Below are positions 1 through 64,000 of a DNA stretch of 64,000 nucleotides, one piece after another (positions within the stretch are counted from its first letter, which is position 1; the number at the start of each line of letters is the position of its first letter). Where the stretch lies: positions 14,848 to 78,847 of IMG/VR virus record IMGVR_UViG_3300022200_000031, one strand, 5' to 3'. A program made the position numbers and the translations under genes. The notes beneath the pieces are model-generated. The model did not search any database. It was not told the origin of the DNA and saw nothing but the letters and a program-made list of their open reading frames with translations. Origin of the DNA: a virus.

Positions 1-2
1 AT

Positions 3-473
3 GAGCCCGTGATGATTATCTCTAATGACAAGGACTTCCTCCAACTTCAGAAGTACTCCAATGTCAGACAATTCTCTCCAATGAAGAAGAAACTAATCGA
101 GGAAAAGAACCCTCATCTGTTCCTACAGGAGCATATCATTAAGGGGGACTCGGGAGATGGTATTCCTAATATCCTATCTTCCGATGATGTGTTTATTACT
201 GATGGGGAGCGCCAGACTCCTGTGCGCCAGAAGTTTGTTGATGAGGTTATTGCTGACCTCGATGATGGTGAGTTGTTGTATGCTGCCTCATGGTATCGTA
301 ATTATCAACGAAACAAACAATTGATCGACCTATCAGAAACTCCTGATGCCATCAAACAAAATATTATAAATACTTACAATGAAACTAAGGTCGCTCATAG
401 ATCAAAACTATTGAATTATTTAATCGCAAAACGCTGCAAGTTATTAATCGAGTCAATCGAGGAGTTCTACTAA
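3..473 (+). CDS. rnh: T4-like RNase H / 5'-3' exonuclease (5'-partial)
   Basis: IISNDKDFLQL and IKGDSGDGIPNI motifs of the T4 RNase H/FEN family; reading frame is open from the window edge. Confidence 0.9.
   Translation, partial: EPVMIISNDKDFLQLQKYSNVRQFSPMKKKLIEEKNPHLFLQEHIIKGDSGDGIPNILSSDDVFITDGERQTPVRQKFVDEVIADLDDGELLYAASWYRNYQRNKQLIDLSETPDAIKQNIINTYNETKVAHRSKLLNYLIAKRCKLLIESIEEFY
365..372 (+). promoter_or_regulatory. T4-type late promoter
   Basis: Exact TATAAATA inside the 3' end of rnh, upstream of the 475 ORF. Confidence 0.55.
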
Positions 474-474
474 T

Positions 475-906
475 ATGGGATTGATGGTACATGAGGTACT
501 AGAGAAGGCTGCTGAGGCAGCTTCCCGCAAGGATAAGATTGCTGTGCTGCAGCGATACAATACACTTGCGTTGCGCGATATCTTGAAGGGATCATTTGAT
601 GATTCTATTCAATTCATCTTACCACCAGGAAAGCCTCCATACAGAGAAGATGATGCACCAGCAGGGTATACAACTTCTTCTCTTCACAACCAGACCAAGA
701 AGTTCCGTTACTTCATTAAGGGTGGTCCTGGTGAGAACCTACCTCCACACAAACGGGAGCGTATGTTCATTGAGATCCTCGAGAGCGTTCATAAGAAGGA
801 AGCTGAACTCGTTCTCATGATGAAGGATAAAAAGCTGGCTGGCGTGTACAAGGGGATAACTAAAAAGCTCGTCCAAGAAGTCTGGCCGAGATTGATTATT
901 TCCTAA
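475..906 (+). CDS. Conserved T4-like phage hypothetical protein
   Basis: 143 aa ORF coupled to rnh; LPPGKPPY...RERMFIEILES pattern familiar from marine T4-like phages. Confidence 0.75.
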   Translation: MGLMVHEVLEKAAEAASRKDKIAVLQRYNTLALRDILKGSFDDSIQFILPPGKPPYREDDAPAGYTTSSLHNQTKKFRYFIKGGPGENLPPHKRERMFIEILESVHKKEAELVLMMKDKKLAGVYKGITKKLVQEVWPRLIIS

Positions 907-963
907 ATAAAGGCATGTATAGATACTTGTCCTCTCAAACACAATCTATCAAATCTCTTTCCT

Positions 964-998
964 AACCAGACCACGCTTGCGTGCGCTCTGGTTTTTTT
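964..998 (+). terminator. Probable intrinsic terminator
   Basis: AACCAGA/TCTGGTT outer stem, CACGC/GCGTG inner stem, followed by a T run. Confidence 0.55.
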
Positions 999-1073
999 AT
1001 GTCCCACTATAATAAGGAGGTGCCGTTGAAGAAAATAAATCGTCCTCAACTAATATTAAAGGGAGATCAAGAG

Positions 1074-1253
1074 ATGACCATGAGTCAGTTAGAACGACTA
1101 AAAAAAGACGAGCGCGAATTGGGTCACTACCTAAAAAGACTTCAGAAAAAAGGTAAGACACGGATTGCGCGAACGATTCAGAAAAAGAAAGAGTTTCTAG
1201 CATCTAGAATTCAAGAGGTAGAGGAGATTTATATACAACGAACGGCAGCATAA
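1074..1253 (+). CDS. Small basic hypothetical protein
   Basis: ATG downstream of a GGGAG SD; in frame with ORF 981..1253. Confidence 0.6.
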   Translation: MTMSQLERLKKDERELGHYLKRLQKKGKTRIARTIQKKKEFLASRIQEVEEIYIQRTAA

Positions 1254-1259
1254 ATAAAG

Positions 1260-1288
1260 TTGACTTTGAGGTGAAGTTGTATTATAAT
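1260..1288 (+). promoter_or_regulatory. sigma70-type early promoter
   Basis: TTGACT-17 nt-TATAAT. Confidence 0.8.
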
Positions 1289-1313
1289 AAGCGAAATTAA
1301 CACTGGATAGAAT

Positions 1314-1568
1314 ATGCCACTATACAATTACAAATGCACTAAGTGCGATCATACTTTCGAGCAAGTACATAAGATGGATGATCGCAAGATCCCAGAAAAC
1401 GAACCATGCCCCGCTTGCGGGGCAGAAGGTTCTATCCGCCAACAAATAGGAACTCCTGGCTTTATATCAGATTCAAAGAGTCCTCTAACCAGAGCAGGTT
1501 CTGGATGGAAGGATGTTCTGAAGAGAGTTAAATCAGGTTCAGGAAGAGTTAACTCAATCCATGACTAA
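1314..1568 (+). CDS. FmdB-family zinc-ribbon protein
   Basis: MPLYNYKCxxC...CPAC motif. Confidence 0.85.
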   Translation: MPLYNYKCTKCDHTFEQVHKMDDRKIPENEPCPACGAEGSIRQQIGTPGFISDSKSPLTRAGSGWKDVLKRVKSGSGRVNSIHD

Positions 1569-2235
1569 AAGATTACGCCTTGATGACCTGCGGGTCATTG
1601 AACCGATCACTGCCTCCCAAGAAGAGGTATTCAAATCCTGGGAATCGGGAAACAATCTAATACTAAGTGGTTCTGCTGGTTCAGGTAAGACATTCTTGGC
1701 AATGTCCCTGGCACTAGAGGATGCAATGAAAAGTGACACACCGATTGAGAATGTCACTATTGTTAGATCAGCAGTCCCCACTCGCGATGTTGGATTTTTA
1801 CCAGGAACCATGGAAGAGAAGGAAGCGGCCTACCTTGCTCCGTACATTGCAATCACAACCGAGTTGTTTGAAGATAAGGAAGCGTGGCAGAAGCTGTGTG
1901 CGCAGGGGATGGTTGACTTCCTCACTACCTCATACATCAGAGGTATTACAATCCAGGATAGTGTGGTTATCATTGATGAGATGCAGAACCTCACATTCCA
2001 TGAATTAGATTCGGTCATCACACGATTGGGTAACAATTGCAGACTCATATTGTGTGGTGACTATTACCAGTCCGACTTCCATAAGGATGGGGACAAGAAG
2101 GGGATTCTAAAGTTCATTAACATTATAGAATCCATGAAGCGGTTCGACCATGTAGAGTTTACATGGGAGGACATTGTAAGATCAGGTCTCGTACGAGACT
2201 ATATTATGACAAAGGAAATGATGAGAAATGGCTAA
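1561..2235 (+). CDS. phoH: PhoH-family ATPase
   Basis: GSAGSGKT Walker A, GFLPG, IIDEMQN and CGDYYQSD motifs. Confidence 0.93.
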   Translation: MTKRLRLDDLRVIEPITASQEEVFKSWESGNNLILSGSAGSGKTFLAMSLALEDAMKSDTPIENVTIVRSAVPTRDVGFLPGTMEEKEAAYLAPYIAITTELFEDKEAWQKLCAQGMVDFLTTSYIRGITIQDSVVIIDEMQNLTFHELDSVITRLGNNCRLILCGDYYQSDFHKDGDKKGILKFINIIESMKRFDHVEFTWEDIVRSGLVRDYIMTKEMMRNG

Positions 2236-2377
2236 GTACACTCGTTTTGATCCCAAGAACAAAAGAGCGCGCAAGGACAAATTCAAATCACAAAACTTGG
2301 GTAAGAAGATGCATGATCCTTCCACAAGGAAGCGATCAAGAGATTGGGTTGATTATGATGCAGAGAAGGATGTTTGA
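2228..2377 (+). CDS. Small basic hypothetical protein (MAKYTRFDPKNK..., 49 aa)
   Basis: Translated by hand; overlaps the phoH stop and the exonuclease start; below the ORF-track size cutoff. Confidence 0.6.
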   Translation: MAKYTRFDPKNKRARKDKFKSQNLGKKMHDPSTRKRSRDWVDYDAEKDV

Positions 2378-3035
2378 GCATGTTGATGTTGATTTAGGTT
2401 ATAACGATCTATCAGCTAAGACAACCGAACAGGGTAGGCGGTATGTAACGCCAGAGGGAAACAAGTATCCCTCCGTCACAACTGTTGTTTCAATCCTCAC
2501 CGAACACCATATCCGTGAATGGCGGAATCGTGTTGGTGAGGAAGAAGCTAACCGTATATCCAGACATGCAAGTGCCAGAGGCACAAAAGTTCATGATGTA
2601 CTTGAGAGGTATTTAAAAAATGATGAAGACTATTTGGATAAATGCAATCCGGTTGTTGTTTCTAATGTTAACTCTGTTGTACCTGTTCTCAATGAACATA
2701 TAGGGAAGGTGTATGCACAGGAATTTGCTTTATACTCTGATCATCTTGGCCTTGCTGGCCGCGTGGACTGCATTGCAGAATGGGATGGTCGGCTGGCAGT
2801 AATTGACTTCAAGACTGCCAAGAAACATAAGAAGAAGGAATGGATTGAAAACTACTTCATCCAGGAATCTGCTTATGCAATCATGTGGGAGGAACGAACG
2901 GGGGTACCTATCGTTGATCTCGTGACTGTGATTGCTGTTGATTATGATGAGCCCCAGGTGTTTATTGAACACAGGGACAATTGGGCTCCTAAATTAATTG
3001 AGACAATAAATGAATACAAACAACGAAAAGGCTAA
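2370..3035 (+). CDS. PD-(D/E)XK exonuclease (Cas4-like phage exonuclease)
   Basis: YPSVTTV, RGTKVH, AGRVDC, IDFKT and YFIQxxAY motifs; start trimmed to MFEHV. Confidence 0.85.
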   Translation: MFEHVDVDLGYNDLSAKTTEQGRRYVTPEGNKYPSVTTVVSILTEHHIREWRNRVGEEEANRISRHASARGTKVHDVLERYLKNDEDYLDKCNPVVVSNVNSVVPVLNEHIGKVYAQEFALYSDHLGLAGRVDCIAEWDGRLAVIDFKTAKKHKKKEWIENYFIQESAYAIMWEERTGVPIVDLVTVIAVDYDEPQVFIEHRDNWAPKLIETINEYKQRKG

Positions 3036-3174
3036 AGAAGCCTGGGATAATATAAACTCTTGCTGCCAGACATTATGTCATAAGGATCCAGTGATTGACT
3101 ATATTAAATATCTTGAACAACGAATTGAGGAGCTTGAAAATGGATCTACTGTCAGAACTGAACAAACAGGGTAA
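3010..3174 (+). CDS. Small hypothetical protein (54 aa)
   Basis: Translated by hand (MNTNNEKAKEAW...); fills the gap between the exonuclease and ClpP-like genes. Confidence 0.45.
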   Translation: MNTNNEKAKEAWDNINSCCQTLCHKDPVIDYIKYLEQRIEELENGSTVRTEQTG

Positions 3175-3718
3175 TAACTATTACGCCAATCGTCCTCTGG
3201 GCAACCTTCATGAGTTTTATCTTACTGGAGATATCAAAGAAGCGGAACACTACACAGAGTGGTTTGATCATATTCGCCGAGCACAACAAACAGATATTGT
3301 AAAAGTTTATATTAATTCATTCGGCGGAGATCTATTCACTGCAATCCAGTTTATGCGAGTAATGGGTGAATCTCAAGCAACAGTAATTTGTTCTGTTGAG
3401 GGAGCTTGTATGTCCGCAGCGACAATGATATTCTTATGTGCTGATGCATTTGAAATATCAGAACATTCTATGTTTATGTTCCATAATTATTCTGGTGGGG
3501 CATTTGGTAAAGGTGGGGAAATGATCGACCAATTAAATCATGAAAGAGAATGGTCGGAAAAACTATTAACTGGTGTTTATGAAGATTTCTTAACTAAAAA
3601 AGAAATTGATTCTATTCTAGATAATAAAGATATTTGGATGGATGGAGATGAAGTAGTTAATCGTTTAGAGAAAAAAGCGAAAAAAGTAAAAAGGAGTAAT
3701 AAAAATGGCGAAGGGTAA
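3140..3718 (+). CDS. ClpP-like (S14) protease
   Basis: YINSFGGD, GACMSAAT (catalytic Ser) and MFH (catalytic His); GAGGAG SD upstream. Confidence 0.85.
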   Translation: MDLLSELNKQGNNYYANRPLGNLHEFYLTGDIKEAEHYTEWFDHIRRAQQTDIVKVYINSFGGDLFTAIQFMRVMGESQATVICSVEGACMSAATMIFLCADAFEISEHSMFMFHNYSGGAFGKGGEMIDQLNHEREWSEKLLTGVYEDFLTKKEIDSILDNKDIWMDGDEVVNRLEKKAKKVKRSNKNGEG

Positions 3719-3854
3719 ATCAGGTTCAGGTATTGCATGGCATCCGGAAAAGCATAAAAAAGTAACTTCTATTGGTAATTCTCGATTTACGAGATATAAT
3801 TCCAAGAATCATAAGAAACTTGGTAAAAAGATGTATCGCGGTCAGGGCCGCTAA
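3705..3854 (+). CDS. Small highly basic peptide ending ...YRGQGR (49 aa)
   Basis: AGGAG SD then ATG; the YRGQG terminus is familiar from marine T4-like phages. Confidence 0.7.
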   Translation: MAKGKSGSGIAWHPEKHKKVTSIGNSRFTRYNSKNHKKLGKKMYRGQGR

Positions 3855-3900
3855 CTCCTTGATTTTTGGTCCCCCCGAATCAGGGGGTTACCAAATTCTA

Positions 3901-3967
3901 TTCCCGATCGGGAAGATTTTCCGGATTTTTGATGGATTTCGGCTAGAATCTTCCCGATCGGGAAGAT
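3901..3967. repeat. Two copies of the palindrome TTCCCGATCGGGAA, 50 bp apart
   Basis: Copies at 3901-3914 and 3951-3964; the second extends to a 20 bp palindrome at 3948-3967. Confidence 0.9.
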
Positions 3968-4030
3968 AATTTTCGATCAAATCCAGTGATGATCGATCAA
4001 AAATTGGAATCAAAAAACCAAAAATAATGG

Positions 4031-4077
4031 TTGTCTTTTTCTCAGAATGAGGGATAATGACCCTGTCAATTGAGAGA
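4031..4077 (+). promoter_or_regulatory. Early promoter cassette, copy 1
   Basis: TTGTCT-16 nt-GATAAT with upstream A-tracts; 24 bp identical to 8038-8061. Confidence 0.7.
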
Positions 4078-4087
4078 GGACATCGTT

Positions 4088-4441
4088 ATGAAATATGTGA
4101 ATTTTGTTACCACTGATGCTGAATTCAAGGGTGCTGTTGTTAAGCAGACCAAGACTCACATCAGTATTGATATTGGTAATGGCATCGCTACCCTCCCACT
4201 CGAGGAAGGTACTATCCAAAAAGCACGCGCTCCACGAGCAAAGAAAGCTAATGCCGTGAAGACGGTTCGTGTTCCGCGTGTACGCACTTCTGGTCCTTCT
4301 AAGAAGGATGAGGCAATCAAGATCTACCGTGACAATGTAGATGCTGGTAAAGCTGTGATCATCGATATGTTCATGGCTAACCTTGGTATGTCTAAGGCTG
4401 GTGCTACTACTTACTTCTACAACTGCAAGAAAGCTATTTAA
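4088..4441 (+). CDS. Early hypothetical protein, possible C-terminal DNA-binding helical domain
   Basis: SD GAGGA; basic linker followed by LGMSKAGATTYFYN. Confidence 0.7.
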   Translation: MKYVNFVTTDAEFKGAVVKQTKTHISIDIGNGIATLPLEEGTIQKARAPRAKKANAVKTVRVPRVRTSGPSKKDEAIKIYRDNVDAGKAVIIDMFMANLGMSKAGATTYFYNCKKAI

Positions 4442-4461
4442 TTATAAAAAGGAGAGAGATT

Positions 4462-4650
4462 ATGATTACAACTTATTATCCCGTAAAGGTCAAATTGAAA
4501 GTAGCTGACCGTCGTTACAAAACTGGCTATCGTGTCGACACTACTTCAGTGTACGCACACTATAATCATCCGGGTCGATTCCATCCGGATCTGAATAAGG
4601 ACATTGCCTGCATCGCAGCAACTTCTGGTAACATTTTGGAGCTTGTATAA
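4462..4650 (+). CDS. Hypothetical protein
   Basis: AGGAG SD, ATG start. Confidence 0.6.
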   Translation: MITTYYPVKVKLKVADRRYKTGYRVDTTSVYAHYNHPGRFHPDLNKDIACIAATSGNILELV

Positions 4651-4832
4651 TGACTGTCGATAAACTGATTGCGTCCCTGTCTCTGGAACAGCTGGACGAA
4701 CTGGCAACTACTTTGGTCTGGCAACATGAAGGTGTTGCTGAGAAGCTGCATGACTATATTGGCTATGCTCAGCAGGACAAACATCTTGTTGCGATGGAAG
4801 AAGACCGTCAGCGTTGGAGTGAATATCAATGA
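4650..4832 (+). CDS. Hypothetical protein
   Basis: Coupled to the previous gene by a TAATG overlap. Confidence 0.6.
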   Translation: MTVDKLIASLSLEQLDELATTLVWQHEGVAEKLHDYIGYAQQDKHLVAMEEDRQRWSEYQ

Positions 4833-5026
4833 AAGCATTACTTGAAACAACTGATTGGTCTAAGGCGGAATGTAATGTTCCAAACCATACCTATTATCTG
4901 AACGATGATGGTAAGCTGATAGCATACAAGAAGCGTGGCACTGACGAGGTGATTACTTTCAAGAAGCCAAGGATGTTTGATCGTCGATATCGGACTTTCA
5001 AGACTGTTGACTTTGATCTCTTTTAG
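4829..5026 (+). CDS. Hypothetical protein
   Basis: ATGA overlap, GGAG SD. Confidence 0.65.
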   Translation: MKALLETTDWSKAECNVPNHTYYLNDDGKLIAYKKRGTDEVITFKKPRMFDRRYRTFKTVDFDLF

Positions 5027-5035
5027 GAGTATAAT
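5007..5035 (+). promoter_or_regulatory. sigma70-type early promoter
   Basis: TTGACT-17 nt-TATAAT. Confidence 0.75.
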
Positions 5036-5036
5036 A

Positions 5037-5348
5037 ATGTCCATGGATCACACACAAGAACTTTTGACTATTACAATGGAAGAGTGCGGCGAGGTTATTC
5101 AGGCCGCCTCCAAAGTAATTCGTTTCGGAGTCTCACATGACAATCTTCTTCATCTGGAGAAAGAAGTCGGTGACCTCTTTCAGATGTTTGATTTGATGCA
5201 TGAGTATGATATGATCTCATGGACCAATGTTGAGCGATTCTCTCAGGCTAAGCGTGAGAAGTTGCGTAGGTACTCCAAGCTGGTTGATCCAGATGGAGAT
5301 GCTTTTGTGGAAGAGTTTGGTGAGCAATTGGAGCTTGATTTAAAATGA
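5037..5348 (+). CDS. MazG-like NTP pyrophosphohydrolase-fold protein
   Basis: EECGEVIQAASK...LEKEVGDL acidic motif of all-alpha NTP-PPases. Confidence 0.7.
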   Translation: MSMDHTQELLTITMEECGEVIQAASKVIRFGVSHDNLLHLEKEVGDLFQMFDLMHEYDMISWTNVERFSQAKREKLRRYSKLVDPDGDAFVEEFGEQLELDLK

Positions 5349-5488
5349 GCAAAACATTTATTGTGATTACTGGCATCCTTTACACCTATGTGTTCGTGGA
5401 CCAATTTGTTAAAGGTAATCATGCTATGGGTATTGCGTATATGGGATACGCGTTTGCTAACATTGGTTTATGGATGGAAGTAGTATGA
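5345..5488 (+). CDS. Small membrane protein (47 aa)
   Basis: Translated by hand (MSKTFIVITGILY...); two hydrophobic segments; ATGA coupling. Confidence 0.6.
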   Translation: MSKTFIVITGILYTYVFVDQFVKGNHAMGIAYMGYAFANIGLWMEVV

Positions 5489-5649
5489 ACGAAATTATTT
5501 CAGCAAAAGATGCTATCATTGCAATCTTTGCCACCGGTGCAGCCATCGGTATGGGCATTGGTGTAATCTGGGCATTCATTTCAGTTTTTGGCAGGGCCGC
5601 TCCTATTATTGCGATCCTTGCCTTCACAGCATTCTTATACTCAATGTAA
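5485..5649 (+). CDS. Small membrane protein (54 aa)
   Basis: Translated by hand (MNEIISAKDAIIAIF...); hydrophobic; ATGA coupling. Confidence 0.6.
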   Translation: MNEIISAKDAIIAIFATGAAIGMGIGVIWAFISVFGRAAPIIAILAFTAFLYSM

Positions 5650-5709
5650 TGGGTATAGAATAACCGTGTCATGGTGACACATTTGTTTAATGAAAAAGGA
5701 GACTATATT

Positions 5710-5979
5710 ATGTCAACATTTGTAAGTAAGAAGGCTAAGGCTATTGATTTGATGGTAAACAAGGGCCTTGCATTGACCGAAGGTGAACTTGCTAACCGCC
5801 TTAACACCTCTGCTGCAGGTGCTCGTGGTGTAATCCGTCAGGTTCGTGCTGAAGGTTATGCTGTGTACAAGAACAAAGGTACTAAGGATGCGCAGGGTCG
5901 CACTCGTGCTGCTCGTTACCGTGTAGGCGCTCCAACCAAGGCGATGGTTGCTGCATACTACGCTGTGTTCGGTGCATAA
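5710..5979 (+). CDS. Winged-HTH-like DNA-binding protein
   Basis: AGGAG SD; LTEGELANRL...IRQVRAEGYAVY...YRVG pattern. Confidence 0.7.
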   Translation: MSTFVSKKAKAIDLMVNKGLALTEGELANRLNTSAAGARGVIRQVRAEGYAVYKNKGTKDAQGRTRAARYRVGAPTKAMVAAYYAVFGA

Positions 5980-5989
5980 GTAAATGCCT

Positions 5990-6010
5990 GCCCCCCTCGG
6001 GGGGCCTTTT
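5990..6010 (+). terminator. GC hairpin plus T run immediately before tRNA-Arg
   Basis: GCCCCCC/GGGGGGC stem followed by CTTTT. Confidence 0.55.
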
Positions 6011-6087
6011 GTCCCCGTAGCTCAACTGGATAGAGCACCGACCTTCTAAGTCGGTGGTTGCAAGTTCGAGTCTTGCCGGGGGCGCCA
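6011..6087 (+). tRNA. tRNA-Arg(UCU)
   Basis: Cloverleaf, anticodon loop CTTCTAA, GTTCGAG T-loop, encoded CCA. Confidence 0.95.
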
Positions 6088-6103
6088 TTATAAGTATATA
6101 CTT

Positions 6104-6179
6104 GCCGGTTTAGCACAGTTGGTAGTGCAACTGCCTTGTAAGCAGTAGGTCCGCGGTTCGAGTCCGTGAACCGGCACCA
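6104..6179 (+). tRNA. tRNA-Thr(UGU)
   Basis: Cloverleaf, anticodon loop CTTGTAA, encoded CCA. Confidence 0.95.
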
Positions 6180-6256
6180 CGGGGATTAGCTCAGCCTGGT
6201 AGAGCATCTGGTTTGGGACCAGAGGGTCGTAGGTTCGAATCCTGCATCCCCGACCA
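6180..6256 (+). tRNA. tRNA-Pro(UGG)
   Basis: Cloverleaf, anticodon loop TTTGGGA, encoded CCA. Confidence 0.95.
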
Positions 6257-6287
6257 ATTCGATCATCCGCGATTGGATGATAGGCAA

Positions 6288-6431
6288 GGGGCTCTAGCTG
6301 ATCGGGGTTCCGAGCTGATGGTGAATCGACACCATAGTTGATCAGATATACCTATGTTGGCTGTCGGCATAGGATGAATTCAAATCTCTTCGTTCCTTTA
6401 AGGCGAAACTGCGTGGAGATAGGGCAGCCCA
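6288..6431 (+). ncRNA. Putative structured ncRNA A
   Basis: GGGCT/AGCCC closing stem with three internal hairpins; ends in CCA. Confidence 0.5.
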
Positions 6432-6470
6432 TTTTACAGAGCACATTATAACAACTTTCGTGTGTTCTCT

Positions 6471-6577
6471 AAAGTGCGTTGGACTTGCTGGATAGGCATT
6501 AAGTTGTCGAAGGTGTGAAGCAGAATCTGATTCTGTGGACTGGTCTCTTTTGAGATTGCCTGAAACCAGCGCACTTT
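6471..6577 (+). ncRNA. Putative structured ncRNA B
   Basis: 12 bp closing stem AAAGTGCGTTGG/CCAGCGCACTTT with internal stems. Confidence 0.5.
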
Positions 6578-6591
6578 ATTATTAGTTACCT

Positions 6592-6689
6592 GTTTTTGGT
6601 GATGTCAGGTCTGTCGCCAGCAAGCACTATTAGCCACGATTCAGTTGCGTATGGAATAGTGCCCAAGAGCGAGATGCAGATAAAAACCA
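6592..6689 (+). ncRNA. Putative structured ncRNA C
   Basis: Hairpins TGGTGATG/TGTCGCCA and GCACTATT/AATAGTGC; GTTTTT/AAAAAC closure; ends in CCA. Confidence 0.45.
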
Positions 6690-6701
6690 TTTTAGATTTT
6701 T

Positions 6702-6776
6702 GCGGAAGTAACTCAATGGTAGAGTTTCTGCCTTCCAAGCAGAATGTTGCGAGTTCGAGTCTCGTCTTCCGCTCCA
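6702..6776 (+). tRNA. tRNA-Gly(UCC)
   Basis: Cloverleaf, anticodon loop CTTCCAA, encoded CCA. Confidence 0.95.
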
Positions 6777-6778
6777 CA

Positions 6779-6852
6779 CAGTCCCGGAATGACTCTAAAC
6801 TTGACCTGGTCGGAGCGAGCCCTGCATCCAGCTCAAGATGTAAAACTGAGCC
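6779..6852 (+). ncRNA. Possible minimal manA-like RNA motif
   Basis: AGTC-ccggaat-GACT hairpin followed by aaacttgacctggtcgg...gcgagcc; resemblance recalled from memory, not searched. Confidence 0.35.
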
Positions 6853-6862
6853 CTTTAACAAT

Positions 6863-6937
6863 GTCGTGATAGTGTAATTGGCAGCACAATAGTCTCCAAA
6901 ACTATTAGTTGAGGTTCGAATCCTTGTCGCGGCGCCA
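6863..6937 (+). tRNA. tRNA-Trp(CCA)
   Basis: Cloverleaf, anticodon loop CTCCAAA, acceptor stem with two G-U pairs, encoded CCA. Confidence 0.9.
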
Positions 6938-6950
6938 TACAGGAGTTGAT

Positions 6951-7094
6951 ATGGAATATCTTGACTTGCAGGTGATTGCCTTAAATCGTAAGTTGGTATT
7001 AAATGAAATACGAAAACTTATAGATAAGCGTGTTGCAGGATATGCAGAATTGATTGAAGCTATTGATAAGGAGTTGAAGAAAGCAAATGCTTGA
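6951..7094 (+). CDS. Hypothetical protein
   Basis: AGGAG SD then ATG. Confidence 0.55.
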   Translation: MEYLDLQVIALNRKLVLNEIRKLIDKRVAGYAELIEAIDKELKKANA

Positions 7095-7272
7095 GCACAT
7101 TGGTACTGTACGGAATCATTTATTTTATATCAACACTAAATACGGTACATACGCTGTCTACAAAGATGGTAAGTGCATAGCCAACCCTTCAACAATAGAA
7201 AGACTGTTTGACATCATGTCATCGGTTGGCAGAACAAGAAGACCTAACAACGAGAACTACGATGAGCTTTGA
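7087..7272 (+). CDS. Hypothetical protein
   Basis: Overlap-coupled ORF. Confidence 0.5.
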   Translation: MLEHIGTVRNHLFYINTKYGTYAVYKDGKCIANPSTIERLFDIMSSVGRTRRPNNENYDEL

Positions 7273-7507
7273 TTTCGATTTTGGCTTTACAGCTGTAGAT
7301 GAAGATGAACTGGAGGTAGCCCAGCAAGCGGTTGCTGCATCTCAAACTGCTTCTGATACTGCTGATAAACTTAACAACCTATATAATGCAATTCTTCCAT
7401 TGCTTTCAAACCTGAAGAAGAATCCAGAAAAGGATTATATCTTTTGGCCTAACCGTGTTGCAAAAGTAGAAGAGTTTGAGGAGTACATTGCAAGCATAAT
7501 CAAATGA
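7262..7507 (+). CDS. Conserved T4-like hypothetical protein (FDFGFTAVDEDEL)
   Basis: Motif familiar from marine T4-like phages; NLKKNPEKDYIFWPNR. Confidence 0.75.
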   Translation: MSFDFDFGFTAVDEDELEVAQQAVAASQTASDTADKLNNLYNAILPLLSNLKKNPEKDYIFWPNRVAKVEEFEEYIASIIK

Positions 7508-7968
7508 TCCAGTCGTTTGTAGCATTACTGCTTGCCTCTTTTATTATGATGTCTGATGATTTCACATTCAAAGAGTACATCCATTCCGATACCGCCAATC
7601 GGCTCGGTATCTCCAATGTGCCTGATGCTGAACAGGTTGCTCGAGCAAAACAACTGTTCATGAAGGTAGTCCAACCAATCCGTGACAAATATGGTCCAGT
7701 CCAAATCACCAGTGGGTTCAGAAACAAAAAGTTGAATGATGCGGTCGGTGGTGTATCCGATTCTCAGCATATGACTGGTGAAGCAGTTGATCTCAAGATC
7801 AACGGAGTTGATCACTATCAAGTCTGTCAATGGATTCAGAATAATCTAATATTCGACCAATTAATCCTTGAACCGGGCTGGATTCATGTGTCATATTCTA
7901 CCGTCAAAAACCGCAGAGAGACGTTGACGGTAAAACAAGGAGTTACATACTCCGGGCTGATCCGCTGA
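7504..7968 (+). CDS. Peptidase M15A-like (Zn, peptidoglycan) protein, candidate endolysin
   Basis: SGFR...SQHMTGEAVD...WIHVS motifs; hydrophobic N-terminus. Confidence 0.85.
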   Translation: MIQSFVALLLASFIMMSDDFTFKEYIHSDTANRLGISNVPDAEQVARAKQLFMKVVQPIRDKYGPVQITSGFRNKKLNDAVGGVSDSQHMTGEAVDLKINGVDHYQVCQWIQNNLIFDQLILEPGWIHVSYSTVKNRRETLTVKQGVTYSGLIR

Positions 7969-8013
7969 TCGAAAATTTCTATCAAAAATCCCAAAATAAT
8001 CCAAAATTAGCTG

Positions 8014-8061
8014 TTGCCTTTTAGCCCAGAATCTGATATAATGACCCTGTCAATTGAGAGA
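8014..8061 (+). promoter_or_regulatory. Early promoter cassette, copy 2
   Basis: TTGCCT-17 nt-TATAAT with upstream A-tracts; 24 bp identical to 4054-4077. Confidence 0.8.
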
Positions 8062-8078
8062 ACAACTGGAGAGAAATT

Positions 8079-8243
8079 ATGAGCAAAATGAGCAACAAAG
8101 TTCTTGAGATCCAAGAACTCCTCGAAACCTACTACGGTGCACCCAATGGTCTGACTCTGGAAGAGATTGCCGAGAAGGCCGAAGTGCCTCTGGATTGGGT
8201 TGAGGTTGAATACGAAGCTATGATTGAAGATTTGTACGCGTAA
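8079..8243 (+). CDS. Small acidic HTH-like early protein (54 aa)
   Basis: GGAG SD; translated by hand, contains GLTLEEIAEKAEVPLDWV. Confidence 0.65.
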   Translation: MSKMSNKVLEIQELLETYYGAPNGLTLEEIAEKAEVPLDWVEVEYEAMIEDLYA

Positions 8244-8253
8244 GGAGAGAGAT

Positions 8254-8439
8254 ATGAATACACACGCCCTTTTAAATGATTTGATTCAAAAACAGTACGA
8301 TGCACACAAGACCTATGCTTACACAGCTGGGTACATGCAGACCACTGTCGATTGGATGTTAATGGATATGCCTAAGAAGGCTCGTGAAAAGTGGATCAAC
8401 CAGTTCAAGACTGATCTGGCTCGTCTGCAAGGAGTTTAA
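8254..8439 (+). CDS. Hypothetical protein
   Basis: AAGGAG SD then ATG. Confidence 0.65.
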   Translation: MNTHALLNDLIQKQYDAHKTYAYTAGYMQTTVDWMLMDMPKKAREKWINQFKTDLARLQGV

Positions 8440-8441
8440 TC

Positions 8442-8609
8442 ATGCGTGGTTCAATTCGAATTGTTCTTGGTTTGGTAATGTTTTGGTTTGCTGTTATTGG
8501 CATGATGAGTGCTACTGAAGCATGGCAGTGGATTGTTTCTGCTGTGATGGTATTACCGATCAGTGTATTGGTGATCTACTCTGTGTTTGAAGAATACTTG
8601 GAGAAGTAA
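8442..8609 (+). CDS. Small membrane protein (55 aa)
   Basis: Translated by hand; two hydrophobic helices; AGGAG SD. Confidence 0.6.
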   Translation: MRGSIRIVLGLVMFWFAVIGMMSATEAWQWIVSAVMVLPISVLVIYSVFEEYLEK

Positions 8610-8610
8610 G

Positions 8611-8769
8611 ATGATGGATTGGCGTGAATATGCACTTGAGTCTGTTGACATGGGAATCATTAGCAAGGATGCTTTAATCTTGGCCTGTATCCAATATATG
8701 AGCCAGGATGAGGTCCGTGATATGTTAGTGATTAATGAATTTATTCCTGAAGAGGAGGAAGCAGCATGA
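8611..8769 (+). CDS. Hypothetical protein
   Basis: GGAG SD; ACIQYMSQDEVRDML. Confidence 0.6.
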   Translation: MMDWREYALESVDMGIISKDALILACIQYMSQDEVRDMLVINEFIPEEEEAA

Positions 8770-9032
8770 CATTCTCGACCCAAAGCTCGAGCAAGGCTCG
8801 TTTGAAGAACGACACTCTTGGAGATGAAGCACTCAAGCAGTTGTACACTAACTACGAAGTACTTGGCGTAGAGGAGTTTCGTGAATTCTGTATTAGTATG
8901 GTTCAGTCTGGTGGTGGTCATCAACCAACCAAGGACAAGTTGATTAATGCGATTCGTACTACGAACGCCAAGCAAGTTATGATGAAGAAGGCTCAGGACT
9001 TCACTCTGGCTGGAATGGGGTTGGGTGTATGA
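8766..9032 (+). CDS. Hypothetical protein
   Basis: ATGA coupling, GAGG SD. Confidence 0.65.
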   Translation: MTFSTQSSSKARLKNDTLGDEALKQLYTNYEVLGVEEFREFCISMVQSGGGHQPTKDKLINAIRTTNAKQVMMKKAQDFTLAGMGLGV

Positions 9033-9250
9033 GTAACCAGCGTCCAGGAAAGTGGAAGCCAGCTGCCCTTGATGGGGGTAGCCTGACTGGTGGACCTATG
9101 CGCCAACTTGAGTTCTTCAAAGGATGTAAGGAAGTCCTCGAGCGCTATGGCCATGAGGAAGCTGCTTTTTATTTTGAGCAGTGTGAGTCATGGATCCGTG
9201 AGGGTAAGGACTTATTTCATGAGAAACCATCAAAGGTGTTAGGTGTTTAG
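9029..9250 (+). CDS. Hypothetical protein
   Basis: ATGA coupling. Confidence 0.65.
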   Translation: MSNQRPGKWKPAALDGGSLTGGPMRQLEFFKGCKEVLERYGHEEAAFYFEQCESWIREGKDLFHEKPSKVLGV

Positions 9251-9440
9251 ACATAGAACGAATGGGTACCGTGTACTCCTTTCTAAAGACAGAAAGGAGC
9301 ATACATGGGATTATGATCGATTGTGGGAAGCAGAGAACCATTATCAGCAGTTGACTGATTATGATGTTTGTATGATACTAGCGCTTTCACCAATCAATGT
9401 GAAACTTGTACAGGAGAAGAGGAATGCCACAGTTGCGTAA
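9243..9440 (+). CDS. Hypothetical protein
   Basis: Overlapping ORF within the operon, GTG start. Confidence 0.5.
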   Translation: MFRHRTNGYRVLLSKDRKEHTWDYDRLWEAENHYQQLTDYDVCMILALSPINVKLVQEKRNATVA

Positions 9441-9612
9441 GAAGTTAAGCTACAAGAGTAAGAAACTTGTTAAGAATATGAATGAGGACCAGCGCCTAAT
9501 GAAATCAATGGGTGCATTCTCAGAAGAGTCAATGTATATGAGTGACTATGAGGTCAAAGAAGTTATCCGTAACGAATTTGGCTTTGGTGAAGGCTTTAAT
9601 AGTGATTGGTGA
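9424..9612 (+). CDS. Hypothetical protein
   Basis: ATG after a GGAG/GAGG-rich leader. Confidence 0.55.
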   Translation: MPQLRKKLSYKSKKLVKNMNEDQRLMKSMGAFSEESMYMSDYEVKEVIRNEFGFGEGFNSDW

Positions 9613-9615
9613 TTT

Positions 9616-10113
9616 ATGAAAGTTTATATTGGACCGTTCCCCGAAGATGTTAATGAAGATCGTGTAGAAGAGATTGAGATCCATGACTACGATACATGGT
9701 CCATGGACTACACTCTTGCTCTGATCATCCTTCCAATGCTTCGTCAGCTTCACCTGACCAAGCATGGAGCTCCGTATGTAGATCCGGATGATGTTCCGAT
9801 CACATACAAGCCGACAGATGCTCCCTCCGATGATAATAATTGGGTGGACAATACTCACTTCCGTCGCTGGGACTGGGTGCTGGGTGAAATGATCTTTGCA
9901 TTTGAGAACAAGGTTGCTGATGATTGGGAAGATCAGTTCTGGACTGGTGAGCATGACTACCAGTGGAAGGAGCTGGAGGATGGAACCTCTGAGATGTACG
10001 AAGGTCCGAACCATACAGCTAAGTGCGACTGGGAAGGACGAGCTAAGTACCAAAAGCGAATCACTAATGGGTTCCGTCTGTTTGGTAAGTACTATGAAAA
10101 CCTTTGGGATTAA
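9616..10113 (+). CDS. Conserved phage hypothetical protein
   Basis: DTWSMDYTLA...HGAP...GFRLFGKYYENLWD pattern common in large phages. Confidence 0.75.
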   Translation: MKVYIGPFPEDVNEDRVEEIEIHDYDTWSMDYTLALIILPMLRQLHLTKHGAPYVDPDDVPITYKPTDAPSDDNNWVDNTHFRRWDWVLGEMIFAFENKVADDWEDQFWTGEHDYQWKELEDGTSEMYEGPNHTAKCDWEGRAKYQKRITNGFRLFGKYYENLWD

Positions 10114-10115
10114 TT

Positions 10116-10319
10116 ATGGACAGTGTATATATGACTATTCACAACTGTTTGTTCGATGGTGAAAAACTAGCTAAGATGAAACAAGTAACTCGCCTGGAAG
10201 TTATTGATGACACAGGACGAGCCTACACTAAGTACCTCAAAGATGGTGAGAGTGTCCAGTACAGCCTCCAGGATGATAATCGTACACTAAAGGTGTTCAT
10301 TGGTAAGGATGAATTATGA
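10116..10319 (+). CDS. Hypothetical protein
   Basis: VTRLEVID...SLQDDNRTLKVF; start position uncertain. Confidence 0.6.
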   Translation: MDSVYMTIHNCLFDGEKLAKMKQVTRLEVIDDTGRAYTKYLKDGESVQYSLQDDNRTLKVFIGKDEL

Positions 10320-10332
10320 ACAGAGTACCAGA

Positions 10333-10494
10333 ATGAAACAGATACTCGCACACATCCTGTTCTTTATTGGCGATAAGATCTCATACCCAATGGCAAAGTA
10401 TGATCTTGGATGGGTGTATCCAATCTACAACTGGTGTATGATCAAGTCTGGTGAGTTTGATGTGAAGGAAAAGATATGGTCAAAAACTTCATAA
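10333..10494 (+). CDS. Hypothetical protein
   Basis: Small ORF within the operon. Confidence 0.5.
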   Translation: MKQILAHILFFIGDKISYPMAKYDLGWVYPIYNWCMIKSGEFDVKEKIWSKTS

Positions 10495-10664
10495 ACTGGT
10501 TGAAATATTCTGGTGTATGGTGTACAATTATACTCAATCCTTTCCACTGGAGTTTCAGTTGGGAGGTAGTGAAGCAGGATCCCCTAAATCCAAAAATGAC
10601 ACAGTTGGATTTTAAACTAGGCCCCGTGCGTTTGTTGATTGTGTTTGATAATGGAGAATGGTAA
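10476..10664 (+). CDS. Hypothetical protein
   Basis: AAGGA SD then ATG. Confidence 0.55.
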   Translation: MVKNFINWLKYSGVWCTIILNPFHWSFSWEVVKQDPLNPKMTQLDFKLGPVRLLIVFDNGEW

Positions 10665-10666
10665 TA

Positions 10667-10948
10667 ATGATTAATATGAAACCGATTCAAATGGTATCTG
10701 CCCTACGCCAGGGTGTATGTAATGTTCAATTCACAAAGGTGGATGGTGAACATCGTGATATGGATTGTACACTGAACTTCAGTCGTATTCCTACTGATAA
10801 GGTTCCAAAGACTCAACAGGAAGCACAGGATCTATCTGAGCAGTCAGCACTGAGAGTGTTTGATGTTAACAAAGGGGAATGGAGATCATTCCGTATCGCC
10901 AACGTCAATGCATTCAAGGTGAAAGAACTTGTCGAGACGCCGAACTGA
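10667..10948 (+). CDS. Sm-like/SH3 beta-barrel (WYL_2/DUF2693-like) protein
   Basis: VQFTKVDGEHRDMDCTL...VFDVNKGEWRSFR. Confidence 0.75.
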   Translation: MINMKPIQMVSALRQGVCNVQFTKVDGEHRDMDCTLNFSRIPTDKVPKTQQEAQDLSEQSALRVFDVNKGEWRSFRIANVNAFKVKELVETPN

Positions 10949-11231
10949 TCCACTAACCAGAAATGAATTGTTTGATATGCTGAGCGATAAGGTGTGTACT
11001 ATAAGATACTCACCACCTCGCTCAACAGCAAAGACGATTCGAGCAACACTAAAGCATGAATGGATTAAAAAGCTAGATAACTTCCCTATCGGATTTGAGT
11101 CTATTAGGGAATGTGCTCTTTTTGATCTCCATAGTGTAAATGTGCTTGACATTGATTCAAATAGATGGGAAAATATCCCTGTAAATAAGATTATCGATTT
11201 CATTGTTCCAGGAGATGATAGTGGCTATTAG
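10929..11231 (+). CDS. Divergent WYL_2-like protein
   Basis: VCTIRY...IRATL...VLDIDSNRWENI, same layout as the preceding gene. Confidence 0.5.
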   Translation: MSRRRTDPLTRNELFDMLSDKVCTIRYSPPRSTAKTIRATLKHEWIKKLDNFPIGFESIRECALFDLHSVNVLDIDSNRWENIPVNKIIDFIVPGDDSGY

Positions 11232-11706
11232 AAAGAAGCGCAAGATGACCCCCGAGCAGAAAGCTGCTGCAGTTGAACGCCTTGCCAAAGCTCGTGAGAA
11301 GCGCCTGAAGGCAAATCCACCCGAGTATAAAAACATTGCTGATTCTGTTTTAGCGCTCCCAGAGGATCATCCTCTATCAATGCAAAAGGTCAAGCAGTGG
11401 ATCAAGACTCAGAAAGACCTTTTGGCCGCTGAGAAGAGATCAGTGCGTTCTGATCCTAAGCGTGGTGAGGCCAAGACTCTTGCCATCTCTGGTTATATTA
11501 ACAACATGGAGGCCTACCTTCGTCATGGGGACTGGCAGGATCTCTTCTGGGGTGAGTATGCAGAGAACAAAATGGGTCATGTATGTACTCATCCGTCCTA
11601 TGATAAGAATGGTGAGATCCAGCGTACAGTTGGTGTGTACTATAAGGATCTGGGCATGGAATGGACACATGGAATGGACCAAATGAATAGAGCTCGTAAC
11701 AAATGA
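11221..11706 (+). CDS. Conserved T4-like hypothetical protein
   Basis: MTPEQKAAAVERLAKAR; GGAG SD before GTG; lies upstream of gp33. Confidence 0.7.
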   Translation: MAIRKKRKMTPEQKAAAVERLAKAREKRLKANPPEYKNIADSVLALPEDHPLSMQKVKQWIKTQKDLLAAEKRSVRSDPKRGEAKTLAISGYINNMEAYLRHGDWQDLFWGEYAENKMGHVCTHPSYDKNGEIQRTVGVYYKDLGMEWTHGMDQMNRARNK

Positions 11707-11942
11707 TGGACCTAGAAAACAAAATAATTACCAAGAAAAGATTTAGTGATGCTGTCGAGCAGTTGGTTGTACGTCATAAGCTGCCTTTCATGGAAGCAGT
11801 AATTGAGGTATGTGACAGCACCGGAATTGATCCAGCTGATGTGAAACGATTGCTTTCTGATTCAATTACCAATAAGATTGAGGCAGAGGCAATGAACCTG
11901 AATATGATTCCGAAGACCAATGAACTACCGTTCGACGATTAA
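11703..11942 (+). CDS. gp33: Late transcription coactivator gp33
   Basis: KIEAEAMNLN motif; synteny gp33-gp59-gp32. Confidence 0.85.
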   Translation: MMDLENKIITKKRFSDAVEQLVVRHKLPFMEAVIEVCDSTGIDPADVKRLLSDSITNKIEAEAMNLNMIPKTNELPFDD

Positions 11943-11946
11943 CATA

Positions 11947-12549
11947 ATGGAACCGTTTGAGGCCTATAAACTCTACCAGGCAGTGAAGTTACATTTTGAT
12001 AGTGATAGTTATGATGCCGTCAAGTATAATTACAAGACGTCAGCTAAGGCTCAGGCTTTTTTTAAGAGGAAGGACAAATACTTCTTTGCGAAACTGGCCA
12101 AGAAGTATCCTAAGCAGAATCAATTGGTAGAGTACCTCGTGGCCCAGTTCACCAATGGATCCAAATGGGTTGGTGATATGGTTGATGAGGGAGGTGAGAA
12201 GAATTATCTCAACTGGCAAAAACATATACAAAGTCTGGGGTATGAATTCCAAAAAGATCTAAATACCCTTAGTACATGGTGCAATGCTGAACAACGACAG
12301 TTTGATGACCTCCTGACGGTCAGAGATAATCAGTACCCAGTAGTAGTGACCTTGTACTCTCGATCTGAGATCACGTTAGCGACAGTAGTGATACTAAATA
12401 AGCTGACGGGGTTTCTTGATAAAGCGAACAAAGAAGTTCGCGACCCTATTCTTTGGCCAGACCTTTATAGGAAGCTAAAGAAGACTGAACCTTTTATAGA
12501 TGTGGATCTCAATAAAATGAGAAAAGCTGTTGTCAAAGAGTTCAGTTAG
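11947..12549 (+). CDS. gp59: Helicase loader gp59
   Basis: YKLYQAVKLHF...YDAVKY...KRKDKYFFAKLA. Confidence 0.88.
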   Translation: MEPFEAYKLYQAVKLHFDSDSYDAVKYNYKTSAKAQAFFKRKDKYFFAKLAKKYPKQNQLVEYLVAQFTNGSKWVGDMVDEGGEKNYLNWQKHIQSLGYEFQKDLNTLSTWCNAEQRQFDDLLTVRDNQYPVVVTLYSRSEITLATVVILNKLTGFLDKANKEVRDPILWPDLYRKLKKTEPFIDVDLNKMRKAVVKEFS

Positions 12550-12558
12550 TAGTATAAT
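12530..12558 (+). promoter_or_regulatory. sigma70-type promoter for gp32
   Basis: TTGTCA-17 nt-TATAAT. Confidence 0.75.
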
Positions 12559-12623
12559 AGACGCATACATTATGAAGAAAGTGGACAACATAGTAATACA
12601 ACGCATATACAAGGAGACAAATT

Positions 12624-13532
12624 ATGTCATTTGATGCACTCAAGCGCTCTCGCGGCGCATCCGTAAACGACCTTCTCGCTGCTGCCGATAAACTCACTGG
12701 TGGTACTCAACAAGAGAAGAAATCCTATGTCGATGATCGTATCTGGAAGCCAACTGTAGATAAGGCCGGTAATGGTTACGCTGTAATCCGTTTCCTCCCT
12801 GCTGCGGAAGGTGAAGACCTCCCTTGGGCTCGTTATTGGGATCATGCATTCCAGGGTCCAACCGGTCAGTGGTACATCGAAAACTCTCTGACCTCTATTG
12901 GTCAGAATGATCCAGTATCAGAACTTAACTCTAAGCTCTGGAACACTGGTCTTGATGACGATAAGGCAACGGTTCGCAAGCAGAAGCGCCGTCTTAATTA
13001 TGTCACAAATATTATGGTTCTTTCAGATCCAGGTAATCCTGAAAACGAAGGCAAGGTCTTCCTCTACAAGTTTGGTAAGAAGATCTATGACATGATCATG
13101 GATGTCATGCAGCCACAGTTCCAGGACGAGCAACCGGTTAATCCGTTTGACTTCTGGGAAGGTGCTGACTTCAAACTGAAGATCCGTAAGGTAGAAGGCT
13201 ATCGTAACTACGATAAGTCTGAGTTTGCTTCTCCATCAGCTCTGATGGGTGGTGATGATTCTAAGCTCGAGCAGGTGTACAAATCGTTGTACTCTCTGAA
13301 GGAGTTCACTGATCCAGCAAACTATAAGTCATACGACGAGTTGAAACAGAAGCTCGATCGTGTACTGGGTGGTGTTGCAGCTCCAGTAACAACTGCAGAA
13401 GCAGTTGCATTGGACACTACAGCAGAGGCTCCAGTCATGCGTGAGGCACCTCAGCCAGTAGTAGCAACTGCTAATGATGAGGATGACGATGACACTCTGA
13501 GTTATTTCGCTAAACTAGCTAATGAGGGCTAA
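12624..13532 (+). CDS. gp32: ssDNA-binding protein gp32
   Basis: GNGYAVIRFLPA, WYIENS, NYDKSEF motifs and an acidic C-terminal tail. Confidence 0.96.
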   Translation: MSFDALKRSRGASVNDLLAAADKLTGGTQQEKKSYVDDRIWKPTVDKAGNGYAVIRFLPAAEGEDLPWARYWDHAFQGPTGQWYIENSLTSIGQNDPVSELNSKLWNTGLDDDKATVRKQKRRLNYVTNIMVLSDPGNPENEGKVFLYKFGKKIYDMIMDVMQPQFQDEQPVNPFDFWEGADFKLKIRKVEGYRNYDKSEFASPSALMGGDDSKLEQVYKSLYSLKEFTDPANYKSYDELKQKLDRVLGGVAAPVTTAEAVALDTTAEAPVMREAPQPVVATANDEDDDDTLSYFAKLANEG

Positions 13533-13539
13533 GAAAGAG

Positions 13540-13563
13540 AAGCCCCCGAAAGGGGGCTTTTTT
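13540..13563. terminator. Intrinsic terminator between convergent genes, likely bidirectional
   Basis: AAGCCCCC-GAAA-GGGGGCTT followed by a T run. Confidence 0.9.
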
Positions 13564-13564
13564 A

Positions 13565-15226
13565 TTATGGGGCTGTCATCATACTTTCGTAAGAAGGACC
13601 TGGGGCAGCCTTCTTTGCACCCCCACTTCTTACATTGACAGATCCCGTAGAGCTGCTGTTACTCACATTGTTGGTTGTTGATGGAGCATTGATAATCACT
13701 GGAGCTGATTTACTCTTCATGTTGGCATTAGCATCCTGTGCTGCATCCAACTGAGCACCTGTTTGATTTGGAATAGGTTGAGCATCATCACTATTGAACC
13801 ATCCCTTAATAGTTTCCCAACCACTCTGAGGAACATTTGGTGCAGGAGAGGACATTCCTGTGTTGCTGGTATCGTTCATGTTGCTTTCAGAACCAGAACC
13901 ACCTTCTGACATATCTGGTGCCAGACCAGCCCACTTCAGACCCTTGCGAACAGAAACCGGCAGAGACATATAGATGTTCTCCCAAGAGAAAGTTTCATCC
14001 ATCCATGTCTGGAAATCATCCCACCAACCAAACAAGGCATCACCAAGTCCACCTGCCCAATCTTTGAGATCAGTCCACTGCTTCTTGAGATTCTCCCATG
14101 AGAATGTTTCAGCAAACCAATCAATTACACCATCCACTGTATCAAAGATACCTTGGATTAGGTCATTAATTAATTCCTCGAAGGAGAATGAATCAAGCCA
14201 CTTCTCTGCATCCTTGAAACCCAGCTTACCGAGAACCCAGGAGATCAGGCTCTTACCAAGATCCATGATGCCACCAACAAGGTTACCAACCAAGCCACCG
14301 AAGAATGCTCCGAGCTTAGAAATGAATCCACCTTCTTTATTCCAGGCAGCAATTGCACCCTGCACTGTGGCAATGATTACTGTGATAGGCCAAGCAATCT
14401 TACTTGCAAGTTTGCCAAAGAAACCAAACGCTTTTGAGAACCCAGCAAAGTACTTGCTGATGCTGGCAGTCATCTTTGACATCTTGCCAACGGTGCCCGT
14501 CATCTTCTTGAAGATGTAGATTGTAGGGCGGAAGAATCTATACAATGAGTTCATCCAACCCCTGAACATATTGATCCCCTTGAGGACCAGTTGACCAGCT
14601 TTTGATTTGCCAAGAGAAGAAAACATCTTACTGATGCTCGTTCCTAGAGACTTGAAACCACTCTTGACAAGAGAGAAAAAGTCCTTACCAAGACCTTTCA
14701 ATGCCTTGCCTAGTTCAATCACAAATGTCTTGAGGAAGATATATCCAAGTCTGAATGATCTGGTAATGTATCCAAGATACTTGTTAGTCTTCATGGATGC
14801 TTTGAGAATACGGCTACCCATCTTCTCCATTGTTGTAATAGATTTAAGAGAGAACGCTTTCCATCCCTTGTACCATCCTTTCAGACCACCCACAATAGTA
14901 CCAAGAGTACCAGCAAGCATCAGGCCCCAGCCAGCAATACCAAAGCCTTCTTCAGGTTTGGCATCCCCACCTTTGTCTTTTGGTTTGAGATCATGTAAAG
15001 CATCCAACATCTTCTCATTGAAGATCTGTTGTTCACGAGTCGCTTCGAGCTTAGCTAATGCATCACCAGTGACAGCAATGATAAGGTTTTCAAACTTCTC
15101 TTCGACCATATCATGAAACATATCAAGATACTCAACAGCCAGGTTGCTGTTGGCGCGCATGATCCCAAGATTCTCATTTGCAATCTCAAGTTCAAGTGTT
15201 ACATCTGCTAATGTTGCTGCTGCCAT
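13565..15226 (-). CDS. Tape measure / gp29-like baseplate hub protein
   Basis: Long amphipathic helical repeats rich in K/F/G/W; low-complexity C-terminus; follows gp26-gp51. Confidence 0.65.
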   Translation of the reverse strand: MAAATLADVTLELEIANENLGIMRANSNLAVEYLDMFHDMVEEKFENLIIAVTGDALAKLEATREQQIFNEKMLDALHDLKPKDKGGDAKPEEGFGIAGWGLMLAGTLGTIVGGLKGWYKGWKAFSLKSITTMEKMGSRILKASMKTNKYLGYITRSFRLGYIFLKTFVIELGKALKGLGKDFFSLVKSGFKSLGTSISKMFSSLGKSKAGQLVLKGINMFRGWMNSLYRFFRPTIYIFKKMTGTVGKMSKMTASISKYFAGFSKAFGFFGKLASKIAWPITVIIATVQGAIAAWNKEGGFISKLGAFFGGLVGNLVGGIMDLGKSLISWVLGKLGFKDAEKWLDSFSFEELINDLIQGIFDTVDGVIDWFAETFSWENLKKQWTDLKDWAGGLGDALFGWWDDFQTWMDETFSWENIYMSLPVSVRKGLKWAGLAPDMSEGGSGSESNMNDTSNTGMSSPAPNVPQSGWETIKGWFNSDDAQPIPNQTGAQLDAAQDANANMKSKSAPVIINAPSTTNNVSNSSSTGSVNVRSGGAKKAAPGPSYESMMTAP

Positions 15227-15418
15227 TTAGTGTCTCTGCTTTGCTGCCTTCATACGTTCGTTTTCTGCCTTAATATGTTCCACGAGCATGGAAACATATA
15301 TTTCCCTCTCCCATGGCATCATATTTTCCAATTCGGTTAAACTATACTGATGATTCTGCATCATCTGAAAGTTCACCTTGTAGTGGTTTACGAGGTTATC
15401 GTGGGAGAGGCCTAGGAG
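15227..15418 (-). CDS. gp51: Baseplate hub assembly protein gp51 (ATG at 15364, or -1 frameshift extension of gp26)
   Basis: NFQMMQNHQYSLTELENMMPWEREIYV motif. Confidence 0.8.
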   Translation of the reverse strand, partial: LLGLSHDNLVNHYKVNFQMMQNHQYSLTELENMMPWEREIYVSMLVEHIKAENERMKAAKQRH

Positions 15419-16140
15419 AAAAAATTCTGTAGACCCTCTACATGACGCTCGTTGTGATGACCACACTTGTCACAATCAAATACAATATCAGTATTGATTG
15501 AAGGAACTTCATTTGCAAATCCTGACAGAGCAGCAAACTGCTGTGCATTCATTGACTCAATGAAATCCAGTAACTCTTTCTTGGTATGATCCTTTGCATA
15601 CAAAGTTTCATCACCGTAAAAAATAACATCGATCGATGCAATAATGGTTTCAAACAACTGGTCTACTCTACTAGCCTCACTATTTGTGTCTCTAGTATGC
15701 TTCATAGTATCCATTGCATCTGCAACCGTTGGATACTTCATCTGAATAGACAGGTTATCACTAACCTTAACCAGCAAGTCCTTTTTACCTTGCATCTTCG
15801 GAGCTTCGATTGCAGCCAGATTAACGGTCACATCATTAAGCTCTTCACACTTCTCACACTTAAAGCGAATGTCAGTGGTTTCACCAACACTCTTTGATCT
15901 TAGCTGTAAGAAAATATACTCAAGATCAAATGGTGTGATATTCTTTGCATTGAGAGCACCATCAGTACAGCTACCAATTGTGTCAACCAATGCTTTTGTA
16001 ATATTAACTTCGTCCTGTGACTCCAATGCAATCATCAGGACCTTTTCTTCTTTAACCAAGTATGGTCTAAATTGTACCACCTCACCACTCGATGGTACAG
16101 TCATACTATACTTCGGTGATGCTAAATTAGGCAATGCCAT
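15412..16140 (-). CDS. gp26: Baseplate hub assembly protein gp26
   Basis: MALP...FRPYLVKEEKVL...DLEYIFLQLRSKSVGE; two CxxC pairs. Confidence 0.9.
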   Translation of the reverse strand: MALPNLASPKYSMTVPSSGEVVQFRPYLVKEEKVLMIALESQDEVNITKALVDTIGSCTDGALNAKNITPFDLEYIFLQLRSKSVGETTDIRFKCEKCEELNDVTVNLAAIEAPKMQGKKDLLVKVSDNLSIQMKYPTVADAMDTMKHTRDTNSEASRVDQLFETIIASIDVIFYGDETLYAKDHTKKELLDFIESMNAQQFAALSGFANEVPSINTDIVFDCDKCGHHNERHVEGLQNFFS

Positions 16141-16160
16141 ATCAATTCACTCCTTATAAA

Positions 16161-16862
16161 TTAGAAGAACGCGGAAGCCAATCCTCCCATAACGCTGTTC
16201 TTCGCCATGTCAAACAAGCCTTCAACTAATCCAGCTTCTTCCCAATAATCATATGCAATAGTAACAGTTGCAGTAGCAACACTATTTTCCATACTATTAC
16301 CTAGTTGTACACTATTTAGTCCAATAGGATAAGCATTTCTGAGTTTGATGCTCTTCACTGGAACAAAGTTAACACCACCCATCTGCTGAATAGTAATGTC
16401 GGAGGTGTAGTTGTTCTTGAATCCAAACGTGTAGAAGTTATCGTCCTGCTTCTGTACAACAAGATCCATCCATGATTGCCAGTAGCTCCATGCATAGTAA
16501 TCGTTTGTTAGATTAAACGTCATTGTTACATCTTCATCAATGAACGCATTTGGTTTCTTAATACCACGAACAGATGTATAATGTTCCTGAGTGGTAATCT
16601 GGCGACCTGGAATGTTAACTGACTCACATAGCAGGAACATATCTCTAGGATCATTAATAAACGATTTAAGACTGAACGATCCACCAGAGATCAGCGAGCG
16701 AGCCGCATTACCTGCAATCGATGCAAAGTCTGTATTGATCAGTCCACCCAGACCACTATTACCTGGATGTGAAACATATATCGCAAATCTATTAGGGCGA
16801 GCTGCGCCACCTCTTCTTGTAATAGTCGATTTAAGTGTATCGACGTCCGCTGGCATTGTCAT
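16161..16862 (-). CDS. Tail-tube-fold baseplate protein (gp54-like)
   Basis: GGAARPNRF, LCESVNIPG and LRNAYPI motifs; synteny. Confidence 0.7.
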   Translation of the reverse strand: MTMPADVDTLKSTITRRGGAARPNRFAIYVSHPGNSGLGGLINTDFASIAGNAARSLISGGSFSLKSFINDPRDMFLLCESVNIPGRQITTQEHYTSVRGIKKPNAFIDEDVTMTFNLTNDYYAWSYWQSWMDLVVQKQDDNFYTFGFKNNYTSDITIQQMGGVNFVPVKSIKLRNAYPIGLNSVQLGNSMENSVATATVTIAYDYWEEAGLVEGLFDMAKNSVMGGLASAFF

Positions 16863-17446
16863 AATAGCATCTCTCTTGAATCTCTCCAGACCTTAGAAGC
16901 AGTTGCCTTCTGGAACTGGTGAACTGGTAAAAATGTTGCAATTTCCCAATCTGGTGGATCAATCTTCACGATCTTACTATCCACATGCGATGTTAGATAG
17001 CGATGATAGCATGGTTTAAAGTATCTCAACTTCCTCACTGATTTAATAATCTGGTAACGAGCACTGAAGCGAGAGGCCTCTGTGATGTTACTATCTGTTG
17101 TTCCCATCAGAGCATCAAGAAACTTGGCTCTGAGTTTCATTGGGAGGTAATGGAGATTGATACCATAAAACCCATTGGGTGCTTTATCGGCAAGAATAAT
17201 TAATGGAAAAGCATCGTAGTATGGTAGCTTCTCTCTTAATTTTGGATCATAGAAAAACATATACATATCCCCAAGACGAGGACGTGCAACCTTCTCTGTG
17301 GATGGATCTTTCAGCAACTTATGCCTATTGATGTCCTTCAGACTACGAAGTTTGTCTTGGAACCATTGGCGCGACTCCTTTGTGCGTGGAGTGATGCCAG
17401 CACGGAACGCCTCTGCTTCTAATGTTTTAAATAATGATTCTGCCAT
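16859..17446 (-). CDS. gp2: DNA end protector gp2
   Basis: MFFYDPK...LPYYDAFPL...GINLHYL. Confidence 0.9.
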   Translation of the reverse strand: MAESLFKTLEAEAFRAGITPRTKESRQWFQDKLRSLKDINRHKLLKDPSTEKVARPRLGDMYMFFYDPKLREKLPYYDAFPLIILADKAPNGFYGINLHYLPMKLRAKFLDALMGTTDSNITEASRFSARYQIIKSVRKLRYFKPCYHRYLTSHVDSKIVKIDPPDWEIATFLPVHQFQKATASKVWRDSREMLL

Positions 17447-17451
17447 AGATG

Positions 17452-17459
17452 TATTTATA
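17452..17459 (-). promoter_or_regulatory. T4 late promoter for the gp2 operon
   Basis: TATAAATA on the minus strand, just upstream of the gp2 ATG. Confidence 0.85.
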
Positions 17460-17461
17460 TG

Positions 17462-17490
17462 TTGACCTTCAATTGGTTTGGCAGTATAAT
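17462..17490 (+). promoter_or_regulatory. sigma70-type promoter firing antisense into gp4
   Basis: TTGACC-17 nt-TATAAT. Confidence 0.6.
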
Positions 17491-17517
17491 CCTACTGCCG
17501 CCGGAGGGGGGTGGGTA

Positions 17518-17961
17518 TTAGGCTAGCACCTTAATGTTAAGGGACTTCAATGTGTTCTCTGTCCATATCTGGAACTCCACATTATTGTCCATTGCAAACT
17601 CTCTTGCAGCGTGCCACTTTGATTGGTTCTTTGCATAGGTTAGAGACTCAGTGATGAATCGCTTGGTACGCTTTTTAGGAGTTTTTGGAGGCTTGGTCTC
17701 ACGGTCAGGTTTAATCTCAACGAGGTATCTTTTACCGTTGGCCAGTTTGAAGTAGATGTCGATGAAGTATCTATGACGCTTTTTATCAGTGGCACAGATG
17801 TATGGAATAACGATCTCCTCACTGTTCCACTCAATAACATCTGGATTATTCTCGAGCCATTTGAATACCTGGCGTTCCCATAATGATCTGTAAACCACCT
17901 TATCCGGATCGCCAACATACTTCTTCTTGTTTTTAACTTTATACTTTCCTTTGTAAGCCAT
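17518..17961 (-). CDS. gp4: Head completion nuclease gp4
   Basis: KYVGDP..VYRSLWE...HRYFID...LVEIKP...NQSKW. Confidence 0.92.
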   Translation of the reverse strand: MAYKGKYKVKNKKKYVGDPDKVVYRSLWERQVFKWLENNPDVIEWNSEEIVIPYICATDKKRHRYFIDIYFKLANGKRYLVEIKPDRETKPPKTPKKRTKRFITESLTYAKNQSKWHAAREFAMDNNVEFQIWTENTLKSLNIKVLA

Positions 17962-17968
17962 ATAAATA
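17961..17968 (+). promoter_or_regulatory. T4 late promoter for the baseplate operon
   Basis: TATAAATA upstream of gp48. Confidence 0.85.
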
Positions 17969-18000
17969 CCTAAGAAACTTTCACTTTGGAGTTATAGATT

Positions 18001-18912
18001 ATGGCACTCACACAACTGCCTGATATTACATTAGATCCAATTGTTGTCACAGCAAAGAGATCTCCTGCCACCAGATTCATTTATCCATCCAATACTGGTA
18101 ATGGTGGAGCGCCATTTATTCTATTTACCCGTCACAAACCAGTGTATGATGGCCAGGCAACAGATACGAAGCAGAAGCAATCTACTGCTATTACAGAACT
18201 ATCTAGTATAGCTATGTATATCCCCATCAACCTGTCGGTTAGTGATAGTCAGCAATATGAGAATGCTGAATCAGGCATGATTGGTAATATTGTGAATGCA
18301 GCAATGAGTGGTGATCGCTCAATGATGGATCTTCTCCCTGAGGACTTTGATCTTGAGAACCCAGACATCTCTTCAATGCTGACAGCAGCGGGTCCAGGAT
18401 TAACAGCAGCCGCATCCGGTGGTTTGGCTAAGGTGTTTGGCGGTTCGACATTTGGATCAGTATTGACAGGTGGTGGTATTCTTACTGGAGCCAGTAAAGC
18501 AGCTCAGGAAGCACGAAAGAGTACTCAGGCAACAATGAACCCAAGACAATTTGCATTATTTAAACAACCTAATATGAGATCGTTCTCGTTTGACTTTAGG
18601 TTTATCCCAGAGAGTGCTGGTGAATCAGACTCTGTTGTTAATATCATTAAAGAGTTTCGTACAGCAATGTATCCTGAGTTATCCAGTTCTGGCTTTGCAT
18701 ACACATTCCCGGATGCATTTGATATCTCATTTGAGAATGCAGCTGATATGATCAAGATTCCAGAGGTTGTATGCACCAGTGCAACTGTAACATACAACCC
18801 TAACGCTATGTCGTACTTCACACAGAACAGACGCCCTGTAGAAATTAATCTCTCACTTCAGTTCCAGGAACTGCAACCTATTCACAGAGAGATGGTCGAG
18901 AGAGGTTATTAA
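18001..18912 (+). CDS. gp48: Baseplate tail tube cap gp48
   Basis: NPRQFALF..PNMRSFSFDFRFIP...LSLQFQE; synteny. Confidence 0.8.
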   Translation: MALTQLPDITLDPIVVTAKRSPATRFIYPSNTGNGGAPFILFTRHKPVYDGQATDTKQKQSTAITELSSIAMYIPINLSVSDSQQYENAESGMIGNIVNAAMSGDRSMMDLLPEDFDLENPDISSMLTAAGPGLTAAASGGLAKVFGGSTFGSVLTGGGILTGASKAAQEARKSTQATMNPRQFALFKQPNMRSFSFDFRFIPESAGESDSVVNIIKEFRTAMYPELSSSGFAYTFPDAFDISFENAADMIKIPEVVCTSATVTYNPNAMSYFTQNRRPVEINLSLQFQELQPIHREMVERGY

Positions 18913-18913
18913 T

Positions 18914-19645
18914 ATGTACTTCAGATATTTTCCAAGAATTGATTATGATATTTACGGCACAGGTGCCACTGTTAACATTCCAGCATTTACCTCCTTTGCT
19001 ACAATCAGAGCCAGAAACCTTATTGATAATGTAGCATTCTATTCATACTACACTGTGGCGGATGGTGAACGACCAGATAATGTATCACAGACCCTATATG
19101 GTACACCTAAGTATTACTGGACGTTCTTCATGATTAATGAGAGTCTGGTGAACTACTATGATGATTGGCCGAAGGGTACTAACTTCCTAAAAGATTGGAT
19201 CGACGCAAGATACAGCACAATTGCAGCAGTGACCTCCGCCCAGGGTGGTACGGACGATATCATTTATGGTAAGTTCAATATTGGGGAGATTGTGGTTGGT
19301 CAGATTTCTGGTGCCACAGGATATGTTGTGGCTAAGTACCCAACAGATGGATACGTGGAGATTCAGCCTATCAGTGGAACATTCCTGGGTCAGGAAGGTA
19401 TTCAGGGAATTGACTCACAGGACTTCTTGTCTACAGAAAAGATCGTACCTAAGTCAATGGCTCCTCATCACCATATTGACATTTCAACTGGTGAGACAAC
19501 TATTCGCCGTACAGCAGGTACAAGAGCAGTATCATTCTATGAGTATGAGCAAGAGAAAGATATTGAGAGAGCCCGTATTCGTGTAATCAAACCAGAATAC
19601 ATTAGACGTGTTGTTGATGATTTCATTAGAGAAATAGGTAAGTAA
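18914..19645 (+). CDS. gp53: Baseplate wedge gp53
   Basis: MYFRYFP, LysM-like GERPDNVSQTLYG..YYW, YEYE...RIRVIKP. Confidence 0.88.
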   Translation: MYFRYFPRIDYDIYGTGATVNIPAFTSFATIRARNLIDNVAFYSYYTVADGERPDNVSQTLYGTPKYYWTFFMINESLVNYYDDWPKGTNFLKDWIDARYSTIAAVTSAQGGTDDIIYGKFNIGEIVVGQISGATGYVVAKYPTDGYVEIQPISGTFLGQEGIQGIDSQDFLSTEKIVPKSMAPHHHIDISTGETTIRRTAGTRAVSFYEYEQEKDIERARIRVIKPEYIRRVVDDFIREIGK

Positions 19646-19648
19646 ATT

Positions 19649-20920
19649 ATGTCAGATTCAGCGGCCCCAAAGGTCCTTGACTTTCTTGAGGTTAGTCTTC
19701 TCACATATAACGGTAAGGCATTTGACATTACTGATAATGTGGCAGAATTCAACTTGTATGAGGACATTGATAGTTTCTTCATACATGGGGAGATGACTGT
19801 ATTTGACAACTCTGCTATTCTATTCGACTTTCCATTTATTGGCCAGGAAGCAATCACCATTCGTTTTAAGCGGGTAGGAGATCTGACACAAATTGTAGAG
19901 CGCCAGTTCTTCGTTACAGGGGTGAATAATATCAGTCGTGTAAATGAACAAGCCGCCTCATTCATGCTAACTCTGGTTAGTTACTATCAGATCCTCAACT
20001 CACAAAAGACATTCTCGCGTTCGTATAGTGGCCTGAACACAGACATCATCAGTAAGATCTACAAGGATGCTTTTGATAGGGACTTAGATGAGGTATCAGA
20101 GGGTGGTACATCTCACAATGTAGTTATTCCATATAGTAAGCCATACGCAGCAATTAAAACACTACTTCAATCAACCTATGCAACAGATCGCACTCCATTG
20201 TATCTGTTTGAGACCCTATATGACAATCAGGTAGTACTGAAGTCCTGGGGTGATATGATGGGGGCTGATGTTGATGAAGAACTTGGTGATATGGGAAATG
20301 TTACTCCATTCAGTTTAGCCAACAAGGGTGCGGATGGTAAAGCAACACGTGAGGCAACTCAATGGCAGACTCGATTCGAGTTCATTAAGGTTAAAAAGGC
20401 ATACGACTCATTCAATGATATCGCACAAGGCAACCTGAACCATCAGATTAATACTGTTGATATCTCCCGCAAGAATTATTCTGAGTCTGTGTTTGATTAT
20501 ACAAAGAACGCAATGCCTCTAATGAATGATTATGTTCAGCAAGATATGCGCGATGGGATTACAAAGTATTCCCGCATGAGATTACAAAAGACAAATGATA
20601 TGGCATATCAGAACCTACCTGTTCTTAATAGTGCCACCCCACAATCACTTTCTGCGTTTGGTTCATATAGCAGAAGAAGAGAAACTACAGTTCTGCAAGC
20701 AATCGGTCCGGGCATGGAAAGATTGAGATGTGGTAGATGTGTATGGGTGGATATGCCATTGTATATGCCAATGCACTCACAAGGTGATGAGGAATTGGAT
20801 CTATACACATCAGGTAAATATCTGGTTAGTGCTATTTGCCATACATACACAAAGCAGAAGTATGAAGTGACCGTTGAATTGGTTCGAGATGGCTATAATA
20901 AAAATGCGGAGATTAAATAA
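19649..20920 (+). CDS. Baseplate hub protein (gp27-like)
   Basis: LYEDI...GQE..., SGKYLVSAICH; lies between gp53 and gp5. Confidence 0.65.
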   Translation: MSDSAAPKVLDFLEVSLLTYNGKAFDITDNVAEFNLYEDIDSFFIHGEMTVFDNSAILFDFPFIGQEAITIRFKRVGDLTQIVERQFFVTGVNNISRVNEQAASFMLTLVSYYQILNSQKTFSRSYSGLNTDIISKIYKDAFDRDLDEVSEGGTSHNVVIPYSKPYAAIKTLLQSTYATDRTPLYLFETLYDNQVVLKSWGDMMGADVDEELGDMGNVTPFSLANKGADGKATREATQWQTRFEFIKVKKAYDSFNDIAQGNLNHQINTVDISRKNYSESVFDYTKNAMPLMNDYVQQDMRDGITKYSRMRLQKTNDMAYQNLPVLNSATPQSLSAFGSYSRRRETTVLQAIGPGMERLRCGRCVWVDMPLYMPMHSQGDEELDLYTSGKYLVSAICHTYTKQKYEVTVELVRDGYNKNAEIK

Positions 20921-22131
20921 TGTTTTATATTGGTGTTGTTGAAGACAGAGATGATCCAAAGCAAATGGGTCGAGTGCGTGTTCGTGTGATGGGAATCCAT
21001 TCACAGAACATTACAGAGGTACCAACCGACACACTCCCATGGGCAACTGTACTGCTTCCAACCACTTCTCCTTCAGTATCAGGGGTTGGTCATAACTCAT
21101 TCCTGGTAACAGGATCGTGGGTTGGAGTCATGTTTAACGACCAATACATGCAAGACCCAATTGTGATTGGTACCATTCCAGGATACCCAGATCAGAAGTT
21201 GTCTCCATCTGTCGGGTTCTCAGATCCTACTGGTGTGTATCCCAAATGGACAGGGGACTCTGATGTATCCTACTCAGCACGGGGTAGTCAATTTACCAAC
21301 TCTCAATCATACGCAAACAAGACTCGTTTAAGAGATGGTGGGCCAGACATACAAGTTGCCATTCCTCCAAAGGTTACTTCGGTTCAGAAAGACAAGGATG
21401 ATGCATACTATCAACAGAAGCCATGGAATGAACCACCAGTATCAGACAATCACTCTCCATCATATCCAGATAATCATGTATATGAAACAGAGACAGGTCA
21501 TCTATTAGAGTTTGATGACACTGCCAACAATAGAAGATATCATCGCTACCATCCAGCTGGTTCGTTTGAAGAGATCTATGATGATGGAACCCGATTGATT
21601 AAAGTGGTTGGTCAGGATTATGAGATGATCCTCAATGGTAAGAATATGTATGTCAGCGGCAATCTTAATGTTACTGTTACTGGCAATATGCGTCAGTTGG
21701 TATATGGTAACTACCATCTTGAGGTGGAGAAAGATTACACAATTAATGTCAAGGGATCTATTCAACAAAAGGTTGGTGGTAACTGGGAAGCTGAGATCGT
21801 CAAGAATCGCGCATTCAATGTTGGTGCTAATGATAACCTAACGGTTATGCAGAACCAAGTTGTTACTGTGATGGGGGATAAGGATGATACCATTGAGGGT
21901 AATTATGGAATTACCACAACTGGTAACTTTGACTCGACTACATTCTCCAAGATGTCATTGTTTGCAACAAATAATATGAGTCAGACAACTCTTGCTGCCC
22001 TGAATGTAACAGCACAGGGTGACATCACTACAGAGACCCCAGCAAATGTTAATGAAACGTTTGGTGGTAATCAAACAACAGCAATTACGGGCAACCTAGA
22101 TGTGGATGCTGCTCGTATTGATCTAAACTAA
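20920..22131 (+). CDS. gp5: Baseplate spike gp5 (OB-fold plus beta-helix, no lysozyme domain)
   Basis: GVVEDRDDP..MGRVRVR, YPDNHVYETETGH..EFDDT, and VxG repeats. Confidence 0.9.
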   Translation: MFYIGVVEDRDDPKQMGRVRVRVMGIHSQNITEVPTDTLPWATVLLPTTSPSVSGVGHNSFLVTGSWVGVMFNDQYMQDPIVIGTIPGYPDQKLSPSVGFSDPTGVYPKWTGDSDVSYSARGSQFTNSQSYANKTRLRDGGPDIQVAIPPKVTSVQKDKDDAYYQQKPWNEPPVSDNHSPSYPDNHVYETETGHLLEFDDTANNRRYHRYHPAGSFEEIYDDGTRLIKVVGQDYEMILNGKNMYVSGNLNVTVTGNMRQLVYGNYHLEVEKDYTINVKGSIQQKVGGNWEAEIVKNRAFNVGANDNLTVMQNQVVTVMGDKDDTIEGNYGITTTGNFDSTTFSKMSLFATNNMSQTTLAALNVTAQGDITTETPANVNETFGGNQTTAITGNLDVDAARIDLN

Positions 22132-22138
22132 GGAGTAA

Positions 22139-23350
22139 ATGATGGCTGGTTGTGAAGGCAGTAATCCATTACTAGATGCAGCTAAAGATATCAAAGGTGG
22201 CATCAAAGACCTTATGGAACAGGGTTCCAGTGCGCTAGGTGATCTCACATCATCGGTTAGTGACTTGACATCAAAGCTCGGTGAGTTCAAACCAGAACTC
22301 CCAGAAAACGCTAAGCTGGCCGACTTTATTGATAAGATGAAGAACTCCGAGACGGCTCAGGAATTTGCTGCTGCTAAGGCAGAGATGACAGAGAAGTTTG
22401 GTGAGGCGTGGGATGGAATGAATGATGAGTTAAAGAAACTTGGTATTGATTCATTTCCTCCAACGTATGATGAGACGTCAACCTTTCTTTCAAATGAAAC
22501 AGGAATTGATATGGGCGCTCTTGCATCTGGAGATTTCTCAAGTCTTGAAGCATATCACGCAAAGATGTGTGAACCAGTATGGGATGACAACTTAGGTGAG
22601 TACGTTACTCCTGATGGTTGTACTCCTGGTGCACTTCCAGACATTAATGGTATTCTATCAGGAGACTTCTCTTCCCTGGGTTTTGAAATGCCAGCAGATA
22701 CCAATGCATTATGTGATGCCATTCCAAAGCTGGAAGAGGTGGAAGTAGAAGAGCAGAAGAAGAATGATGCTGGTGAGTATGTTACAGTTAAGGTTAAAAA
22801 GCCATTTGAATTTCCTGACTTCTCTAAGGTAGCAACGGAAGTCCCTGCCACCCCTCCAGGTCAGGTTAAGTCATCCATCAGTGAGTACATTGAGGCTGTA
22901 GGCTACTACCAGGAAGCGAAGAAAGAAAGAGCAAAACACATCGATGATAACTATCACAACAAGATCATACCATACCTCAAATCTATTGGTGAGTGGCCAG
23001 ACAAAGAAGCTGTATCGGAAAGAGTATACAAAGAAGAAAGAGATAGAATCATCCGTGAGGCATCCCGTGCGTTCCTCTATATGGTAAGACCATATATGGC
23101 AGAAGTTGTTGGGCTCACTTATGATGAGTATCTGATCAGAACAAAGAAGACCCAGGACTACTCAGCAATCAAACTGGAGAAGTTTGTGGCCAAGTACTAT
23201 GATTCTGTTGGCCTTGGTGGATCTTATTATTTTGATTACCTTGTTGAAGCATATAATGGCCTGAATCAAACCTCACTGGACTTTAATACAATGTTCAAGA
23301 ATTACATTATCAATAAGTATCCAGAGAATGAAGATGGGAGCTTCTTCTAA
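22139..23350 (+). CDS. Hypothetical protein between gp5 and PAAR
   Basis: 403 aa ORF with AGGAG SD; no recognisable family. Confidence 0.7.
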   Translation: MMAGCEGSNPLLDAAKDIKGGIKDLMEQGSSALGDLTSSVSDLTSKLGEFKPELPENAKLADFIDKMKNSETAQEFAAAKAEMTEKFGEAWDGMNDELKKLGIDSFPPTYDETSTFLSNETGIDMGALASGDFSSLEAYHAKMCEPVWDDNLGEYVTPDGCTPGALPDINGILSGDFSSLGFEMPADTNALCDAIPKLEEVEVEEQKKNDAGEYVTVKVKKPFEFPDFSKVATEVPATPPGQVKSSISEYIEAVGYYQEAKKERAKHIDDNYHNKIIPYLKSIGEWPDKEAVSERVYKEERDRIIREASRAFLYMVRPYMAEVVGLTYDEYLIRTKKTQDYSAIKLEKFVAKYYDSVGLGGSYYFDYLVEAYNGLNQTSLDFNTMFKNYIINKYPENEDGSFF

Positions 23351-23619
23351 TGCCAGGAGTGTGTAGAGTAGGAGTGGATAGTGCTGGTGGCACGATTACA
23401 GGAATGATTCAGGATGGCAGTGTTAATGCAAACGGATCACCTGTATCGGTACATGGTGATCCTGTAGCTGGCCACGGTCTTCCTCCACATGCTGCACCAA
23501 CAATGGTTGCGGGATCAAATAATGTGTTTGTTAATGGCATTGCTGTGTGTAATGCTGGTGATCAGGCAACATGCGGACACCCTGCATCTGGCAGTGGAAA
23601 TGTTAATGTTGGTGATTAA
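23350..23619 (+). CDS. PAAR-like spike tip protein (gp5.4)
   Basis: H...H...GSNNVFVNG...GDQATCGH. Confidence 0.88.
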   Translation: MPGVCRVGVDSAGGTITGMIQDGSVNANGSPVSVHGDPVAGHGLPPHAAPTMVAGSNNVFVNGIAVCNAGDQATCGHPASGSGNVNVGD

Positions 23620-23623
23620 GAGG

Positions 23624-23631
23624 TATAAATA
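23624..23631 (+). promoter_or_regulatory. T4 late promoter
   Basis: TATAAATA just before gp25. Confidence 0.85.
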
Positions 23632-23636
23632 ACCCT

Positions 23637-24050
23637 ATGAACAACAAACCAGCACTAGCATCAAGAGAACAAGTTTATTCGGACTTTGATTTGAGATTCA
23701 TCCCAAATCCGAATACGGGTGACATCGCTCTAAAAAAAGATATTGCTGCAGTGAAGCAAAGTGTTCTGAATATTCTAACAACGAATCATGGCGAGAAACC
23801 TTTCCGTCCGTTCTTTGGTGGGAATCTAAGAGCTTATCTCTTTGAGAACTTTGATGAGGTTCAGGTAGCCATCATCAGAAAGAATATTAGAAATACATTA
23901 ACAAACCACGAACCAAGAGTTGCTGTGATCAGCGTTGATGTTGAGGACCTATCCTACAGAAATGCATTACAGATTACTGTTGAGTTTATAATTAAATCTC
24001 CAACACAGCAACAAGCCTCAGTGAGCTTTGTTGTAGAACGAGTAAGGTAA
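23637..24050 (+). CDS. gp25: Baseplate wedge gp25
   Basis: YSDFDL, AVKQSV.NI..T..GEKPF.P.FG, EPRV. Confidence 0.92.
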   Translation: MNNKPALASREQVYSDFDLRFIPNPNTGDIALKKDIAAVKQSVLNILTTNHGEKPFRPFFGGNLRAYLFENFDEVQVAIIRKNIRNTLTNHEPRVAVISVDVEDLSYRNALQITVEFIIKSPTQQQASVSFVVERVR

Positions 24051-24053
24051 GCC

Positions 24054-25913
24054 ATGGCAAACGAACAACGAAGATTGAATGTATCAGAACTTGACTTTGA
24101 CCAGATCAAAGAAAACCTCATTACATTTCTTAAGGATCAGGATGTACTAGCGGACTACAATTATGATGGTAGTGCAATCAACACCATTATCGATCTGTTC
24201 TCGTATGTCACACACTATAACGCGTTCAATGCAAACGTTGCTCTGAATGAGACATTCCTTGACTCTGCACAACTGAGACAATCTGTTGTATCCCACGCTA
24301 AGTTGTTGGGGTACACTCCTCGTTCCGCATATGCACCAAGAGCATTTGTTGATGTACAGCTAAACAATCCAACAGGTGTTCTGAACATTGATGGATCATA
24401 CAGAAATCTAACTATGGAACGTGGCACTCATTTCACCACACTGATTGAGGGTACCACATACGACTTCGTAAACACAACCACAATCGTTACCGGTCGTAAT
24501 GCAGCTGGTAAGTATGTATTTGAGAACGTTGAACTACTGCAAGGTAAATATCAAACATCAAAGTACATCTTTGATGTTGCAACTGATGAAAAGTTTAAGA
24601 TTCCTTATGAGAATGCAGTTACATCATCCCTGATTGTTACTGTCTTCGAATCCCCAACATCCAATGAATCAGAAACATTCGTTGCTGCTCCTATCCTTAC
24701 CTCGATTGATTCCGATACTGCTGTGTACTGGCTACAGGAAGCGCAGGATGGTTTCTATGAGATTTATTTTGGTGATGGCATTATTGGTAAGAAACTAACT
24801 GATGGTAACCTCATTCAGATTGAATACATCGTTACAGATATTGATGCTGCAAACGGTGCATCAACATTTACTTTATCAGATACTATTGAAGGTAACTCAG
24901 ATGCAACTATTACAACGATCACCAGAGCATCAGGTGGTTCTGCAAGAGAGGACCTTGCATCTGTAAAGTTCAATGCTCCTCTTTCTTTTGTGGCACAGAA
25001 CCGAGCAGTAACTCCAGATGATTATAAATCAATCATCCTATCTAACTACGCTAACGTTGATGCAATCTCTGTGTGGGGTGGGGAAGACAACAATCCACCA
25101 GACTACGGCAAGGTGTACATCTCTATTGCGCCAAAGGATTCTGAAACACTTCCTCAGGTGGAGAAAGATTACATTATTGCTCAATACCTTAAGCCAAAGA
25201 ATGTGGTATCCATTACCCCTACAATTGTAGATCCAACGTACACTTATATTTTCCTTGAAGTATTCTTCAAGTATAACCCAAACATCACTAACCTTTCTTC
25301 GGATGCATTGGCCAACAAGGTAAGAGAAACTATTACATTGTACAACAATGATGAATTGAAGAGATTTGATGGTGTGTTCAGACACTCAAACCTCCTTCGC
25401 CAAATTGACATTACAGATGTATCAATTATCAACTCAACTGTTCGTGTGTATGTACAGAAGCGTTTGGTACCAGAAGTAAATGTAGAGAAGCGCTATGACA
25501 TCTACTTCTCTGGTCCATTGTATATTTCTGACTCAAATGAACAGATTATTGAGTCAACTGAATTTACATATCTCAACCAGTTGTGTCACCTGAAGGATAT
25601 TGTGGTTGGTGGTGTACGCCGTCTGCAAATTGTATCCGGTAACGGTACAAATGAAATTATCCTGAACTCTGATGTTGGATATGTTGATGAGGCTAACGGC
25701 CATGTTGCTCTAGTTGGTTTTAATCCTTCTTCATTTGTGGGAGATTACATGACCATTACAGCATCTCCGAACTCTAATGATATTGCACCTAAGCGCAATG
25801 AACTTCTAATTATTCTTAGTGATGATACTGAGATTACTGGTGAAGTTGATACAATGGTTACTGGTGGTACATCTGCCGGTGTGAACTACACGACGACTCC
25901 AAGACATGGCTAG
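24054..25913 (+). CDS. gp6: Baseplate wedge gp6
   Basis: ELDFDQIK.NL, ETFLDSAQLR, FGDG, QNRAVT..DY, WGGEDN. Confidence 0.93.
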   Translation: MANEQRRLNVSELDFDQIKENLITFLKDQDVLADYNYDGSAINTIIDLFSYVTHYNAFNANVALNETFLDSAQLRQSVVSHAKLLGYTPRSAYAPRAFVDVQLNNPTGVLNIDGSYRNLTMERGTHFTTLIEGTTYDFVNTTTIVTGRNAAGKYVFENVELLQGKYQTSKYIFDVATDEKFKIPYENAVTSSLIVTVFESPTSNESETFVAAPILTSIDSDTAVYWLQEAQDGFYEIYFGDGIIGKKLTDGNLIQIEYIVTDIDAANGASTFTLSDTIEGNSDATITTITRASGGSAREDLASVKFNAPLSFVAQNRAVTPDDYKSIILSNYANVDAISVWGGEDNNPPDYGKVYISIAPKDSETLPQVEKDYIIAQYLKPKNVVSITPTIVDPTYTYIFLEVFFKYNPNITNLSSDALANKVRETITLYNNDELKRFDGVFRHSNLLRQIDITDVSIINSTVRVYVQKRLVPEVNVEKRYDIYFSGPLYISDSNEQIIESTEFTYLNQLCHLKDIVVGGVRRLQIVSGNGTNEIILNSDVGYVDEANGHVALVGFNPSSFVGDYMTITASPNSNDIAPKRNELLIILSDDTEITGEVDTMVTGGTSAGVNYTTTPRHG

Positions 25914-27147
25914 TAGTTTCGAAAAACATAAGAACCACCCTCATATTGCATCCATTGTCAAGGATGTCTTTCCTGACAATGTTGCGTATGATAATCCTGA
26001 GCTTGTGCAGTTTGCATTTAAGCTTCTGGAGTCTATGGAGGAGATCAATAAATCTTCCTACTATATCAACAGAGTTAATCTCCTTAGAGACATTGATGAG
26101 ACCGACAACGGTTTCCTTACTCTACTGCAGGCAGAATTGGGTGCACCAATTCCGCAGATCTTTGCTGCGGACCCAAGACTATTATATAAACACTTAACAG
26201 AGCTGTATAAGTCACGTGGTACCCCCGACTCAATCAAAGCATTCTTTCGCTTACTGTATGCGGATGAAGTTGAAATCTACTTCCCAAAAGAGGATATGTT
26301 TATCCCATCGGATGGTAGATACTATGATCAGACCGCAGATGTAGAAGCAAACACGGCTCTATACACTCCGTTATATACATACACAATTGCATCTGTCACC
26401 AACACAGTCACTGGTGCTGATGACATTGGTCGTGTAATGAAGTTTGACAACCCACTTGTGTATGTCAATGATGTTAAGAGGTCTCTATATACTATTAACA
26501 CCACACCTAACTACTCAACAGGTAAGTTAGAGTACTCTATTGTATTCCCTTCTGATCTTTCGGCGGGAGATGTGGTGAAGATTTATCGTACAGGTGCGTT
26601 CACTACTAATGATGGCTTCCTGGATGATTATAAGAAACTACAAGATTCGTTCTTCTATCAAAAATTCTCATATGTACTCCGCACAGGTACAAACGCAGAT
26701 GTATGGAAGAATGCATTTAACAGATTGGTTCACCCAGCTGGTTTCATCTTCTTTGGTGAAATCTTACTGCTGATTGAACTTCTGAAACAAGGTGCACCAA
26801 ACCCACAACCTGGATATCAGATTAGTGGTCTCCCATTCCCAATTGTTATCAACCCTGTCGATACAGGCGTTACATTTGTTAAGGCAAGAAGCATTGCCTA
26901 CGGTACAAATGCAGATGTTGGTGACTATCATATGCAGGCAGGTACAAACAGTGTATTGGCCTCGTTCTGGGAAAAAGAGTACAAGCAAGAGTTGCACACC
27001 AACCTATTTGGTCCAGCTGAATACTTTGAACGATTTAAGTTCATGATGGATTATCCAATTAGTGATTTTGCAAATTATACAACTCTTGATGCTATAAATA
27101 AGATTATCGATGTCAATATGAGTTCGACAATTGAATTATCAAACTAG
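25906..27147 (+). CDS. Baseplate wedge protein (gp7-like)
   Basis: LYKSRGT..S...FFRLLY, LQDSFFYQKFSY, VHPAG. Confidence 0.75.
   Translation: MASSFEKHKNHPHIASIVKDVFPDNVAYDNPELVQFAFKLLESMEEINKSSYYINRVNLLRDIDETDNGFLTLLQAELGAPIPQIFAADPRLLYKHLTELYKSRGTPDSIKAFFRLLYADEVEIYFPKEDMFIPSDGRYYDQTADVEANTALYTPLYTYTIASVTNTVTGADDIGRVMKFDNPLVYVNDVKRSLYTINTTPNYSTGKLEYSIVFPSDLSAGDVVKIYRTGAFTTNDGFLDDYKKLQDSFFYQKFSYVLRTGTNADVWKNAFNRLVHPAGFIFFGEILLLIELLKQGAPNPQPGYQISGLPFPIVINPVDTGVTFVKARSIAYGTNADVGDYHMQAGTNSVLASFWEKEYKQELHTNLFGPAEYFERFKFMMDYPISDFANYTTLDAINKIIDVNMSSTIELSN
27093..27100 (+). promoter_or_regulatory. T4 late promoter
   Basis: TATAAATA upstream of gp8. Confidence 0.75.
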
Positions 27148-27160
27148 GAGCAACTAAGTA

Positions 27161-28495
27161 ATGACCGCCATTGTAACCAACCAATTCAGACTGAATGCAG
27201 CCAAGGAGTTTGAAGACGATCTGTCAAACAATTCAAACTACTATCTGTTTATTGGCCGTTCAGAATCGTGGGCATCAGATACAAATCCAGATGTTCCATA
27301 CGACAACACCTTCGTCACGTATACTGACGCATGGCAGCGTATGACCGCATTGAAGCAGCTGACAGACACAGATATTACATATGCATCTGTTCGCTATCAG
27401 TGGATCTCAGGTCAGACCTATACTGCATACGATGATCGTGATGATGCATTGGAAGGCAAGCAGTACTATGTTATCTCTGATAACAACAACGTGTATCTCT
27501 GTCTGAAGTCGGGTGGCTCATCTACTAAGAACCCTGACGTTGCTGGTATTACAACCAACGGCATTATTGATTACACGGGTGATGATGGTTATATCTGGAA
27601 GTACTTGTATACAGTATCTACTGATGACTCAAACAAGTTCCTTACATCTGCATTTATTCCTGTTCGTTATCTGAGTGCAGATCCTGGCGCGACTGCTGAC
27701 GCTGCTCTCCAGAACCAATGGGACGTTCAACAGAATGCTGTAGATGGTGCAATCTATAATGTTAAAATCACCGCTGGCGGTACTGGATACACTTCTGCTC
27801 CTACTGTATCCATCTCTGGTGATGGTTCTAGCTTCGCTGCGACCGCTCAAATTACTGGTGGTGTAGTAACAAATATTGTTGTCACCAATCCTGGTTCAGG
27901 GTATAATCAAGCTAAGATTACCATCTCTGGTGGTAGTGGTGCTGGTGCAACTGCATATGCTGTACTTGGTCCAAAAGGTGGATTTGGTGCAGACCCAAGA
28001 CAAGATCTAAGAGCACACTTCATTTCAATGAACTCTCGTTTGGTTTACGCCGATGGTGGTGGTGACTTCATTGTAGGCAATGACTTCCGTCAGATTGGTA
28101 TTATCCGTAACCCATACAACTGGAGTACAACTACTGTTGCAACCGCTGAAACGTTGTCTGCTACGGCGTCCCTTGAAGTGGCATTGGGTGCCTCATTCAC
28201 AGTGGATTCAACTATTGAGGGGACTGTAACAGGTGCCAAGGGTATCGTTGATAGCTATGATAGTGTTAATGGTATTATTCGTTACCACCAGACAGAAGCA
28301 ACTGGCTACGATGCATTTACAACTTCCGACTTCATTAGATTGGAAGGGGATGCTGGTGCTGGTGTAGATTGTACTGCGGTAAATAACCCTGAAGTGCAGC
28401 CTTACTCTGGTGAGATTGTATTCCTGGAAAATAGAACACCTGTTAACCGTGCATCGGATCAGATTGAAACAATCAAATTAGTACTTGAATTTTAA
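27161..28495 (+). CDS. gp8: Baseplate wedge gp8
   Basis: YYLFIGRS..W, DGYIWKYLY, FRQIG..NP, ENRTP..R. Confidence 0.88.
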   Translation: MTAIVTNQFRLNAAKEFEDDLSNNSNYYLFIGRSESWASDTNPDVPYDNTFVTYTDAWQRMTALKQLTDTDITYASVRYQWISGQTYTAYDDRDDALEGKQYYVISDNNNVYLCLKSGGSSTKNPDVAGITTNGIIDYTGDDGYIWKYLYTVSTDDSNKFLTSAFIPVRYLSADPGATADAALQNQWDVQQNAVDGAIYNVKITAGGTGYTSAPTVSISGDGSSFAATAQITGGVVTNIVVTNPGSGYNQAKITISGGSGAGATAYAVLGPKGGFGADPRQDLRAHFISMNSRLVYADGGGDFIVGNDFRQIGIIRNPYNWSTTTVATAETLSATASLEVALGASFTVDSTIEGTVTGAKGIVDSYDSVNGIIRYHQTEATGYDAFTTSDFIRLEGDAGAGVDCTAVNNPEVQPYSGEIVFLENRTPVNRASDQIETIKLVLEF

Positions 28496-28506
28496 GGGTT
28501 TAAAAC

Positions 28507-31500
28507 ATGGCAATTAAGTTTAACGTAGAGCCGTATTATGACGACTTTGAAACCGCAACAGCGGTCGATGGTTTATCTCCACAGGAGAAGTACCATCGAA
28601 TTCTTTTCCGCCCTGGGCATGCGGTTCAGGCTCGTGAGCTTACACAGATTCAGTCCATGTTGCAACATCAGGTTACCTCAATGGGTAACCACTTCTTCGA
28701 AGAAGGTTCAATGGTCATTCCTGGCCATGTGTCATTTGAAGGTAAACTCGACTATATTAAATTAAGCAGCCTTTCTGGTATTCCACAGGCAGCTAGCTAT
28801 CCTTCAACCGATGAAGGTCAGGCACAATATGAAGCTGCATTTGAAGCATTCTTTGATAATCAGGTAGGTAATGTATACACTGGTGGCACTACTGGTATTA
28901 CTGCTCGTGTTGTTAAGGTGCTCCCTGCTGAAGGCACAGATCCAGTCACAATGTATGTTAAGTATTTGTCAGCTGGTTCTAGTGGCGAAACGGTATTTGA
29001 TGATGGTGAAACTTTAACAGCAACAGCAGATAGCACGACATACACAGCTGTAGCTGCTGCTTCTGCATCTACTGGTTTTGGTTCAGCGGCATTCGTCGAG
29101 CGTGGTATCTACTACCTCAAAGGCAACTTTGTTATCGTTCAGAATGGTTCATTGATTCTTGACAAGTATGATGTAAACCCATCTTACGATGTTGGTTTGC
29201 AGATCACTGAATCAATTGTTGATTCTGCAACAGACCCATCACTGAATGATAATGCAAATGGTACTTCAAACTATGCAGCACCTGGCGCACATCGTTATCA
29301 GATTAAGTCGGAACTGGTAAAGCAAGCGGTTGGTGGTACCACTATTGAGAACTTCCTCCTCCTTATCCGAGTTGAAGAAGGTTCTATTGCACAGAAAGTT
29401 CGCACAACAGATTACAGTGTCATTGAAGAAACACTGGCACGCAGAACATTTGATGAATCTGGTAACTACACCGTTCGTCCATTTATGGTTAATGTACGCG
29501 AGCATACAGATGTCAACACCCCAGGCGATGATGCAAAACTTGCTCTTGGCATTGAACCATCAAAGGCTTATGTTCGCGGTTATGAGATTGAAACTCTTTC
29601 AACCACATACGTTAATGTAGATAAGGCTCGCGACTCCACCCTATTTGAGGCAGCATCTGTTCCAATGTTGATTGGTAACTATGTTACTATTGAAAATGTA
29701 GAAGGTATTCCTGATATCCAAACCTTTGAGCGCATGGAAATCCATTCTTCTACAGGTGGTGCGGGTGGTATTATCGGTTATGCTAGAGCTCGTTCTTATG
29801 TCTACGCTGGCTCTGGTGAGTATCGTATCTACTTGTTTGACATTCAAATGTCATCGGGGTACACTTTTGCGGAATATGCTAAGTCATTCAAACTTGCATC
29901 TACTCCAGAATTTATTGCAGATATTATCCTTGATGGTAGCGGCAAGGCTATTATTCAGGAACCAACTCGTAACACAATGGTATTTCCACTACCATTTAAT
30001 CGTGTTAAGACTTGTGACTCTCAGCCAGATGGTGTTGCAGATGATTTCAATTATGTTTATTTCTGCAACCGTTATCTTGGTTCATCTCCTGTATCATCAG
30101 GTGAAGCAGTGTTCGCAACAGTTGGCTCTAATGAGCTGCTGGAACCATTTGATGATGAGAACTGGATTCTTACTGTAGCATCTGGTGCAAACAGTGGTGA
30201 TATTGTACCTCTTTCAACTGGCAGTGTTACAATTGCAACCAATTCCGAATCAGTAACCATCTCAGGCCTTGGTGCTTACGAAGGTAATAATGTTAAACTG
30301 ATTGCTGGTGTCAAGCGTACATTGAACCAGAAAGCTAAATCATTGACCACATCTGGTAACGACAACATTCATCTATTCTCAATTGCATCTCCTACAGGTG
30401 ATGATCAATTGGGCTTTGCAGATGGCTACAAACTTCATGCAGTTTATATGTCTGCAAATATGTCTACTCCAGCAACGGTTAATGATGATGATGTGTCAGA
30501 GTACTACGACTTTGACAACGGTCAGAGAGACAACTTCTATGACCTGGCGCGCCTGAAGCTCAAACCAACAACAGCGTTCCGTCCTACCGGCCAGCTGCTT
30601 GTTAAGTATGAATACTACACACATGGTGGTGGTGACTTCTTTACTATTGATTCGTATGACAACTTGGAAGATTCAACTGGTCATACTGTTTCATATGAAG
30701 ACATCCCAGCATTCGTATCAAAGTCTACTGGCCAGTCCATCGAACTGCGTTCAGCAATTGACTTCCGTCCTCGCGTATCTAATGCGGGTAATAACTTTAC
30801 CGGTACTGGTGCTCAGGTTTCTGTATGCCCAGAACCACTAACTACCTTCACAACCGATGTACAGTATTATCTGAACCGTATTGATAAGGTGTACATTGAT
30901 AAGGATGGTAACTTTGGTGTTGTTAAGGGTGTTCCAGCTGTTGAGCCAGAACTACCAGATGATCCAAAGGATGCAATGGTTCTCTATCATGTATTTGTTC
31001 CTGCATATACACTGACTCCAGAAGAAGTTGTGATCGATATGATCGACAACAAGCGTTACACAATGCGTGATATTGGTAAGCTGGAAAAGAGAATTAATAC
31101 CCTTGAGTATTACACATCCCTTTCTCTCCTTGAGAAGGAAGCTGCTGACAAGCAGATTGTGGATCCAACTACTCAGGTACAGAGACTGAAGGCTGGCTTC
31201 CTTGTAGATTCATTTGCATCTCACAACGTTGGTAATGTAACCAGCCCAGAGTATAGATGCTCAATTGATCGCGCTAATCGCAGATTGCGTCCTTCATTCT
31301 CCGAAGACAATGTACGCCTTCTGTACAACTCCACACTCTCTTCCAACGTCCAGAAGACAGGTGATCTGATTACCCTACCATACACTGAAACTCCTCTGTT
31401 CTATCAGAGTCAGGCGTCTGGTCAAATCAATGTAAACCCATTTGATGTATTCTCATGGGGCGGTACTGTTGAACTCTCCCCCACATCAGATGAATGGAAA

Positions 31501-33912
31501 GATACAACTCGCCGCCCAGCAGTTGTTGTGGACCAGGAAGGTGTATACGATGCAATGCTTGGTATCATTAACGAGACTGATGCGTTGGGTACTGTATGGG
31601 GGGAATGGCAGACTAACTGGACCGGTGTAAGTATTAGTACATCTACACAAGCGTTTGGTAATGGTTCACGTCGTGGTTGGGGTAACCGTATCCAAACTAC
31701 TACTACAACCACTACTACCACAGGCCAATCACGTCAGGGTATTGAAACCTCTGTTGTACCTGATACAATCAACACCAATATTGGTGATCGTGTAGTTGAG
31801 GTCAACTTTGCACCATTCATTCGCTCTCGTCTGGTTAGCTTCAAGGCAACACGTCTGAAGCCTAACACTGAAATGTTTGCGTTCTTTGATGGTGTGGCTG
31901 TTACTCCATTTGTTCGTCAGGAATCTACATTTACAAAGTATACAGATGGAGACAATCCAACCGTAAATGGTAAGAACCTCCTTACTGCGCACCCAGATGG
32001 TGCTACAACTCTAACCACTAATGCAGCGGGTGAGTTGATTGGTTCGTTCTTCATTCCTAATAGTGACGCACTAAACTTTAAGACTGGTACACGTATCTTC
32101 CGTCTATGCGATGATCCATCAAACAATGAGGTCAATACTACAACATTTGCAGAAGCAGCGTACAATGCCAAAGGCCTGATTGAGACCAAAGAGAATGTAA
32201 CAATCTCTACTCGTGTTCCACTGATCGAGCGTCGTGAAGTTTCTGGTAACCGTATTATCAGTAACACACGCAACAACACTTCTGCATCATGGTATGATCC
32301 ACTTGCTCAATCATTCATGGTTGATTTGGATGGTGGTGCATTTATTACATCACTGGATCTGTTCTTCCACAAGAAGGCATCTGACATTCCTGTTACTGTA
32401 CAGATTCGTGAGATGAACCAGGGTCTGCCAACTCAGACTATCGTACCGTTTGGTGAGGTAACTCTGAACCCTGCTGACGTCAATGTGGTAGATCTTACCT
32501 CTTCAAATCCTGATCCTAATCAGGTGACTACATTCACATTCCCATCTCCTGTATACCTACAGCAAAACCAAGAATACTGTTTTGTTATTATGGCTAATAC
32601 AAATGAGTATGAAGTGTGGTATGCAGAGATTGGTGAGAATAACTATATTACCGGCGAGCGTATTTCTAAGCAGCCTTATGCTGGTGTATTGTTCAAATCA
32701 CAGAATGCTTCTACTTGGTCTCCTGATCAGAATAAGGATATCAAGTTCCGTATGAAGCGTGCTGACTTTAATATTGATAATCCTGGTACTGTGGTAATGA
32801 ATAACGGTTCTGTTCAGGAACGCAAACTGATTAAAAACCCATTTAGCACTACCAGCGGTTCTAGTCTGGTCCGTGTAGCACATCGTAACCATCACTTCTA
32901 TGAAGAAACCAACAGTATTCCTTCATATGTAACTATCAGTGGTGCTACAGATGTCAACGGTATCCCAGCGGCCACAATGAACGCAACCCACCAGGTTCAG
33001 GGTGTTGAGATGGATTCATACCTGATTGATGTTGGTGTGAATGCAACTGGTACTGGTATTGATGGTGGTACAGATGTTACTGTTACAGAGAACCAAGGTT
33101 TCAATACATTCTACACATTCCTGCAGCATCTGAATCTTCCTGGTACCAATTCCACATGGGGTGTTCGTACCTGTACTGGTATGAGTCTTGGTGCTACCAG
33201 CCCAACTCCATATGTGGTTGATTCCGCGTACACTCCTGTGATTGTTAATCAGAACTACACATTAGACGCACCAAAGGTAATTGCTTCAGATGACAACGAA
33301 CAGCAGGGTAAGTCATTCTACCTGAGAGGTTCACTTGTATCCACTAAGGATAATATCTCTCCTGTGATTGACCTTGAACGTGCATCCGTATATACGATTT
33401 CCAACAGAATTAATAACCCTGTGGGTGACAATCCAAGTACGACTGGTCCTTCCGATGCATTCATTGATGCACTTGGTAATGTATGGCCATCTGATAACAG
33501 CAATCCTAACAATGCACCTACAGGATTTAACTATGTTGCTGACTTCGGTACAGAAGCAACAACTGATGTTGGTTCGACTGCAGCGAAGTATGTTACTAAG
33601 GCTGTGTCGTTGGCAGAGTCTGCTGATGGCTTAAGAATCTTCTTAGATGTTAACAAGCCATCAAGAACTTATGTTGACTTGATGTATAAGGCAGTTAACG
33701 CAGAAGAAGAAATTGCAACTACTGATTGGACTCTTGCTACTCCTAGCGAACCAATTCCTTATGCGGACGACAACACCTACCGTGAGGTTGAATGGGAAAT
33801 TGATCCTCCTGGTGTGTTCAATGTATTCCAGCTTAAGATTGTTCTGAGAAGTAGTAATTCATCACAGATTCCAACCATTAAGGATCTGAGATCAATCGCA
33901 CTAGTACCATGA
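28507..33912 (+). CDS. Large virion structural protein (VrlC/DUF4815-like)
   Basis: PYYDDF, ILFRPG.AVQARELTQ, LARRTFDESGNY, RYTMRDIG.LE.RI..LEYY, DPLAQSF. Confidence 0.85.
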   Translation: MAIKFNVEPYYDDFETATAVDGLSPQEKYHRILFRPGHAVQARELTQIQSMLQHQVTSMGNHFFEEGSMVIPGHVSFEGKLDYIKLSSLSGIPQAASYPSTDEGQAQYEAAFEAFFDNQVGNVYTGGTTGITARVVKVLPAEGTDPVTMYVKYLSAGSSGETVFDDGETLTATADSTTYTAVAAASASTGFGSAAFVERGIYYLKGNFVIVQNGSLILDKYDVNPSYDVGLQITESIVDSATDPSLNDNANGTSNYAAPGAHRYQIKSELVKQAVGGTTIENFLLLIRVEEGSIAQKVRTTDYSVIEETLARRTFDESGNYTVRPFMVNVREHTDVNTPGDDAKLALGIEPSKAYVRGYEIETLSTTYVNVDKARDSTLFEAASVPMLIGNYVTIENVEGIPDIQTFERMEIHSSTGGAGGIIGYARARSYVYAGSGEYRIYLFDIQMSSGYTFAEYAKSFKLASTPEFIADIILDGSGKAIIQEPTRNTMVFPLPFNRVKTCDSQPDGVADDFNYVYFCNRYLGSSPVSSGEAVFATVGSNELLEPFDDENWILTVASGANSGDIVPLSTGSVTIATNSESVTISGLGAYEGNNVKLIAGVKRTLNQKAKSLTTSGNDNIHLFSIASPTGDDQLGFADGYKLHAVYMSANMSTPATVNDDDVSEYYDFDNGQRDNFYDLARLKLKPTTAFRPTGQLLVKYEYYTHGGGDFFTIDSYDNLEDSTGHTVSYEDIPAFVSKSTGQSIELRSAIDFRPRVSNAGNNFTGTGAQVSVCPEPLTTFTTDVQYYLNRIDKVYIDKDGNFGVVKGVPAVEPELPDDPKDAMVLYHVFVPAYTLTPEEVVIDMIDNKRYTMRDIGKLEKRINTLEYYTSLSLLEKEAADKQIVDPTTQVQRLKAGFLVDSFASHNVGNVTSPEYRCSIDRANRRLRPSFSEDNVRLLYNSTLSSNVQKTGDLITLPYTETPLFYQSQASGQINVNPFDVFSWGGTVELSPTSDEWKDTTRRPAVVVDQEGVYDAMLGIINETDALGTVWGEWQTNWTGVSISTSTQAFGNGSRRGWGNRIQTTTTTTTTTGQSRQGIETSVVPDTINTNIGDRVVEVNFAPFIRSRLVSFKATRLKPNTEMFAFFDGVAVTPFVRQESTFTKYTDGDNPTVNGKNLLTAHPDGATTLTTNAAGELIGSFFIPNSDALNFKTGTRIFRLCDDPSNNEVNTTTFAEAAYNAKGLIETKENVTISTRVPLIERREVSGNRIISNTRNNTSASWYDPLAQSFMVDLDGGAFITSLDLFFHKKASDIPVTVQIREMNQGLPTQTIVPFGEVTLNPADVNVVDLTSSNPDPNQVTTFTFPSPVYLQQNQEYCFVIMANTNEYEVWYAEIGENNYITGERISKQPYAGVLFKSQNASTWSPDQNKDIKFRMKRADFNIDNPGTVVMNNGSVQERKLIKNPFSTTSGSSLVRVAHRNHHFYEETNSIPSYVTISGATDVNGIPAATMNATHQVQGVEMDSYLIDVGVNATGTGIDGGTDVTVTENQGFNTFYTFLQHLNLPGTNSTWGVRTCTGMSLGATSPTPYVVDSAYTPVIVNQNYTLDAPKVIASDDNEQQGKSFYLRGSLVSTKDNISPVIDLERASVYTISNRINNPVGDNPSTTGPSDAFIDALGNVWPSDNSNPNNAPTGFNYVADFGTEATTDVGSTAAKYVTKAVSLAESADGLRIFLDVNKPSRTYVDLMYKAVNAEEEIATTDWTLATPSEPIPYADDNTYREVEWEIDPPGVFNVFQLKIVLRSSNSSQIPTIKDLRSIALVP

Positions 33913-34124
33913 TAGATCATAAGATGATCCCTGTTGAAGATCATCCAAATCTTTTCAGGGATCCAGTTACAAATGCGATTATAAATATGGATACAAGATC
34001 TGCTGCGTCTAACAGAAATGCTAGAATGAAAGCAAAGCAACGCGATGAGGACATTGAAAACCTCAAGAATGATATGGCAGAAATTAAAGAATTATTGACC
34101 CAACTTTTAGCGAGTAAGAACTAA
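33909..34124 (+). CDS. Conserved small coiled-coil protein
   Basis: VEDHPNLFRD..TNAIIN; typically follows VrlC-like genes. Confidence 0.75.
   Translation: MIDHKMIPVEDHPNLFRDPVTNAIINMDTRSAASNRNARMKAKQRDEDIENLKNDMAEIKELLTQLLASKN
33980..33987 (+). promoter_or_regulatory. T4 late promoter upstream of the tail fibre and modification cluster
   Basis: TATAAATA. Confidence 0.75.
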
Positions 34125-37039
34125 TGGCAATTGTTATCGTACCAAACACAGACACTTTTAACCAATGGCGTGTAAAGACAAACACCATTGGTTCAGGTGT
34201 TGGTGACCTTTCTACTCTGATCAATGATGCTGTTCTAACATATACAGGTCTTACTGGCCAGAATGAAGGAACATTCACTGGTACGCCTGCCACATTCACA
34301 ATTGTGAATAATCAGGGTACATATGAAGTAACCGTTACCAATGGTGGTGATGGATACGCAGTTGGTGATACTGTGTTGATCACCGGTGGCCAGATCGGTG
34401 GTGTTGATGGTGTAAATGATGCAACGATCACTGTTGCGACTGTTGACGCACTTGGAGTTGGTGAGGTACAGACTGCTACTGTAGCTGGTACAACCACCGC
34501 TAACCTCGTTGCACAGGTAAACAACCTTAGAGATGATGTGGGTGACACCAACACTGCACTACAAACTAATGCTGCTCAGGTACGCGATGCGATTAACGAA
34601 TTTGAAGAAGTATTGAGAGGTGCTGGTGCCAATAACTACACCCTCAACACAGATGCTGACAACTTGGTTGCTGCTATCAATGAGCTGGAAACAGCAGTTC
34701 GTGGCACTAATATAGATTACAACCTTGATACCACATCTAATGATTTGGTATCTGCAATCAATGAATTCCAAGCTGAGTTGGGTCTGGTAGAGAGTTTTGA
34801 TGCCACAGGCACTTCTCCTATTGCGGACGCTAATCACACAATTACGTACGTTAATATTGGATCGACGTTCGAGGCCGCTGTTAATGCACTGAAAGATAAA
34901 GTCGACTACCATTCAGATGAACTTGGTGGTAAGATGTCTGCAGACTATGATGGTCCTGAGACAAACCATATGGATGCGCTGAACGCATTGTACAATGCAT
35001 CTTCTCTTGGTACCTTGGATAATACATACGTTCGTCGTTCTGGTACTCTTGACATGACTGGTATGTTCCAGCTTCATCAGGATGGTATCACTTCAAACGC
35101 AAACAGCATGCTTCTGAAGACTGGTGCTGCTGATGTGACTGCTATTACAATCAGTGCAACAAATCAAAATGTTGGTATTGGCGGTGGTGTTGGCACACAG
35201 AAGTTAAAGGTTACTGGTGGTGTTAATGCTACCACTGGTTTCTATTATAATGGAGATGATACAGACACCCGTTATATCCGTGCTGATGTTGGCTCTGCAC
35301 AGACCCTTGAAATTGATACGACGGTTACTGCATCCATTAATCTCGATCCTGGTGCAGGTGAAACAGTAACAATTGATGGTTCAATTGTTGCTAGTGATAG
35401 CTATACTTTCCTTGAATGGTTCCAGGACACAGTTGGTGATATGTTTACCGGTAACCAGGAGTCTGGTGGTATCAGTGGTGTATACAATGATGGTACTGGC
35501 AAGATCACTCTTGCAATTGCAGATGATGGCCACAACCACGTCGTAAGTAATATTGATGATTTCGATAACGAAGTTAAGGATCGTGCTGCAGCAATGATCA
35601 CAGGTGCTACTCACTCTGGTCTTGCTACAACATACGATAATGTAAATAATCGCCTCACATTCAATGTCAATGACCCTGTTCTAACTATCTCTGGTGAAGC
35701 AACTGGTTCAGCCACAATGACTAACCTTAGTAACACCACTATTAGTGTTACCCTGGATCAGGAAGTCATTCAGGACAAAGCAGCACCATTACTGTCTAAT
35801 GGTGTTCATACTGGTCTGTCTGCTACTTATGATGATGCAAACAACCGTATCAATCTTGCATTGACTGCTGACCCAACTATTGCACTTTCTGGTGATGTAT
35901 CAGGTTCGGTAACCCTTACCAACCTTGGTACCCAGACATTTACAATTAATGCTGTAGTTGCTGATGATAGCCACAATCACGTTATTGGTAATATTGACAA
36001 CTTCACTGAAGAAGTACAAGACATTGTTGGTGCCATGGTTGCTCCAACAAACGTTGAATCTGGTATTACTGTAACATACGATGACAATACTGGTAAGTTG
36101 AACTTTGATGTTAATGATCCTACCATTACATTGAATGGGGATGTAACGGGTTCTGCTACAATGTCGAACCTTGGTTCAATGACCATCACTACTACTATCG
36201 TCAACGATTCACACACCCATGATGATCGTTACTATACAGAATCGGAAGCAGATAGTCGCTTCTTTAATGTGTCTGGTGACACTATCACTGGTAGCTGCAC
36301 TGTGCAGGGTGATATTTACCTGGGTTCAGGTGCTTCATCCTCGCTCCAACATTTCTGGGACAATAACAGTAGCACCTGGCGTACATTCCAATACGATCAG
36401 AGCAACTGGTATGTTGAAGATGATGGCGGCACAAACCGTCTGTTGGTTCATGCTGGTAACCTAGGTTCATTTACATTCCCATCTGCATCAAACGCGAACA
36501 CCCTTGATGGTATTGACTCCTCACAGTTCCTGCGTTCAGATGCAAATGACACTGCAACCGGTAACCTAACCACTTCTCACTTATATGCTAGATCCAATGG
36601 TGCATATGATCTTGGTACAGGTACAGTAAGATATCGTACAATGTATGCTGGTACATTTAACGGTACAGCAACCACCGCACAATACGCTGACTTGGCAGAG
36701 AAATACCTTGCTGATGGTGAATATGTTGCCGGTACTGTTATTGCGGTAGGTGGTGAAGCTGAAGTGACTGCCGCCACGGACGAAATTGCCCATTCAGTGA
36801 TTGGTGTTGTATCAGAGAATCCAGCATTCCGAATGAATGAAGATCTCGAGAATGGTACCTACATTGCACTGAAGGGACGTGTTCCTGTCCGCGTACAGGG
36901 AGATGTTAAGAAGGGGGACCGTTTGGTTGCCTCATCAACTCCAGGTGTAGCTGAAGCAAATAATGCTATGGGAATGTGGTCATTTGCTGTTGCCTTAACA
37001 GACAAAGTAGGGGATACTGTAGAAGCTGTTATTCTTTAA
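34124..37039 (+). CDS. Tail fibre protein with C-terminal intramolecular chaperone (peptidase G2/IMC-like)
   Basis: DTFNQWRVKTN anchor, internal repeats with HxH, LDGIDSSQFLRSD, ADLAEKY...IGVVS.NPA...GRVPVRV. Confidence 0.85.
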   Translation: MAIVIVPNTDTFNQWRVKTNTIGSGVGDLSTLINDAVLTYTGLTGQNEGTFTGTPATFTIVNNQGTYEVTVTNGGDGYAVGDTVLITGGQIGGVDGVNDATITVATVDALGVGEVQTATVAGTTTANLVAQVNNLRDDVGDTNTALQTNAAQVRDAINEFEEVLRGAGANNYTLNTDADNLVAAINELETAVRGTNIDYNLDTTSNDLVSAINEFQAELGLVESFDATGTSPIADANHTITYVNIGSTFEAAVNALKDKVDYHSDELGGKMSADYDGPETNHMDALNALYNASSLGTLDNTYVRRSGTLDMTGMFQLHQDGITSNANSMLLKTGAADVTAITISATNQNVGIGGGVGTQKLKVTGGVNATTGFYYNGDDTDTRYIRADVGSAQTLEIDTTVTASINLDPGAGETVTIDGSIVASDSYTFLEWFQDTVGDMFTGNQESGGISGVYNDGTGKITLAIADDGHNHVVSNIDDFDNEVKDRAAAMITGATHSGLATTYDNVNNRLTFNVNDPVLTISGEATGSATMTNLSNTTISVTLDQEVIQDKAAPLLSNGVHTGLSATYDDANNRINLALTADPTIALSGDVSGSVTLTNLGTQTFTINAVVADDSHNHVIGNIDNFTEEVQDIVGAMVAPTNVESGITVTYDDNTGKLNFDVNDPTITLNGDVTGSATMSNLGSMTITTTIVNDSHTHDDRYYTESEADSRFFNVSGDTITGSCTVQGDIYLGSGASSSLQHFWDNNSSTWRTFQYDQSNWYVEDDGGTNRLLVHAGNLGSFTFPSASNANTLDGIDSSQFLRSDANDTATGNLTTSHLYARSNGAYDLGTGTVRYRTMYAGTFNGTATTAQYADLAEKYLADGEYVAGTVIAVGGEAEVTAATDEIAHSVIGVVSENPAFRMNEDLENGTYIALKGRVPVRVQGDVKKGDRLVASSTPGVAEANNAMGMWSFAVALTDKVGDTVEAVIL

Positions 37040-37048
37040 GGAGCTTCT

Positions 37049-37798
37049 ATGATTGGTATTGTTGGTTATGGATTTGTGGGTAAGGCTGTCGAATACGGCT
37101 TTAGCAAAACAGATCATTTTATTGTCGACCCCCTACATTTTCCAGAACACTCTCTAGCTGATCTAGTTGAGCACAATCCCGAAGCGATCTTTGTGTGTGT
37201 TCCTACTGATGATGGGGATCAGTTTGCTACATTAACTGATACTCTTGATCAGATTGCAGGTCTAGGCTACAAGGGTATTGTAGTAGTCAAATCTACTGTT
37301 CTTCCAAAGTACCTTGAGGGGTACAATGTTGTCTACAATCCTGAGTTTCTTTCTCGCCGTACTGCATTTGAAGATTTTGTAAAACCACACGTCTTAGTGA
37401 TTGGTGGCCAGCAATCTAAAGCAAAGCGTGTATTGGAAATGTATATGAACTACTCTGATGTTCGTTGTGATAACATCTTCCTCACTTCAGTTAATGCTGC
37501 CTCAATGGTTAAATATATGTTCAACACATACTATGCAACCAAACTAACCTTCATGAATCAGATGTATGATGTGGCGCAGCAGGCTGGTGTACATTGGAAT
37601 GATATCAAACAGATTCTTGGAAAACATCCATGGGTAGGAACATATCATCTTGATGTCCCTGGTTATGAGGGGCGAGGTTTTAGTGGTCCATGTCTTCCCA
37701 AGGATACAAAAGCCCTTGCTGCTGAATATGATGTTGAATTGCTACATAAGGTGTTGGAGTTAAACGACAAATACCGAGATGAAAACTCTACTAGTTGA
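37049..37798 (+). CDS. UDP-glucose/GDP-mannose dehydrogenase family protein (short form)
   Basis: GYGFVG, KST, NPEFL and GFSGPCLPKD motifs. Confidence 0.9.
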   Translation: MIGIVGYGFVGKAVEYGFSKTDHFIVDPLHFPEHSLADLVEHNPEAIFVCVPTDDGDQFATLTDTLDQIAGLGYKGIVVVKSTVLPKYLEGYNVVYNPEFLSRRTAFEDFVKPHVLVIGGQQSKAKRVLEMYMNYSDVRCDNIFLTSVNAASMVKYMFNTYYATKLTFMNQMYDVAQQAGVHWNDIKQILGKHPWVGTYHLDVPGYEGRGFSGPCLPKDTKALAAEYDVELLHKVLELNDKYRDENSTS

Positions 37799-38783
37799 AC
37801 TTTCAGAACAATGCAATCTCGATTGCTCGTACTGTGGTGTAAACAAAAGATCAAAACAGAAAGTAAATCTTGATCATGTTCTCGAGCAGTATAGTCTCCT
37901 GCGTTCAAAATACCCCGACGAGAAAATAAAGATAGACTTCTTCGGTGGTGAACCTTTGTTGCAGCTTGATAGAATTAAGTCTATTATTGAGGCTACAGAG
38001 AACGACCCCAATCTTGAATATTTTATGCCAACTAATGGTCTTGTTTTAACACAAGAAATGGCGGATTATCTGATATCAAAGAATGTAAGAATGTCACTAT
38101 CGTTTGATGGACTCTGGCAGGACGACAACCGAAAGCAATTATCCGGTAACGGCACTCTCACCAAGTATATGGCAAAGAGTGATCTATTTAAGTCTCTCCC
38201 ACTAGAATGTCATACTATGATCACTAGGGGAAACTATAATCTTCTTGAAAACCACCTTTTTATCCAGGACTTAATCGGAAAAAATTCCGATCAAACGCTT
38301 GTCCGTGACAGAAATATATGGGATAATGACAGTGTAGATAAACTAAAGGCTGGTATCACTGAGTTGTTTGAGTGGTATAAAAGACATCCAGAAAAAGAGA
38401 TGCCGGGGTTGATTAAACATTACCTTAGCCATATAGTAAGGTATAAGTATAAGAAGGTAGAGCTGAATACCTGTGGTGCTGGTGAGAAGATGATCACCGT
38501 TGCAGACGAAGACAAGGTTCTTCCCTGCGGTAGGTTTAGAAACGAACCAGACACTATTGCTAGTATTCCTATCTACACAAAAATGTCTGAGTGTGAGACA
38601 TGCGAAGTGAGACACTACTGTAAGAAGGGGTGTCTGTATGAACAGATACACAACGGTGGACCTATTAAGGAGCTGTGTGACATCTACAAGCATATCTACT
38701 CAGAAGAATTTAATATGATCAAACAGTTGAAGAATGATCAGCACTTTGTAGGTGTATTGAAAAAGGAAATTATGGATGCTTGA
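37779..38783 (+). CDS. Radical SAM/SPASM protein 1
   Basis: CNLDCSYC, FFGGEPLL, SFDG; C-terminal C...PC...CETC...CKKGC...C. Confidence 0.92.
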   Translation: MKTLLVELSEQCNLDCSYCGVNKRSKQKVNLDHVLEQYSLLRSKYPDEKIKIDFFGGEPLLQLDRIKSIIEATENDPNLEYFMPTNGLVLTQEMADYLISKNVRMSLSFDGLWQDDNRKQLSGNGTLTKYMAKSDLFKSLPLECHTMITRGNYNLLENHLFIQDLIGKNSDQTLVRDRNIWDNDSVDKLKAGITELFEWYKRHPEKEMPGLIKHYLSHIVRYKYKKVELNTCGAGEKMITVADEDKVLPCGRFRNEPDTIASIPIYTKMSECETCEVRHYCKKGCLYEQIHNGGPIKELCDIYKHIYSEEFNMIKQLKNDQHFVGVLKKEIMDA

Positions 38784-38994
38784 TGATAAAGACAAAGCGA
38801 ATGCATCGTTGTTTAATGCTGCTGCCCATCTAACAGAGGCAGCAAAGTATATGTCTGACATGGATAAGGGGATCTCACTAAAGATCTTTGCCATGGCAGA
38901 TAAGATCCTTTCCATTATTGATGCCCCCCAACCAAAGTTATCAAATAAAGAACTGGATGATATTCTGGAGGAGATTCTAAATGCAGAAGACTAG
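38776..38994 (+). CDS. Small helical hypothetical protein
   Basis: 72 aa, overlap-coupled between the two SPASM genes. Confidence 0.65.
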   Translation: MLDDKDKANASLFNAAAHLTEAAKYMSDMDKGISLKIFAMADKILSIIDAPQPKLSNKELDDILEEILNAED

Positions 38995-40117
38995 AGGACC
39001 GCTGGTAATTGAGCTGACTACCAGTGCATTATGTGATCTGAATTGCACATATTGCTTTGAGGGTGAGAAGGTTAACAAGCAGAGGCTTGAGGACTTTGAC
39101 ACACTGTATGCTAGGATTGATGAACTAACTAGTGACCCATGGTTTAAAGAAAACTACAATGGATTCACATTCTCATTTTGGGGCGGTGAACCGACACTTA
39201 ACCACGAGTATATTGTCAAAGTAATCAATCACTTCAAGGACCATCCTGCAGTAGGTCAGTTTCATATCTACACCAATGGTTTCAACTTCAAGAATATGAG
39301 TCGAATTATTGATAATGTAGACACAACCAAACTGCATATTCAAGTTTCATATGACGGTCAAATTACTAATGATATTTTCAGATTGACGAACAAAGGAACC
39401 TCCACAACTGAACAAGTACTAAATACCTTTGACAAATTGGCCAAAAGAGGTATTGATCTTGCAATAAAGAGTACACTACCCACTACTTCTATTTTTAGTC
39501 TGTATGATACATGGCTAGAATTTGAAGGTTTGGTTAATAAATATAAGGATTACCCAAACGTAAAAATTAACTTTGCGCCAACGATTGAGTATGCTATGGG
39601 ACACACACCATTTGGTGGGGAAACGGATCATGCAGTTGCAAAGTTTGAAAAGCAGATGAAAAAGATCGCCAAAAAGGAGATCGAATTCTACAAGGAGCAT
39701 GGAAGGTTCTTGTGCTCATGGTTTGGTAGCTCTGATAGTAAGACAAACTGTACTGCTGGAGCTAGTATGATGGCAGTAGATGTGGACGGTGGAGTGTATG
39801 CTTGCCATGGTGCTCTCTACTCTCCTCAGAAGGAAGACATGAAATCAGCAACGATTTTCGATAATGATTTCACTGTTAAGGTAAAAGACTTTGCGGACAA
39901 GCATGTTCCTGCAAGGCATAGGATTAATGACATCTGTAAGGGATGTGTTGCAACATACTGTGCTGTATGCCCTGTTGCGGTATATGACGCAAGTAAGAAG
40001 GTTGACCATCTAGATAGATGGACAGATAGATGTGTGAATGGGTTGTGTAAGTTCTATAAGGCGTTTGGGCGATTAGATAGAGCTGTACAGCACCATATAA
40101 ACAACTTGGAGAAGTGA
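38981..40117 (+). CDS. Radical SAM/SPASM protein 2
   Basis: CDLNCTYC, FWGGEP, SYDG; CTAG...YACH...CKGC...CAVCP...C. Confidence 0.92.
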   Translation: MQKTRGPLVIELTTSALCDLNCTYCFEGEKVNKQRLEDFDTLYARIDELTSDPWFKENYNGFTFSFWGGEPTLNHEYIVKVINHFKDHPAVGQFHIYTNGFNFKNMSRIIDNVDTTKLHIQVSYDGQITNDIFRLTNKGTSTTEQVLNTFDKLAKRGIDLAIKSTLPTTSIFSLYDTWLEFEGLVNKYKDYPNVKINFAPTIEYAMGHTPFGGETDHAVAKFEKQMKKIAKKEIEFYKEHGRFLCSWFGSSDSKTNCTAGASMMAVDVDGGVYACHGALYSPQKEDMKSATIFDNDFTVKVKDFADKHVPARHRINDICKGCVATYCAVCPVAVYDASKKVDHLDRWTDRCVNGLCKFYKAFGRLDRAVQHHINNLEK

Positions 40118-40118
40118 T

Positions 40119-40805
40119 ATGACAGTAGGTGTAGTTGACGCTGGTGATAATTGTACAGCAGCACATTGTATCAATCATGGTACAGGTACCACCACGTGTG
40201 TTGAACACCGCAGTACATGCTCAACCAACCGTGCATTGACATTCTCTGACTTTGCTCAGGGTGGCAACATTACTGCTACCCAGGTAGAGGAAATGAGAGT
40301 CAAGATTCGTGATGAGTTGGCTAGATACAACCTTCATGCTAACTACAACTACACATTGTACCAGCCAACAGCTATTGGTGCTGGTGGTATTGTGGATGAC
40401 ACTCACTATAACAACCTGAATGATATGATCCGTCAGGCCTACGGTTCCGATATCAATAAGGCTGCGGGTCAGCTGATTGATGATGCAGATTGGGATAACT
40501 TGATCTCATACTATAATGTGGTTCGCCAAAACTGCATCTGTAACACCGACTGCTCATGTAATAATGTGTGTGCGTGCCACAATGATTGTGATTGTAACTA
40601 CAGCGATGAAAGACTGAAGGAGAATATTAAGTATCTTGGTCTGGTAAGTGATCTGAAAGTGTACAGCTTCAATTATATCTGGAACAAAGCAGAAGAGATG
40701 ATTGGTGTGATGGCTCAGGATCTCATTGGTACCAAGTATGAGGATGCTCTTCGTAAAGACATTAACGGATACTACATGGTAGATTATAGTAGGTTGCCAC
40801 TCTAA
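40119..40805 (+). CDS. Cys-rich protein with C-terminal peptidase S74 autocleaving chaperone; candidate substrate of the cluster
   Basis: CICNTDCSCNNVCACHNDCDCNY followed by SDERLKENI...YSFNY...GVMAQD...GYYMVDYS. Confidence 0.85.
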   Translation: MTVGVVDAGDNCTAAHCINHGTGTTTCVEHRSTCSTNRALTFSDFAQGGNITATQVEEMRVKIRDELARYNLHANYNYTLYQPTAIGAGGIVDDTHYNNLNDMIRQAYGSDINKAAGQLIDDADWDNLISYYNVVRQNCICNTDCSCNNVCACHNDCDCNYSDERLKENIKYLGLVSDLKVYSFNYIWNKAEEMIGVMAQDLIGTKYEDALRKDINGYYMVDYSRLPL

Positions 40806-41551
40806 TGGAAAAGACAATTACTAAAATCAATGAGGTTCTGTCTGAAAAGTTTGACAGAGGTATCTCAATCAGAGTCACCAACACTCTCAGTATTCCTCCA
40901 ATGGATGATGATAGTCAGTTCTCCATTAAATTTAAGTTTACTGTAAATGGTGCTGGGTACCGTGGATGGTATCTATCCAACACCGATCGTGCTGAGATAA
41001 ATGAATTTGTGTATGACACCCTGCACGATGATGTGTTTGTTCTGCCTAATCTAGTGGACTTTGATGGTAAGTGTTATGCCTTGGTTGGTGATGGTATGAT
41101 TACTGTTGAGCGTGAAACTAAGGTTCTTATGACCAACGATGTAGCGCCATCCTCAATTGTAGAGCTGCATGAAATGCTTGAGGACATTGATGTGTCGTCT
41201 ATTGATATGTCGGATGTATATGACAGACAGGTTGGTTACAACTTCAGTGATGAAGAATGTATGCTGATGTATACCAACATCCCTGGTAATGTTCTCAGTG
41301 ATGGTAGCGGTCGTTATACACTAATTGACTTAGATGTATTTAATATTCTCCCAACGCGTTTCAAATATTGTCCTGCATTCTCTCTTCTATGTGATAGGAT
41401 TGGTTTTAAGCAGTCTCGCCTTGAGGGATTCTGCGATAAGTATAATCTGGACCCTGAGATGTTCCTTTCCAACTACAAGCAGTTTCTTCAATTTGAGAAG
41501 GACATGGGTTCTGATGATGAAAAAATGATGGAGATTTTAACGGAGAAATAA
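40805..41551 (+). CDS. Hypothetical protein
   Basis: 248 aa, TAATG-coupled to the S74 gene. Confidence 0.7.
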   Translation: MEKTITKINEVLSEKFDRGISIRVTNTLSIPPMDDDSQFSIKFKFTVNGAGYRGWYLSNTDRAEINEFVYDTLHDDVFVLPNLVDFDGKCYALVGDGMITVERETKVLMTNDVAPSSIVELHEMLEDIDVSSIDMSDVYDRQVGYNFSDEECMLMYTNIPGNVLSDGSGRYTLIDLDVFNILPTRFKYCPAFSLLCDRIGFKQSRLEGFCDKYNLDPEMFLSNYKQFLQFEKDMGSDDEKMMEILTEK

Positions 41552-41553
41552 TT

Positions 41554-42156
41554 ATGATGGTATATGATTTAGCTATTGTGGAGGACCATGGTCACCACTA
41601 TAGAGTGATTGGTACAACAAAGAATACATTAGACCGTATGGCCGGTGAAGACTATATTAAAGTGTCATCGATGGCGTATGAAATGATTTGGCCTGCATTG
41701 CGAGATGGTAAGGAAGTAAGACTTCCTAAGGTTCTCCATACCAATGAAGTACTTCCCGGTGAAGTACAAATTATCGAACATAGTCCTGATGATGCAGATG
41801 CAGCACGCACTGCAGCACTGATCAAGGTACGCTCGCTTGTTGTCCCAGAGATGACTAAAGAGTCAGGATTCACTCTTTATAACTTCATGATGATGAATAA
41901 TGAGTTGGCAAGTGAAGGATACTTCATTACTAATAATAATCGTGAAGAAAAGTACATTGAGATCATCGAAACAGGCAATGAAAGGCTAATTGAAACCCTT
42001 GAGATGTACCTAGAAGCTAAGGATACCCTTGACCGGGCGGCCTCAATGAAAGTTCGGTTGGATAAGTTCCGTAAAGAAATCGGCCGAATGGATGCTGTAG
42101 ATGATATTAAGACGGCTACCGACAATTTCTTGGCTACATTCTATACCTCAAAGTAA
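41554..42156 (+). CDS. Hypothetical protein
   Basis: 200 aa, GGAG SD; helical C-terminal half. Confidence 0.7.
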   Translation: MMVYDLAIVEDHGHHYRVIGTTKNTLDRMAGEDYIKVSSMAYEMIWPALRDGKEVRLPKVLHTNEVLPGEVQIIEHSPDDADAARTAALIKVRSLVVPEMTKESGFTLYNFMMMNNELASEGYFITNNNREEKYIEIIETGNERLIETLEMYLEAKDTLDRAASMKVRLDKFRKEIGRMDAVDDIKTATDNFLATFYTSK

Positions 42157-42161
42157 TATGA

Positions 42162-42977
42162 ATGTCCGCTGTTGTATATCACTCAAACGATCATAAGAAG
42201 ATCAATGGTACTCTCTTCTATTGTTTTGAGTACTATGTACTGCTAAAAAGATACATTCCAGGCCTGCAGTATATCCTTCTCAATACTTCCGATGAAGATC
42301 TTCAATGGATGAAATCTATCTTTATTGAGAAGTATAACTTTGATCATGCTTATCTTAATGACATCACTAACCTAACAAGGCTTACAGATTTTGTTAGGTT
42401 GTCGGTTGATAATGTTCTAATCCTTGATATTCATACTTATAGTAGAGTAAAGGACTTTCTCGGAAAGGCTCGATCAGTTCGTGTGTATAGTAATGAGGAG
42501 CACAACTACCTGAACGCTAAACCCCATCATGTGTTCTATGGGTTCTACGACTATCAGACATTCAATAAAAAAACTAGAATCAAATTATATGCTGACATAC
42601 ACAAGAGGTTTCCTAATAAAAGAAACAAAGTGTTTGTTACGTCATTAAATGCAGACAATGATTATATTGTCAATCAGTTAGGATTAGATCCATCGAAGGT
42701 ATTTGTAAAAAATCTAAACAGTCACAATGAGAATATGTATGAACAGGTTGGTGAGATGATCTACTGGCATAGTTCACATACAGATACAAATAACCGAGCA
42801 ATAGTGGAGGCATACATCCATGATATTCCTCTGACCATACACTTCAATGGACACTATCATGATAGCATCTATGAGAGATCTAACACCATTGCTAATGGTG
42901 GTTTGCAGGAAATGTTTCTTGATCAGTCTGATATACTAATACAGGACTTCATTAATGATTGTACAAATACCAAGTAA
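42162..42977 (+). CDS. Hypothetical protein, possible glycosyltransferase-like fold
   Basis: NGTLFYCFEYY...EKYNF; C-terminal NRAIVEAY; paralogous to the next gene. Confidence 0.55.
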   Translation: MSAVVYHSNDHKKINGTLFYCFEYYVLLKRYIPGLQYILLNTSDEDLQWMKSIFIEKYNFDHAYLNDITNLTRLTDFVRLSVDNVLILDIHTYSRVKDFLGKARSVRVYSNEEHNYLNAKPHHVFYGFYDYQTFNKKTRIKLYADIHKRFPNKRNKVFVTSLNADNDYIVNQLGLDPSKVFVKNLNSHNENMYEQVGEMIYWHSSHTDTNNRAIVEAYIHDIPLTIHFNGHYHDSIYERSNTIANGGLQEMFLDQSDILIQDFINDCTNTK

Positions 42978-43854
42978 GTATGAGCTCTGCCTAACCTACT
43001 CTTGGGGTCCTATCGATCAGGGTATGTGTGGACACATATTTGAGTGTATTGAATACTACTTCATTCTGAAAGAACATTACAGTGTGTGTATATTCATTCC
43101 TGAGCCACTCAGCAAGAAGTTCATAGAGGATACTGTTAGGGACAAGTATGATTTCACAGAAGAGGAAACAACGGACCTTTTCGATAATACTATCTTTGGC
43201 AATCATCCTAAGATTCTGAAGGGAAGTAATGTACTGTTAACGGATGCTGGGTTTGGAAAGATGACTAACAGACATCTATTGTTTGATAACATCATGGCTT
43301 TTCCATGCGCCGATATGTCATTCAAACAAATGGAAGGTATTACTGTATTCCAGGATGACCGCATGTATGGTACGGATGCCAAATGCACAACCCATCACTA
43401 TGTAAAAAAGATTCTACTAGATCGTTATAAGACAATTGGTGATAGTGTTATTGATACTAACCTTGTATATGCTACTAAGAATGCAAGAGGGCTTGATGAG
43501 TCCATCTACACAGAGTTGGAGCAGTACCCAGGAAACTTTCTGCTGTTGACTAATACAGAGATTAAGGGTATACTATCCGATCGTTATACACAGGAAGAGA
43601 TGCCTGTGAAGAATCTATTTGAGAAGTTTAGTACATACATCTATACTCCTGTAGGAAAGAAGTATGATTGCAGTCCTAGATTCTTGGTAGAATGCAAGCA
43701 CTATGGTAAAAATGTTATATTCCATAACATTGACTATTGGGATGTTGATCATGGTTTGAAGTGGAGAGTCTATGACATCGAGTACGATTATGATTCACTA
43801 CTTCTTAGATCGGATGATAGTATCATAGAATTAATAGGAGACATCATTGGATAA
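42955..43854 (+). CDS. Hypothetical protein, possible glycosyltransferase-like fold
   Basis: CGHIFECIEYY...DKYDF; C-terminal DCSPRFLVECKHYGK. Confidence 0.55.
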   Translation: MIVQIPSKYELCLTYSWGPIDQGMCGHIFECIEYYFILKEHYSVCIFIPEPLSKKFIEDTVRDKYDFTEEETTDLFDNTIFGNHPKILKGSNVLLTDAGFGKMTNRHLLFDNIMAFPCADMSFKQMEGITVFQDDRMYGTDAKCTTHHYVKKILLDRYKTIGDSVIDTNLVYATKNARGLDESIYTELEQYPGNFLLLTNTEIKGILSDRYTQEEMPVKNLFEKFSTYIYTPVGKKYDCSPRFLVECKHYGKNVIFHNIDYWDVDHGLKWRVYDIEYDYDSLLLRSDDSIIELIGDIIG

Positions 43855-44449
43855 TTATTGTCTCACTGTAACATATAAATGTCAGTGGCATTGCCCATAC
43901 TGCATTACTGATACACACTCTAAGAGTATAGAGTATGATCAGGTACTAGACAACATTAAAAGGATACCCGATCGTGCTCATGTCTCCCTTAGTGGCGGAG
44001 AACCTGGTATGTTACCAACAGGAAAGATCATAGAGGTTATTAATAGACTGCGTGAGAAGCAATGTGTGGTACAGGTTAATAGCAATGGGTTGATTTTTAA
44101 AAGACCCGCTATTGTTGATATGGTGGACTTCATCTTCTACCATTGCAGTGAGAACCTGGATATTGATGATGAGGTTGTAAAGGATTACCCTGATAAGACT
44201 CAGTACATGGTAGTTGTAACAGACAACAACATTGATAAACTCAGATCATTTTTGGATAAGCATAATGATATTCATATATCAATTTATGCAGCTAAAGAGG
44301 TCCCTGTCAATGGTAAGGTTGGCGAACATCTCAGTAAAAAGAACGCTATCAGACTCGTGCGTGAGTTTAAGGATTACATCAAACCAGATGAGGTTCCACA
44401 CATCCTAAATTTCAATGAGTATACTTTGCAGACAGAACACATTAAATGA
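43847..44449 (+). CDS. Short radical SAM protein 3
   Basis: CQWHCPYC, SGGEP, NSNG; TTG start after AGGAG. Confidence 0.88.
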   Translation: MDNYCLTVTYKCQWHCPYCITDTHSKSIEYDQVLDNIKRIPDRAHVSLSGGEPGMLPTGKIIEVINRLREKQCVVQVNSNGLIFKRPAIVDMVDFIFYHCSENLDIDDEVVKDYPDKTQYMVVVTDNNIDKLRSFLDKHNDIHISIYAAKEVPVNGKVGEHLSKKNAIRLVREFKDYIKPDEVPHILNFNEYTLQTEHIK

Positions 44450-45450
44450 TTAATAATTATACATTTCCTTTAATTGATAAAGATGAACCTATATGTCAGC
44501 GCGCTAAACTTGACACAGGGACTTTCTGTAATTATGAGTGTTCTTTTTGTTACTATATTGATCGCCTGCATGAGAAGACAGATCTGGATGTGGTAAAACA
44601 GCGTGTGGATTATATCTATGAATGTGGTATCCGCGAAGTAGATCTTAGTGGGGGTGAATCTTCTGTCCGTACTGATTGGTTTGAGCTGCTGGACTATTGT
44701 AAGTCAAAGGAAATGTCAGTCAGTACGGTGACTAACGGATACAAGTTTGCTGACCATGATTTTATGAAAAAGTCAAAGGAGCATGGATTGCAGGAGATTC
44801 TGTTTAGTGTACATGGGCCCAATAATGACATCCATGATCTTGTAGTTGGAAGAAAAGGAGCATTTAAGCGAATCATTAAAGCAATTGAGAATGCCCATGA
44901 TCTAGGAATACTGGTTCGTATCAATTATGTTGTTAATCAACATAGCTACAGTCTAACAGATGAGTTTGTGTGCATGGTTGATCAGGTGAAGCCATATGAA
45001 CTGAACTTTCTCACACTAAACTTCTTTGGTTCCGCTAACGAGTATCTACCATACAAACTGTCTACTACTCATATCAAACACTGCATTGATATTGTTGACG
45101 TTCCTATTATTAATGTAAGGTATGTACCATATTGCTATATGGAAGGGTACGAGAAGTATGTCTGCAACACGTTCCAGCATATCTATGACAGATACGATTG
45201 GAATATGGCAGTGTATGATCAAAGAATAGATCCGGAAGTGTATAAAAAAGATCCTCTGGATGCATTATATAAGCAAGCGCAGGAAGACCGTAAGCGCATG
45301 TACTATAAACCAGAACAATGCAAGGGATGTAAGCATCTCCTAATATGTGATGGGTTGGAGAATGTAGTTCATGATGATGTAATGCCAACAGAAGGACCAG
45401 TGGTGAAGGAGATCAATCACTACAGGAAGGAATACTATGCCAAAGTATAG
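44446..45450 (+). CDS. Radical SAM protein 4 with C-terminal CxxC-x4-CDG
   Basis: CNYECSFC, SGGE, TNG, FSVHG; PYC...CKGCKHLLICDG. Confidence 0.9.
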   Translation: MINNYTFPLIDKDEPICQRAKLDTGTFCNYECSFCYYIDRLHEKTDLDVVKQRVDYIYECGIREVDLSGGESSVRTDWFELLDYCKSKEMSVSTVTNGYKFADHDFMKKSKEHGLQEILFSVHGPNNDIHDLVVGRKGAFKRIIKAIENAHDLGILVRINYVVNQHSYSLTDEFVCMVDQVKPYELNFLTLNFFGSANEYLPYKLSTTHIKHCIDIVDVPIINVRYVPYCYMEGYEKYVCNTFQHIYDRYDWNMAVYDQRIDPEVYKKDPLDALYKQAQEDRKRMYYKPEQCKGCKHLLICDGLENVVHDDVMPTEGPVVKEINHYRKEYYAKV

Positions 45451-46063
45451 TATTCTAATTCCCACTCATAATAGACCTGAACTGTTTCAGAGATGTATTG
45501 CCAGTGTACAGAGAGGTATGCTTGGTGCTGACTACGAGATTATAGTTAATAATGATTCACGAGATATTGAGGAAGTAGAAAGATATAACATTAAGTACTA
45601 CTACATGCGCAATGATAATCTTGGTATGATATACAAGTTTCTATTTGATAGAGCAAACGGTGAGTATGTGTACTACATGGAAGATGATGATATTATGGAT
45701 CCAAACTTCTATGAGCGCATTAAGTTATTCAACGAGGATATTATGTTTGGCAACTATGTTCCTTTTGAATGGAATAAGTCATTCATTGAGTATATGAGAT
45801 CAAGACCACAATCATCAAAGGAAGATTTCCTGGAAACATTTGATCCACACCATTTCCAACTGTGCCAGATTATGTTTCGGAAATCTGCATTGGCAGACGC
45901 TGATTTTCCTACCGACAACAACCTACAGAATGATTTCCTTTTATTTGAGAGACTGCAGGGTTCGTTTAGAGTAGTAAACAACTTCTTCTATAAACAAACA
46001 ATTGATGGTGGTGATAATATTAGCTTCAGCTACCTCAATAAGGATCCAAGATGGACTTCATAA
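45437..46063 (+). CDS. GT2-family glycosyltransferase
   Basis: SILIPTHNR, EIIVNND, GEYVYYMEDDD. Confidence 0.88.
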   Translation: MPKYSILIPTHNRPELFQRCIASVQRGMLGADYEIIVNNDSRDIEEVERYNIKYYYMRNDNLGMIYKFLFDRANGEYVYYMEDDDIMDPNFYERIKLFNEDIMFGNYVPFEWNKSFIEYMRSRPQSSKEDFLETFDPHHFQLCQIMFRKSALADADFPTDNNLQNDFLLFERLQGSFRVVNNFFYKQTIDGGDNISFSYLNKDPRWTS

Positions 46064-46971
46064 AGGTATCTGGTGTAGATCATTATGAACAGAGATTGTA
46101 TGTTCATTGGGATGTAACTACTATTTGTGAGTACAAATGTTCCTACTGTTATGCTCGCAAACAATACAAGGATCAATGGAATCGTCCTGGAAACTGGGAG
46201 GATCACAAATACATTATTGACGAGTTGAGTAAGAGTACACTCCCTGTGTTTCTTGGTCTCCTTGGTGGAGAACCAACATCCCATCAGAGATACTTTACTT
46301 TACTTGATATGATTAATGAGAAAGTACTAACTCATCCAGACTCCAGAATGTATATTACAACCAATGGAGCCAAGAGTACAGAGTTCTTTGATAAGCATAA
46401 GACATCTAACGGTAAAACTTATTTCCTTTGGAGTCTCCACCCTGAGTATGCAGACTTCGATACATTCTATAACAATGTTCAATTGATGAACAGCAAAGGA
46501 TACAAAACAAAGATAAATTTGATGCTTCATCCTGGCAAAAGATACTGGGAAAGACAAAAGGAATGGTATTATCAGCTATCGGAGCTCCACTATGCTATAC
46601 TACATCCTCATTTCATCTATCATGGGTTTGATAAGGATGTGAAGTATACAGATGAATTCTTTGAGGAGTTTAACTTCCTACAGGATCAGAGAATAAAGGA
46701 ATTTGTGTTTGAGGATAGTGTAGGAGAGAGTTATATACTTTCCGACTATGAGATATTCAAGGGTGGGCATAACCAGTTCAAGGGCTGGCAGTGTTGGCAT
46801 AATAATTTCGAGATTAGGAATGATGGGTTGATATCCGATCAATGTTTTGATAGGCAGGGTAGACAAATCACAAAGGACTTCTTTAAGAATATTACAGAGA
46901 TCGTACCCAGAGTATGTCCACACAACTATTGTAGCTGTGATGGCCTAATGAAGATTAGGAAAGAAAAATGA
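46051..46971 (+). CDS. Radical SAM protein 5 (twitch-like C-terminus)
   Basis: CEYKCSYC, LGGEPT, TNG, SLHPE; FKGWQC...C...CPHNYCSC. Confidence 0.9.
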   Translation: MDFIKVSGVDHYEQRLYVHWDVTTICEYKCSYCYARKQYKDQWNRPGNWEDHKYIIDELSKSTLPVFLGLLGGEPTSHQRYFTLLDMINEKVLTHPDSRMYITTNGAKSTEFFDKHKTSNGKTYFLWSLHPEYADFDTFYNNVQLMNSKGYKTKINLMLHPGKRYWERQKEWYYQLSELHYAILHPHFIYHGFDKDVKYTDEFFEEFNFLQDQRIKEFVFEDSVGESYILSDYEIFKGGHNQFKGWQCWHNNFEIRNDGLISDQCFDRQGRQITKDFFKNITEIVPRVCPHNYCSCDGLMKIRKEK

Positions 46972-47861
46972 AAATAATGAATGCTACACGTGAGTACGAT
47001 GTCCACATCTGTTACGATATTACACTAGCATGCAACAATAGATGTGAGTACTGCTACTGCCTGGATGACCTTGACAATAAGAAGAAATGGAATGAGGAAA
47101 CATTCCAACTATTCAAACAGGAACTTGCTAAGCTAACAGATTATAGGGTTCGTGTGTCTCTTGTGGGTGGAGAACCCCTAGTAATACATGACAAACTACA
47201 TCGTGTTAAAGAATTACCAATTAGTAGCCTGCAGATCATTAGTAATCTCAACTTCCCCGAAAGAAACTTTGAAAAGATCCTGACCAATGTAGTGGATGTA
47301 AATCCCAACCTACTTGCTGTGTCATGGCACCCATCCTCCAAACTGGATGATGTTAGAAGGAATATCCTGAAGGCAAAAGAGGCTGGTTTAAATGTAGTGA
47401 TATCATATCTACTTGATCAGGATAACCTGGATGAGATCTGGGAGGAGGCACATTGGGCATTGAATAATGAAATCTGGTTTGTTGTAGACATCATACATAC
47501 TAATGGGGAAGATAGATTTAAGGATAAACGAAACGCCAAGTATGTTAAACTACTCCATCTATCCCAGAGACTGCCCGTAGATCTGCAGATCATTGATCCA
47601 CTAACAGTTACTATTGATGAAAGCATCTACGATCAGGTTGATATGATGCTGCTGGATATGAAAGACATCTCTAAGCGATACTACACACAATGTAAACACA
47701 CTGCATTGGATGTACATTATGATGGTAGCTATGATGTACAATGTAGTCATCCATACTCAGGTCATCTGAAGGATGGACTTGAGATCAGAAGCGTGTTTTG
47801 TGACAATCACACATGCGATAAAAATGTTACAACTTATAAGAGACTACTAAGACGTAAATGA
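46968..47861 (+). CDS. Radical SAM protein 6
   Basis: CNNRCEYC, VGGEPL, SWH; C-terminal Cys set. Confidence 0.9.
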   Translation: MKIMNATREYDVHICYDITLACNNRCEYCYCLDDLDNKKKWNEETFQLFKQELAKLTDYRVRVSLVGGEPLVIHDKLHRVKELPISSLQIISNLNFPERNFEKILTNVVDVNPNLLAVSWHPSSKLDDVRRNILKAKEAGLNVVISYLLDQDNLDEIWEEAHWALNNEIWFVVDIIHTNGEDRFKDKRNAKYVKLLHLSQRLPVDLQIIDPLTVTIDESIYDQVDMMLLDMKDISKRYYTQCKHTALDVHYDGSYDVQCSHPYSGHLKDGLEIRSVFCDNHTCDKNVTTYKRLLRRK

Positions 47862-48775
47862 CCAAGATAATGAACGCCCACAATGAATATGTTGTGGACC
47901 TACACTATGATATTACATTGGCATGCAACAACCGTTGTAGTTACTGCTATGCCCTGGATTATCTTGACAACAAGAAGAAGTTTAATGAGGAAACATTTGG
48001 CCAGTTAAAGGAAGCGTTGGTACAGTTCCGGAAAGATAATCCTGAGTACAAGATAAGGCTAACATTGTTGGGCGGTGATCCTTTTGTGATTGAGAACTTT
48101 AGTAGAGTGAAGGAACTTCCTGTTGATAGCGTTGAGATCTTATCCAACCTCAACTTTCCCAAGAGACACATTGATAAGATAATGCCAACTCTGCAGAGCA
48201 TGAAATGTTTTGTCGCTGCATCATGGCATGAATCATCTGATATTGAATTGGTGAAATCAAATGTCCTAAGAATGAAGGGGGAGGGTATTGATATTGGTAT
48301 TTCCTTCCTTCTTGATGATAAGAATCTCCCGTGGGTGTACGAACATGCCCTCTGGGCAATCGGTAATGACATTCCCTTTGATGTGGATATTATACGCGAC
48401 AAAGATAATAATGATTTATTTACTGACACAGATGATGCTCGGTATGGGTCAATGTTAATTAACTCCAGGCGACTACTTGTGTCCTCTGCAGGTGAGGAAG
48501 TGTACAACACTATTGACGATCGTCATTTTAATGTATATGATATGTACAAGTATGATCTAAAGAATATCTCCAGTCAATACTATACAGAATGTAAACTATC
48601 TGCTCTGGCAGTTAGATATGATGGTACAATCAACTCCCAGTGTGGCTACCATTACAAAGATCACATATCTAACGGATTAAAGATCCCCAAAGTTTTTTGT
48701 GATAATAGGACATGCTATTGCAACACCACCACATACAAAAGACTCCTAAGACCAAAAGCGGGTGCCAAGGTATGA
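47858..48775 (+). CDS. Radical SAM protein 7 (paralogue of 6)
   Basis: CNNRCSYC, LGGDPF, SWH; CDNRTCYC. Confidence 0.9.
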   Translation: MTKIMNAHNEYVVDLHYDITLACNNRCSYCYALDYLDNKKKFNEETFGQLKEALVQFRKDNPEYKIRLTLLGGDPFVIENFSRVKELPVDSVEILSNLNFPKRHIDKIMPTLQSMKCFVAASWHESSDIELVKSNVLRMKGEGIDIGISFLLDDKNLPWVYEHALWAIGNDIPFDVDIIRDKDNNDLFTDTDDARYGSMLINSRRLLVSSAGEEVYNTIDDRHFNVYDMYKYDLKNISSQYYTECKLSALAVRYDGTINSQCGYHYKDHISNGLKIPKVFCDNRTCYCNTTTYKRLLRPKAGAKV

Positions 48776-49545
48776 TGCTAGAATGGGAATGCATCCTAGA
48801 GTGCAACTACAAGTGCTCATATTGCTGTAGGTTTAATGGACCGGCTGGTGTGACTGGTCCTATACGATACGAGAAGGATAAGGAGAAGGTTTTTGCTTTC
48901 CTTAGTAATCTGAAAGAAAAGTATCCAGACTCAGAGTTGTTTGTCTTTGGTGGGGAACCTTTCGTTCATCCATTCATTGAGGATATTGTTGCTCATCTTA
49001 ATAGAATACAGATGCCATTTGTTATACAATCTAATTTCACATTATATGAAAGGATGTATAATCTACTAAAGAAGGAAAACTATCCCCTACAGATATCTCT
49101 TCATCCAGATGATATACAGGATGAGGAAGAGATGCTCAGACAGCTGGCAGTGTTTGCTGATCACATTAGACGAATAGATGTAATGTATACTGGTCGGCAG
49201 GCCCTGGATCTTTACAAGAAGATTCTACCGGTGATAGGCAACAACAAACATAAACTATACATTGCTCCTGTTGCTGACTTTGAGATGGATGCTGGGATGA
49301 ATGAGCATCTATATGACTTCAACCGATTGAAGAAAGATAGTGTAATGGGTAGAGTGTATAACTTTGAAGATGGTGAGCGTAGTTTCATTTGGGAAGACCA
49401 GATGAAAGGCTCATTCTCCCTCAAAGGAAAACCATGCCCTTATATTGGAAAGTATATTATGTATGATCCTCAGCTGAATGGATATAGCTGCAACTACAGA
49501 CAGAATAACGACATATGTCCCAACAATCATTGTTTCTTGGCCTAG
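48772..49545 (+). CDS. Radical SAM protein 8
   Basis: CNYKCSYC, FGGEPF, SLHP; KGKPC...SC...CPNNHC. Confidence 0.9.
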   Translation: MMLEWECILECNYKCSYCCRFNGPAGVTGPIRYEKDKEKVFAFLSNLKEKYPDSELFVFGGEPFVHPFIEDIVAHLNRIQMPFVIQSNFTLYERMYNLLKKENYPLQISLHPDDIQDEEEMLRQLAVFADHIRRIDVMYTGRQALDLYKKILPVIGNNKHKLYIAPVADFEMDAGMNEHLYDFNRLKKDSVMGRVYNFEDGERSFIWEDQMKGSFSLKGKPCPYIGKYIMYDPQLNGYSCNYRQNNDICPNNHCFLA

Positions 49546-49552
49546 GTAAGAT

Positions 49553-50413
49553 ATGAAACTACACATTAGAATTGCAGGTGCATACTCTCACTATAACAAA
49601 CTTCTGCCAATGGCAATGAAGTTTCGTGGGAAGGCTAACCTTACTGTATATGATGGAATCAATCTATGTAGGTGGAACGGTGGAAGAATCAATCGGGAGG
49701 TATTTGACTCTGAGCAGCAGAAGCAGGCATATGAGAATCTTGGAGTGAACTTTGCATTTGTGTTCTCCAACCCAACAATTGATCTAAACGACCCTGTTGG
49801 TAATGATATACTAGAAAGGTATCATAGAGAAGGCAACTCTATTATTCTGCAGAACTATGATCTCCTAGAATATGTACGCACAAAGTTTCCATTGTATCAA
49901 ACAGTTTTTTCTATTACTGGACATCCAGGAGGAGTAGTTAAAGATCCTACTAACTACTACCAGCAGCTCGAGAGACACTTTGATATAATTGTACCTAAGC
50001 TAGAACACAATATGGTGATTGAACAATACACAGATGATGTTAGTAAGTATGAGTTACTGATTAACGATGATTGTGTGTATAATTGTCCTGTTTGGCGAAA
50101 ACACTTTGATGCTATTGCCCAGAAAAACACAGAAGGATTGATCTACAGTAGTGATCTAGAATCAGTAGAAGAATGCTGGCTGCCGAAAACTATATTTGAT
50201 CCCAGTGTTGGTGATACGAAGATGATGAAGGAGCTTGGTATTGAGTTTGGAATGAGTCTAACGAAAGAGCACCTGAAGAATAGAATGCAGGTTGGTATCA
50301 ACAAATTCAAACTCAGTGGTAGGGAGTTTGGAACACACTCTCCTACATATGAGAGCTACCTGCAAAGTTTGATAGAGATGATAGATGATGCAAAAGATTA
50401 TATGTACAAATGA
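49553..50413 (+). CDS. Peptidase U32-like (Fe-S) protein
   Basis: YELLINDDCVYNCP...H...C and FKLSGRE, resembling the U32 KIxGR motif. Confidence 0.6.
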   Translation: MKLHIRIAGAYSHYNKLLPMAMKFRGKANLTVYDGINLCRWNGGRINREVFDSEQQKQAYENLGVNFAFVFSNPTIDLNDPVGNDILERYHREGNSIILQNYDLLEYVRTKFPLYQTVFSITGHPGGVVKDPTNYYQQLERHFDIIVPKLEHNMVIEQYTDDVSKYELLINDDCVYNCPVWRKHFDAIAQKNTEGLIYSSDLESVEECWLPKTIFDPSVGDTKMMKELGIEFGMSLTKEHLKNRMQVGINKFKLSGREFGTHSPTYESYLQSLIEMIDDAKDYMYK

Positions 50414-51308
50414 CTTTATGGATGACTACACCTATGTTGAGTTTGAGGTGTTTACATCCTGTAACAAGTCCTGTGATTACTGCTACAATCTTCTCCAGCA
50501 TCCGAAGAGATTTCATAACACCTATGATGGTCTGATTAGTATCCTTGATAGGATTATGCAATCGGATAATAAGAGAGTGGTTATTGGAATGATTGGTGGT
50601 GAACCATTCATTCATAAGAGATTCAATGATGTAGTTAATCACATCTATGACAACTGCGATCCAATGCATAAACTGCAAACATTTACTCATGGGGATCATA
50701 AGCCAGCATTCCATAAGAATAGAATAGACAACCTAGCTAAGTTTGGGGATCGTGTTAAGTTGACTACTTCGATTCACTATGACTATATTGACTATGACAA
50801 CTTTGCAAAGAACCTCGAGTACACAGATTCCAAATTAAAGTACAATGTTCTCAGTACTATGGTCGGAGACAATATTGCGGATCGCATAGATCTTCTTGAT
50901 GATCTGATGGCACGCACTAAGAATACCACTCTTCATCTATTTGTGGATGATAGAGAGGAGCAGGACTACATCCAGCTACTCAAAAGGTATAATCAATATC
51001 AGACCATAATGAGTAGATACACAGAACGGATGGATAACTACTATCTTGTTGATGAAAAAAAGATCCCATGGAATGTTGCCAAAATGCAAATTATCAAGGA
51101 TAATGGGTTTGTATTTACTGGTAGGAAATGTACTCCTACCTATTATGAGGTAATGCAGGATGGATCTGTATACCAGGAATGTAACAGAGGATGCCTAGGC
51201 AACGTGTATGACAGCAATGAATTATTCAATGTGAGATCATTTCCATGTGATATTCATCGCTGCCCACCGAACCTATCAAAAATTTATGTTGAAAAAACAG
51301 ATACTTGA
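50385..51308 (+). CDS. Radical SAM protein 9
   Basis: CNKSCDYC, IGGEPF, SIH; FTGRKC...EC...CDIHRCP. Confidence 0.9.
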   Translation: MMQKIICTNDFMDDYTYVEFEVFTSCNKSCDYCYNLLQHPKRFHNTYDGLISILDRIMQSDNKRVVIGMIGGEPFIHKRFNDVVNHIYDNCDPMHKLQTFTHGDHKPAFHKNRIDNLAKFGDRVKLTTSIHYDYIDYDNFAKNLEYTDSKLKYNVLSTMVGDNIADRIDLLDDLMARTKNTTLHLFVDDREEQDYIQLLKRYNQYQTIMSRYTERMDNYYLVDEKKIPWNVAKMQIIKDNGFVFTGRKCTPTYYEVMQDGSVYQECNRGCLGNVYDSNELFNVRSFPCDIHRCPPNLSKIYVEKTDT

Positions 51309-51990
51309 ATACTCATATAAGCAGGGACTTTCACATATTCCCTCTGCTTTGTCTATGTGTACCTATGTCGAATGTATCTTTCGTGGTCGATATGTTACCC
51401 CTGAAGATGCAATCATAATTGGAAAGCCTTTTGGTGCTCAGATGTATTATCTCCTATGGAAGGATCTTGGGTACCTGGACAACATTGAGCAGCTATCAAT
51501 GGGTGTGAAATCAGAAGAGATTCCTTTTGTTGACTACTCAGAGGAAACAATGGGAAATGCTCTTGGTGTGGCTGCTGGGATTGGACTATCTTCTGATAGG
51601 AATATCTGGGTGAACATCTCAGACGCTACCCTGCAGATGGGAAACACACTAGAGGCCATTCAGTTTATTGGACACAACCAGATTCCAATGCTCGTGACCG
51701 TGGACTTTAATGAGACTCAGGTGACAGGATATACAGGAGACATTATTCCTGTACTTCCCATATATGAAATGGCTCGTGGATACGGTTGGGATGTGGATAT
51801 TGTAATAGGCAATAGCGATATGCATGTAGATACTGCCCTGACTCTCACCAATCCTAAAAAGCCAACGATTATCTTTATGAGAACAGTCAAGGGGTCTGGT
51901 GTACCAGAAATGGAAGCAGATCCTTTTGGATGGCACTACAGAAAGATAGAATCAGAGGAACAGCTACAATCAATGGTACGGGGATTATGA
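51286..51990 (+). CDS. Transketolase N-terminal (ThDP-binding) subunit
   Basis: SHIPSALS, GNALGVAAG, SDATLQMG..EA...VDFNETQ, TVKGSGV..ME...WHY. Confidence 0.85.
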   Translation: MLKKQILEYSYKQGLSHIPSALSMCTYVECIFRGRYVTPEDAIIIGKPFGAQMYYLLWKDLGYLDNIEQLSMGVKSEEIPFVDYSEETMGNALGVAAGIGLSSDRNIWVNISDATLQMGNTLEAIQFIGHNQIPMLVTVDFNETQVTGYTGDIIPVLPIYEMARGYGWDVDIVIGNSDMHVDTALTLTNPKKPTIIFMRTVKGSGVPEMEADPFGWHYRKIESEEQLQSMVRGL

Positions 51991-52454
51991 GACAGACACT
52001 ACATAAGTTCTTGCACCGCTACAAAAAGGCAACTCTTCTCCATTGTGATATGTGGAAGTGGAATGGTGACTATCAAACCATCAATTGTGGTGTTGGTGAA
52101 CCAAATATGGTCAACGTTGCTGCTGGCATGGCATCGCAGGGAAAACAGGTAGTGATTTATGGGGTGGCTGGATTCGTCATATATAAAGCGTACGAGCAAA
52201 TCAAACTAAACATCAAGGGATGGGCAGAGCATCATGGATCGATTGTATTTGTTAATGCTGGTCATAACGGGTGTTACGATGTATGTGGTCGCGGACATCT
52301 TGTGTACGATGATTACAAGCTGATGGATGCATTGGACATTCCTCTATACGATCCAATGAATAGAAAGACATTTGTTCGTGATTTGAAAGATGGGTTGAAG
52401 AGACCCGGAGTTAGATTTATCCGTTTAGGATGGGATGGTGAAAGGTGGATGTAG
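51987..52454 (+). CDS. Transketolase pyrimidine-binding subunit (short)
   Basis: INCGVGEPNMVNVAAGMA..G, AYEQIK, FIRL. Confidence 0.85.
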   Translation: MRQTLHKFLHRYKKATLLHCDMWKWNGDYQTINCGVGEPNMVNVAAGMASQGKQVVIYGVAGFVIYKAYEQIKLNIKGWAEHHGSIVFVNAGHNGCYDVCGRGHLVYDDYKLMDALDIPLYDPMNRKTFVRDLKDGLKRPGVRFIRLGWDGERWM

Positions 52455-53056
52455 TAGTTACAGGTGCAACTGGATTTATTGGTACACACTTATGCAGTGC
52501 TCTCAAGAGTCAGGGCCATAATGTTATTGAGATGGGTCGTTATTATACACGAGTGAAATGTGACCGTGTATATCATTTGGGCGGTCCATCCACATCAGAA
52601 TACATTAACAGTAATCCGGCCGGGATTATTGATATTACTGTTGATAAGACACGCGAAGCATTGGCAATATGTCCCGATGCTCTATTTGTCTATGCATCCA
52701 GCAAGGGAGCAGAACAATTAACTGTTGACAATACACCTCAGATGGGATATAATACCGCTAAGAGATTAATGGAAATTTATCTACAGTACAGTGGGGTGGA
52801 TCATAAAGTCTACCGACTGCCATCTGTCTACGGAGAAGGGATGCATAATGATATGTTCATAAAGAGGTGTATCGATGGAAATGCAACAGCACCTAGCGAT
52901 CCTGATAAAGTACATTATATTGGTCATGTTAATGATATTGTGGATTCACTGGTCAGACTAGAACCAATGAAAGTTGAAATGATTACACTTGGAGAAATAT
53001 ATGAAAGTTTTGGTTCTGGGCGGCGCGGGCTTCATAGGTCGGCACCTATCGGCTAG
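52445..53056 (+). CDS. NAD-dependent epimerase/dehydratase (SDR)
   Basis: VTGATGFIG, YASS, YNTAK, RLPSVYG. Confidence 0.88.
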   Translation: MDVVVTGATGFIGTHLCSALKSQGHNVIEMGRYYTRVKCDRVYHLGGPSTSEYINSNPAGIIDITVDKTREALAICPDALFVYASSKGAEQLTVDNTPQMGYNTAKRLMEIYLQYSGVDHKVYRLPSVYGEGMHNDMFIKRCIDGNATAPSDPDKVHYIGHVNDIVDSLVRLEPMKVEMITLGEIYESFGSGRRGLHRSAPIG

Positions 53057-53909
53057 GATAAAGGATATCGGTGGTGAGGTTACTATTATCGACAACCTCG
53101 ATACCTCACATGGACATGGACTAGAAGAGTATAACTTTGTAAATGCCGACCTAAGAACCATTGATGAAAAGCTATTAGAGGATCTTTGCCGTGAGGCTGA
53201 CATCGTATACCATCTTGCAGGATCAGTTGGCGTTGAGTTGGGGGATAAGGAACCAAAGCGTACTCTATACAACAATGTGGAACTGATGTTAAAGATCATG
53301 CCTATCTTCGAACGGGCAGGTACTCATGTTGTATTTGCCTCCACATCAGAGATTTATGGTAATGGTCCAACATTTAATGAAGATGACTCTGCTGGAATTG
53401 GACCATCAAAATACACACGATGGGGATATTCTACTACTAAACTTCTATCTGAGTTCATGTTTCGTGTATCAGATATCCCATATAATCTCATTCGTTTCTT
53501 CAATATTGTTGGTCCTGGCCAACTACCAGACTATGGAATGGTACTCCCCCGCTTCGTGGATGCCGTGAAGAACAATCGATCTCCTCTGGTTCATGGGGAT
53601 GGTTCGCAGATTCGTTCATTCTGTCATATTAATGATGCGGTTGAGATGCTACTGCGAGTTAAGGAACATCCCGGTGAGTTGTTTAATATTGGGAACTCCA
53701 ACAACGCTATAAGCATGAGTGATTTGGCTCATAAAGTTATTGAGGTTGCCAAAAGTGATGTTTTGGTGGAATATGTGCCATACGGTGATGTGTTTAGTGA
53801 AAGGTTTGAGGATATTATGTACAGAGTACCCGATACAACCAAGATCAATCATATGACTGGCTATGTACCAAAGTACACTTTAGATGATATAATTGAGAGT
53901 ATGTTATGA
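53001..53909 (+). CDS. NAD-dependent epimerase / UDP-glucuronate decarboxylase-like SDR
   Basis: GGAGFIG, ASTSEIYG, WGYSTTK, RFFNIVGP, GDGSQIRSFC. Confidence 0.9.
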   Translation: MKVLVLGGAGFIGRHLSARIKDIGGEVTIIDNLDTSHGHGLEEYNFVNADLRTIDEKLLEDLCREADIVYHLAGSVGVELGDKEPKRTLYNNVELMLKIMPIFERAGTHVVFASTSEIYGNGPTFNEDDSAGIGPSKYTRWGYSTTKLLSEFMFRVSDIPYNLIRFFNIVGPGQLPDYGMVLPRFVDAVKNNRSPLVHGDGSQIRSFCHINDAVEMLLRVKEHPGELFNIGNSNNAISMSDLAHKVIEVAKSDVLVEYVPYGDVFSERFEDIMYRVPDTTKINHMTGYVPKYTLDDIIESML

Positions 53910-54565
53910 GTAAAATTCTATTTGTTTTTGCACACCCCGATGATGAAGCATATGGTCCAGCAGGCACGATTGCCAAGTTGGCAGAAGACCATGAGGTAAC
54001 AGTGGTCAGTATGTGCCGCGGAAATCGTCCGGGGCATGAAGAAGTGTGTGATTCACGCAAACAGGCGTTTCAGAAGTCATGTGAGACATTGGGTGCAACA
54101 CCTATTATGTTTGAGTATTCTGACTGTAAGTTAGACTATGATGAAACCCTCAAGCGTATAGAGGAACTGGTTGAGAAGATCCAACCAAAAGTTGTCTATA
54201 CTCATAGCAATACAGATATTCATAAGGACCACCGATTGGTAGCTGAGTGCACTATGGTTGCATGCCGACCAAAGCCTCAGTCCTCTGTTAATGCATTGTA
54301 TATGTGTGAACTCCCAGCAGCAACAGACTGGTCATTCAATCAATTCAATAATGGGTTTAAGCCAAATGTATATAAGGATGTCTCCAACTACATTTGGAAA
54401 AAGCAGCAGGTGATGGGATTGTATGCTACCGAGACCTATAACTATCCTGATGCTCGTTCTATCGAGGCAATGGAAGCGTTAGCTATGCATCGTGGGAAGC
54501 AGGTTGGGATGCATCGTGCAGAAGCGTTTCAATTGGTATTCTCTCATGACCGTGGAATTCAGTAA
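53906..54565 (+). CDS. PIG-L/LmbE-family N-deacetylase
   Basis: AHPDDE and THS..D.HKDH motifs. Confidence 0.9.
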   Translation: MSKILFVFAHPDDEAYGPAGTIAKLAEDHEVTVVSMCRGNRPGHEEVCDSRKQAFQKSCETLGATPIMFEYSDCKLDYDETLKRIEELVEKIQPKVVYTHSNTDIHKDHRLVAECTMVACRPKPQSSVNALYMCELPAATDWSFNQFNNGFKPNVYKDVSNYIWKKQQVMGLYATETYNYPDARSIEAMEALAMHRGKQVGMHRAEAFQLVFSHDRGIQ

Positions 54566-55064
54566 ACCCTTGCTTCTCTAGGATCAGTTTATATAACCCA
54601 TACGGGTCCTCATTATAAGGAAAACAGAACTGGGTTGGTCTGTAGTTGAGATTTGAATCAAACCAGGCCAGCATCAGTTCTGTATCCATCTTCATATGAT
54701 AAATCTTGTCAACAATAGAGTCCAATTGATCTAATCTTTTATGATTATGTGAATGGCCGCCAATAGTGGTGTATGGGTCATTCATTAGATCTCTGACCTG
54801 TTCTAGGTTCATGTAGTTACTCTTGTCCCCAGCGAATGCTTTCTGATGAGCCTCCCTGCAGGTAATGAATTCTGCCGATTGAGTTCCCATGGCCAGAATA
54901 TTGGTTGAGATGAAATATATCTTTGGCGTCTTGAATTTTTGGAATTCTTTTCGATATAAGTACTGGGTATACAATCCATCATCGAACGTCAGCACATAAT
55001 TCTCAAGGGGAAGATCGAACATCTTCTCGTCAACTTCATGAATCATTAGCACTGGTTTGTTCAT
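54483..55064 (-). CDS. Polysaccharide deacetylase (NodB/CE4)
   Basis: LTFDDG, GHSHNH, FCFPY. Confidence 0.88.
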   Translation of the reverse strand: MNKPVLMIHEVDEKMFDLPLENYVLTFDDGLYTQYLYRKEFQKFKTPKIYFISTNILAMGTQSAEFITCREAHQKAFAGDKSNYMNLEQVRDLMNDPYTTIGGHSHNHKRLDQLDSIVDKIYHMKMDTELMLAWFDSNLNYRPTQFCFPYNEDPYGLYKLILEKQGFTEFHGHERIPIETLLHDASQPASHDA

Positions 55065-55082
55065 TTTAGAGCTTCCAATTGT

Positions 55083-55114
55083 TATAAATACCTCATAGCT
55101 ACAAGTTATTTATG
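55083..55114. promoter_or_regulatory. Pair of late promoters on opposite strands
   Basis: TATAAATA on + at 55083-55090; CATAAATA on - at 55107-55114. Confidence 0.7.
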
Positions 55115-55122
55115 GAGCACGA

Positions 55123-55485
55123 ATGGCTGTTTACGCAAATCTAGTAATTGATCGGGGGACGGACTACTTCTCAACAATTAATGTTGAGGGTTCTAATGGC
55201 GTTCCTTATGACCTAACTGATTACTTTGCAAGAGGATCAATTAGTAAGGCATACAATTCAGTGGCCCCTACAGCTTCTTTTCTCTTAACTATTAGCAACC
55301 CAACAAAGGGTGAGATCAACATGGAGTTGCCAAACTCCGTCACCTCATCCATGAAACCAGGTCGCTATGTGTACGACATTGAAATCTATAAGATGGTACC
55401 AGATGGATTTGGTGGCTCAATTCCTGATGATATCGTGCGAGTAGTTGAAGGTCAGGTCGAAGTAACCCCAAGAGCAAAGTACTGA
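55123..55485 (+). CDS. Conserved virion structural protein
   Basis: MAVYANLVIDRGTD...GRYVYDIE...RVVEG.V.VTP. Confidence 0.75.
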   Translation: MAVYANLVIDRGTDYFSTINVEGSNGVPYDLTDYFARGSISKAYNSVAPTASFLLTISNPTKGEINMELPNSVTSSMKPGRYVYDIEIYKMVPDGFGGSIPDDIVRVVEGQVEVTPRAKY

Positions 55486-55493
55486 GGTAATAT

Positions 55494-55712
55494 ATGGCCG
55501 ATCGAATTAAAGCCACTATAAATAAAAGAGTAAAAGTTCAGGCTCGTACCATCGAAGTAGGTACGGGTTTCCAACTTACAGACTTAACGGACGTTGATGC
55601 AAGCAATCTAGATAACGGTGCCATGCTTATCTATGATTTGTCTGTGCAGAAATGGATTATAACAAATAGGATCTCGAATCCTGACCTTAGAATTATCGGA
55701 GGCAGCTTCTAA
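55494..55712 (+). CDS. Small structural protein
   Basis: LTDLTDVD...GAMLIYD...KW fibre-type repeat. Confidence 0.65.
   Translation: MADRIKATINKRVKVQARTIEVGTGFQLTDLTDVDASNLDNGAMLIYDLSVQKWIITNRISNPDLRIIGGSF
55517..55524 (+). promoter_or_regulatory. T4 late promoter
   Basis: TATAAATA upstream of the 55712 gene. Confidence 0.65.
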
Positions 55713-57787
55713 TGTCAACAGTCATTAAAATTAAAACGTCGGCGAGTGATACGCAGCCGGTCAACGGTGTAGGCGATAGTTTACTCGCCACAGGCGAACT
55801 AGCGTATACTTATTACACTGGTGCACAGAATAACGATGGTAGTCGTCTGTACATCGGTACGGGTACAGAAACAAATGGTCTATCAGCCAATGTAGAAATT
55901 ATCGGTGGTAAGTACTTCACTGATATGATGGACCATGTTCATGGTACATTGACTGCATCTTCTGGTATCATTGTTGATGCTAACAAGAAGATCGATGAAC
56001 TCAGAATTGATAACATTCAGATTGGTGTTGTTAATGGTAACACAATTAGTGTTGACCAGACCTCTAACGCCAATGGAGATATCAACATCATCCCTGGTGG
56101 TACGGGCGATAAGATCGTTCTGACTGCAGGCACTATTGAGATCAATGGTACTCAGGATTACACTGGTGATCAGACAATCACTGGTAATCTCCTCATCACA
56201 GGAACAGGTAAAGGCAATCTCGAAGTCGACGGTGAAGCAACTCTTGCCTCCGCTATCATCGAAGATCTGACAGACAACCGCATTGTTCTTGCTGGTACAG
56301 GTGGTCTGATTGAAGACGATGCAAACCTCACTTTCAACGGCACAACATTTAATGTTGGTGTTGGTAACTTTACGGTTGATCGTGCGACAGGTAATGTGTA
56401 CACTGCTGGTACTTTGGAGACTGATGGCCTCGCAACTCTGAATACCGCTGTTGTTGAAAACTTAACTAACAATAGAATCGTTATCGCAGGTGCTACCTCC
56501 AACCTCGAAGACGATGCTAACCTTGTATTTGATGGCACATACTTCAAGGTTGGTACTGCAACAACTGATAAGTTTGTTGTTGCTCAGGCAACTGGTAATA
56601 CTCAGATCGCTGGTACATTGGATGTTGCTGGTGCAACTCATCTTACTGCAACCACAGGTACTGTTCTGGATGTAGATGGTCTGTCTAAACTACACAGTGT
56701 TGATGTTGAAAGCCTCACTCTGGGTCGTGTTACATTTGCAGGTGCAAGTGGCCGTCTGGTTGATGACGCAAACTTCACATTTGACTCTGCTACCGACAAA
56801 CTTGATATTACTGGTTCGTTGGAAGTAGACAATGTTGGCATCGATGGTAATACTATCAGCACCACAACCGGTTCACTGACTATTGCTCCAGCAGCAAATG
56901 CAGAAACAGTAATCAATACCACATCTGCAATTCGCGTTCCTGTTGGTAACTCTTCCGAGCGTCCAACTGCTGCAACTGGTCAGATTCGCTACAACACAAC
57001 TACTAACCAGTATGAAGGTTATTCATCTGGTGCATGGCAGGGCCTTGGTGGTGTAATCGATGTAGACCAGAATACCTACATCATTGCGCAGCCTACAGCA
57101 AATCTTCCTGTTCCAGCCAGCCAGTCAGCAGATACTCTGTACTTCGTAACTGGTGGTACATTGATGGCGCAGATCGACACCGCTACTGGTTTGACAGTAG
57201 ACAACGGTACTGTAGGTCAGCCATCAATTAACCTTAACAGCTCAACCATCTCTACAAGCTCTGGTGACTTGTACTTGGATCCAGGTAACACTGGCGCCGG
57301 TACTCCAACAGGCAGCGTTGTCATTTATGGTGACCTTGCTGTTATGGGTACAACCACAACTGTTAACTCAACTACAGTTACCATTGATGATCCAATCTTT
57401 ACATTGGGTGGTGATACAGCTCCTAGTGCTGATGATAACAAAGACCGTGGTATCGAATTCAGATACCATAACGGCACTACTGATATGCTTGGCTTCTTTG
57501 GTTGGGACGATTCAGCATCTCGCTTCAAGTTTATTGATGATGCATCCAATACATCTGAAGTATTCACGGGTGCAGCTGGTGATGTTGAATTCGGCAATGC
57601 ACTGATTGACTCATTGACCTTCTCTGCAGGTAACTTTACAGCTACTTCTATTCCTTATGTGGATGGTAATGGTGATGTTCAGTTCCTTCAGGAAACTTCT
57701 ACAAACTATGGTACTGAAGGTCAGGTGTTGCAGATGGATTCGAGTGGGGTTCCATTCTTCGGACATATCGATTGCGGTACCTACTAA
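55712..57787 (+). CDS. Fibre-like virion structural protein
   Basis: LATGELAY N-terminus, three LT.NR.V.AG..L.DDAN.F repeats, GQIRYN...EGY, GDL.V.GTTTTVNST. Confidence 0.8.
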   Translation: MSTVIKIKTSASDTQPVNGVGDSLLATGELAYTYYTGAQNNDGSRLYIGTGTETNGLSANVEIIGGKYFTDMMDHVHGTLTASSGIIVDANKKIDELRIDNIQIGVVNGNTISVDQTSNANGDINIIPGGTGDKIVLTAGTIEINGTQDYTGDQTITGNLLITGTGKGNLEVDGEATLASAIIEDLTDNRIVLAGTGGLIEDDANLTFNGTTFNVGVGNFTVDRATGNVYTAGTLETDGLATLNTAVVENLTNNRIVIAGATSNLEDDANLVFDGTYFKVGTATTDKFVVAQATGNTQIAGTLDVAGATHLTATTGTVLDVDGLSKLHSVDVESLTLGRVTFAGASGRLVDDANFTFDSATDKLDITGSLEVDNVGIDGNTISTTTGSLTIAPAANAETVINTTSAIRVPVGNSSERPTAATGQIRYNTTTNQYEGYSSGAWQGLGGVIDVDQNTYIIAQPTANLPVPASQSADTLYFVTGGTLMAQIDTATGLTVDNGTVGQPSINLNSSTISTSSGDLYLDPGNTGAGTPTGSVVIYGDLAVMGTTTTVNSTTVTIDDPIFTLGGDTAPSADDNKDRGIEFRYHNGTTDMLGFFGWDDSASRFKFIDDASNTSEVFTGAAGDVEFGNALIDSLTFSAGNFTATSIPYVDGNGDVQFLQETSTNYGTEGQVLQMDSSGVPFFGHIDCGTY

Positions 57788-57795
57788 ACTGTGAC

Positions 57796-57831
57796 TGCTG
57801 GACCTACGATAAATAGGTCCAGCATTATTTT
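57796..57831 (+). terminator. 11 bp hairpin, probable terminator
   Basis: TGCTGGACCTA/TAGGTCCAGCA followed by TTATTTT. Confidence 0.65.
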
Positions 57832-57842
57832 ATGGAGTTATT

Positions 57843-58010
57843 ATGGATTTCGATCAAACGAAGATTATGAATGAGTACATCTCCAAACAGAATAAAATGA
57901 TTGGAGAACTGATTAACAAAAACCTTATGCTCGAAGCTCAATTGTCTGTTGCAATAAAAACAATCGAGGAGTTACGGCCTAAGGATAACGAAGAACAGGG
58001 TTATAATTAA
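57843..58010 (+). CDS. Small coiled-coil protein (55 aa)
   Basis: GGAG SD; translated by hand (MDFDQTKIMNEY...). Confidence 0.65.
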   Translation: MDFDQTKIMNEYISKQNKMIGELINKNLMLEAQLSVAIKTIEELRPKDNEEQGYN

Positions 58011-58023
58011 GGTTTCGTAATCG

Positions 58024-58989
58024 ATGGCAACAACATTACAACATAAAAGATCGAACACAACAGGTGACATTCCGAGTACGACATCACTTGCTCTGGGCGA
58101 GCTTGCCATCAACACTACCGATGGTTATTTATTTTTAAAGAAGAGCGTTGGTGGTACAGAGTCCATTGTAAGGATTTCTGGCGCTGCGATCTCATCTGAG
58201 GCCTCTGTCTTCTTAGATACATTCTCCGGTGATGGTGTAACGAATGTATTCACTCTGAGTATTCCTCCCCAGGACGATCAGTATGTGTTTGTCACCATTA
58301 ACGGTGTTAAGCAGCATGTTGATGCATACTCATTAACCGATGACCAGATTACATTTTCCACTGCTCCAGCTAATGGAGATGCGATTGAATGCAGAACATT
58401 GTCTGTTCGCACCGCAGAAGTTATTGTAAGAGATAACAAGAAGTTTTTCTATACCATCTCAAGTACCACAGGATCGTTGTCGGGATTGGATGATAACAAT
58501 TCTACTCTGACGTATGATGTTGGTCAGGTGGATGTCTATCAGAACGGTGTTCGATTAATCGAAGGTTCTGACTATACCGCAACGACTGGCACCTCAGTAA
58601 CATTTACCACATCATTAGAATCTGGCGACATCGTTGAGATTGTGTCCTACTCAAAAGCATCTTTGTTGGATCAGGATGCATTGAAGTCGGGGGGAGCTAA
58701 TCTTCCTACTACCGCTTCAGATCAACTTGTAGATTCATTTAATAAAGGTGCCTATCGATCTGCGAAATATATAATCCAGGCAACGTATGGGACGGCATAT
58801 CATGTAACAGAGGTACTGCTACTGCATGACAACACAAATGTATATTTAACAGAATATGGTACGATGTTTACTGGTTCTTCACTCATAACAGTCAATGGAG
58901 ATATCACAGGTACAAATGTGAGATTGCTCTGTACTCCTGCGAATGGCAATACAGAAGTAAAAGTTCAACGAATTACGGTGACGGTGTAA
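58024..58989 (+). CDS. Virion structural protein
   Basis: HKRS...LALGELAINTTDG N-terminus; FSGDG..F / VY.NGV repeats; YRSAKY C-terminal domain. Confidence 0.78.
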   Translation: MATTLQHKRSNTTGDIPSTTSLALGELAINTTDGYLFLKKSVGGTESIVRISGAAISSEASVFLDTFSGDGVTNVFTLSIPPQDDQYVFVTINGVKQHVDAYSLTDDQITFSTAPANGDAIECRTLSVRTAEVIVRDNKKFFYTISSTTGSLSGLDDNNSTLTYDVGQVDVYQNGVRLIEGSDYTATTGTSVTFTTSLESGDIVEIVSYSKASLLDQDALKSGGANLPTTASDQLVDSFNKGAYRSAKYIIQATYGTAYHVTEVLLLHDNTNVYLTEYGTMFTGSSLITVNGDITGTNVRLLCTPANGNTEVKVQRITVTV

Positions 58990-58990
58990 T

Positions 58991-61678
58991 ATGGCATTAA
59001 CAACAATTAAAAGTAGTAACCTTGCTCCAGGATCAATTGAGATCTCAGATCTTGAGGATTCAGGCGTAACAGCACAATCTTATGGATCTGCTTCTGAAGT
59101 TCCTGTTATTACTGTTAACGCTAAAGGTGTAATTACAGCGGCAACAACGACTACCGTTGCAGGCGTTACCGACTTCGATTATAATATCGCAACCGGTGTA
59201 TTGGATATTGATACAGCAGATGGTTCTAACTTTAGCACTACTGTTACATTAGGTCCATTCGACACAGATGATCTTTCCGAAGGTTCAAGTAATCTTTATT
59301 ACACAGATGCACGTGTAAGTAACTATTTAACAACAAATAGTTATGCAACTCAATCATATGCTGATCAGGCAGAAACAGATGCGATTACTTCTGCTGTTGC
59401 AAGTGCGCAATCATATACCGACACTGCGATCTCAAATTTAATTAACGCAGCTCCAACCGCTCTTAATACTCTAGATGAATTGGCCGCTGCTCTTGGCGAT
59501 GACGCAAACTTTGCATCTACAGTTACTACTAATCTTGCTGGCAAAACCGATAAGACCACCACCCTCACGGCCGGTACTGGTTTGTCTGGTGGTGGTGATC
59601 TATCCGCGAATAGAACATTCTCAATTTCAAATACTGGTGTAACAGCAGGAACTTATGGTTCATCAACCGCTATTCCTGTATTTGCAGTAAATGCTCAGGG
59701 ACAGATTACTTCTGTATCAAACACAAGTATTACAGTTGGTGATGGTACATTAACAGTTTCTTCTGGATCGGGCCTTACTGGTTCAGGTACATTCACCGCT
59801 AACCAAACAACAAATGGTACTATTACATTAAGCCATGCTGATACTTCATCGGCAAGCTCTGTTGATAATAGCAATGGTACTGTTATTCAAGATATTACAC
59901 TTGATGGCTTTGGTCATATTACAGCGATTGGTTCTGCTAATTTAGATACTCGCTATGATGCACGCTATCTTGGTATTACTGCTAAGGCTGCAGACTCTGA
60001 TTTACTAGATGGTCTTAACTCATCTTCATTCCTTCATACTGGTATTACTAGTTTTACTTCTTCTAGTGGAACATCTGCTGGTTGGAAAATTTATAGAGAC
60101 AATACTAGATCTTTCCTCGTGCTTGATAGTGATGCAGCTGATGGCGTTGCCGTTGGTTCAGATTATACATATATTGGTTCTGATTCATCTCAACTTAAAG
60201 GCAACATTGCTATCGGTCCAACATCTATTGCCAACTTTGGAGCTAGCGAATTACTTCACATTAAGGGACCAGGTGGTTTAAGTGGCACAGCTTCTATCAA
60301 ACTTGAAACTGGATATGCTAATAGAGACATATGGAGAATACAAACTTCTGACAATGGCACTGATGGTCTTTTAAAAATTCAAGATTATTCTGGTGGTTCT
60401 TGGTCTGATAATCTAACTATTACTGCACAGGGTAATGTAGGTATTGGTACTGATCCATCAGAAAAACTTCATGTTAATGGTAACCTTAAAGTAAGTTCTG
60501 GCAATAATCTTAAACTTGATCATGGTGATATTCAACTTGCAAATGCAGATACCCCAACAGCAAGTGGATCGAAGGCTCATGGTTTCACTGTTTACGATGT
60601 TGCATACGGCAGCGGTAAACTATCTAGTAGAATTACAGGTAGTAATTATTCTAAAAACAATGAAGGTAATTCCAATTATCCGTTGGATAGTTGGGGGTGG
60701 GAGTTTACCGATGGTGATGTGCAAGATGCTTCCAATAAAACATTCTTCCGTGTAGACTACAATGAGAAATATATGTGGTTACTGGGTCAGGCGGAATCTA
60801 GTTTAGGTTCTGGAGCTCCCCGTGGCGCAATAGCCTTCGTTACAGATGATACTGGTTCTTTATGGTTTAAGAATGATGACGGTTGGAAATCTATTACGGC
60901 CTCTGTAGGTACTTATTCAAACCCTGCGGATAGCGGTGCTCAATTATATAACCAAGGATATCCTACTGGGTATTACTGGATTCAACCTCCAGGTCAAAGC
61001 AAAAAGTATTGTTATGTGGATAATGATAACTACGGTGGTGGCTGGGTGCTAGTTCAAGTAGTAGGAGCTGATACTGATCATCACTGGGCGCAAACATCTG
61101 ACTATAATCTATATTCAGGAACTACTGCGGATGGACAGTCTAGTAGTTGGGTACCTTTTTCAGGGACAGGTTATAGTGCTAGTTCAGGTAGACGGTATAG
61201 TGACGATTTTGTAAAAGCTATTGGTTCTAACGGGGAAGGAGTTTTTAGAGTAGAAATTGCTAGAAATGGTGCAACTACTACAAATGACAATACTAGACTT
61301 AATAGTACTGATTATAAGTGCGCTCAGTTTATTAGGTATGATAACGGAATTAGCAATTATAGCTCTAGTAATAACGGTGGTATGAGTAATAGAACCGCTG
61401 CAGCAATAGACATTGCTCATTATTACCCTTATAGCTCAAACTGGGAAACCGGTGGTTCTGGTCACTTTATCTTAAATGGCTCAGCTTCCTATAAAGTGTT
61501 TGATGGCCACTCAGATCCTTCAAGTATTAGCACATCGCTATACAGTACCGTAAGATTTTTGTGGGGTTACACAGGTGGCTATGGTGGAGGGTATTCAACC
61601 GGTAACGGTATTTATGGGGGTAGTGAAGCCTTTTACCCTGGTGGAGCAAATAACACTGGGTATATGTGGATTAAATAA
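58991..61678 (+). CDS. Tail fibre / receptor-binding protein with fibrinogen-like C-terminal domain
   Basis: GVTAGTYG repeats, LNTLDELAAALGDD, GNVGIGT, GYYWI...YCYVDND..GGGWVLV. Confidence 0.8.
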   Translation: MALTTIKSSNLAPGSIEISDLEDSGVTAQSYGSASEVPVITVNAKGVITAATTTTVAGVTDFDYNIATGVLDIDTADGSNFSTTVTLGPFDTDDLSEGSSNLYYTDARVSNYLTTNSYATQSYADQAETDAITSAVASAQSYTDTAISNLINAAPTALNTLDELAAALGDDANFASTVTTNLAGKTDKTTTLTAGTGLSGGGDLSANRTFSISNTGVTAGTYGSSTAIPVFAVNAQGQITSVSNTSITVGDGTLTVSSGSGLTGSGTFTANQTTNGTITLSHADTSSASSVDNSNGTVIQDITLDGFGHITAIGSANLDTRYDARYLGITAKAADSDLLDGLNSSSFLHTGITSFTSSSGTSAGWKIYRDNTRSFLVLDSDAADGVAVGSDYTYIGSDSSQLKGNIAIGPTSIANFGASELLHIKGPGGLSGTASIKLETGYANRDIWRIQTSDNGTDGLLKIQDYSGGSWSDNLTITAQGNVGIGTDPSEKLHVNGNLKVSSGNNLKLDHGDIQLANADTPTASGSKAHGFTVYDVAYGSGKLSSRITGSNYSKNNEGNSNYPLDSWGWEFTDGDVQDASNKTFFRVDYNEKYMWLLGQAESSLGSGAPRGAIAFVTDDTGSLWFKNDDGWKSITASVGTYSNPADSGAQLYNQGYPTGYYWIQPPGQSKKYCYVDNDNYGGGWVLVQVVGADTDHHWAQTSDYNLYSGTTADGQSSSWVPFSGTGYSASSGRRYSDDFVKAIGSNGEGVFRVEIARNGATTTNDNTRLNSTDYKCAQFIRYDNGISNYSSSNNGGMSNRTAAAIDIAHYYPYSSNWETGGSGHFILNGSASYKVFDGHSDPSSISTSLYSTVRFLWGYTGGYGGGYSTGNGIYGGSEAFYPGGANNTGYMWIK

Positions 61679-61688
61679 GGAATAAAAA

Positions 61689-62027
61689 ATGAACTTATAT
61701 ATTGTAGATAAAACGTTGGATAGATTTCCATTTCAAACCTTAGAAAATCCTGATCCGATTCCAAATATAAAAGTGGTACATATAGCCAATAAAGAAAATG
61801 AAGCTATCCTAGCTGTATGGGGGGAACTTTCTTATGGGGAGTCTTTGGACTCTTTAGATGGGTTTTTAAGTACCCGCAATCGTGAGCAGATTACTAAAAA
61901 AGACATTATATCTTTTGTTTACTCCCCTGATCAAGAAGCTAAAATTCTTAGAGATGCAGCGGCTGGACGCAATATGGATAATTTTAATGAATATGATACA
62001 TTTGTTGAGAGTATCCCATCGGTATAG
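61689..62027 (+). CDS. Hypothetical protein, possible fibre-associated chaperone
   Basis: AAGGA SD; directly follows the fibre gene; AT-rich. Confidence 0.6.
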   Translation: MNLYIVDKTLDRFPFQTLENPDPIPNIKVVHIANKENEAILAVWGELSYGESLDSLDGFLSTRNREQITKKDIISFVYSPDQEAKILRDAAAGRNMDNFNEYDTFVESIPSV

Positions 62028-62064
62028 TGGCCTGAAAAACCTTTATCTTTCAATACTAAAAACA

Positions 62065-62108
62065 TATAAATAGTCCTAGCAGAATTTAACCTCTCTAGGA
62101 CTTTTTTT
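62065..62108 (+). promoter_or_regulatory. Late promoter with overlapping RBS-sequestering hairpin
   Basis: TATAAATA at 62065-62072; AGTCCTAG/CTAGGACT stem covering the AGGA SD. Confidence 0.7.
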
Positions 62109-63404
62109 ATGGCATCTACAAAAGCAACGGAACTTGCTCAGCTATCCCGTAAGTTAACATACAACGAAGGCACTGACGTAGCCGCAATTGACGGCGACGG
62201 CGATTTCCTGACGACTGGTGATAATACAGATGCCCTCCAGGAAGGTTCCAGTAATCTCTATTATACCAACGCACGCTCAAGAGCAGCTATCTCTGCTACG
62301 AGCCCAGTATCATATGATTCATCGACCGGTGTTATCTCATTAGATGCAACATCAGTTGACGGCGAGGTAGATACACTTACTCTTACCACGCTTAACTTTG
62401 GTTCTACTCCTGATGCATCAGTAGCGTGGGATTCAGTAAACGGTACTCTGAGTGTAGATTATGGCACGTTCTCTTTAAACGTCGGTCAACAGGATCTATA
62501 CTATGCTAAGGCATCTGCAGCTATCGCTAAGGGCGATGTTGTTATGTTTGCTGGTGTACAGGGCGACCATGTATTGATCGCAAAAGCAGATATGTCAGCT
62601 ACTGGTTTTATGCCAGAGTGGGTCATGGGTGTTGCAGCTCAAGCGTTCGCAACAAATGCATTTGGTTATGTTGTTGCCTTCGGTAAGCTAACTGGGTATA
62701 GTACATCTACTCTGACCGCTGGTGATTTACTGTATCTTTCTGCTTCGACTCCAGGTGCTCTAACAACTACAGAACCTGCGTATCCAAATCACTCTATTCT
62801 GATGGCAGCCGCTCTCAATAGTACTAATAATGGCACTATTCTGATTCGTCCTACTCATAAATCAGATCTTGATGAATTGCACAACGTAGTAATTACATCA
62901 GCCGCGTCAGGTGATGTACTGTCTTGGAGTGGAACCAACTGGGTCAATACCGATCTCGATACTGATGGTGTTGATGAGGGTTCTACAAATCTGTACTATA
63001 CAGATACTCGAGTTGGTAACTATTTAAGTACCAATGGATTTGATACTGCATCAAACATTATTGCTACTATCGTAGATTCAGCGCCGACCACTCTTGATAC
63101 ATTAAACGAATTAGCCGCAGCATTAGGCGATGATCCTAACTATGCTTCTACGGTTACTACTGCACTGGGTACTAAATTAAATACAGCTGATTTTACATCA
63201 ACTGCGAATACCTGGATTGGCACTAAAGATACTGATGATCTTACCGAAGGTTCAACGAATCTCTATTATACCGATGGACGTGTACAGGCCGTCGTTACAC
63301 AGACCTATATAAATAATTTAAATGTAGATGCGGACACAGTAGATGGTAAGCATTACGACGATATAATTTCAGAGGCGACAGCTCTGAGTATTGCGTTGGG
63401 TTGA
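62109..63404 (+). CDS. Virion structural / fibre-like protein
   Basis: Three TD.L.EGS.NLYYT repeats, TLDTLNELAAALGDD, C-terminal ALSIALG. Confidence 0.78.
   Translation: MASTKATELAQLSRKLTYNEGTDVAAIDGDGDFLTTGDNTDALQEGSSNLYYTNARSRAAISATSPVSYDSSTGVISLDATSVDGEVDTLTLTTLNFGSTPDASVAWDSVNGTLSVDYGTFSLNVGQQDLYYAKASAAIAKGDVVMFAGVQGDHVLIAKADMSATGFMPEWVMGVAAQAFATNAFGYVVAFGKLTGYSTSTLTAGDLLYLSASTPGALTTTEPAYPNHSILMAAALNSTNNGTILIRPTHKSDLDELHNVVITSAASGDVLSWSGTNWVNTDLDTDGVDEGSTNLYYTDTRVGNYLSTNGFDTASNIIATIVDSAPTTLDTLNELAAALGDDPNYASTVTTALGTKLNTADFTSTANTWIGTKDTDDLTEGSTNLYYTDGRVQAVVTQTYINNLNVDADTVDGKHYDDIISEATALSIALG
63308..63315 (+). promoter_or_regulatory. T4 late promoter
   Basis: TATAAATA near the 3' end of the 62109 gene. 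Confidence 0.65.
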
Positions 63405-63411
63405 TGTGGGG

Positions 63412-63840
63412 ATGAAGGTCTGTAAAACTTGCGGCGAACAAAAGCCTATTGAAGATTTTCCAGAAAGATATGGGTATGCTGGTAGCCGTCGACCTCACTG
63501 TAAACCTTGCTATAGGGAATACATGAGACTGTCGTACCATAAGAATAAATATAAACATCCTTACAATTATGAAAAGGATAAGAATACCAAACTATTAAGA
63601 TCGTTTGGTATATCATTAGATGATTATAATAGTATGTTGGTGGAGCAAAATGGTGGCTGTGCTATTTGTGGTACAACCGATACTGGCAAGAGGAATGCAT
63701 TTGCTGTTGACCATTGTCACACAACCGGTGAAGTTAGAGGACTGTTGTGCCAAAATTGCAATACAGCAATAGGCAGCTTGAAGGACGATGAAAACATCAT
63801 GATGAACGCTATAAATTACATTAGGAAACATAAACAATGA
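63412..63840 (+). CDS. Endonuclease VII-like (HNH) nuclease, probable homing endonuclease
   Basis: CKTC...CKPC zinc finger; QNGGCAICG...AVDHCHTTGEVRGLLCQNCN. Confidence 0.85.
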   Translation: MKVCKTCGEQKPIEDFPERYGYAGSRRPHCKPCYREYMRLSYHKNKYKHPYNYEKDKNTKLLRSFGISLDDYNSMLVEQNGGCAICGTTDTGKRNAFAVDHCHTTGEVRGLLCQNCNTAIGSLKDDENIMMNAINYIRKHKQ

Positions 63841-64000
63841 ACGCATTCAAACTTAAAACACATGATGGTTCAGCGGTAGCGGCCGGTACATCTTCTACAG
63901 TGTACACATCACCCGCATCAACTACTACTATTGTACTTGGTCTGACACTATCTAATATTACTGCACAGACAATTTATGCATCGGTTGGTATTACCAATAG
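63837..64000 (+). CDS. Virion structural protein (3'-partial)
   Basis: MNAFKLKT...VYTSPASTTTIVLGLTLSN; ATGA-coupled; runs off the window. Confidence 0.65.
   Translation, partial: MNAFKLKTHDGSAVAAGTSSTVYTSPASTTTIVLGLTLSNITAQTIYASVGITN

What the first reader, a model, noticed from the sequence alone, without database searches (positions are those of the whole stretch)
15227..16140. Probable programmed -1 frameshift fusing gp26 to gp51 just upstream of the tape measure gene
Seen: gp26 ends AAT TTT TTC TCC TAG on the minus strand, giving a canonical X XXY YYZ heptamer T TTT TTC at 15418-15424. A -1 slip enters the gp51 frame directly (FF-LLGLSHDNLVNHYKVNFQMMQNH...), giving a ~304 aa fusion. The gp51-like sequence extends upstream of its first ATG (15364). 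Established: long-tailed phages such as lambda make tail assembly chaperones G and GT by -1 frameshift immediately before the tape measure gene. Inference: gp26/gp51 of these T4-like phages are the G/GT equivalent, although they are normally annotated as two independent genes.
Basis: partly seen in the sequence, partly recalled or inferred. Interest (0 to 1): 0.8.

Follow-up and report, generated by a model that had tools for sequence, protein, structure and literature searches.

The report
Frameshifted gp26/gp51 tail assembly chaperone
One tail-assembly gene of this uncultured marine T4-like phage very probably makes a 242-residue and a 304-residue protein because some ribosomes slip back one base on a conserved TTTTTTC run. 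The signal is real, but a 2022 paper already described this chaperone pair in T4-like phages, so it is a well-supported new example and not a new principle.

Summary
On the minus strand a gp26-like gene (15412-16140, Pfam PF12322) ends ...AAT TTT TTC TCC TAG. The heptamer T_TTT_TTC lies at 15424-15418, and a -1 shift gives a 304-aa fusion.

The signal is conserved. In 82 of 82 related loci first examined, and in eight distant T4-superfamily phages (KVP40, phiM9, pf16, Ah1, S13, RSP15, Cr30, ACP17), the extension is in the -1 frame. T_TTT_TTN sits in phase, and protein similarity begins at the two Phe codons.

Phage T4 has no slippery run. It carries two PF12322 genes, gp26 (short) and gp51 (long, whose C-terminus matches this extension). 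The N-terminal half of the folded gp26-like protein best matches the three solved tail assembly chaperones. No conserved RNA structure was found nearby.

It is not new. [quoted passage not shown] This scan has also flagged it on several hundred other genomes. No GenBank record examined annotates the shift. Ribosomal and transcriptional slippage cannot be told apart from sequence alone.

The parts
17452..17459 (-). TATAAATA, the T4-type late-promoter motif, just upstream of the gp2-like gene that heads this minus-strand gene block
   Evidence: 10 copies in the window against 3.8 expected. Promoter function is inferred only.
16859..17446 (-). gp2-like DNA end protector gene
   Evidence: phrog_429, E 1.3e-52.
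16161..16862 (-). tail-tube-family gene (gp19/gp54-like) directly upstream of the chaperone gene
   Evidence: PF06841 E 1.1e-7; phrog_45 E 3.8e-32.
15412..16140 (-). gp26-like gene, the short form of the chaperone (242 aa). It is an internal tandem repeat, and each half ends in a CxxC zinc-ribbon-like hairpin.
   Evidence: PF12322 E 1e-56; phrog_150 E 2.1e-59; model pLDDT 88; residues 1-95 match the solved chaperones 3fgx, 2ob9 and 3klu at Z 8.3, 6.9 and 6.5; the two halves align, hhalign E 2.6e-6.
15418..15424 (-). slippery heptamer T_TTT_TTC, the proposed -1 shift site
   Evidence: T_TTT_TTN is in phase in 91 loci. The first Phe codon is TTT in 68 of 68 unique junctions, and the preceding codon ends in T in 68 of 68.
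15227..15424 (-). -1 frame extension (FF plus 63 residues and the TAA stop), the 'gp51' module. Joined to gp26 residues 1-241 it gives the 304-aa long form.
   Evidence: phrog_634 E 1.1e-28, and phrog_150 profile positions 224-279; aligns to T4 gp51 residues 200-248; conserved from the FF onward, with a coding-type substitution pattern.
13565..15226 (-). 553-aa ORF, candidate tape measure protein. Its ATG abuts the stop of the extension (TAAATG).
   Evidence: Identity inferred from position and size, as in relatives. There is no HMM or BLAST homology to T4 gp29. The only lead is a language-model neighbour cluster carrying PF25671 at score 0.94.

Best explanation
The gp26-like gene is the tail assembly chaperone gene of this T4-like phage, and it makes two products. 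Most ribosomes stop at TAG (15412-15414) and release the 242-aa short form. A minority slip back one base on U_UUU_UUC, where both Phe tRNAs can re-pair with UUU. These ribosomes continue in the -1 frame through the 'gp51' ORF and release a 304-aa long form. By analogy with lambda gpG/gpGT, the shared part would coat the tape measure protein encoded by the next gene. The roughly 60-residue extension would recruit another tail or hub component. T4 gp51 is required for assembly but absent from the finished particle. Shown here: the anatomy, its conservation, the homology to T4 gp26 and gp51, and the chaperone-like fold. Inferred: that the shift happens, its efficiency, that it is ribosomal, the binding partners, and the tape measure identity of the downstream ORF.
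For: (1) The frame and signal are conserved. All 82 related loci first examined have the extension in the -1 frame with an in-phase T_TTT_TTN. The same holds in KVP40, phiM9, pf16, Ah1, S13, RSP15, Cr30 and ACP17. (2) Synonymous sites are constrained. The first Phe codon is TTT in 68 of 68 unique junctions, against 31% TTC elsewhere in the gene. The preceding codon ends in T in 68 of 68. The second codon may be TTA or TTG (13 of 68), so the T run is better kept than the zero-frame residue. (3) The T run always starts at the X position, which fits tandem tRNA slippage. (4) The segment between the FF and the usual Met is conserved as protein. Pairwise codon-position differences are 0.35, 0.21 and 0.49. 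At least eight unique loci have no ATG, GTG or TTG in that frame before the Met, and two lack the Met altogether. In about 20 loci a -1 frame stop lies immediately 5' of the heptamer, so entry is confined to it. (5) T4 gp51 equals PF12322 (residues 1-201) plus this extension (residues 200-248). T4 gp26 equals PF12322 alone and encodes its FF as TTC TTT. T4 has two PF12322 copies, while KVP40, S-CAM1, Mosig and this record have one each. (6) The three best of 48,161 chains against residues 1-95 of the model are the three solved tail assembly chaperones (their identity from PMC9603447). (7) Gene order is tube-like gene, chaperone gene, then a large ORF.
Against: There are no expression data of any kind. 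No conserved downstream RNA structure was found (0 pairs; z -0.94), though lambda G/GT needs none. The invariant GG about 10 nt upstream could be an SD-like stimulator, but it is equally explained by a conserved Gly that T4 gp26 also has. In this window the -1 ORF has its own ATG (15364) with a weak SD-like AAGGTG (-4.1 kcal/mol), so a free 45-aa peptide may also be made. Several distant relatives have an ATG overlapping the gp26 stop, and Vibrio phage K369 has no heptamer at all. [quoted passage not shown] The fold Z scores (6.5-8.3) lie in a range where chance matches occur. The downstream ORF has no detectable tape measure homology.
Confidence: 0.7

Rival explanations
1. Transcriptional slippage. 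RNA polymerase inserts one extra U while copying the T6-T8 run. A fraction of mRNAs then encode the same 304-aa fusion in one frame, with no ribosomal event.
For: The conserved element is a homopolymer of 6, 7 or 8 T in 31, 14 and 23 of 68 unique junctions. The product would be identical. No RNA stimulator was found. The title of Vladimirov et al. [quoted passage not shown] I could not read the paper to learn whether that refers to this mechanism or to T4's two genes.
Against: The run here, and in 31 of 68 unique junctions, is only six T. From my own knowledge, efficient bacterial polymerase slippage is typically reported at runs of about nine. No junction has nine or more T. The run is phase-locked to X_XXY_YYZ in every locus, which polymerase slippage does not require. 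U-rich heptamers are described as -1 ribosomal signals in T7 gene 10 and in T4-like chaperone genes (PMC12846349).
Confidence: 0.2
2. No fusion is made. The small gp51 ORF is translated on its own, from its internal ATG or by termination-reinitiation at the gp26 stop, and acts as a separate peptide as current annotations assume.
For: Every GenBank record examined annotates two genes or omits the small ORF. The window has an ATG at 15364 with a weak SD-like site. KVP40, phiM9, RSP15 and Cr30 have TAATG or TGATG at the gp26 stop. K369 has such an ATG and no heptamer.
Against: The roughly 20 residues upstream of the Met are conserved as protein from the FF onward. At least eight unique loci lack any start codon there, and two lack the Met. 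The synonymous constraint on the T run would have no explanation. In T4 the same module is covalently fused to a PF12322 domain.
Confidence: 0.07
3. Artefact. A homopolymer sequencing error splits a gene that is really in one frame.
For: Homopolymer runs are error-prone in sequencing.
Against: The same -1 offset appears in 91 loci from isolates and independent metagenomes, with run lengths of 6, 7 and 8 that all preserve the frame relation. L003 has the identical junction.
Confidence: 0.01

Closest known systems
[quoted passage not shown] The paper is not held; its content is known only through citing papers PMC10885494 and PMC12846349.
   Same: The same gene family and the same idea. A short and a long chaperone form exist, some T4-like phages carry one short gene plus one fused long gene, and poly-T slip signals lie at the end of the 'TAC-N' genes of T4-like phages.
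   Different: This is an uncultured marine phage that is not itself described. I could not check which phages, which signal or which mechanism the paper proposes.
Phage T4 gp26 (208 aa) and gp51 (249 aa), listed as hub assembly chaperones (Leiman et al. 2010, PMC3004832)
   Same: Both carry PF12322. The C-terminus of gp51 (residues 200-248) is homologous to the -1 extension here. gp51 is required for assembly but absent from the particle.
   Different: T4 uses two diverged, divergently transcribed genes and has no slippery run (its FF is TTC TTT). This phage uses one gene plus a -1 shift. In a tree, T4-type gp26 and gp51 group together apart from all single-copy genes (support 94/96). That fits a duplication in the T4 lineage, but the branches are long and the root is only a midpoint.
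Lambda gpG/gpGT and the conserved -1 frameshift of tail assembly genes (Xu, Hendrix and Duda 2004; Atkins et al. 2016, PMC5009743)
   Same: Two overlapping ORFs lie just before the large tail-length gene. [quoted passage not shown]
   Different: There is no sequence homology. The heptamer is U_UUU_UUC rather than G_GGA_AAG. The short form is a tandem repeat with zinc-ribbon-like hairpins and is about twice the size of gpG. The extension is only about 63 residues. The partners are unknown.
HK97 gp13 (2OB9), B. subtilis YqbN (3KLU) and Rbstp2171 (3FGX), the solved tail assembly chaperones
   Same: They are the best three structural matches to residues 1-95 of the model: Z 6.9, 6.5 and 8.3, with 82-85 residues aligned.
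   Different: Sequence identity is only 6-13% and rmsd is 3.6-4.4 A. The Z values are middling. The second repeat and the zinc-ribbon hairpins have no counterpart.

Membership tests
G/GT-type recoded tail assembly chaperone cassette of long-tailed phages | Second ORF overlaps the 3' end of the first in the -1 frame and needs no start codon of its own | tested here: met
   The -1 offset holds in all 82 related loci first examined. At least eight unique loci have no start codon before the conserved Met, and two lack the Met.
G/GT-type recoded tail assembly chaperone cassette of long-tailed phages | X_XXY_YYZ slippery heptamer in the zero frame within the overlap | tested here: met
   T_TTT_TTC at 15424-15418. 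T_TTT_TTN is in phase in 91 loci, with synonymous-site constraint.
G/GT-type recoded tail assembly chaperone cassette of long-tailed phages | Lies between the tail tube gene and the tape measure gene | tested here: inconclusive
   The tube-family gene upstream is confirmed. The downstream 553-aa ORF has no tape measure homology, only position, size and a language-model lead.
G/GT-type recoded tail assembly chaperone cassette of long-tailed phages | Tail assembly chaperone fold | tested here: inconclusive
   The top three of 48,161 chains are the three solved chaperones, but Z is 6.5-8.3 and only residues 1-95 are covered. Foldseek found nothing.
G/GT-type recoded tail assembly chaperone cassette of long-tailed phages | Short and long proteins are both made, in a fixed ratio, and both are needed for tail assembly | not testable with these tools
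   Needs proteomics and genetics.
Pfam PF12322 T4_baseplate (T4 gp26/gp51 family) | HMM match above the gathering score over the whole domain | tested here: met
   192.5 bits against a cut-off of 24.5, profile positions 2-218 of 219. T4 gp26 and gp51 both match.
PHROG 634 (gp51 'baseplate hub assembly catalyst' module) | HMM match of the -1 ORF | tested here: met
   E 1.1e-28, profile positions 54-118. T4 gp51 residues 147-246 match positions 2-103.
Programmed transcriptional slippage sites | Long A or T homopolymer (about nine or more by my own knowledge) with no dependence on reading phase | tested here: not met
   The run is six T in the window and never more than eight in 68 unique junctions. 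It is phase-locked in every locus. Low-level slippage on a shorter run is not excluded.

The most novel reading that the evidence does not exclude
Translation of the downstream gene, the candidate tape measure, is coupled to ribosomes finishing the -1 extension. Tape measure output would then be metered by the frameshift and tied to the amount of the long chaperone form. The start of the next gene lies within 8 nt of the extension's stop in 64 of 67 unique loci, whereas the zero-frame gp26 stop lies about 190 nt upstream. However, the SD strength of that start (-2.9 kcal/mol) is ordinary for this phage, since 37% of its long ORFs are as weak or weaker. Tight gene packing alone would give the same picture.
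Probability: 0.08. Interest if true: 0.55.

Novelty: new member of a known kind. Interest (0 to 1): 0.3.

Why it matters
It explains why 'gp51' of cyanophages and marine vibriophages is only about 20% of the length of T4 gp51 (Sullivan et al. 2010, PMC3037559). The missing 200 residues are gp26, joined on by the shift. It also removes the 'except T4' exception to the conserved tail-chaperone frameshift (Atkins et al. 2016, PMC5009743). Both points appear to have been made in 2022. The practical value is for annotation. None of the GenBank records examined, including 2024-2025 entries, annotates the shift, and some leave the small ORF uncalled. The mechanism, ribosome or polymerase, still appears open to experiment.

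Tried and rejected
A conserved RNA stimulator was sought. RNAalifold on 32 diverse junctions (-25 to +95) predicted no pairs. The window's own downstream 95 nt fold no better than shuffles (z -0.94).

An upstream SD-like stimulator was considered. The invariant GG about 10 nt 5' of the run is a conserved Gly codon that T4 gp26 also has, so it cannot be attributed to recoding.

Tape measure homology of the 553-aa ORF was tested. BLASTP against T4 gp29 and against the Cr30 tape measure found nothing. PHROGs and Pfam at E up to 10 also found nothing, although PF25671 finds T4 gp29.

Foldseek against the PDB gave no match better than E 0.16 for the whole model.

Coupling of the tape measure to the frameshift was examined. 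The geometry fits, but the SD strength is unremarkable.

The literature was searched with ten queries. Combinations of gp26, gp51, frameshift, cyanophage and baseplate hub found nothing relevant. The 2022 paper surfaced only through the PRFect paper. It is not in the held library.

The 304-aa fusion was not folded, because a joined sequence may not be submitted to the structure tool.

Full report
**What is in the window**

Five genes run head to tail on the minus strand:
- a gp2-like DNA end protector (16859-17446, phrog_429);
- a tail-tube-family gene (16161-16862, PF06841 and phrog_45);
- a 242-aa gp26-like gene (15412-16140, PF12322 at 192 bits, phrog_150);
- a short ORF in the -1 frame (open from 15466 to 15227);
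- a 553-aa ORF (13565-15226) whose ATG abuts the short ORF's stop.

The gp26-like gene ends AAT TTT TTC TCC TAG. This places T_TTT_TTC in X_XXY_YYZ phase at 15424-15418. A -1 shift there reads FF, then LLGLSHDNLVNHYK..., and gives a protein of 241 + 63 = 304 residues. The first ATG of the -1 ORF is at 15364, 20 codons downstream of the heptamer.

**Is it more than chance?**

A T6 run alone is not unusual. The window has 32 TTTTTTH sites against 38 expected. Conservation is what matters.

I fetched 80 IMG/VR contigs whose gp26 homologues are 38-82% identical to the window's. I added cyanophage S-CAM1 and Pelagibacter phage Mosig. In 82 of 82 loci the extension homologue lies in the -1 frame. 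The tblastn match begins at query residue 1, which is the FF. T_TTT_TTN sits in the gp26 zero frame in all of them. In about 20 loci the -1 frame carries a stop codon immediately 5' of the heptamer (TGA TTT TTT T), so the new frame can only be entered on the heptamer itself.

The same arrangement is present in very distant members of the T4 superfamily:
- KVP40, Ah1, S13 and ACP17 have T_TTT_TTC;
- pf16, RSP15 and Cr30 have T_TTT_TTT;
- phiM9 has T_TTT_TTG.

**Constraint on synonymous sites**

I reduced the junctions to 68 unique sequences.
- The first Phe codon is TTT in 68 of 68, although TTC makes up 31% of Phe codons elsewhere in the same genes.
- The preceding codon ends in T in 68 of 68 (GAT, AGT, AAT, TCT, CGT). 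GAC, AAC and AGC make up 24-31% of their codon pairs elsewhere.
- The second codon can be TTA or TTG (13 of 68). The run of T is therefore better conserved than the zero-frame amino acid.
- The run always begins at the X position and is 6, 7 or 8 long (31, 14 and 23 junctions), never longer.

**Is the region before the Met translated?**

The extension aligns from the FF onward, with a conserved L-S-H-[DEN]-x-L motif well upstream of the Met that annotators use as a start. Pairwise differences by codon position in that segment are 0.35, 0.21 and 0.49, the pattern expected of coding sequence. At least eight unique loci have no ATG, GTG or TTG in the -1 frame between the upstream stop and that Met. 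Two others (L027, L081) have Val in its place. Independent initiation therefore cannot be the conserved route.

In this window a weak SD-like AAGGTG precedes the ATG at 15364 (-4.1 kcal/mol). A free 45-aa peptide may therefore be made in addition.

**Relation to T4**

T4 genes 26 (208 aa) and 51 (249 aa) both match PF12322 (E 8.8e-64 and 3.9e-52). They are transcribed divergently, and gene 51 heads the block 51-27-28-29-48-54.

T4 gp51 residues 200-248 align to residues 2-52 of the window's extension. Both belong to phrog_634. In the phrog_150 profile the window's gp26 covers positions 5-232 and its -1 ORF covers 224-279. The two pieces are therefore collinear with T4 gp51, which covers 13-280.

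T4 gp26 ends RGLKEFFELL*, and its FF is encoded TTC TTT, which is not slippery. The T4 relative Erwinia phage Cronus shows the same. T4 has two PF12322 copies. KVP40, S-CAM1, Mosig, K369 and this window's record have one each.

In a maximum-likelihood tree the T4-type gp26 and gp51 domains group together, apart from all single-copy genes (support 94/96). This fits a duplication in the T4 lineage. The gp51 branch is long and the root is only a midpoint, so I hold this loosely.

**Fold**

AlphaFold2 with a 29-sequence alignment gave pLDDT 88 and pTM 0.82. Foldseek against the PDB found nothing. An exhaustive alignment against 48,161 representative chains ranked three chains first:
- 3fgx at Z 8.3;
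- 2ob9, the HK97 tail assembly chaperone, at Z 6.9;
- 3klu (YqbN) at Z 6.5.

All three matches cover residues 1-95. PMC9603447 names exactly these three as the solved tail assembly chaperones. The Z values are middling, so I count this as supportive and not as proof.

The protein is an internal tandem repeat (hhalign of its two halves gives E 2.6e-6). Each half ends in a CxxC hairpin.

**Stimulators and the downstream gene**

No conserved RNA structure flanks the site.

The 553-aa ORF has no detectable homology to T4 gp29 or to any tape measure family. A language-model neighbour cluster carrying PF25671 at score 0.94 is only a lead. Its role as a tape measure is inferred from position and from the 550-720 aa size of its counterparts.

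The next gene starts within 8 nt of the extension's stop in 64 of 67 unique loci. Its SD strength is ordinary for this phage, so I do not claim translational coupling.

**Mechanism**

I think tandem -1 ribosomal slippage is the most likely mechanism (about 0.7). The phase is locked, six T suffice, and U-rich heptamers are cited as -1 signals (PMC12846349). RNA polymerase slippage on the run would give the same protein and cannot be excluded from sequence (about 0.2).

Vibrio phage K369 lacks the heptamer and has an ATG overlapping the gp26 stop. Some lineages may therefore express the module separately.

**What is already known**

- Sullivan et al. 2010 noted that cyanophage gp51 is about 20% of the T4 length, without explaining it.
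- Leiman et al. 2010 list gp26 and gp51 as hub assembly chaperones and say gp51 is not in the particle.
- Atkins et al. 2016 state that G-T frameshifting is conserved in long-tailed phages 'except T4'.
- The PRFect paper cites Vladimirov, Gautam and Davidson 2022 for T4-like phages that carry one short chaperone gene and one long gene that is a fusion of the short part and the downstream part.
- PMC12846349 cites the same paper for poly-T -1 signals in the 'TAC-N' genes of T4-like phages.

I could not read the 2022 paper itself. Even so, the core interpretation has evidently been published.

This scan has also flagged the same feature on several hundred other genomes. Some earlier notes cite the 2022 paper and others say that no report exists.

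**Verdict**

This is a real, strongly conserved recoding signal that GenBank records still do not annotate. It is a new member of a known kind.

Noticed in passing
window 15412-16140 (-): The gp26-like protein is an internal tandem repeat. Each half is roughly strand-strand, three helices, then a CxxC hairpin (hhalign of the two halves E 2.6e-6). Only the first half was matched to the chaperone fold.
   Followed up: partly
L096 (Vibrio phage K369) 3561-3761: This relative has no slippery heptamer (TCA CTT TTC AAG TAA). Its gp51-like ORF lies in the -1 frame with an ATG overlapping the gp26 stop. The module may be made as a separate peptide here, or by an unusual shift.
   Followed up: partly
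L085, L086, L092, L093 (KVP40, phiM9, RSP15, Cr30): These phages have both the T_TTT_TTN heptamer and a TAATG or TGATG start overlapping the gp26 stop. Fusion and free extension could therefore both be made.
   Followed up: no
window 17452-17459 (-) and 17961-17968 (+): The T4-type late-promoter motif TATAAATA is enriched in the window (10 copies against 3.8 expected). Two copies sit back to back ahead of the divergent gp2/tube/gp26 block and the gp48-like gene. The minus-strand copy ends only 5 nt before the gp2-like ATG.
   Followed up: partly
window 15226-15229 and 67 related loci: The gene after the extension starts within 8 nt of the extension's stop in 64 of 67 unique loci. In some loci one or two small ORFs (82-125 aa) lie between it and the large ORF.
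   Followed up: partly
L088 (Aeromonas phage Ah1) 3678-3887; L091 (Cronobacter phage S13) 3693-3890; L001 (S-CAM1) 3001-3198: The gp51-like extension ORF is not annotated at all in these GenBank records. This probably explains the statement in Sullivan et al. 2010 that gp51 is missing from Aeh1.
   Followed up: partly

Follow-up and report, generated by a model that had tools for sequence, protein, structure and literature searches.

The window analysed here is a 64,000-nucleotide stretch from the genome of a freshwater T4-like phage. An 18 kb island of enzyme genes (37049 to 55064) lies within it among tail-fibre genes (Table 1). The ORF listing gives 24 genes, all but one of them on the plus strand, closely packed at spacings of -68 to +7 bases; the first-pass annotation had described about 23 near-gapless, coupled genes, and its description of the packing stands. 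All of the encoded proteins are soluble and, because none has a membrane segment, their target is presumed to be cytoplasmic. Nine proteins match Pfam Radical_SAM (rSAM), two of them, g15 (26.9 bits) and g18 (25.2 bits), slightly below the cut-off of 29.5. All nine carry CxxxCxxC near the N-terminus, and a search of the whole record returned the same nine. These enzymes, two of them with full SPASM-type Cys sets, had been recognised initially together with the U32-like protein, the GT2, two SDRs, a split transketolase, the PIG-L and NodB deacetylases and a Cys-rich S74 protein, and each assignment was borne out. Two others needed revision. The UDP-sugar dehydrogenase (g1) is real, retaining the Rossmann and central domains and the catalytic Cys motif CLPKD, but it is truncated, lacking the C-terminal UDP-binding domain; and of two supposed glycosyltransferase paralogues, g9 has a GT-B fold in its model, whereas g8 resembles g9 only weakly.

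Table 1. Features of the island and its borders, in window coordinates.
Feature	Position	Strand	Remarks
T4-type late promoter consensus TATAAATA	33980..33987	+	upstream of tail-fibre gene; last before island
Tail-fibre gene, 971 aa	34124..37039	+	directly upstream of island
g1, truncated nucleotide-sugar 6-dehydrogenase-like, 249 aa	37049..37798	+	homologue CP220 gp019
g2, rSAM-SPASM, CteB/PapB-like, no N-terminal RRE	37779..38783	+	sequence matches
g3, helical protein, 72 aa	38776..38994	+	between two SPASM enzymes; kept in phage and bacterial copies
g4, second rSAM-SPASM enzyme	38981..40117	+	sequence matches and Cys set
g5, Cys-repeat fibre-type protein	40119..40805	+	Pfam S74 31.8 bits; 12 Cys; candidate substrate
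g6, 248 aa	40805..41551	+	no family in profile search; no homologue in 51 related loci
g7, conserved partner, 200 aa	41554..42156	+	always after g5; homologue CP220 gp015
g8, conserved protein, 271 aa	42162..42977	+	weakly similar to g9 (E 0.007)
g9, GT-B fold glycosyltransferase	42955..43854	+	model pLDDT 94
g10, short rSAM, 200 aa	43847..44449	+	Pfam Radical_SAM
g11, rSAM, most conserved of island	44446..45450	+	46% to CP220 gp163; 411 homologues
g12, small soluble GT2 glycosyltransferase	45437..46063	+	DDD motif; 56.8 bits
g13, g14, g15, rSAM, ~300 aa each	46051..48775	+	one C-terminal four-/five-Cys auxiliary site apiece
g16, rSAM with C-terminal auxiliary Cys set	48712..49545	+	sequence matches
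g17, U32-fold TIM barrel	49553..50413	+	predicted structure; no Pfam match
g18, rSAM	50385..51308	+	slightly below Radical_SAM cut-off
g19 and g20, two-piece minimal ThDP enzyme	51247..52454	+	PP domain, then Pyr domain
g21 (short SDR) and g22 (full SDR)	52445..53909	+	sequence matches
g23, PIG-L/BshB-like N-acetylhexosaminyl deacetylase	53906..54565	+	HPDD motif; PIG-L 84 bits
g24, NodB-type deacetylase	54483..55064	-	convergent with g23; FDDG and HSHNH motifs
Next TATAAATA motif	55083..55090	+	precedes tail-fibre-assembly-like gene
Tail-fibre-assembly-like gene (phrog_1084/3304)	55123..55485	+	same gene follows the island in related locus L037

Both flanks consist of tail-fibre and baseplate genes, with late promoters on either side as first described. 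The consensus TATAAATA occurs 10 times in the window against 3.8 expected, and a motif count gave zero copies between 33980 and 55083. The island thus lacks a late-promoter consensus of its own and the fibre gene preceding it has one, a point that we count in favour of a virion target; we infer that the island is expressed late. The final ~140 residues of this fibre (a YADLAEKY...GRVPVRV domain) recur in 16 of the related viral loci, at the end of the ORF immediately upstream of the island. The synteny of island and tail fibre may only mirror common descent of a single phage lineage.

None of the nine rSAM proteins reaches the cut-off of a housekeeping rSAM family. This bears on the role originally proposed for the rSAM genes of Campylobacter phage CP220, that of auxiliary metabolic genes (PMC2853527), here raising anaerobic-type host metabolism during infection; marine T4-like genomes with 12 rSAM genes do carry Fe-S assembly genes as well (PMC5332604). 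Given the missing housekeeping matches, and the conserved operon that the rSAM genes share with genes for glycosyltransferases and a fibre-type protein, we regard such a role as very improbable.

Two of the nine, g2 and g4, have 7-8 C-terminal Cys residues each in SPASM spacing, and their best matches are SPASM peptide maturases. They align over most of their length with thioether maturases of peptides or proteins (PapB, QhpD, the CXXX-repeat maturase, SCIFF). Alignment of g2 to the CteB structure 5wgg (E 1e-15) starts at CteB residue 97; the best matches of g4 are PapB, the CXXX-repeat maturase, anSME and CteB, every one below the family cut-off. That both score far under every curated family cut-off, and that the RRE is absent, argues against a stapling activity. 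Their candidate substrate, g5, begins with a four-Cys motif ending in CSTNR, continues through a helical middle to four CxC hexads (residues ~139-161) and closes with the self-cleaving S74 chaperone domain (SDERLK at residue 162). The predicted mature protein, 161 residues long, ends at the self-cleavage site, and g5 homologues without S74 terminate exactly at this point, with ...CGCNY or CGCHY. No curated rSAM-target family is matched by g5.

Co-occurrence was counted over 51 related loci, 31 with and 20 without g2/g4 homologues. Of the 31, 26 have a Cys-repeat ORF no more than 2.2 kb away (no more than 40 bases away in 17 of those), and four of the remaining five hold degenerate or broken copies; among the 20 loci without g2/g4 there is none. 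Across these loci the SPASM enzymes go together with the Cys-repeat protein. The form of the repeat varies with them: hexads pair with g2/g4 at 40-58% identity, and the heptad form CxCNCNY pairs with g2/g4 at about 25% plus a third SPASM gene, a pattern consistent with co-evolution of enzyme and substrate.

The closest experimental precedent is the CrpC/CrpA system of Methanococcus voltae (2026), in which a SPASM rSAM enzyme installs ranthionine (thioether) cross-links on a whole Cys-repeat protein of 29 kDa (PMC13692751). In both cases the neighbour of the SPASM gene encodes a full-sized protein instead of a short peptide, and this protein carries a periodic Cys repeat at its C-terminus; the cluster also encodes a small second protein (CrpB there, g3 here). 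However, CrpC has an RRE and belongs to TIGR04463, which is not among the best matches listed for g2 and g4; the CrpA repeat consists of 17-residue CxxQ/D units, unlike the CxC hexads of g5; and S74 domain, sugar genes and virus are all absent from the CrpC/CrpA system. The ranthipeptide/SCIFF maturases CteB and PapB, the top sequence and structure matches of g2/g4, share the full SPASM Cys set, and g5 has Asn or Asp after its Cys pairs, like PapA-type acceptors. Besides the RRE and the low scores, the difference is that their precursors are leader-core peptides, whereas the candidate g5 is a mature protein with a self-cleaving chaperone domain. The SDxxxK motif of its S74 domain relates g5 to the fibres of phages K1F and T5 and to the MAT fibres of Bdellovibrio (PMC10769870), from which it differs by its very small size, by lacking a profile-recognised beta-helix-type body and by having its Cys repeat right at the cleavage site.

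The CxC repeats of g5 could equally bind metal. In T4 gp37 and gp12, rows of HxH bind metal, and the g5 repeats might likewise build up a core of metal-thiolate or Fe-S type along the trimer axis, with the rSAMs leaving g5 unmodified and g5 merely travelling with an unrelated kit. We consider this rather unlikely. The spacing is metallothionein-like and strictly periodic, S74 indicates a trimeric fibre tip (PMC10769870) and CrpA is itself a suspected metal binder (PMC13692751), but in phages and bacteria alike the SPASM genes are associated with the repeat and vary with its type, which is difficult to account for without a functional link. A metal core and stapling are, moreover, mutually compatible.

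It had been suggested, subject to checking, that the island is a widespread module. It does recur in many uncultured phages, its genes co-occurring in dozens of other phage contigs and being collinear in many of 46 IMG/VR contigs, with the order g1-g2-g3-g4-g5-g7-g8-g9-g11...g24 maintained in many; yet it is neither phage-specific nor a single unit. It is also found in chromosomes of the predatory bacteria Halobacteriovorax and Peredibacter, and Bacteriovoracales chromosomes maintain the order g2-g3-g4-g5-g7-g8-g9-g11 next to another S74 fibre gene (Peredibacter encodes 22 S74 proteins, and the gene for one adjoins its island copy). In contrast to S74 fibres, the bacterial homologues of g5 show no evident signal peptide on sequence inspection, which counts against the reading of a stapled virion or fibre protein. 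The island is two co-resident, separable parts, not one pathway: g1-g8 (part A), whose SPASM enzymes always accompany the Cys-repeat protein, intact or degenerate, and g9-g24 (part B), a variable sugar kit. Part B occurs without a detectable Cys-repeat gene in an 88%-complete phage record of 185 kb, so its target need not be g5, and the sugar part may act on something other than the Cys-rich protein. Lineages have exchanged sugar genes (PseB-like dehydratase, DegT, B12-rSAM, 2OG oxygenase, halogenase), as expected of an exposed decoration.

In part B, the model of g17 (pLDDT 82) matches the U32 protein Mk0906 with Z 14.9 (next row 12.2), and its Cys 39, 174, 178 and 208, all invariant, probably form an Fe-S site. 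The ThDP pair scores 36.9 bits to Transketolase_N (g19) and 19.8 bits, below cut-off, to Transket_pyr (g20); the NodB match of g24 (21.3 bits) is slightly below cut-off, with both motifs present. Tandem paralogues g14 and g15 are 48% identical, g22 is nearest to UDP-glucuronate decarboxylase and UDP-4-keto-pentose synthases, and g9, present in 46 of the 51 loci, always adjoins g11. Phages do encode soluble glycosyltransferases whose cytoplasmic targets are phage components, as in mycobacteriophage virion glycosylation and T4 DNA glucosylation; those systems differ in drawing on host nucleotide sugars or simple sugar genes, and to our knowledge none includes rSAM, U32 or ThDP enzymes.

The solved enzymes closest to g11, matched over the rSAM core alone, are the sugar- and nucleotide-acting BlsE and viperins. 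Together with g1 (UDP-GlcA route) and g9, g11 recalls the first steps towards blasticidin-type nucleosides, and the pairing of a GT-B enzyme with a PIG-L deacetylase is that of the bacillithiol, mycothiol and aminoglycoside pathways. Part B, perhaps the whole island, might then make a free nucleoside- or aminoglycoside-like amino sugar acting on host, prey or competitors. Its occurrence without g5, the amidinotransferase added in CP220, the halogenase added in one phage lineage and the killing of Gram-negative cells that lytic phages have in common with predatory bacteria would agree with this. However, the likeness of g11 to BlsE does not extend beyond this core (57 bits, where the cut-off is 400), and the island has no exporter, resistance gene, nucleobase-releasing enzyme or ligase. 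Sugar genes differ between lineages as surface glycans do, and part B usually shares a genome, often an operon, with fibre genes. We therefore judge a free small-molecule product unlikely.

Among Pfam profile matches the island has no recognisable DNA-modification gene, as stated initially. Phage hypermodification clusters can contain rSAM enzymes, the fold matches of g9 include the T4 DNA-glucosylating GT-B enzymes, and CP220 homologues sit amid nucleotide-metabolism genes; a tailored sugar on a base, protecting phage DNA against host restriction, could be envisaged on these grounds. It seems quite improbable to us: base-hydroxymethylase, kinase and transglycosylase are absent from the island, an island-bearing phage of 202 kb (100% complete) has no ThyA-like gene and no QueC, CP220 DNA is reported to carry dADG, a modification produced by Que genes, and in bacteria the island is chromosomal, beside fibre genes.

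Campylobacter group II phages (Firehammervirus: CP220, CPt10, CP21, IBB_35) gave the only matches among 50,697 deposited phage records. The link to CP220 proposed initially was right, since eleven of the 24 genes have CP220 homologues: g1, g2, g4, g7, g9, g11, g19 (gp072), g20 (gp141, 42%), g22, g23 and g24 (36%), with SDR, PIG-L and NodB in the same order. Its gp015 (g7-like) adjoins tail assembly and baseplate hub genes, and g7 is possibly an assembly factor. CP220 gp140, near gp136 (g4-like) and adjoining gp141, bears Cys heptads; it differs from g5 in having 534 aa and no S74 domain. Its IBB_35 counterpart, the product of gene 3-9 (60.3 kDa), was detected in purified virions at 2.6% sequence coverage. 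The CP220 genes do not form one operon among tail-fibre genes, as those of the island do, but lie dispersed over the genome amid replication and nucleotide genes, a point against virion stapling. The rSAM and carbohydrate set of these phages likewise lacks a functional explanation, and we found none published for the island.

The reading we favour, at about an even chance of being correct, is thioether stapling of a virion fibre-type protein combined with glycan decoration of that protein or a neighbouring fibre, the island being a soluble cytoplasmic maturation kit. In part A, g2 and g4, probably helped by g3, would equip the Cys repeats of g5 with thioether-type cross-links; the S74 domain would fold g5, presumably as a trimer, then release itself by a cut precisely behind the last CxCNY unit. 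In part B, two glycosyltransferases, a UDP-glucuronate-type route (g1, g22), the ThDP enzyme, two de-N-acetylases, the U32-type Fe-S enzyme and six or seven auxiliary-cluster rSAM enzymes would yield an unusual tailored sugar, probably a uronic acid derivative bearing a free amine, with g5 or the neighbouring tail fibre as its acceptor. The mature stapled g5 would become a component of the virion and, in predatory bacteria, a protein of this type would belong to a fibre apparatus.

The island comprises 24 ORFs (g1 to g24), all but one on the plus strand (23/24) and spaced by -68 to +7 bases; none of the encoded proteins has a membrane-spanning segment. Nine are radical SAM (rSAM) proteins by Pfam PF04055 (g2, g4, g10, g11, g13, g14, g15, g16 and g18). 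The CxxxCxxC cluster motif is present in all nine, including the two that score below the 29.5-bit cut-off passed by the other seven (g15, 26.9 bits; g18, 25.2 bits). The source record, 78.8 kb long and 46% complete by CheckV, is that of a T4-like myovirus with a baseplate hub, gp6-, gp7- and gp8-like wedge genes and several tail-fibre genes. Its gp6 has its closest cultured kin in Methylophilales phage Melnitz and Pelagibacter myophages (38-42% identity). Four studies of freshwater metagenomes, one of which may be the source, hold near-identical DNA. All runs with 94-98% of the words sampled from window positions 36000-45999 are labelled freshwater metagenome; the closest cultured relatives infect marine bacteria.

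Matches to the T4 late-promoter consensus, TATAAATA, number 10 in the window against 3.8 expected. Two of them flank the island and its upstream fibre gene (see table), with none in between. Scanning the island for sigma-70 type promoters and intrinsic terminators gave chance-level results (59 promoter-like sites against 69 expected), which leaves no basis for defining transcription units within it. Gene content, motifs and promoter placement thus confirm what the first-pass annotation had noticed, an rSAM-rich enzyme island lying among tail-fibre genes. A perfect sigma-70 consensus (12/12) is found inside g21. The fibre gene and the large DUF4815 protein gene upstream of it belong to a common stretch free of late promoters. 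At the distal end, g23 and g24 are convergent and overlap by 83 bases, as they do in the related locus L037; in L023, L041 and CP220, unlike in the window, g24 is co-directional.

Features of the island, its surroundings and related loci (window coordinates unless a locus is named)
Feature	Coordinates	Strand	Description
Structural protein gene	28507-33912		1801 aa; three DUF4815 stretches; directly upstream of fibre gene
Late-promoter site	33980		ahead of upstream fibre gene
Fibre gene	34124-37039		directly upstream of island
Fibre C-terminal domain	~36560-37036		YADLAEKY...GVVS..PA..MN...GRVPVRV; phrog_22593/19602; no Pfam family; in L014, L017, L019, L020, L023-L025, L028-L031, L037, L043, L046
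Island	37049-55064		g1-g24
g1			truncated nucleotide-sugar dehydrogenase, closest to UDP-glucose dehydrogenases
g2			SPASM-region Cys at residues 232, 250, 272, 275, 281, 285, 300
g4			SPASM-region Cys at residues 245, 257, 275, 319, 322, 327, 330, 351, 356
g6	40805-41551		248 aa
g12			GT2 glycosyltransferase
g14/g15	46968-48775		tandem rSAM paralogues
g19, g20			Transketolase_N-type and weak Transket_pyr-type pair
g21, g22			SDRs; g22 closest to UDP-glucuronate decarboxylating SDRs
Sigma-70 consensus in g21	52725-52753	+	TTGACA, 17 bases, TATAAT
g23/g24	53906-55064	+/-	g23, PIG-L deacetylase, BshB-like; g24, NodB-type deacetylase
Late-promoter site	55083		just past island
CP220 gp140	L013 5592-7193		534 aa, 35 Cys, heptad form
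g5 homologue, Peredibacter	L063 6780-7379		ends 12 residues into S74
ORF with rest of S74, Peredibacter	L063 7373-7654		93 aa, overlapping
Flavin enzyme gene	L029 18341-19579		tryptophan-halogenase-like; also in L028

The first part of the island (part A, g1-g8) contains two SPASM-type rSAM enzymes, g2 and g4, and a Cys-repeat protein, g5. The latter has 12 cysteines and a C-terminal S74, a self-cleaving intramolecular chaperone domain (PF13884, 31.8 bits against a cut-off of 22), whose SDxxxK motif reads SDERLK at residue 162. In an alignment, g5 and its relatives share a conserved four-Cys motif at the N-terminus, which ends in C-S-T-N-R; a helical middle follows, and then four C-terminal CxC hexads. 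The run of hexads is nearly invariant, and its end (...CGCNY) abuts the catalytic Ser of S74. Relatives that lack S74, in Halobacteriovorax and some phages, stop exactly at this predicted cleavage point, so that the mature protein would end with the Cys repeat. Self-cleavage and trimerisation of g5 are predicted from S74. A second form of the repeat, made of CxCNCNY heptads, is partnered by g2/g4 homologues at about 25% identity and a third SPASM gene. In the Peredibacter chromosomal locus, S74 is read from two overlapping ORFs; the break is a frameshift, which may be real or due to a sequencing error.

In Pfam, S74 is the sole match of g5, the CXXX-repeat target families (TIGR04114, PF27846) being unmatched; NCBIfam has no match for g5, four g5 homologues, g3, g6 or the C-terminal domain of the fibre. 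PF27846 occurs in 19% of the members of a structural neighbour cluster, a lead only, as is a tail-assembly-chaperone match of g7; Atlas matches of g7 stay below TM 0.32 and are not usable. In every related locus g7 directly follows g5. Here the two are separated by g6, which, having neither a homologue in the 51 related loci nor a family match, looks like a lineage-specific insertion.

Behind the rSAM core, g2 and g4 each carry a seven- or eight-Cys SPASM domain. Their top matches over most of the length are PapB, QhpD, the CXXX-repeat maturase, SCIFF/CteB and anSME, with full-length alignments to PapB, CteB and anSME. The PapB model NF047865 is the best curated family (g2, 113.7 bits; g4, 87.4 bits; cut-off 340). 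Neither protein reaches the cut-off of any curated SPASM family, all scores falling far below, as with TIGR04115 for the CXXX-repeat maturase (g4, 63.6 bits against 350). An N-terminal RRE, the PqqD-like leader-binding domain, is absent from both; the cluster motif begins at residue 12 in g2 and 18 in g4, and CteB aligns from its residue 97 onwards.

By their sequences, g2 and g4 resemble enzymes making thioether links in peptides or proteins, and may form such links on g5. Of 51 related loci, 31 bear g2/g4 homologues, and 26 of these also have a Cys-repeat ORF, 40 bases or less away in 17; the 20 without g2/g4 have none. The loci being akin, the counts are not independent. Four of the other five g2/g4 loci hold degenerate or broken copies of the repeat. 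CrpC/CrpA provides an experimental precedent for a SPASM enzyme introducing thioethers into an entire Cys-repeat protein (PMC13692751). The CrpC family, TIGR04463, is not among the best 25 of the 63 (g2) and 44 (g4) matches listed; it weakly matches only the N-terminal parts of g14-g16.

Of the other rSAM proteins, g13-g16 and g18 have one four- or five-Cys auxiliary site each. Among solved enzymes, g11 is nearest to BlsE and viperins, whose targets are sugar or nucleotide moieties, the likeness being confined to the rSAM core; 411 relatives of g11 are found at E below 1e-10. A phmmer search with g13 gave no sequence match. g14 and g15 are 48% identical, and their counterparts are weak or absent in most related loci; the duplication is therefore recent and local.

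Part B (g9-g24) contains a kit of sugar enzymes. Catalytic motifs are intact in g12 and g19-g24, and also in g1, which is reduced to its N-terminal and central domains (115.9 bits; TIGR03026 cut-off, 189.8) and keeps the catalytic Cys motif. The pairing of GT2 and NodB enzymes (g12, g24) recalls the logic of NodC/NodB and PgaC/PgaB. PDB profile searches with g9 and g17 found nothing by sequence. The structural model of g9 (pLDDT 94) shows a two-Rossmann GT-B fold, and its top Foldseek rows are all GT-B (BshA first; also GT4 and T4 AGT/BGT) with probability near 1, E being only about 1e-3; g8 is weakly like g9. The model of g17 (pLDDT 82) is a TIM barrel for which the U32 protein Mk0906 ranks first among 48,161 chains (Z 14.9, rmsd 3.2 over 213 residues; second row, Z 12.2). 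g17 has no Pfam or NCBIfam match, hence no U32 profile match, and its four cysteines are invariant in 14 sequences. The U32 family, with UbiU/UbiV, TrhP and RlhA-type Fe-S enzymes, is described as including Fe-S, O2-independent hydroxylases (bioRxiv 10.1101/587956; PMC10990095). The model fits such a role for g17, whose cysteines may bind a cluster.

The sugar genes differ by lineage: in one their place is taken by a PseB-like dehydratase, DegT, a B12-rSAM and a 2OG oxygenase, and bacterial copies have DegT. In a 183 kb record some 30 kb separate part B from the Cys-repeat gene, and a 185 kb record (88% complete) bears part B with no detectable Cys-repeat gene. This variation, and occurrence apart from part A, therefore lead us to read part B as a probable swappable decoration kit; its acceptor might be g5, the adjacent fibre or some other target. 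We also weighed a lipid-linked surface glycan pathway for part B and dropped it, since the island encodes neither a membrane protein nor a flippase, a polymerase or a polyprenyl-phosphate transferase. In one phage lineage, a flavin enzyme gene splits the ThDP gene pair.

The kit might instead serve to modify phage DNA. CP220 DNA is reported to carry the modification dADG, which the Que genes of CP220 account for. The island encodes no base-modifying starter enzyme (hydroxymethylase, DpdA, Que genes), bearing out the first-pass impression that DNA-modification genes were missing from it. A complete 202 kb island-bearing genome, moreover, has neither a ThyA-like gene nor QueC (the window's own record being 46% complete). 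These findings argue against DNA as the substrate.

A link to the Campylobacter phage CP220, suggested in the first-pass annotation, proved real. In a tblastn search of the whole CP220 genome, 11 of the 24 genes have homologues (g1, g2, g4, g7, g9, g11, g19, g20, g22, g23 and g24), g11 being 46% identical to gp163. Unlike in the island, they are scattered, the SDR, PIG-L, NodB order being common to both. The authors of the CP220 genome counted 11-12 rSAM genes and suggested only a metabolic boost (PMC2853527); the IBB_35 paper remarked on rSAM and carbohydrate genes as oddities. The CP220 Cys-repeat protein, gp140, adjoins the g20 homologue, with the g4 homologue nearby. By position, length and mass it corresponds to gene 3-9 of IBB_35, whose product was identified in purified virions (2.6% coverage). 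Six annotated 21-bp repeats in gp140 ("Repetitive region x.1-x.6") code for CTCDCNY heptads. gp140 also has two C-[SA]-[TA]-N-R motifs, as at the g5 N-terminus, which resemble the sulfatase motif C-x-[PA]-x-R; a formylglycine (anSME-type) reading of the motif in g5 and gp140 was considered and kept as an idea.

Among 50,697 deposited phage records, megablast with the island found no match, and homologues of g4, g9 or g11 are limited to Firehammerviruses, the group of CP220 and IBB_35. Related loci were collected by an alignment-based scan, a single g11 protein as query having returned none. The scan yielded 46 IMG/VR loci, and the synteny check showed that the genes do co-occur in other phages, with the order g1-g2-g3-g4-g5-g7-g8-g9-(g10)-g11-g12-g13...g16-g17-(g18)-g19-g20-g21-g22-g23-g24 kept in many of them. 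The C-terminal domain of the window's fibre gene, about 140 residues long, recurs at the end of the ORF immediately preceding the island in 16 loci, and L037 has the same fibre-assembly-like gene after the island. Among fibres sharing this domain, the N-terminal parts differ widely in size (331 to 1116 aa). In 2017, 12 rSAM genes had been remarked on in a marine T4-like genome (PMC5332604).

The island is not specific to phages. A scan of genomes located g11-family members in two Halobacteriovorax genomes, the complete Peredibacter chromosome and two short MAG contigs; a g11 orthologue is present in 8 of the 121 Bacteriovoracales genomes searched. The three predatory bacteria keep the order g2-g3-g4-g5-g7-g8-g9-g11 at 30-53% identity. 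The next genes are four further rSAM genes, unknowns, a DegT aminotransferase, PIG-L, SDR and NodB; upstream are cytochrome genes. S74 proteins are many in predatory genomes (22 in Peredibacter), and next to each bacterial island copy lies one more S74 fibre gene. Bdellovibrio uses S74-terminated trimeric fibres as its prey adhesins (PMC10769870). That the bacterial copies form part of a contractile tail element was discarded, the three genomes having no sheath gene.

In the mechanism that we consider most likely, enzymes would cross-link a small, self-cleaving virion protein of fibre type, and a tailored glycan would be made besides. This whole reading we hold at about even confidence, the SPASM/Cys-repeat link being more secure and the glycan target less so. 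The first-pass interpretation, a late module cross-linking a virion protein or decorating it with a glycan, is upheld in part. More tentatively, lytic phages and predatory bacteria may share one dedicated kit that makes a thioether-stapled, amino-sugar-decorated adhesin or fibre tip out of a small, self-cleaving trimeric fibre. If so, a virus particle would for the first time have a RiPP-type cross-link put in by enzymes, and the rSAM genes of Campylobacter phages, unexplained since 2010, would be accounted for. Radical chemistry of a kind known to date from RiPP peptides and a few cellular proteins would then also mature virion proteins, with possible effects on the stability of fibres, on receptor binding and on host range. 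Firehammerviruses, with their 11-12 unexplained rSAM genes, are culturable, which makes the old question testable. Many families in the island are unstudied, namely its auxiliary-cluster rSAMs, U32-fold Fe-S protein, compact GT-B and minimal ThDP enzyme; g11 by itself has more than 400 metagenomic relatives. Phage tail-fibre biology would, finally, be linked to the fibre adhesins of predatory bacteria.

Follow-up and report, generated by a model that had tools for sequence, protein, structure and literature searches.

How does a phage come to carry two radical SAM genes directly before a short cysteine-rich gene, in a region that encodes its tail fibres, and on what do the two enzymes act? We investigated this question in a stretch of 64,000 nt (the window) from a 78.8-kb viral contig; the source phage of the module is marine and T4-like. 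We propose, with a probability of roughly 0.6, that the locus is a phage maturation module, in which rSAM1, rSAM2 and a 72-aa partner modify a 228-aa protein that would acquire thioethers, form an S74-assisted trimer, be cut and end up as a virion tip. The features of the locus are as follows.

34124..37039, + strand, long tail-fibre gene (971 aa), which heads the operon
37049..37798, + strand, UDP-glucose/GDP-mannose dehydrogenase-like gene (Pfam PF00984, 9.2e-16; PF03721, 1.5e-09)
37779..38783, + strand, rSAM1 (334 aa), RRE-less radical SAM/SPASM enzyme
38776..38994, + strand, 72-aa acidic helical protein, conserved; overlaps both neighbours
38981..40117, + strand, rSAM2 (378 aa), RRE-less radical SAM/SPASM enzyme
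40119..40805, + strand, presumed substrate (228 aa), Cys-rich, with a predicted self-cleaving chaperone at the C terminus
40152..40220, + strand, N-terminal Cys motif of the substrate (C12, C17, C27, C34), in a Thr/His-rich stretch
40533..40601, + strand, (CxCxxx)4 array of the substrate, residues 139-161, last residue Tyr161
40602..40802, + strand, Peptidase_S74 intramolecular chaperone domain of the substrate (Ser162, Lys167)
41554..42156, + strand, u200, directly after the substrate in relatives; phrog_25260, function unknown
42162..43854, + strand, u271 and u299, a paralogous pair conserved in related loci
44446..45450, + strand, rSAM4, a further radical SAM gene (Pfam Radical_SAM, 2.1e-21)

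Genomic context of the module

The product of the gene at the head of the operon matched PHROG families of long tail fibre distal subunits (E 7e-17 and 1.6e-16), and in related loci the C-terminal part of this fibre protein was conserved directly upstream of the module. The dehydrogenase-like gene, the 3' end of which overlaps the start of rSAM1 by 20 nt, was also found upstream of rSAM1 in loci L002-L010 and L015. As the initial annotation had described, two radical SAM genes flank the 72-aa ORF (37779-38783 and 38981-40117) and rSAM2 ends 1 bp before the Cys-rich gene: its TGA stop (40115-40117) is followed by a single T and then by the substrate ATG at 40119. Orthologues of rSAM1, the 72-aa ORF, rSAM2 and the substrate, at 31-57% identity, occurred in the same order in more than 10 viral contigs, and the four ORFs are therefore real genes rather than chance ORFs.

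A DNA search with positions 37000-41600 against the phage collection returned no match, and scans for sigma-70 promoters and terminators gave signals at shuffle level. The word TATAAATA is located at 33980, near the start of the long tail-fibre gene. The word TATAAACA at 40096 was considered as a late promoter of the substrate gene and rejected, as L007 alone among the related loci keeps it.

Two RRE-less radical SAM/SPASM enzymes

Both enzymes are members of the radical SAM superfamily, with scores of 54.2 bits (rSAM1, 2.6e-14) and 45.7 bits (rSAM2, 1e-11) against Pfam Radical_SAM (PF04055; cut-off 29.5 bits); rSAM2 also matched Fer4_12 (5.8e-09). The CxxxCxxC motif occupies residues 12-19 of rSAM1 (37812-37835) and 18-25 of rSAM2 (39032-39055), with C12/C16/C19 and C18/C22/C25 invariant, and the SAM-binding GGE-type motifs are likewise invariant (G56-G57-E58 in rSAM1, G68-G69-E70 in rSAM2). 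Because CxxxCxxC falls inside the first 25 residues of both enzymes, neither has an N-terminal extension or an N-terminal RRE, in agreement with the initial annotation.

The seven-Cys SPASM motif, C-x(9-17)-C ... Cx2Cx5Cx3C ... C, binds two auxiliary 4Fe-4S clusters. Seven C-terminal cysteines were invariant across the orthologues of each enzyme, namely C232, C250, C272, C275, C281, C285 and C300 of rSAM1 (38472-38678) and C257, C275, C319, C322, C327, C330 and C356 of rSAM2 (39749-40048). The CxxC-x5-CxxxC-like pattern originally reported for both enzymes was found in rSAM1, where the core is the canonical Cx2Cx5Cx3C, but not in rSAM2, where it is Cx2Cx4Cx2C. Pfam SPASM (PF13186) was matched by 6/12 rSAM2 orthologues (best 6.8e-08), with the window's own rSAM2 under the cut-off (0.058). 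By their cysteine patterns both enzymes fit the SPASM subfamily, and the binding of auxiliary 4Fe-4S clusters is predicted.

The best solved-structure match was CteB: rSAM1 aligned with structure 5WGG (1.1e-15) from CteB residue 97 onwards, downstream of the CteB RRE, and the alignment ran through the SPASM cysteines. PapB was the best NCBIfam family for both enzymes (rSAM1 1e-32, rSAM2 1e-24), and rSAM1 additionally matched phrog_1802 (1.5e-40). Neither enzyme reached an NCBIfam equivalog cut-off, so the chemistry is not transferable by homology: scores were 113.7 bits (rSAM1) and 87.4 bits (rSAM2) against PapB (NF047865, cut-off 340 bits), 62.5 and 47.2 bits against the SCIFF maturase CteB (TIGR03974, cut-off 425 bits), 58.3 and 49.6 bits against the anaerobic sulfatase maturase (TIGR03942, cut-off 349 bits), and 63.6 bits (rSAM2) and 43.2 bits (rSAM1) against the CXXX-repeat maturase (TIGR04115, cut-off 350 bits). 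The rSAM2 alignment spanned TIGR04115 positions 10-343 of 359 (2.2e-17), and its match to the anSME family (3e-13) was below cut-off, as were matches to QhpD and cyclophane-forming enzymes. The CrpC family TIGR04463 (cut-off 525 bits) was absent among the best 25 families listed for either enzyme.

A cysteine array before a predicted self-cleaving chaperone

The presumed substrate is the only Cys-dense + strand ORF of the contig, and has more than 100 non-redundant metagenomic relatives. Its residues 40-137 were confidently modelled as a helical core, flanked by the N-terminal Cys region at pLDDT <50 and by the array, over which the monomer model is uninformative (pLDDT <50). In the N-terminal motif C27 shows no variation, and conservation of C12 and C34 reaches at least 90%. 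A search for a simple tie between rSAM1 and this motif found none: L008-L010 keep rSAM1 without the first two cysteines. In the array, the eight Cys, N142, D144, N148, D/N156 and Y161 were invariant across 101 clusters, and N160 was present in 99/101; the cysteines are interleaved with five Asn/Asp at i+3 that are invariant across these clusters.

Residues 162-203 matched PF13884 (31.8 bits, cut-off 22), and the domain was modelled confidently (pLDDT 80-95). At its start, S162 was conserved in 98/101 clusters and K167 in 97/101. In the chaperones of endoNF and MyRF ICA, a Ser-Lys dyad is spaced by 5 and cleavage occurs N-terminal of the Ser, following trimerisation of an upstream beta-helical stalk (PMC8326128). 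The Ser162-Lys167 spacing of the substrate equals this spacing of 5, and the position of the stalk is occupied by the invariant Cys array tied to the rSAM enzymes. On this basis the C terminus is assigned as a Peptidase_S74 intramolecular chaperone, with autocleavage predicted. No PDB structure matched the substrate model in a Foldseek comparison at E <= 0.001. The identity of the substrate as an S74 fibre-type protein, and the pairing as a widespread phage theme, are observations that go beyond the initial annotation.

Co-occurrence of arrays and enzymes

In the viral loci that combine a Cys array with a following S74 domain, genes like rSAM1 and rSAM2 lay directly upstream in 15/15 cases, versus 0/47 for S74 loci lacking an array. 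The module is also present in a few predatory bacteria (Halobacteriovoraceae), and rSAM genes were again directly upstream in all five of their array loci (5/5). Overall, the array occurred without adjacent SPASM-type rSAMs in 0/20 loci, although such counts overstate independence because many of the loci are related.

The association also held when the enzyme was taken as the starting point. A Cys-dense same-strand ORF accompanied 39/43 full-length rSAM2 homologues, compared with 13/50 control loci (Fisher p 1e-10, relatedness of loci ignored); neighbours were scored on the same strand, as scoring both strands drew antisense artefacts in the controls. After clustering of the enzymes at 50% identity, 26/37 clusters had a Cys-dense ORF, which in 12 of those 26 started within 35 nt of the end of the enzyme gene. 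Four rSAM2-homologue lineages (L090, L094, L109/L110) had no Cys-dense neighbour within 6 kb. Adjacency persisted through rearrangement (L011, L028, L089), across repeat types (hexad, heptad CTCNCNY, CXXX) and where sugar genes were absent or located elsewhere (L011, L028, Halobacteriovorax). Each substrate is accompanied by two distinct rSAMs, or by three in the heptad loci. More distant phage relatives of rSAM2 adjoin C-Q/E-x-x repeat proteins (L126, L128, L129, L132, L143), and no functional name emerged when ten Cys-repeat proteins of distant loci were scanned against Pfam and PHROG.

It should be noted that the module belongs to an island of ~18 kb, with sugar enzymes and seven rSAMs besides rSAM1 and rSAM2, and that the whole island travels together, so that adjacency alone does not single out rSAM1/rSAM2. 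The initial proposal that the Cys-rich protein next door is the target of the two enzymes gained support from these two-way gene-neighbourhood tests in many lineages, together with the similarity to thioether synthases that modify peptides and proteins; by comparative genomics, the predicted relation between rSAM1/rSAM2 and the 228-aa protein is strongly supported.

Relatives in cultured phages

Campylobacter phage CP220 encodes a counterpart of rSAM2 (gp136, 29% identical over the full length), and 2.2 kb upstream lies the gene for gp140, which carries (CTCDCNY)x7 encoded by an annotated 21-bp repeat. In IBB_35 the gp140 orthologue is encoded by gene 3-9. It has the heptad array, represents the substrate class at a distance and was detected by MS in virions; at 60,318 Da, its mass is identical to the computed one. 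This heptad protein has 534 residues and lacks an S74 domain, whereas the substrate in the window combines a hexad array with S74. In the CP220, CPt10 and IBB_35 papers a metabolic role was ascribed to the rSAM genes, the 21-bp repeat was regarded as a curiosity, and no link was drawn between them (PMC2853527, PMC3322345).

Proposed mechanism and its precedent

Gene anatomy, conservation and co-occurrence in both directions are shown by the data above; the enzyme-substrate relation, chemistry, order of events and virion location of the 228-aa protein that we infer are as follows. Along with the small helical partner, rSAM1 and rSAM2 would modify cysteines of the 228-aa protein, the main target being the invariant (CxCxxx)4 array. 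Since the enzymes resemble CteB and PapB, and the array cysteines are interleaved with invariant Asn/Asp, ranthionine-type thioethers would be the likeliest product, in which the sulfur of each Cys is joined to a side-chain carbon of one of these Asn/Asp residues. The best-resembled families (PapB, QhpD, the SCIFF maturase and the CXXX-repeat maturase, with CteB in the PDB) argue for thioethers. The modified protein would then trimerise, aided by the C-terminal S74 chaperone, which is expected to cut itself off between Tyr161 and Ser162, so that the modified array would become the free C-terminal end of a short virion fibre. In support of this scheme, the natural end of the bacterial homologues, ...CGCHY, coincides exactly with the predicted S74 cut site. 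The probable target of the modification is a protein of the phage's own particle.

The precedent for this chemistry, by analogy, is CrpC/CrpA of Methanococcus voltae, in which a SPASM radical SAM enzyme forms ranthionine thioethers within a large protein made up of Cys repeats (Dieter et al. 2026, PMC13692751). CrpA is a proven protein substrate with C-X-X-Q/D repeats and a Cys region predicted, at low confidence, to be beta-helical; that paper does not mention phages (PMC13692751). Both systems place a SPASM enzyme gene next to the gene of a Cys-repeat protein. However, CrpC, a member of TIGR04463, carries an RRE, whereas the phage enzymes are RRE-less, paired and accompanied by a 72-aa partner, and the phage substrate, unlike CrpA, has a predicted self-cleaving S74 domain and C-x-x-N/D hexads. 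PapB links Cys to Asp/Glu (PMC9413430). CteB and PapB act on leader-core peptides, in contrast to the 228-aa folded protein of the phage, and the TIGR04115 system targets CXXX repeats, whereas the repeat beside rSAM2 is CxCNxx.

Alternative explanations

The same enzymes might act on the same substrate by another chemistry, such as alpha-carbon sactionine formation, anSME-like Cys oxidation, C-C links, or one reaction for each enzyme. The family scores, far under the curated cut-offs, imply no specific reaction, anSME and cyclophane-forming enzymes are also among the matches, and two distinct rSAMs per substrate (three in heptad loci) suggest more than one reaction. We nevertheless consider a different chemistry unlikely, as the closest enzymes, in sequence as well as among solved structures, are the non-alpha thioether synthases PapB, QhpD and CteB, the invariant Asn/Asp partners of the cysteines fit known or proposed ranthionine acceptor motifs, and the anSME-type CxPxR motif is absent from the array.

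Still less probable is that the cysteines are left unmodified and line the core of a trimeric stalk, where they bind metal or form disulfides, the rSAMs acting instead on a different target in the island, such as a sugar, cofactor or other protein. T4 fibre tips have HxH metal sites, and the island supplies both sugar enzymes and seven more rSAMs. A C-x-C at a period of 6-7 residues before S74 also fits the inward-facing residues of a triple beta-helix (PMC8326128). Against such a core, the array never occurred without adjacent SPASM-type rSAMs (20/20 loci), the adjacency holds where there are no nearby sugar genes (L011, L028, Halobacteriovorax), and both enzymes belong to the peptide/protein-modifying clade and not to the sugar-acting twitch type. 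We regard it as similarly improbable that the product is not part of the virion, being a released RiPP-like effector, toxin or signal for which S74 serves only as a self-removing follower. Bacterial homologues do lack S74, and they adjoin housekeeping genes such as aroC; but the phage gene sits in a late tail-fibre operon directly after the long fibre gene, S74 domains typically occur in trimeric fibres and spikes, and a relative of the heptad class was detected in purified IBB_35 virions. Modification of a particle protein to thioethers is the reading we prefer.

The 72-aa partner

Orthologues of the 72-aa protein were identified in 11 loci, Halobacteriovorax (A3) among them, and the ORF was always positioned before rSAM2 or the substrate. 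The AF2 model (pLDDT 87.5) consists of three helices (residues 2-27, 31-47 and 57-70) and zero strands, and the protein had no Pfam, NCBIfam or PHROG family match. A PqqD-like RRE is a winged helix-turn-helix with a three-stranded beta-sheet; the all-helical model, and the lack of any Pfam PqqD match (E up to 1) among 12 orthologues, excluded such an element. The initial annotation had suggested a substrate-recognition adaptor. An RRE-type element does not survive the comparison, and an adaptor function is a guess. A strict RiPP pathway, in which a short leader-core precursor is recognized via a PqqD-like RRE domain, was also rejected, as it fails on the folded 228-aa substrate, the RRE-less enzymes and the all-helical 72-aa ORF.

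Significance

A literature search for a phage rSAM-fibre system found none. To our knowledge, radical SAM/SPASM thioethers are known from small peptide natural products, and on a whole protein only since 2026, in one archaeal case. We tentatively suggest, at slightly less than even odds, that many tailed phages, from marine T4-like to Campylobacter phages, thioether-staple Cys-repeat fibre tips with their own radical SAM/SPASM enzymes, and that the tip aids host recognition or fibre stability. If the proposed modification is correct, it would give the first example of an enzymatic RiPP-type cross-link in a virus particle and a new type of covalent post-translational modification in virion structural biology. 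It would also account for the abundance of radical SAM genes in Campylobacter phages and other T4-like phages, a long-standing puzzle, and would represent a case of RRE-independent enzymes acting on folded proteins. Because cultured relatives exist in CP220 and IBB_35, the question is directly testable.

Genes downstream of the module

The u200 product showed 30-49% identity in viral loci with a full-length substrate, L028 and L066/L067, and a partial match only (residues 81-184) in the heptad loci L012/L034; an Atlas search with u200 gave weak leads only. The u271/u299 pair is possibly glycosyltransferase-like: u299 matched phrog_24441, and its closest named Atlas clusters were GT1/GT4 (score 0.90, a lead only). 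Finally, rSAM4 accompanied the module in every related locus, Halobacteriovorax included, at 39-55% identity.

Paired enzymes and the small ORF between them

The best-supported reading of the sequence is that the Cys array of the adjoining 228-aa protein is modified by both SPASM enzymes, rSAM1 and rSAM2. The genes concerned are listed below.

Genes of the proposed modification module
37779-38783, + strand: rSAM1, radical SAM/SPASM enzyme, 334 aa
38776-38994, + strand: 72-aa ORF, between rSAM1 and rSAM2
38981-40117, + strand: rSAM2, radical SAM/SPASM enzyme, 378 aa
40119-40805, + strand: 228-aa Cys protein, presumed substrate

As the initial annotation had stated, rSAM2 ends 1 bp before the Cys-rich gene (stop codon at 40115-40117, next start at 40119). 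Both enzymes passed the Pfam Radical_SAM cut-off. Their CxxxCxxC motifs (residues 12-19 of rSAM1 and 18-25 of rSAM2) lie so near the start that neither protein has an N-terminal RRE (a PqqD-like recognition domain), in agreement with the earlier observation. The rSAM1 sequence matched CteB (PDB 5WGG) with an E value of 1.1e-15, in an alignment that starts at CteB residue 97 and spans both halves of the SPASM motif. The C-terminal CxxC-x5-CxxxC-like patterns ascribed to both enzymes were confirmed, with one correction of spacing: orthologue alignments revealed seven invariant C-terminal Cys in each, and the SPASM core of rSAM1 is the canonical Cx2Cx5Cx3C, whereas that of rSAM2 is spaced Cx2Cx4Cx2C. 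Half of the rSAM2 orthologues (6 of 12) matched Pfam SPASM; for rSAM2 of the window itself the E value was only 0.058. In PHROGs, the enzymes correspond to phrog_1802, 'radical SAM domain-containing protein'.

The 72-aa ORF is conserved in 11 loci, bacterial ones included, and is always positioned before rSAM2 or, in loci with CTCNCNY-type (heptad) repeats, before the substrate. It matched no family. Its model consists of three helices (pLDDT 87.5), and because these are unaccompanied by strands, the ORF was ruled out as a PqqD-like RRE.

Two related loci showed additional features. The rSAM2 homologue at L084:4873-7044 is 723 aa long, with extra sequence that starts directly after CxxxCxxC and looks like an intein within the cluster-binding loop. 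A heptad-type phage locus encodes an IscA/HesB-like Fe-S scaffold protein among three rSAM genes (L012:6194-6523), which may supply clusters to these enzymes.

The Cys protein and its predicted cleavage

A Peptidase_S74 domain (a self-cleaving chaperone domain) was detected above cut-off at residues 162-203 of the 228-aa protein, starting S162-D-E-R-L-K167. The Ser-Lys dyad of MyRF, equivalent to endoNF S911/K916, has the same spacing and cuts N-terminal of the Ser after trimer formation (PMC8326128); by analogy, the mature product should end at Tyr161. Four CxCxxx hexads occupy residues 139-161, directly before this point. The eight array Cys, N142, D144, N148, D/N156 and Y161 are invariant across 101 non-redundant relatives, and N160 is present in 99 of them, so that for five of the eight array Cys the residue at i+3 is Asn or Asp. 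A further conserved Cys motif lies at the N-terminus. In the AlphaFold monomer model, confidence is high across a helical core (residues 40-137) and the S74 domain, and pLDDT is below 50 in both Cys regions; a comparison of the model with the PDB gave no fold match.

Association of enzyme and substrate

The pairing was tested both from the substrate and from the enzyme. A scan of viral contigs yielded 64 S74-type loci. Where a Cys array directly precedes the cut site, rSAM1/2-like genes lie immediately upstream (15/15 loci); they do so in none of the 47 other S74 loci analysed. A search with an rSAM2 alignment found 80 loci on the enzyme side, and a Cys-dense same-strand ORF accompanied 39/43 full-length rSAM2 homologues versus 13/50 control loci (Fisher p about 1e-10, with loci counted without correction for relatedness). 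When enzymes were clustered at 50% identity and Cys-dense was defined as at least 7 Cys in 30 residues, 26 of the 37 clusters had a Cys-dense neighbour, and the ORF started within 35 nt of the end of the enzyme gene in 12. This adjacency was kept despite rearrangement in L011, L028 and L089, and is common to hexad (CxCNxD) and heptad (CTCNCNY) repeats, with C-Q/E-x-x repeats found beside more distant enzymes. No Cys-dense neighbour was found within 6 kb in L090, L094 or L109/L110. Within the contig itself, the 228-aa protein is the sole Cys-dense + strand ORF.

Two loci carry three to four tandem paralogues, each ending in a heptad Cys array, with the S74 domain in some and absent in others (L104:9804-12368 and L112:9501-11558). 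This arrangement suggests interchangeable fibre tips under one shared maturation system.

Proposed chemistry and alternatives

We propose that rSAM1 and rSAM2 would act on the Cys array of the adjoining protein by forming thioethers. This reaction is the most probable one given the closest enzyme families: PapB, QhpD, the SCIFF maturase and the CXXX-repeat maturase, together with CteB. All family scores fell far under the respective cut-offs, which makes the reaction an inference, not an assignment by homology; one rival reading is a different chemistry on the same substrate. The invariant residues interleaved with the array Cys are Asn/Asp, which relates the array to the Cys-Asp/Glu acceptor motif reported for PapB (PMC9413430) and to the C-X-X-Q/D motif proposed for CrpA (PMC13692751). 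CrpC/CrpA is also a demonstrated case of ranthionines being installed by a SPASM enzyme on a large protein with Cys repeats (PMC13692751). An alternative is that the array is unmodified and forms a metal or disulfide core. The position of the array directly before the S74 domain suggests a beta-helical stalk, whose folding would trigger S74 cleavage.

It has also to be considered that the product is released and is not part of the virion, and relatives in Campylobacter phages bear on this point. Over its full length, rSAM2 shares 29% identity with a radical SAM protein encoded by phages CP220, CPt10 and IBB_35. In CP220, the gene for gp140 (534 aa), which has seven CTCDCNY-type heptads encoded by an annotated 21-bp 'Repetitive region x', lies 2.2 kb upstream of that radical SAM gene; this substrate type is phrog_26958 in PHROGs, with no assigned function. 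Timms et al. (2010) noted the repeat as well as 11-12 radical SAM genes without connecting the two (PMC2853527). The IBB_35 orthologue of gp140 is gene 3-9 (computed mass 60,317 Da, compared with 60,318 Da listed), and its product is among 38 virion proteins detected by ESI-MS/MS, at 2.6% coverage (PMC3322345 Table S2). One member of the substrate class is thereby placed in the phage particle; the evidence covers the heptad type of IBB_35 and does not extend to the hexad family.

In full-text literature searches, no paper was found that connects radical SAM enzymes of phages with fibre proteins bearing Cys repeats. The enzymology has precedent; the viral, RRE-less, self-cleaving-fibre context is without it.

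Genomic setting

The window sits within a single 78.8-kb virus contig, whose PHROG matches (gp32-type SSB, PhoH, baseplate hub, tail tube cap and baseplate wedge subunits) place it among the T4-like myoviruses. Between about 34.1 kb and 55 kb all genes lie on the + strand and either overlap or are separated by almost no spacer, beginning with a 971-aa long-tail-fibre gene. The word TATAAATA, the T4 late-promoter consensus, occurs at 33980 and 55083, bracketing the whole fibre-plus-modification island, and would fit late co-transcription of the island with the fibre gene.

A 248-aa ORF (40805-41551) between the Cys protein and the u200 gene matched no family, and none of the related loci has a homologue. 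It therefore resembles an insertion particular to this lineage, in a gene order that is otherwise constant. Seven more radical SAM genes and a GT2 lie at 43847-51308, followed to about 54.6 kb by a split transketolase, two SDRs and a PIG-L deacetylase; rSAM4 and rSAM3 copies accompany the module in relatives, and the rest vary. In six contigs (L013, L014, L016, L017, L020 and L022), the homologue of the 1801-aa structural protein at 28507-33912 of the window is split; its N-terminal part ends in an S74 domain and lacks a Cys array, and rSAM genes are absent from the vicinity.

Bacterial copies of the module

Halobacteriovorax chromosomes carry, next to aroC, the order rSAM1, 72-aa ORF, rSAM2, Cys protein, u200, the paralogous pair u271 and u299, and the radical SAM gene rSAM4. 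This order was present in 4/61 sampled genomes of the Halobacteriovorax family, and a scan of genome contigs added one more carrier (L067), giving five in all; this scattered occurrence suggests that the module was acquired horizontally. The bacterial Cys protein is without S74 in all five genomes and ends in ...CGCHY in four and ...CGCNYG in one. These C-termini coincide with the predicted phage cleavage point, supporting Tyr161 as the mature end. In Halobacteriovorax, the ORF before rSAM1 at L066:7035-7559 weakly matched the C-terminal domain of the 971-aa fibre encoded in the window (E 0.03), which hints at a phage fibre module as the origin of the bacterial island.
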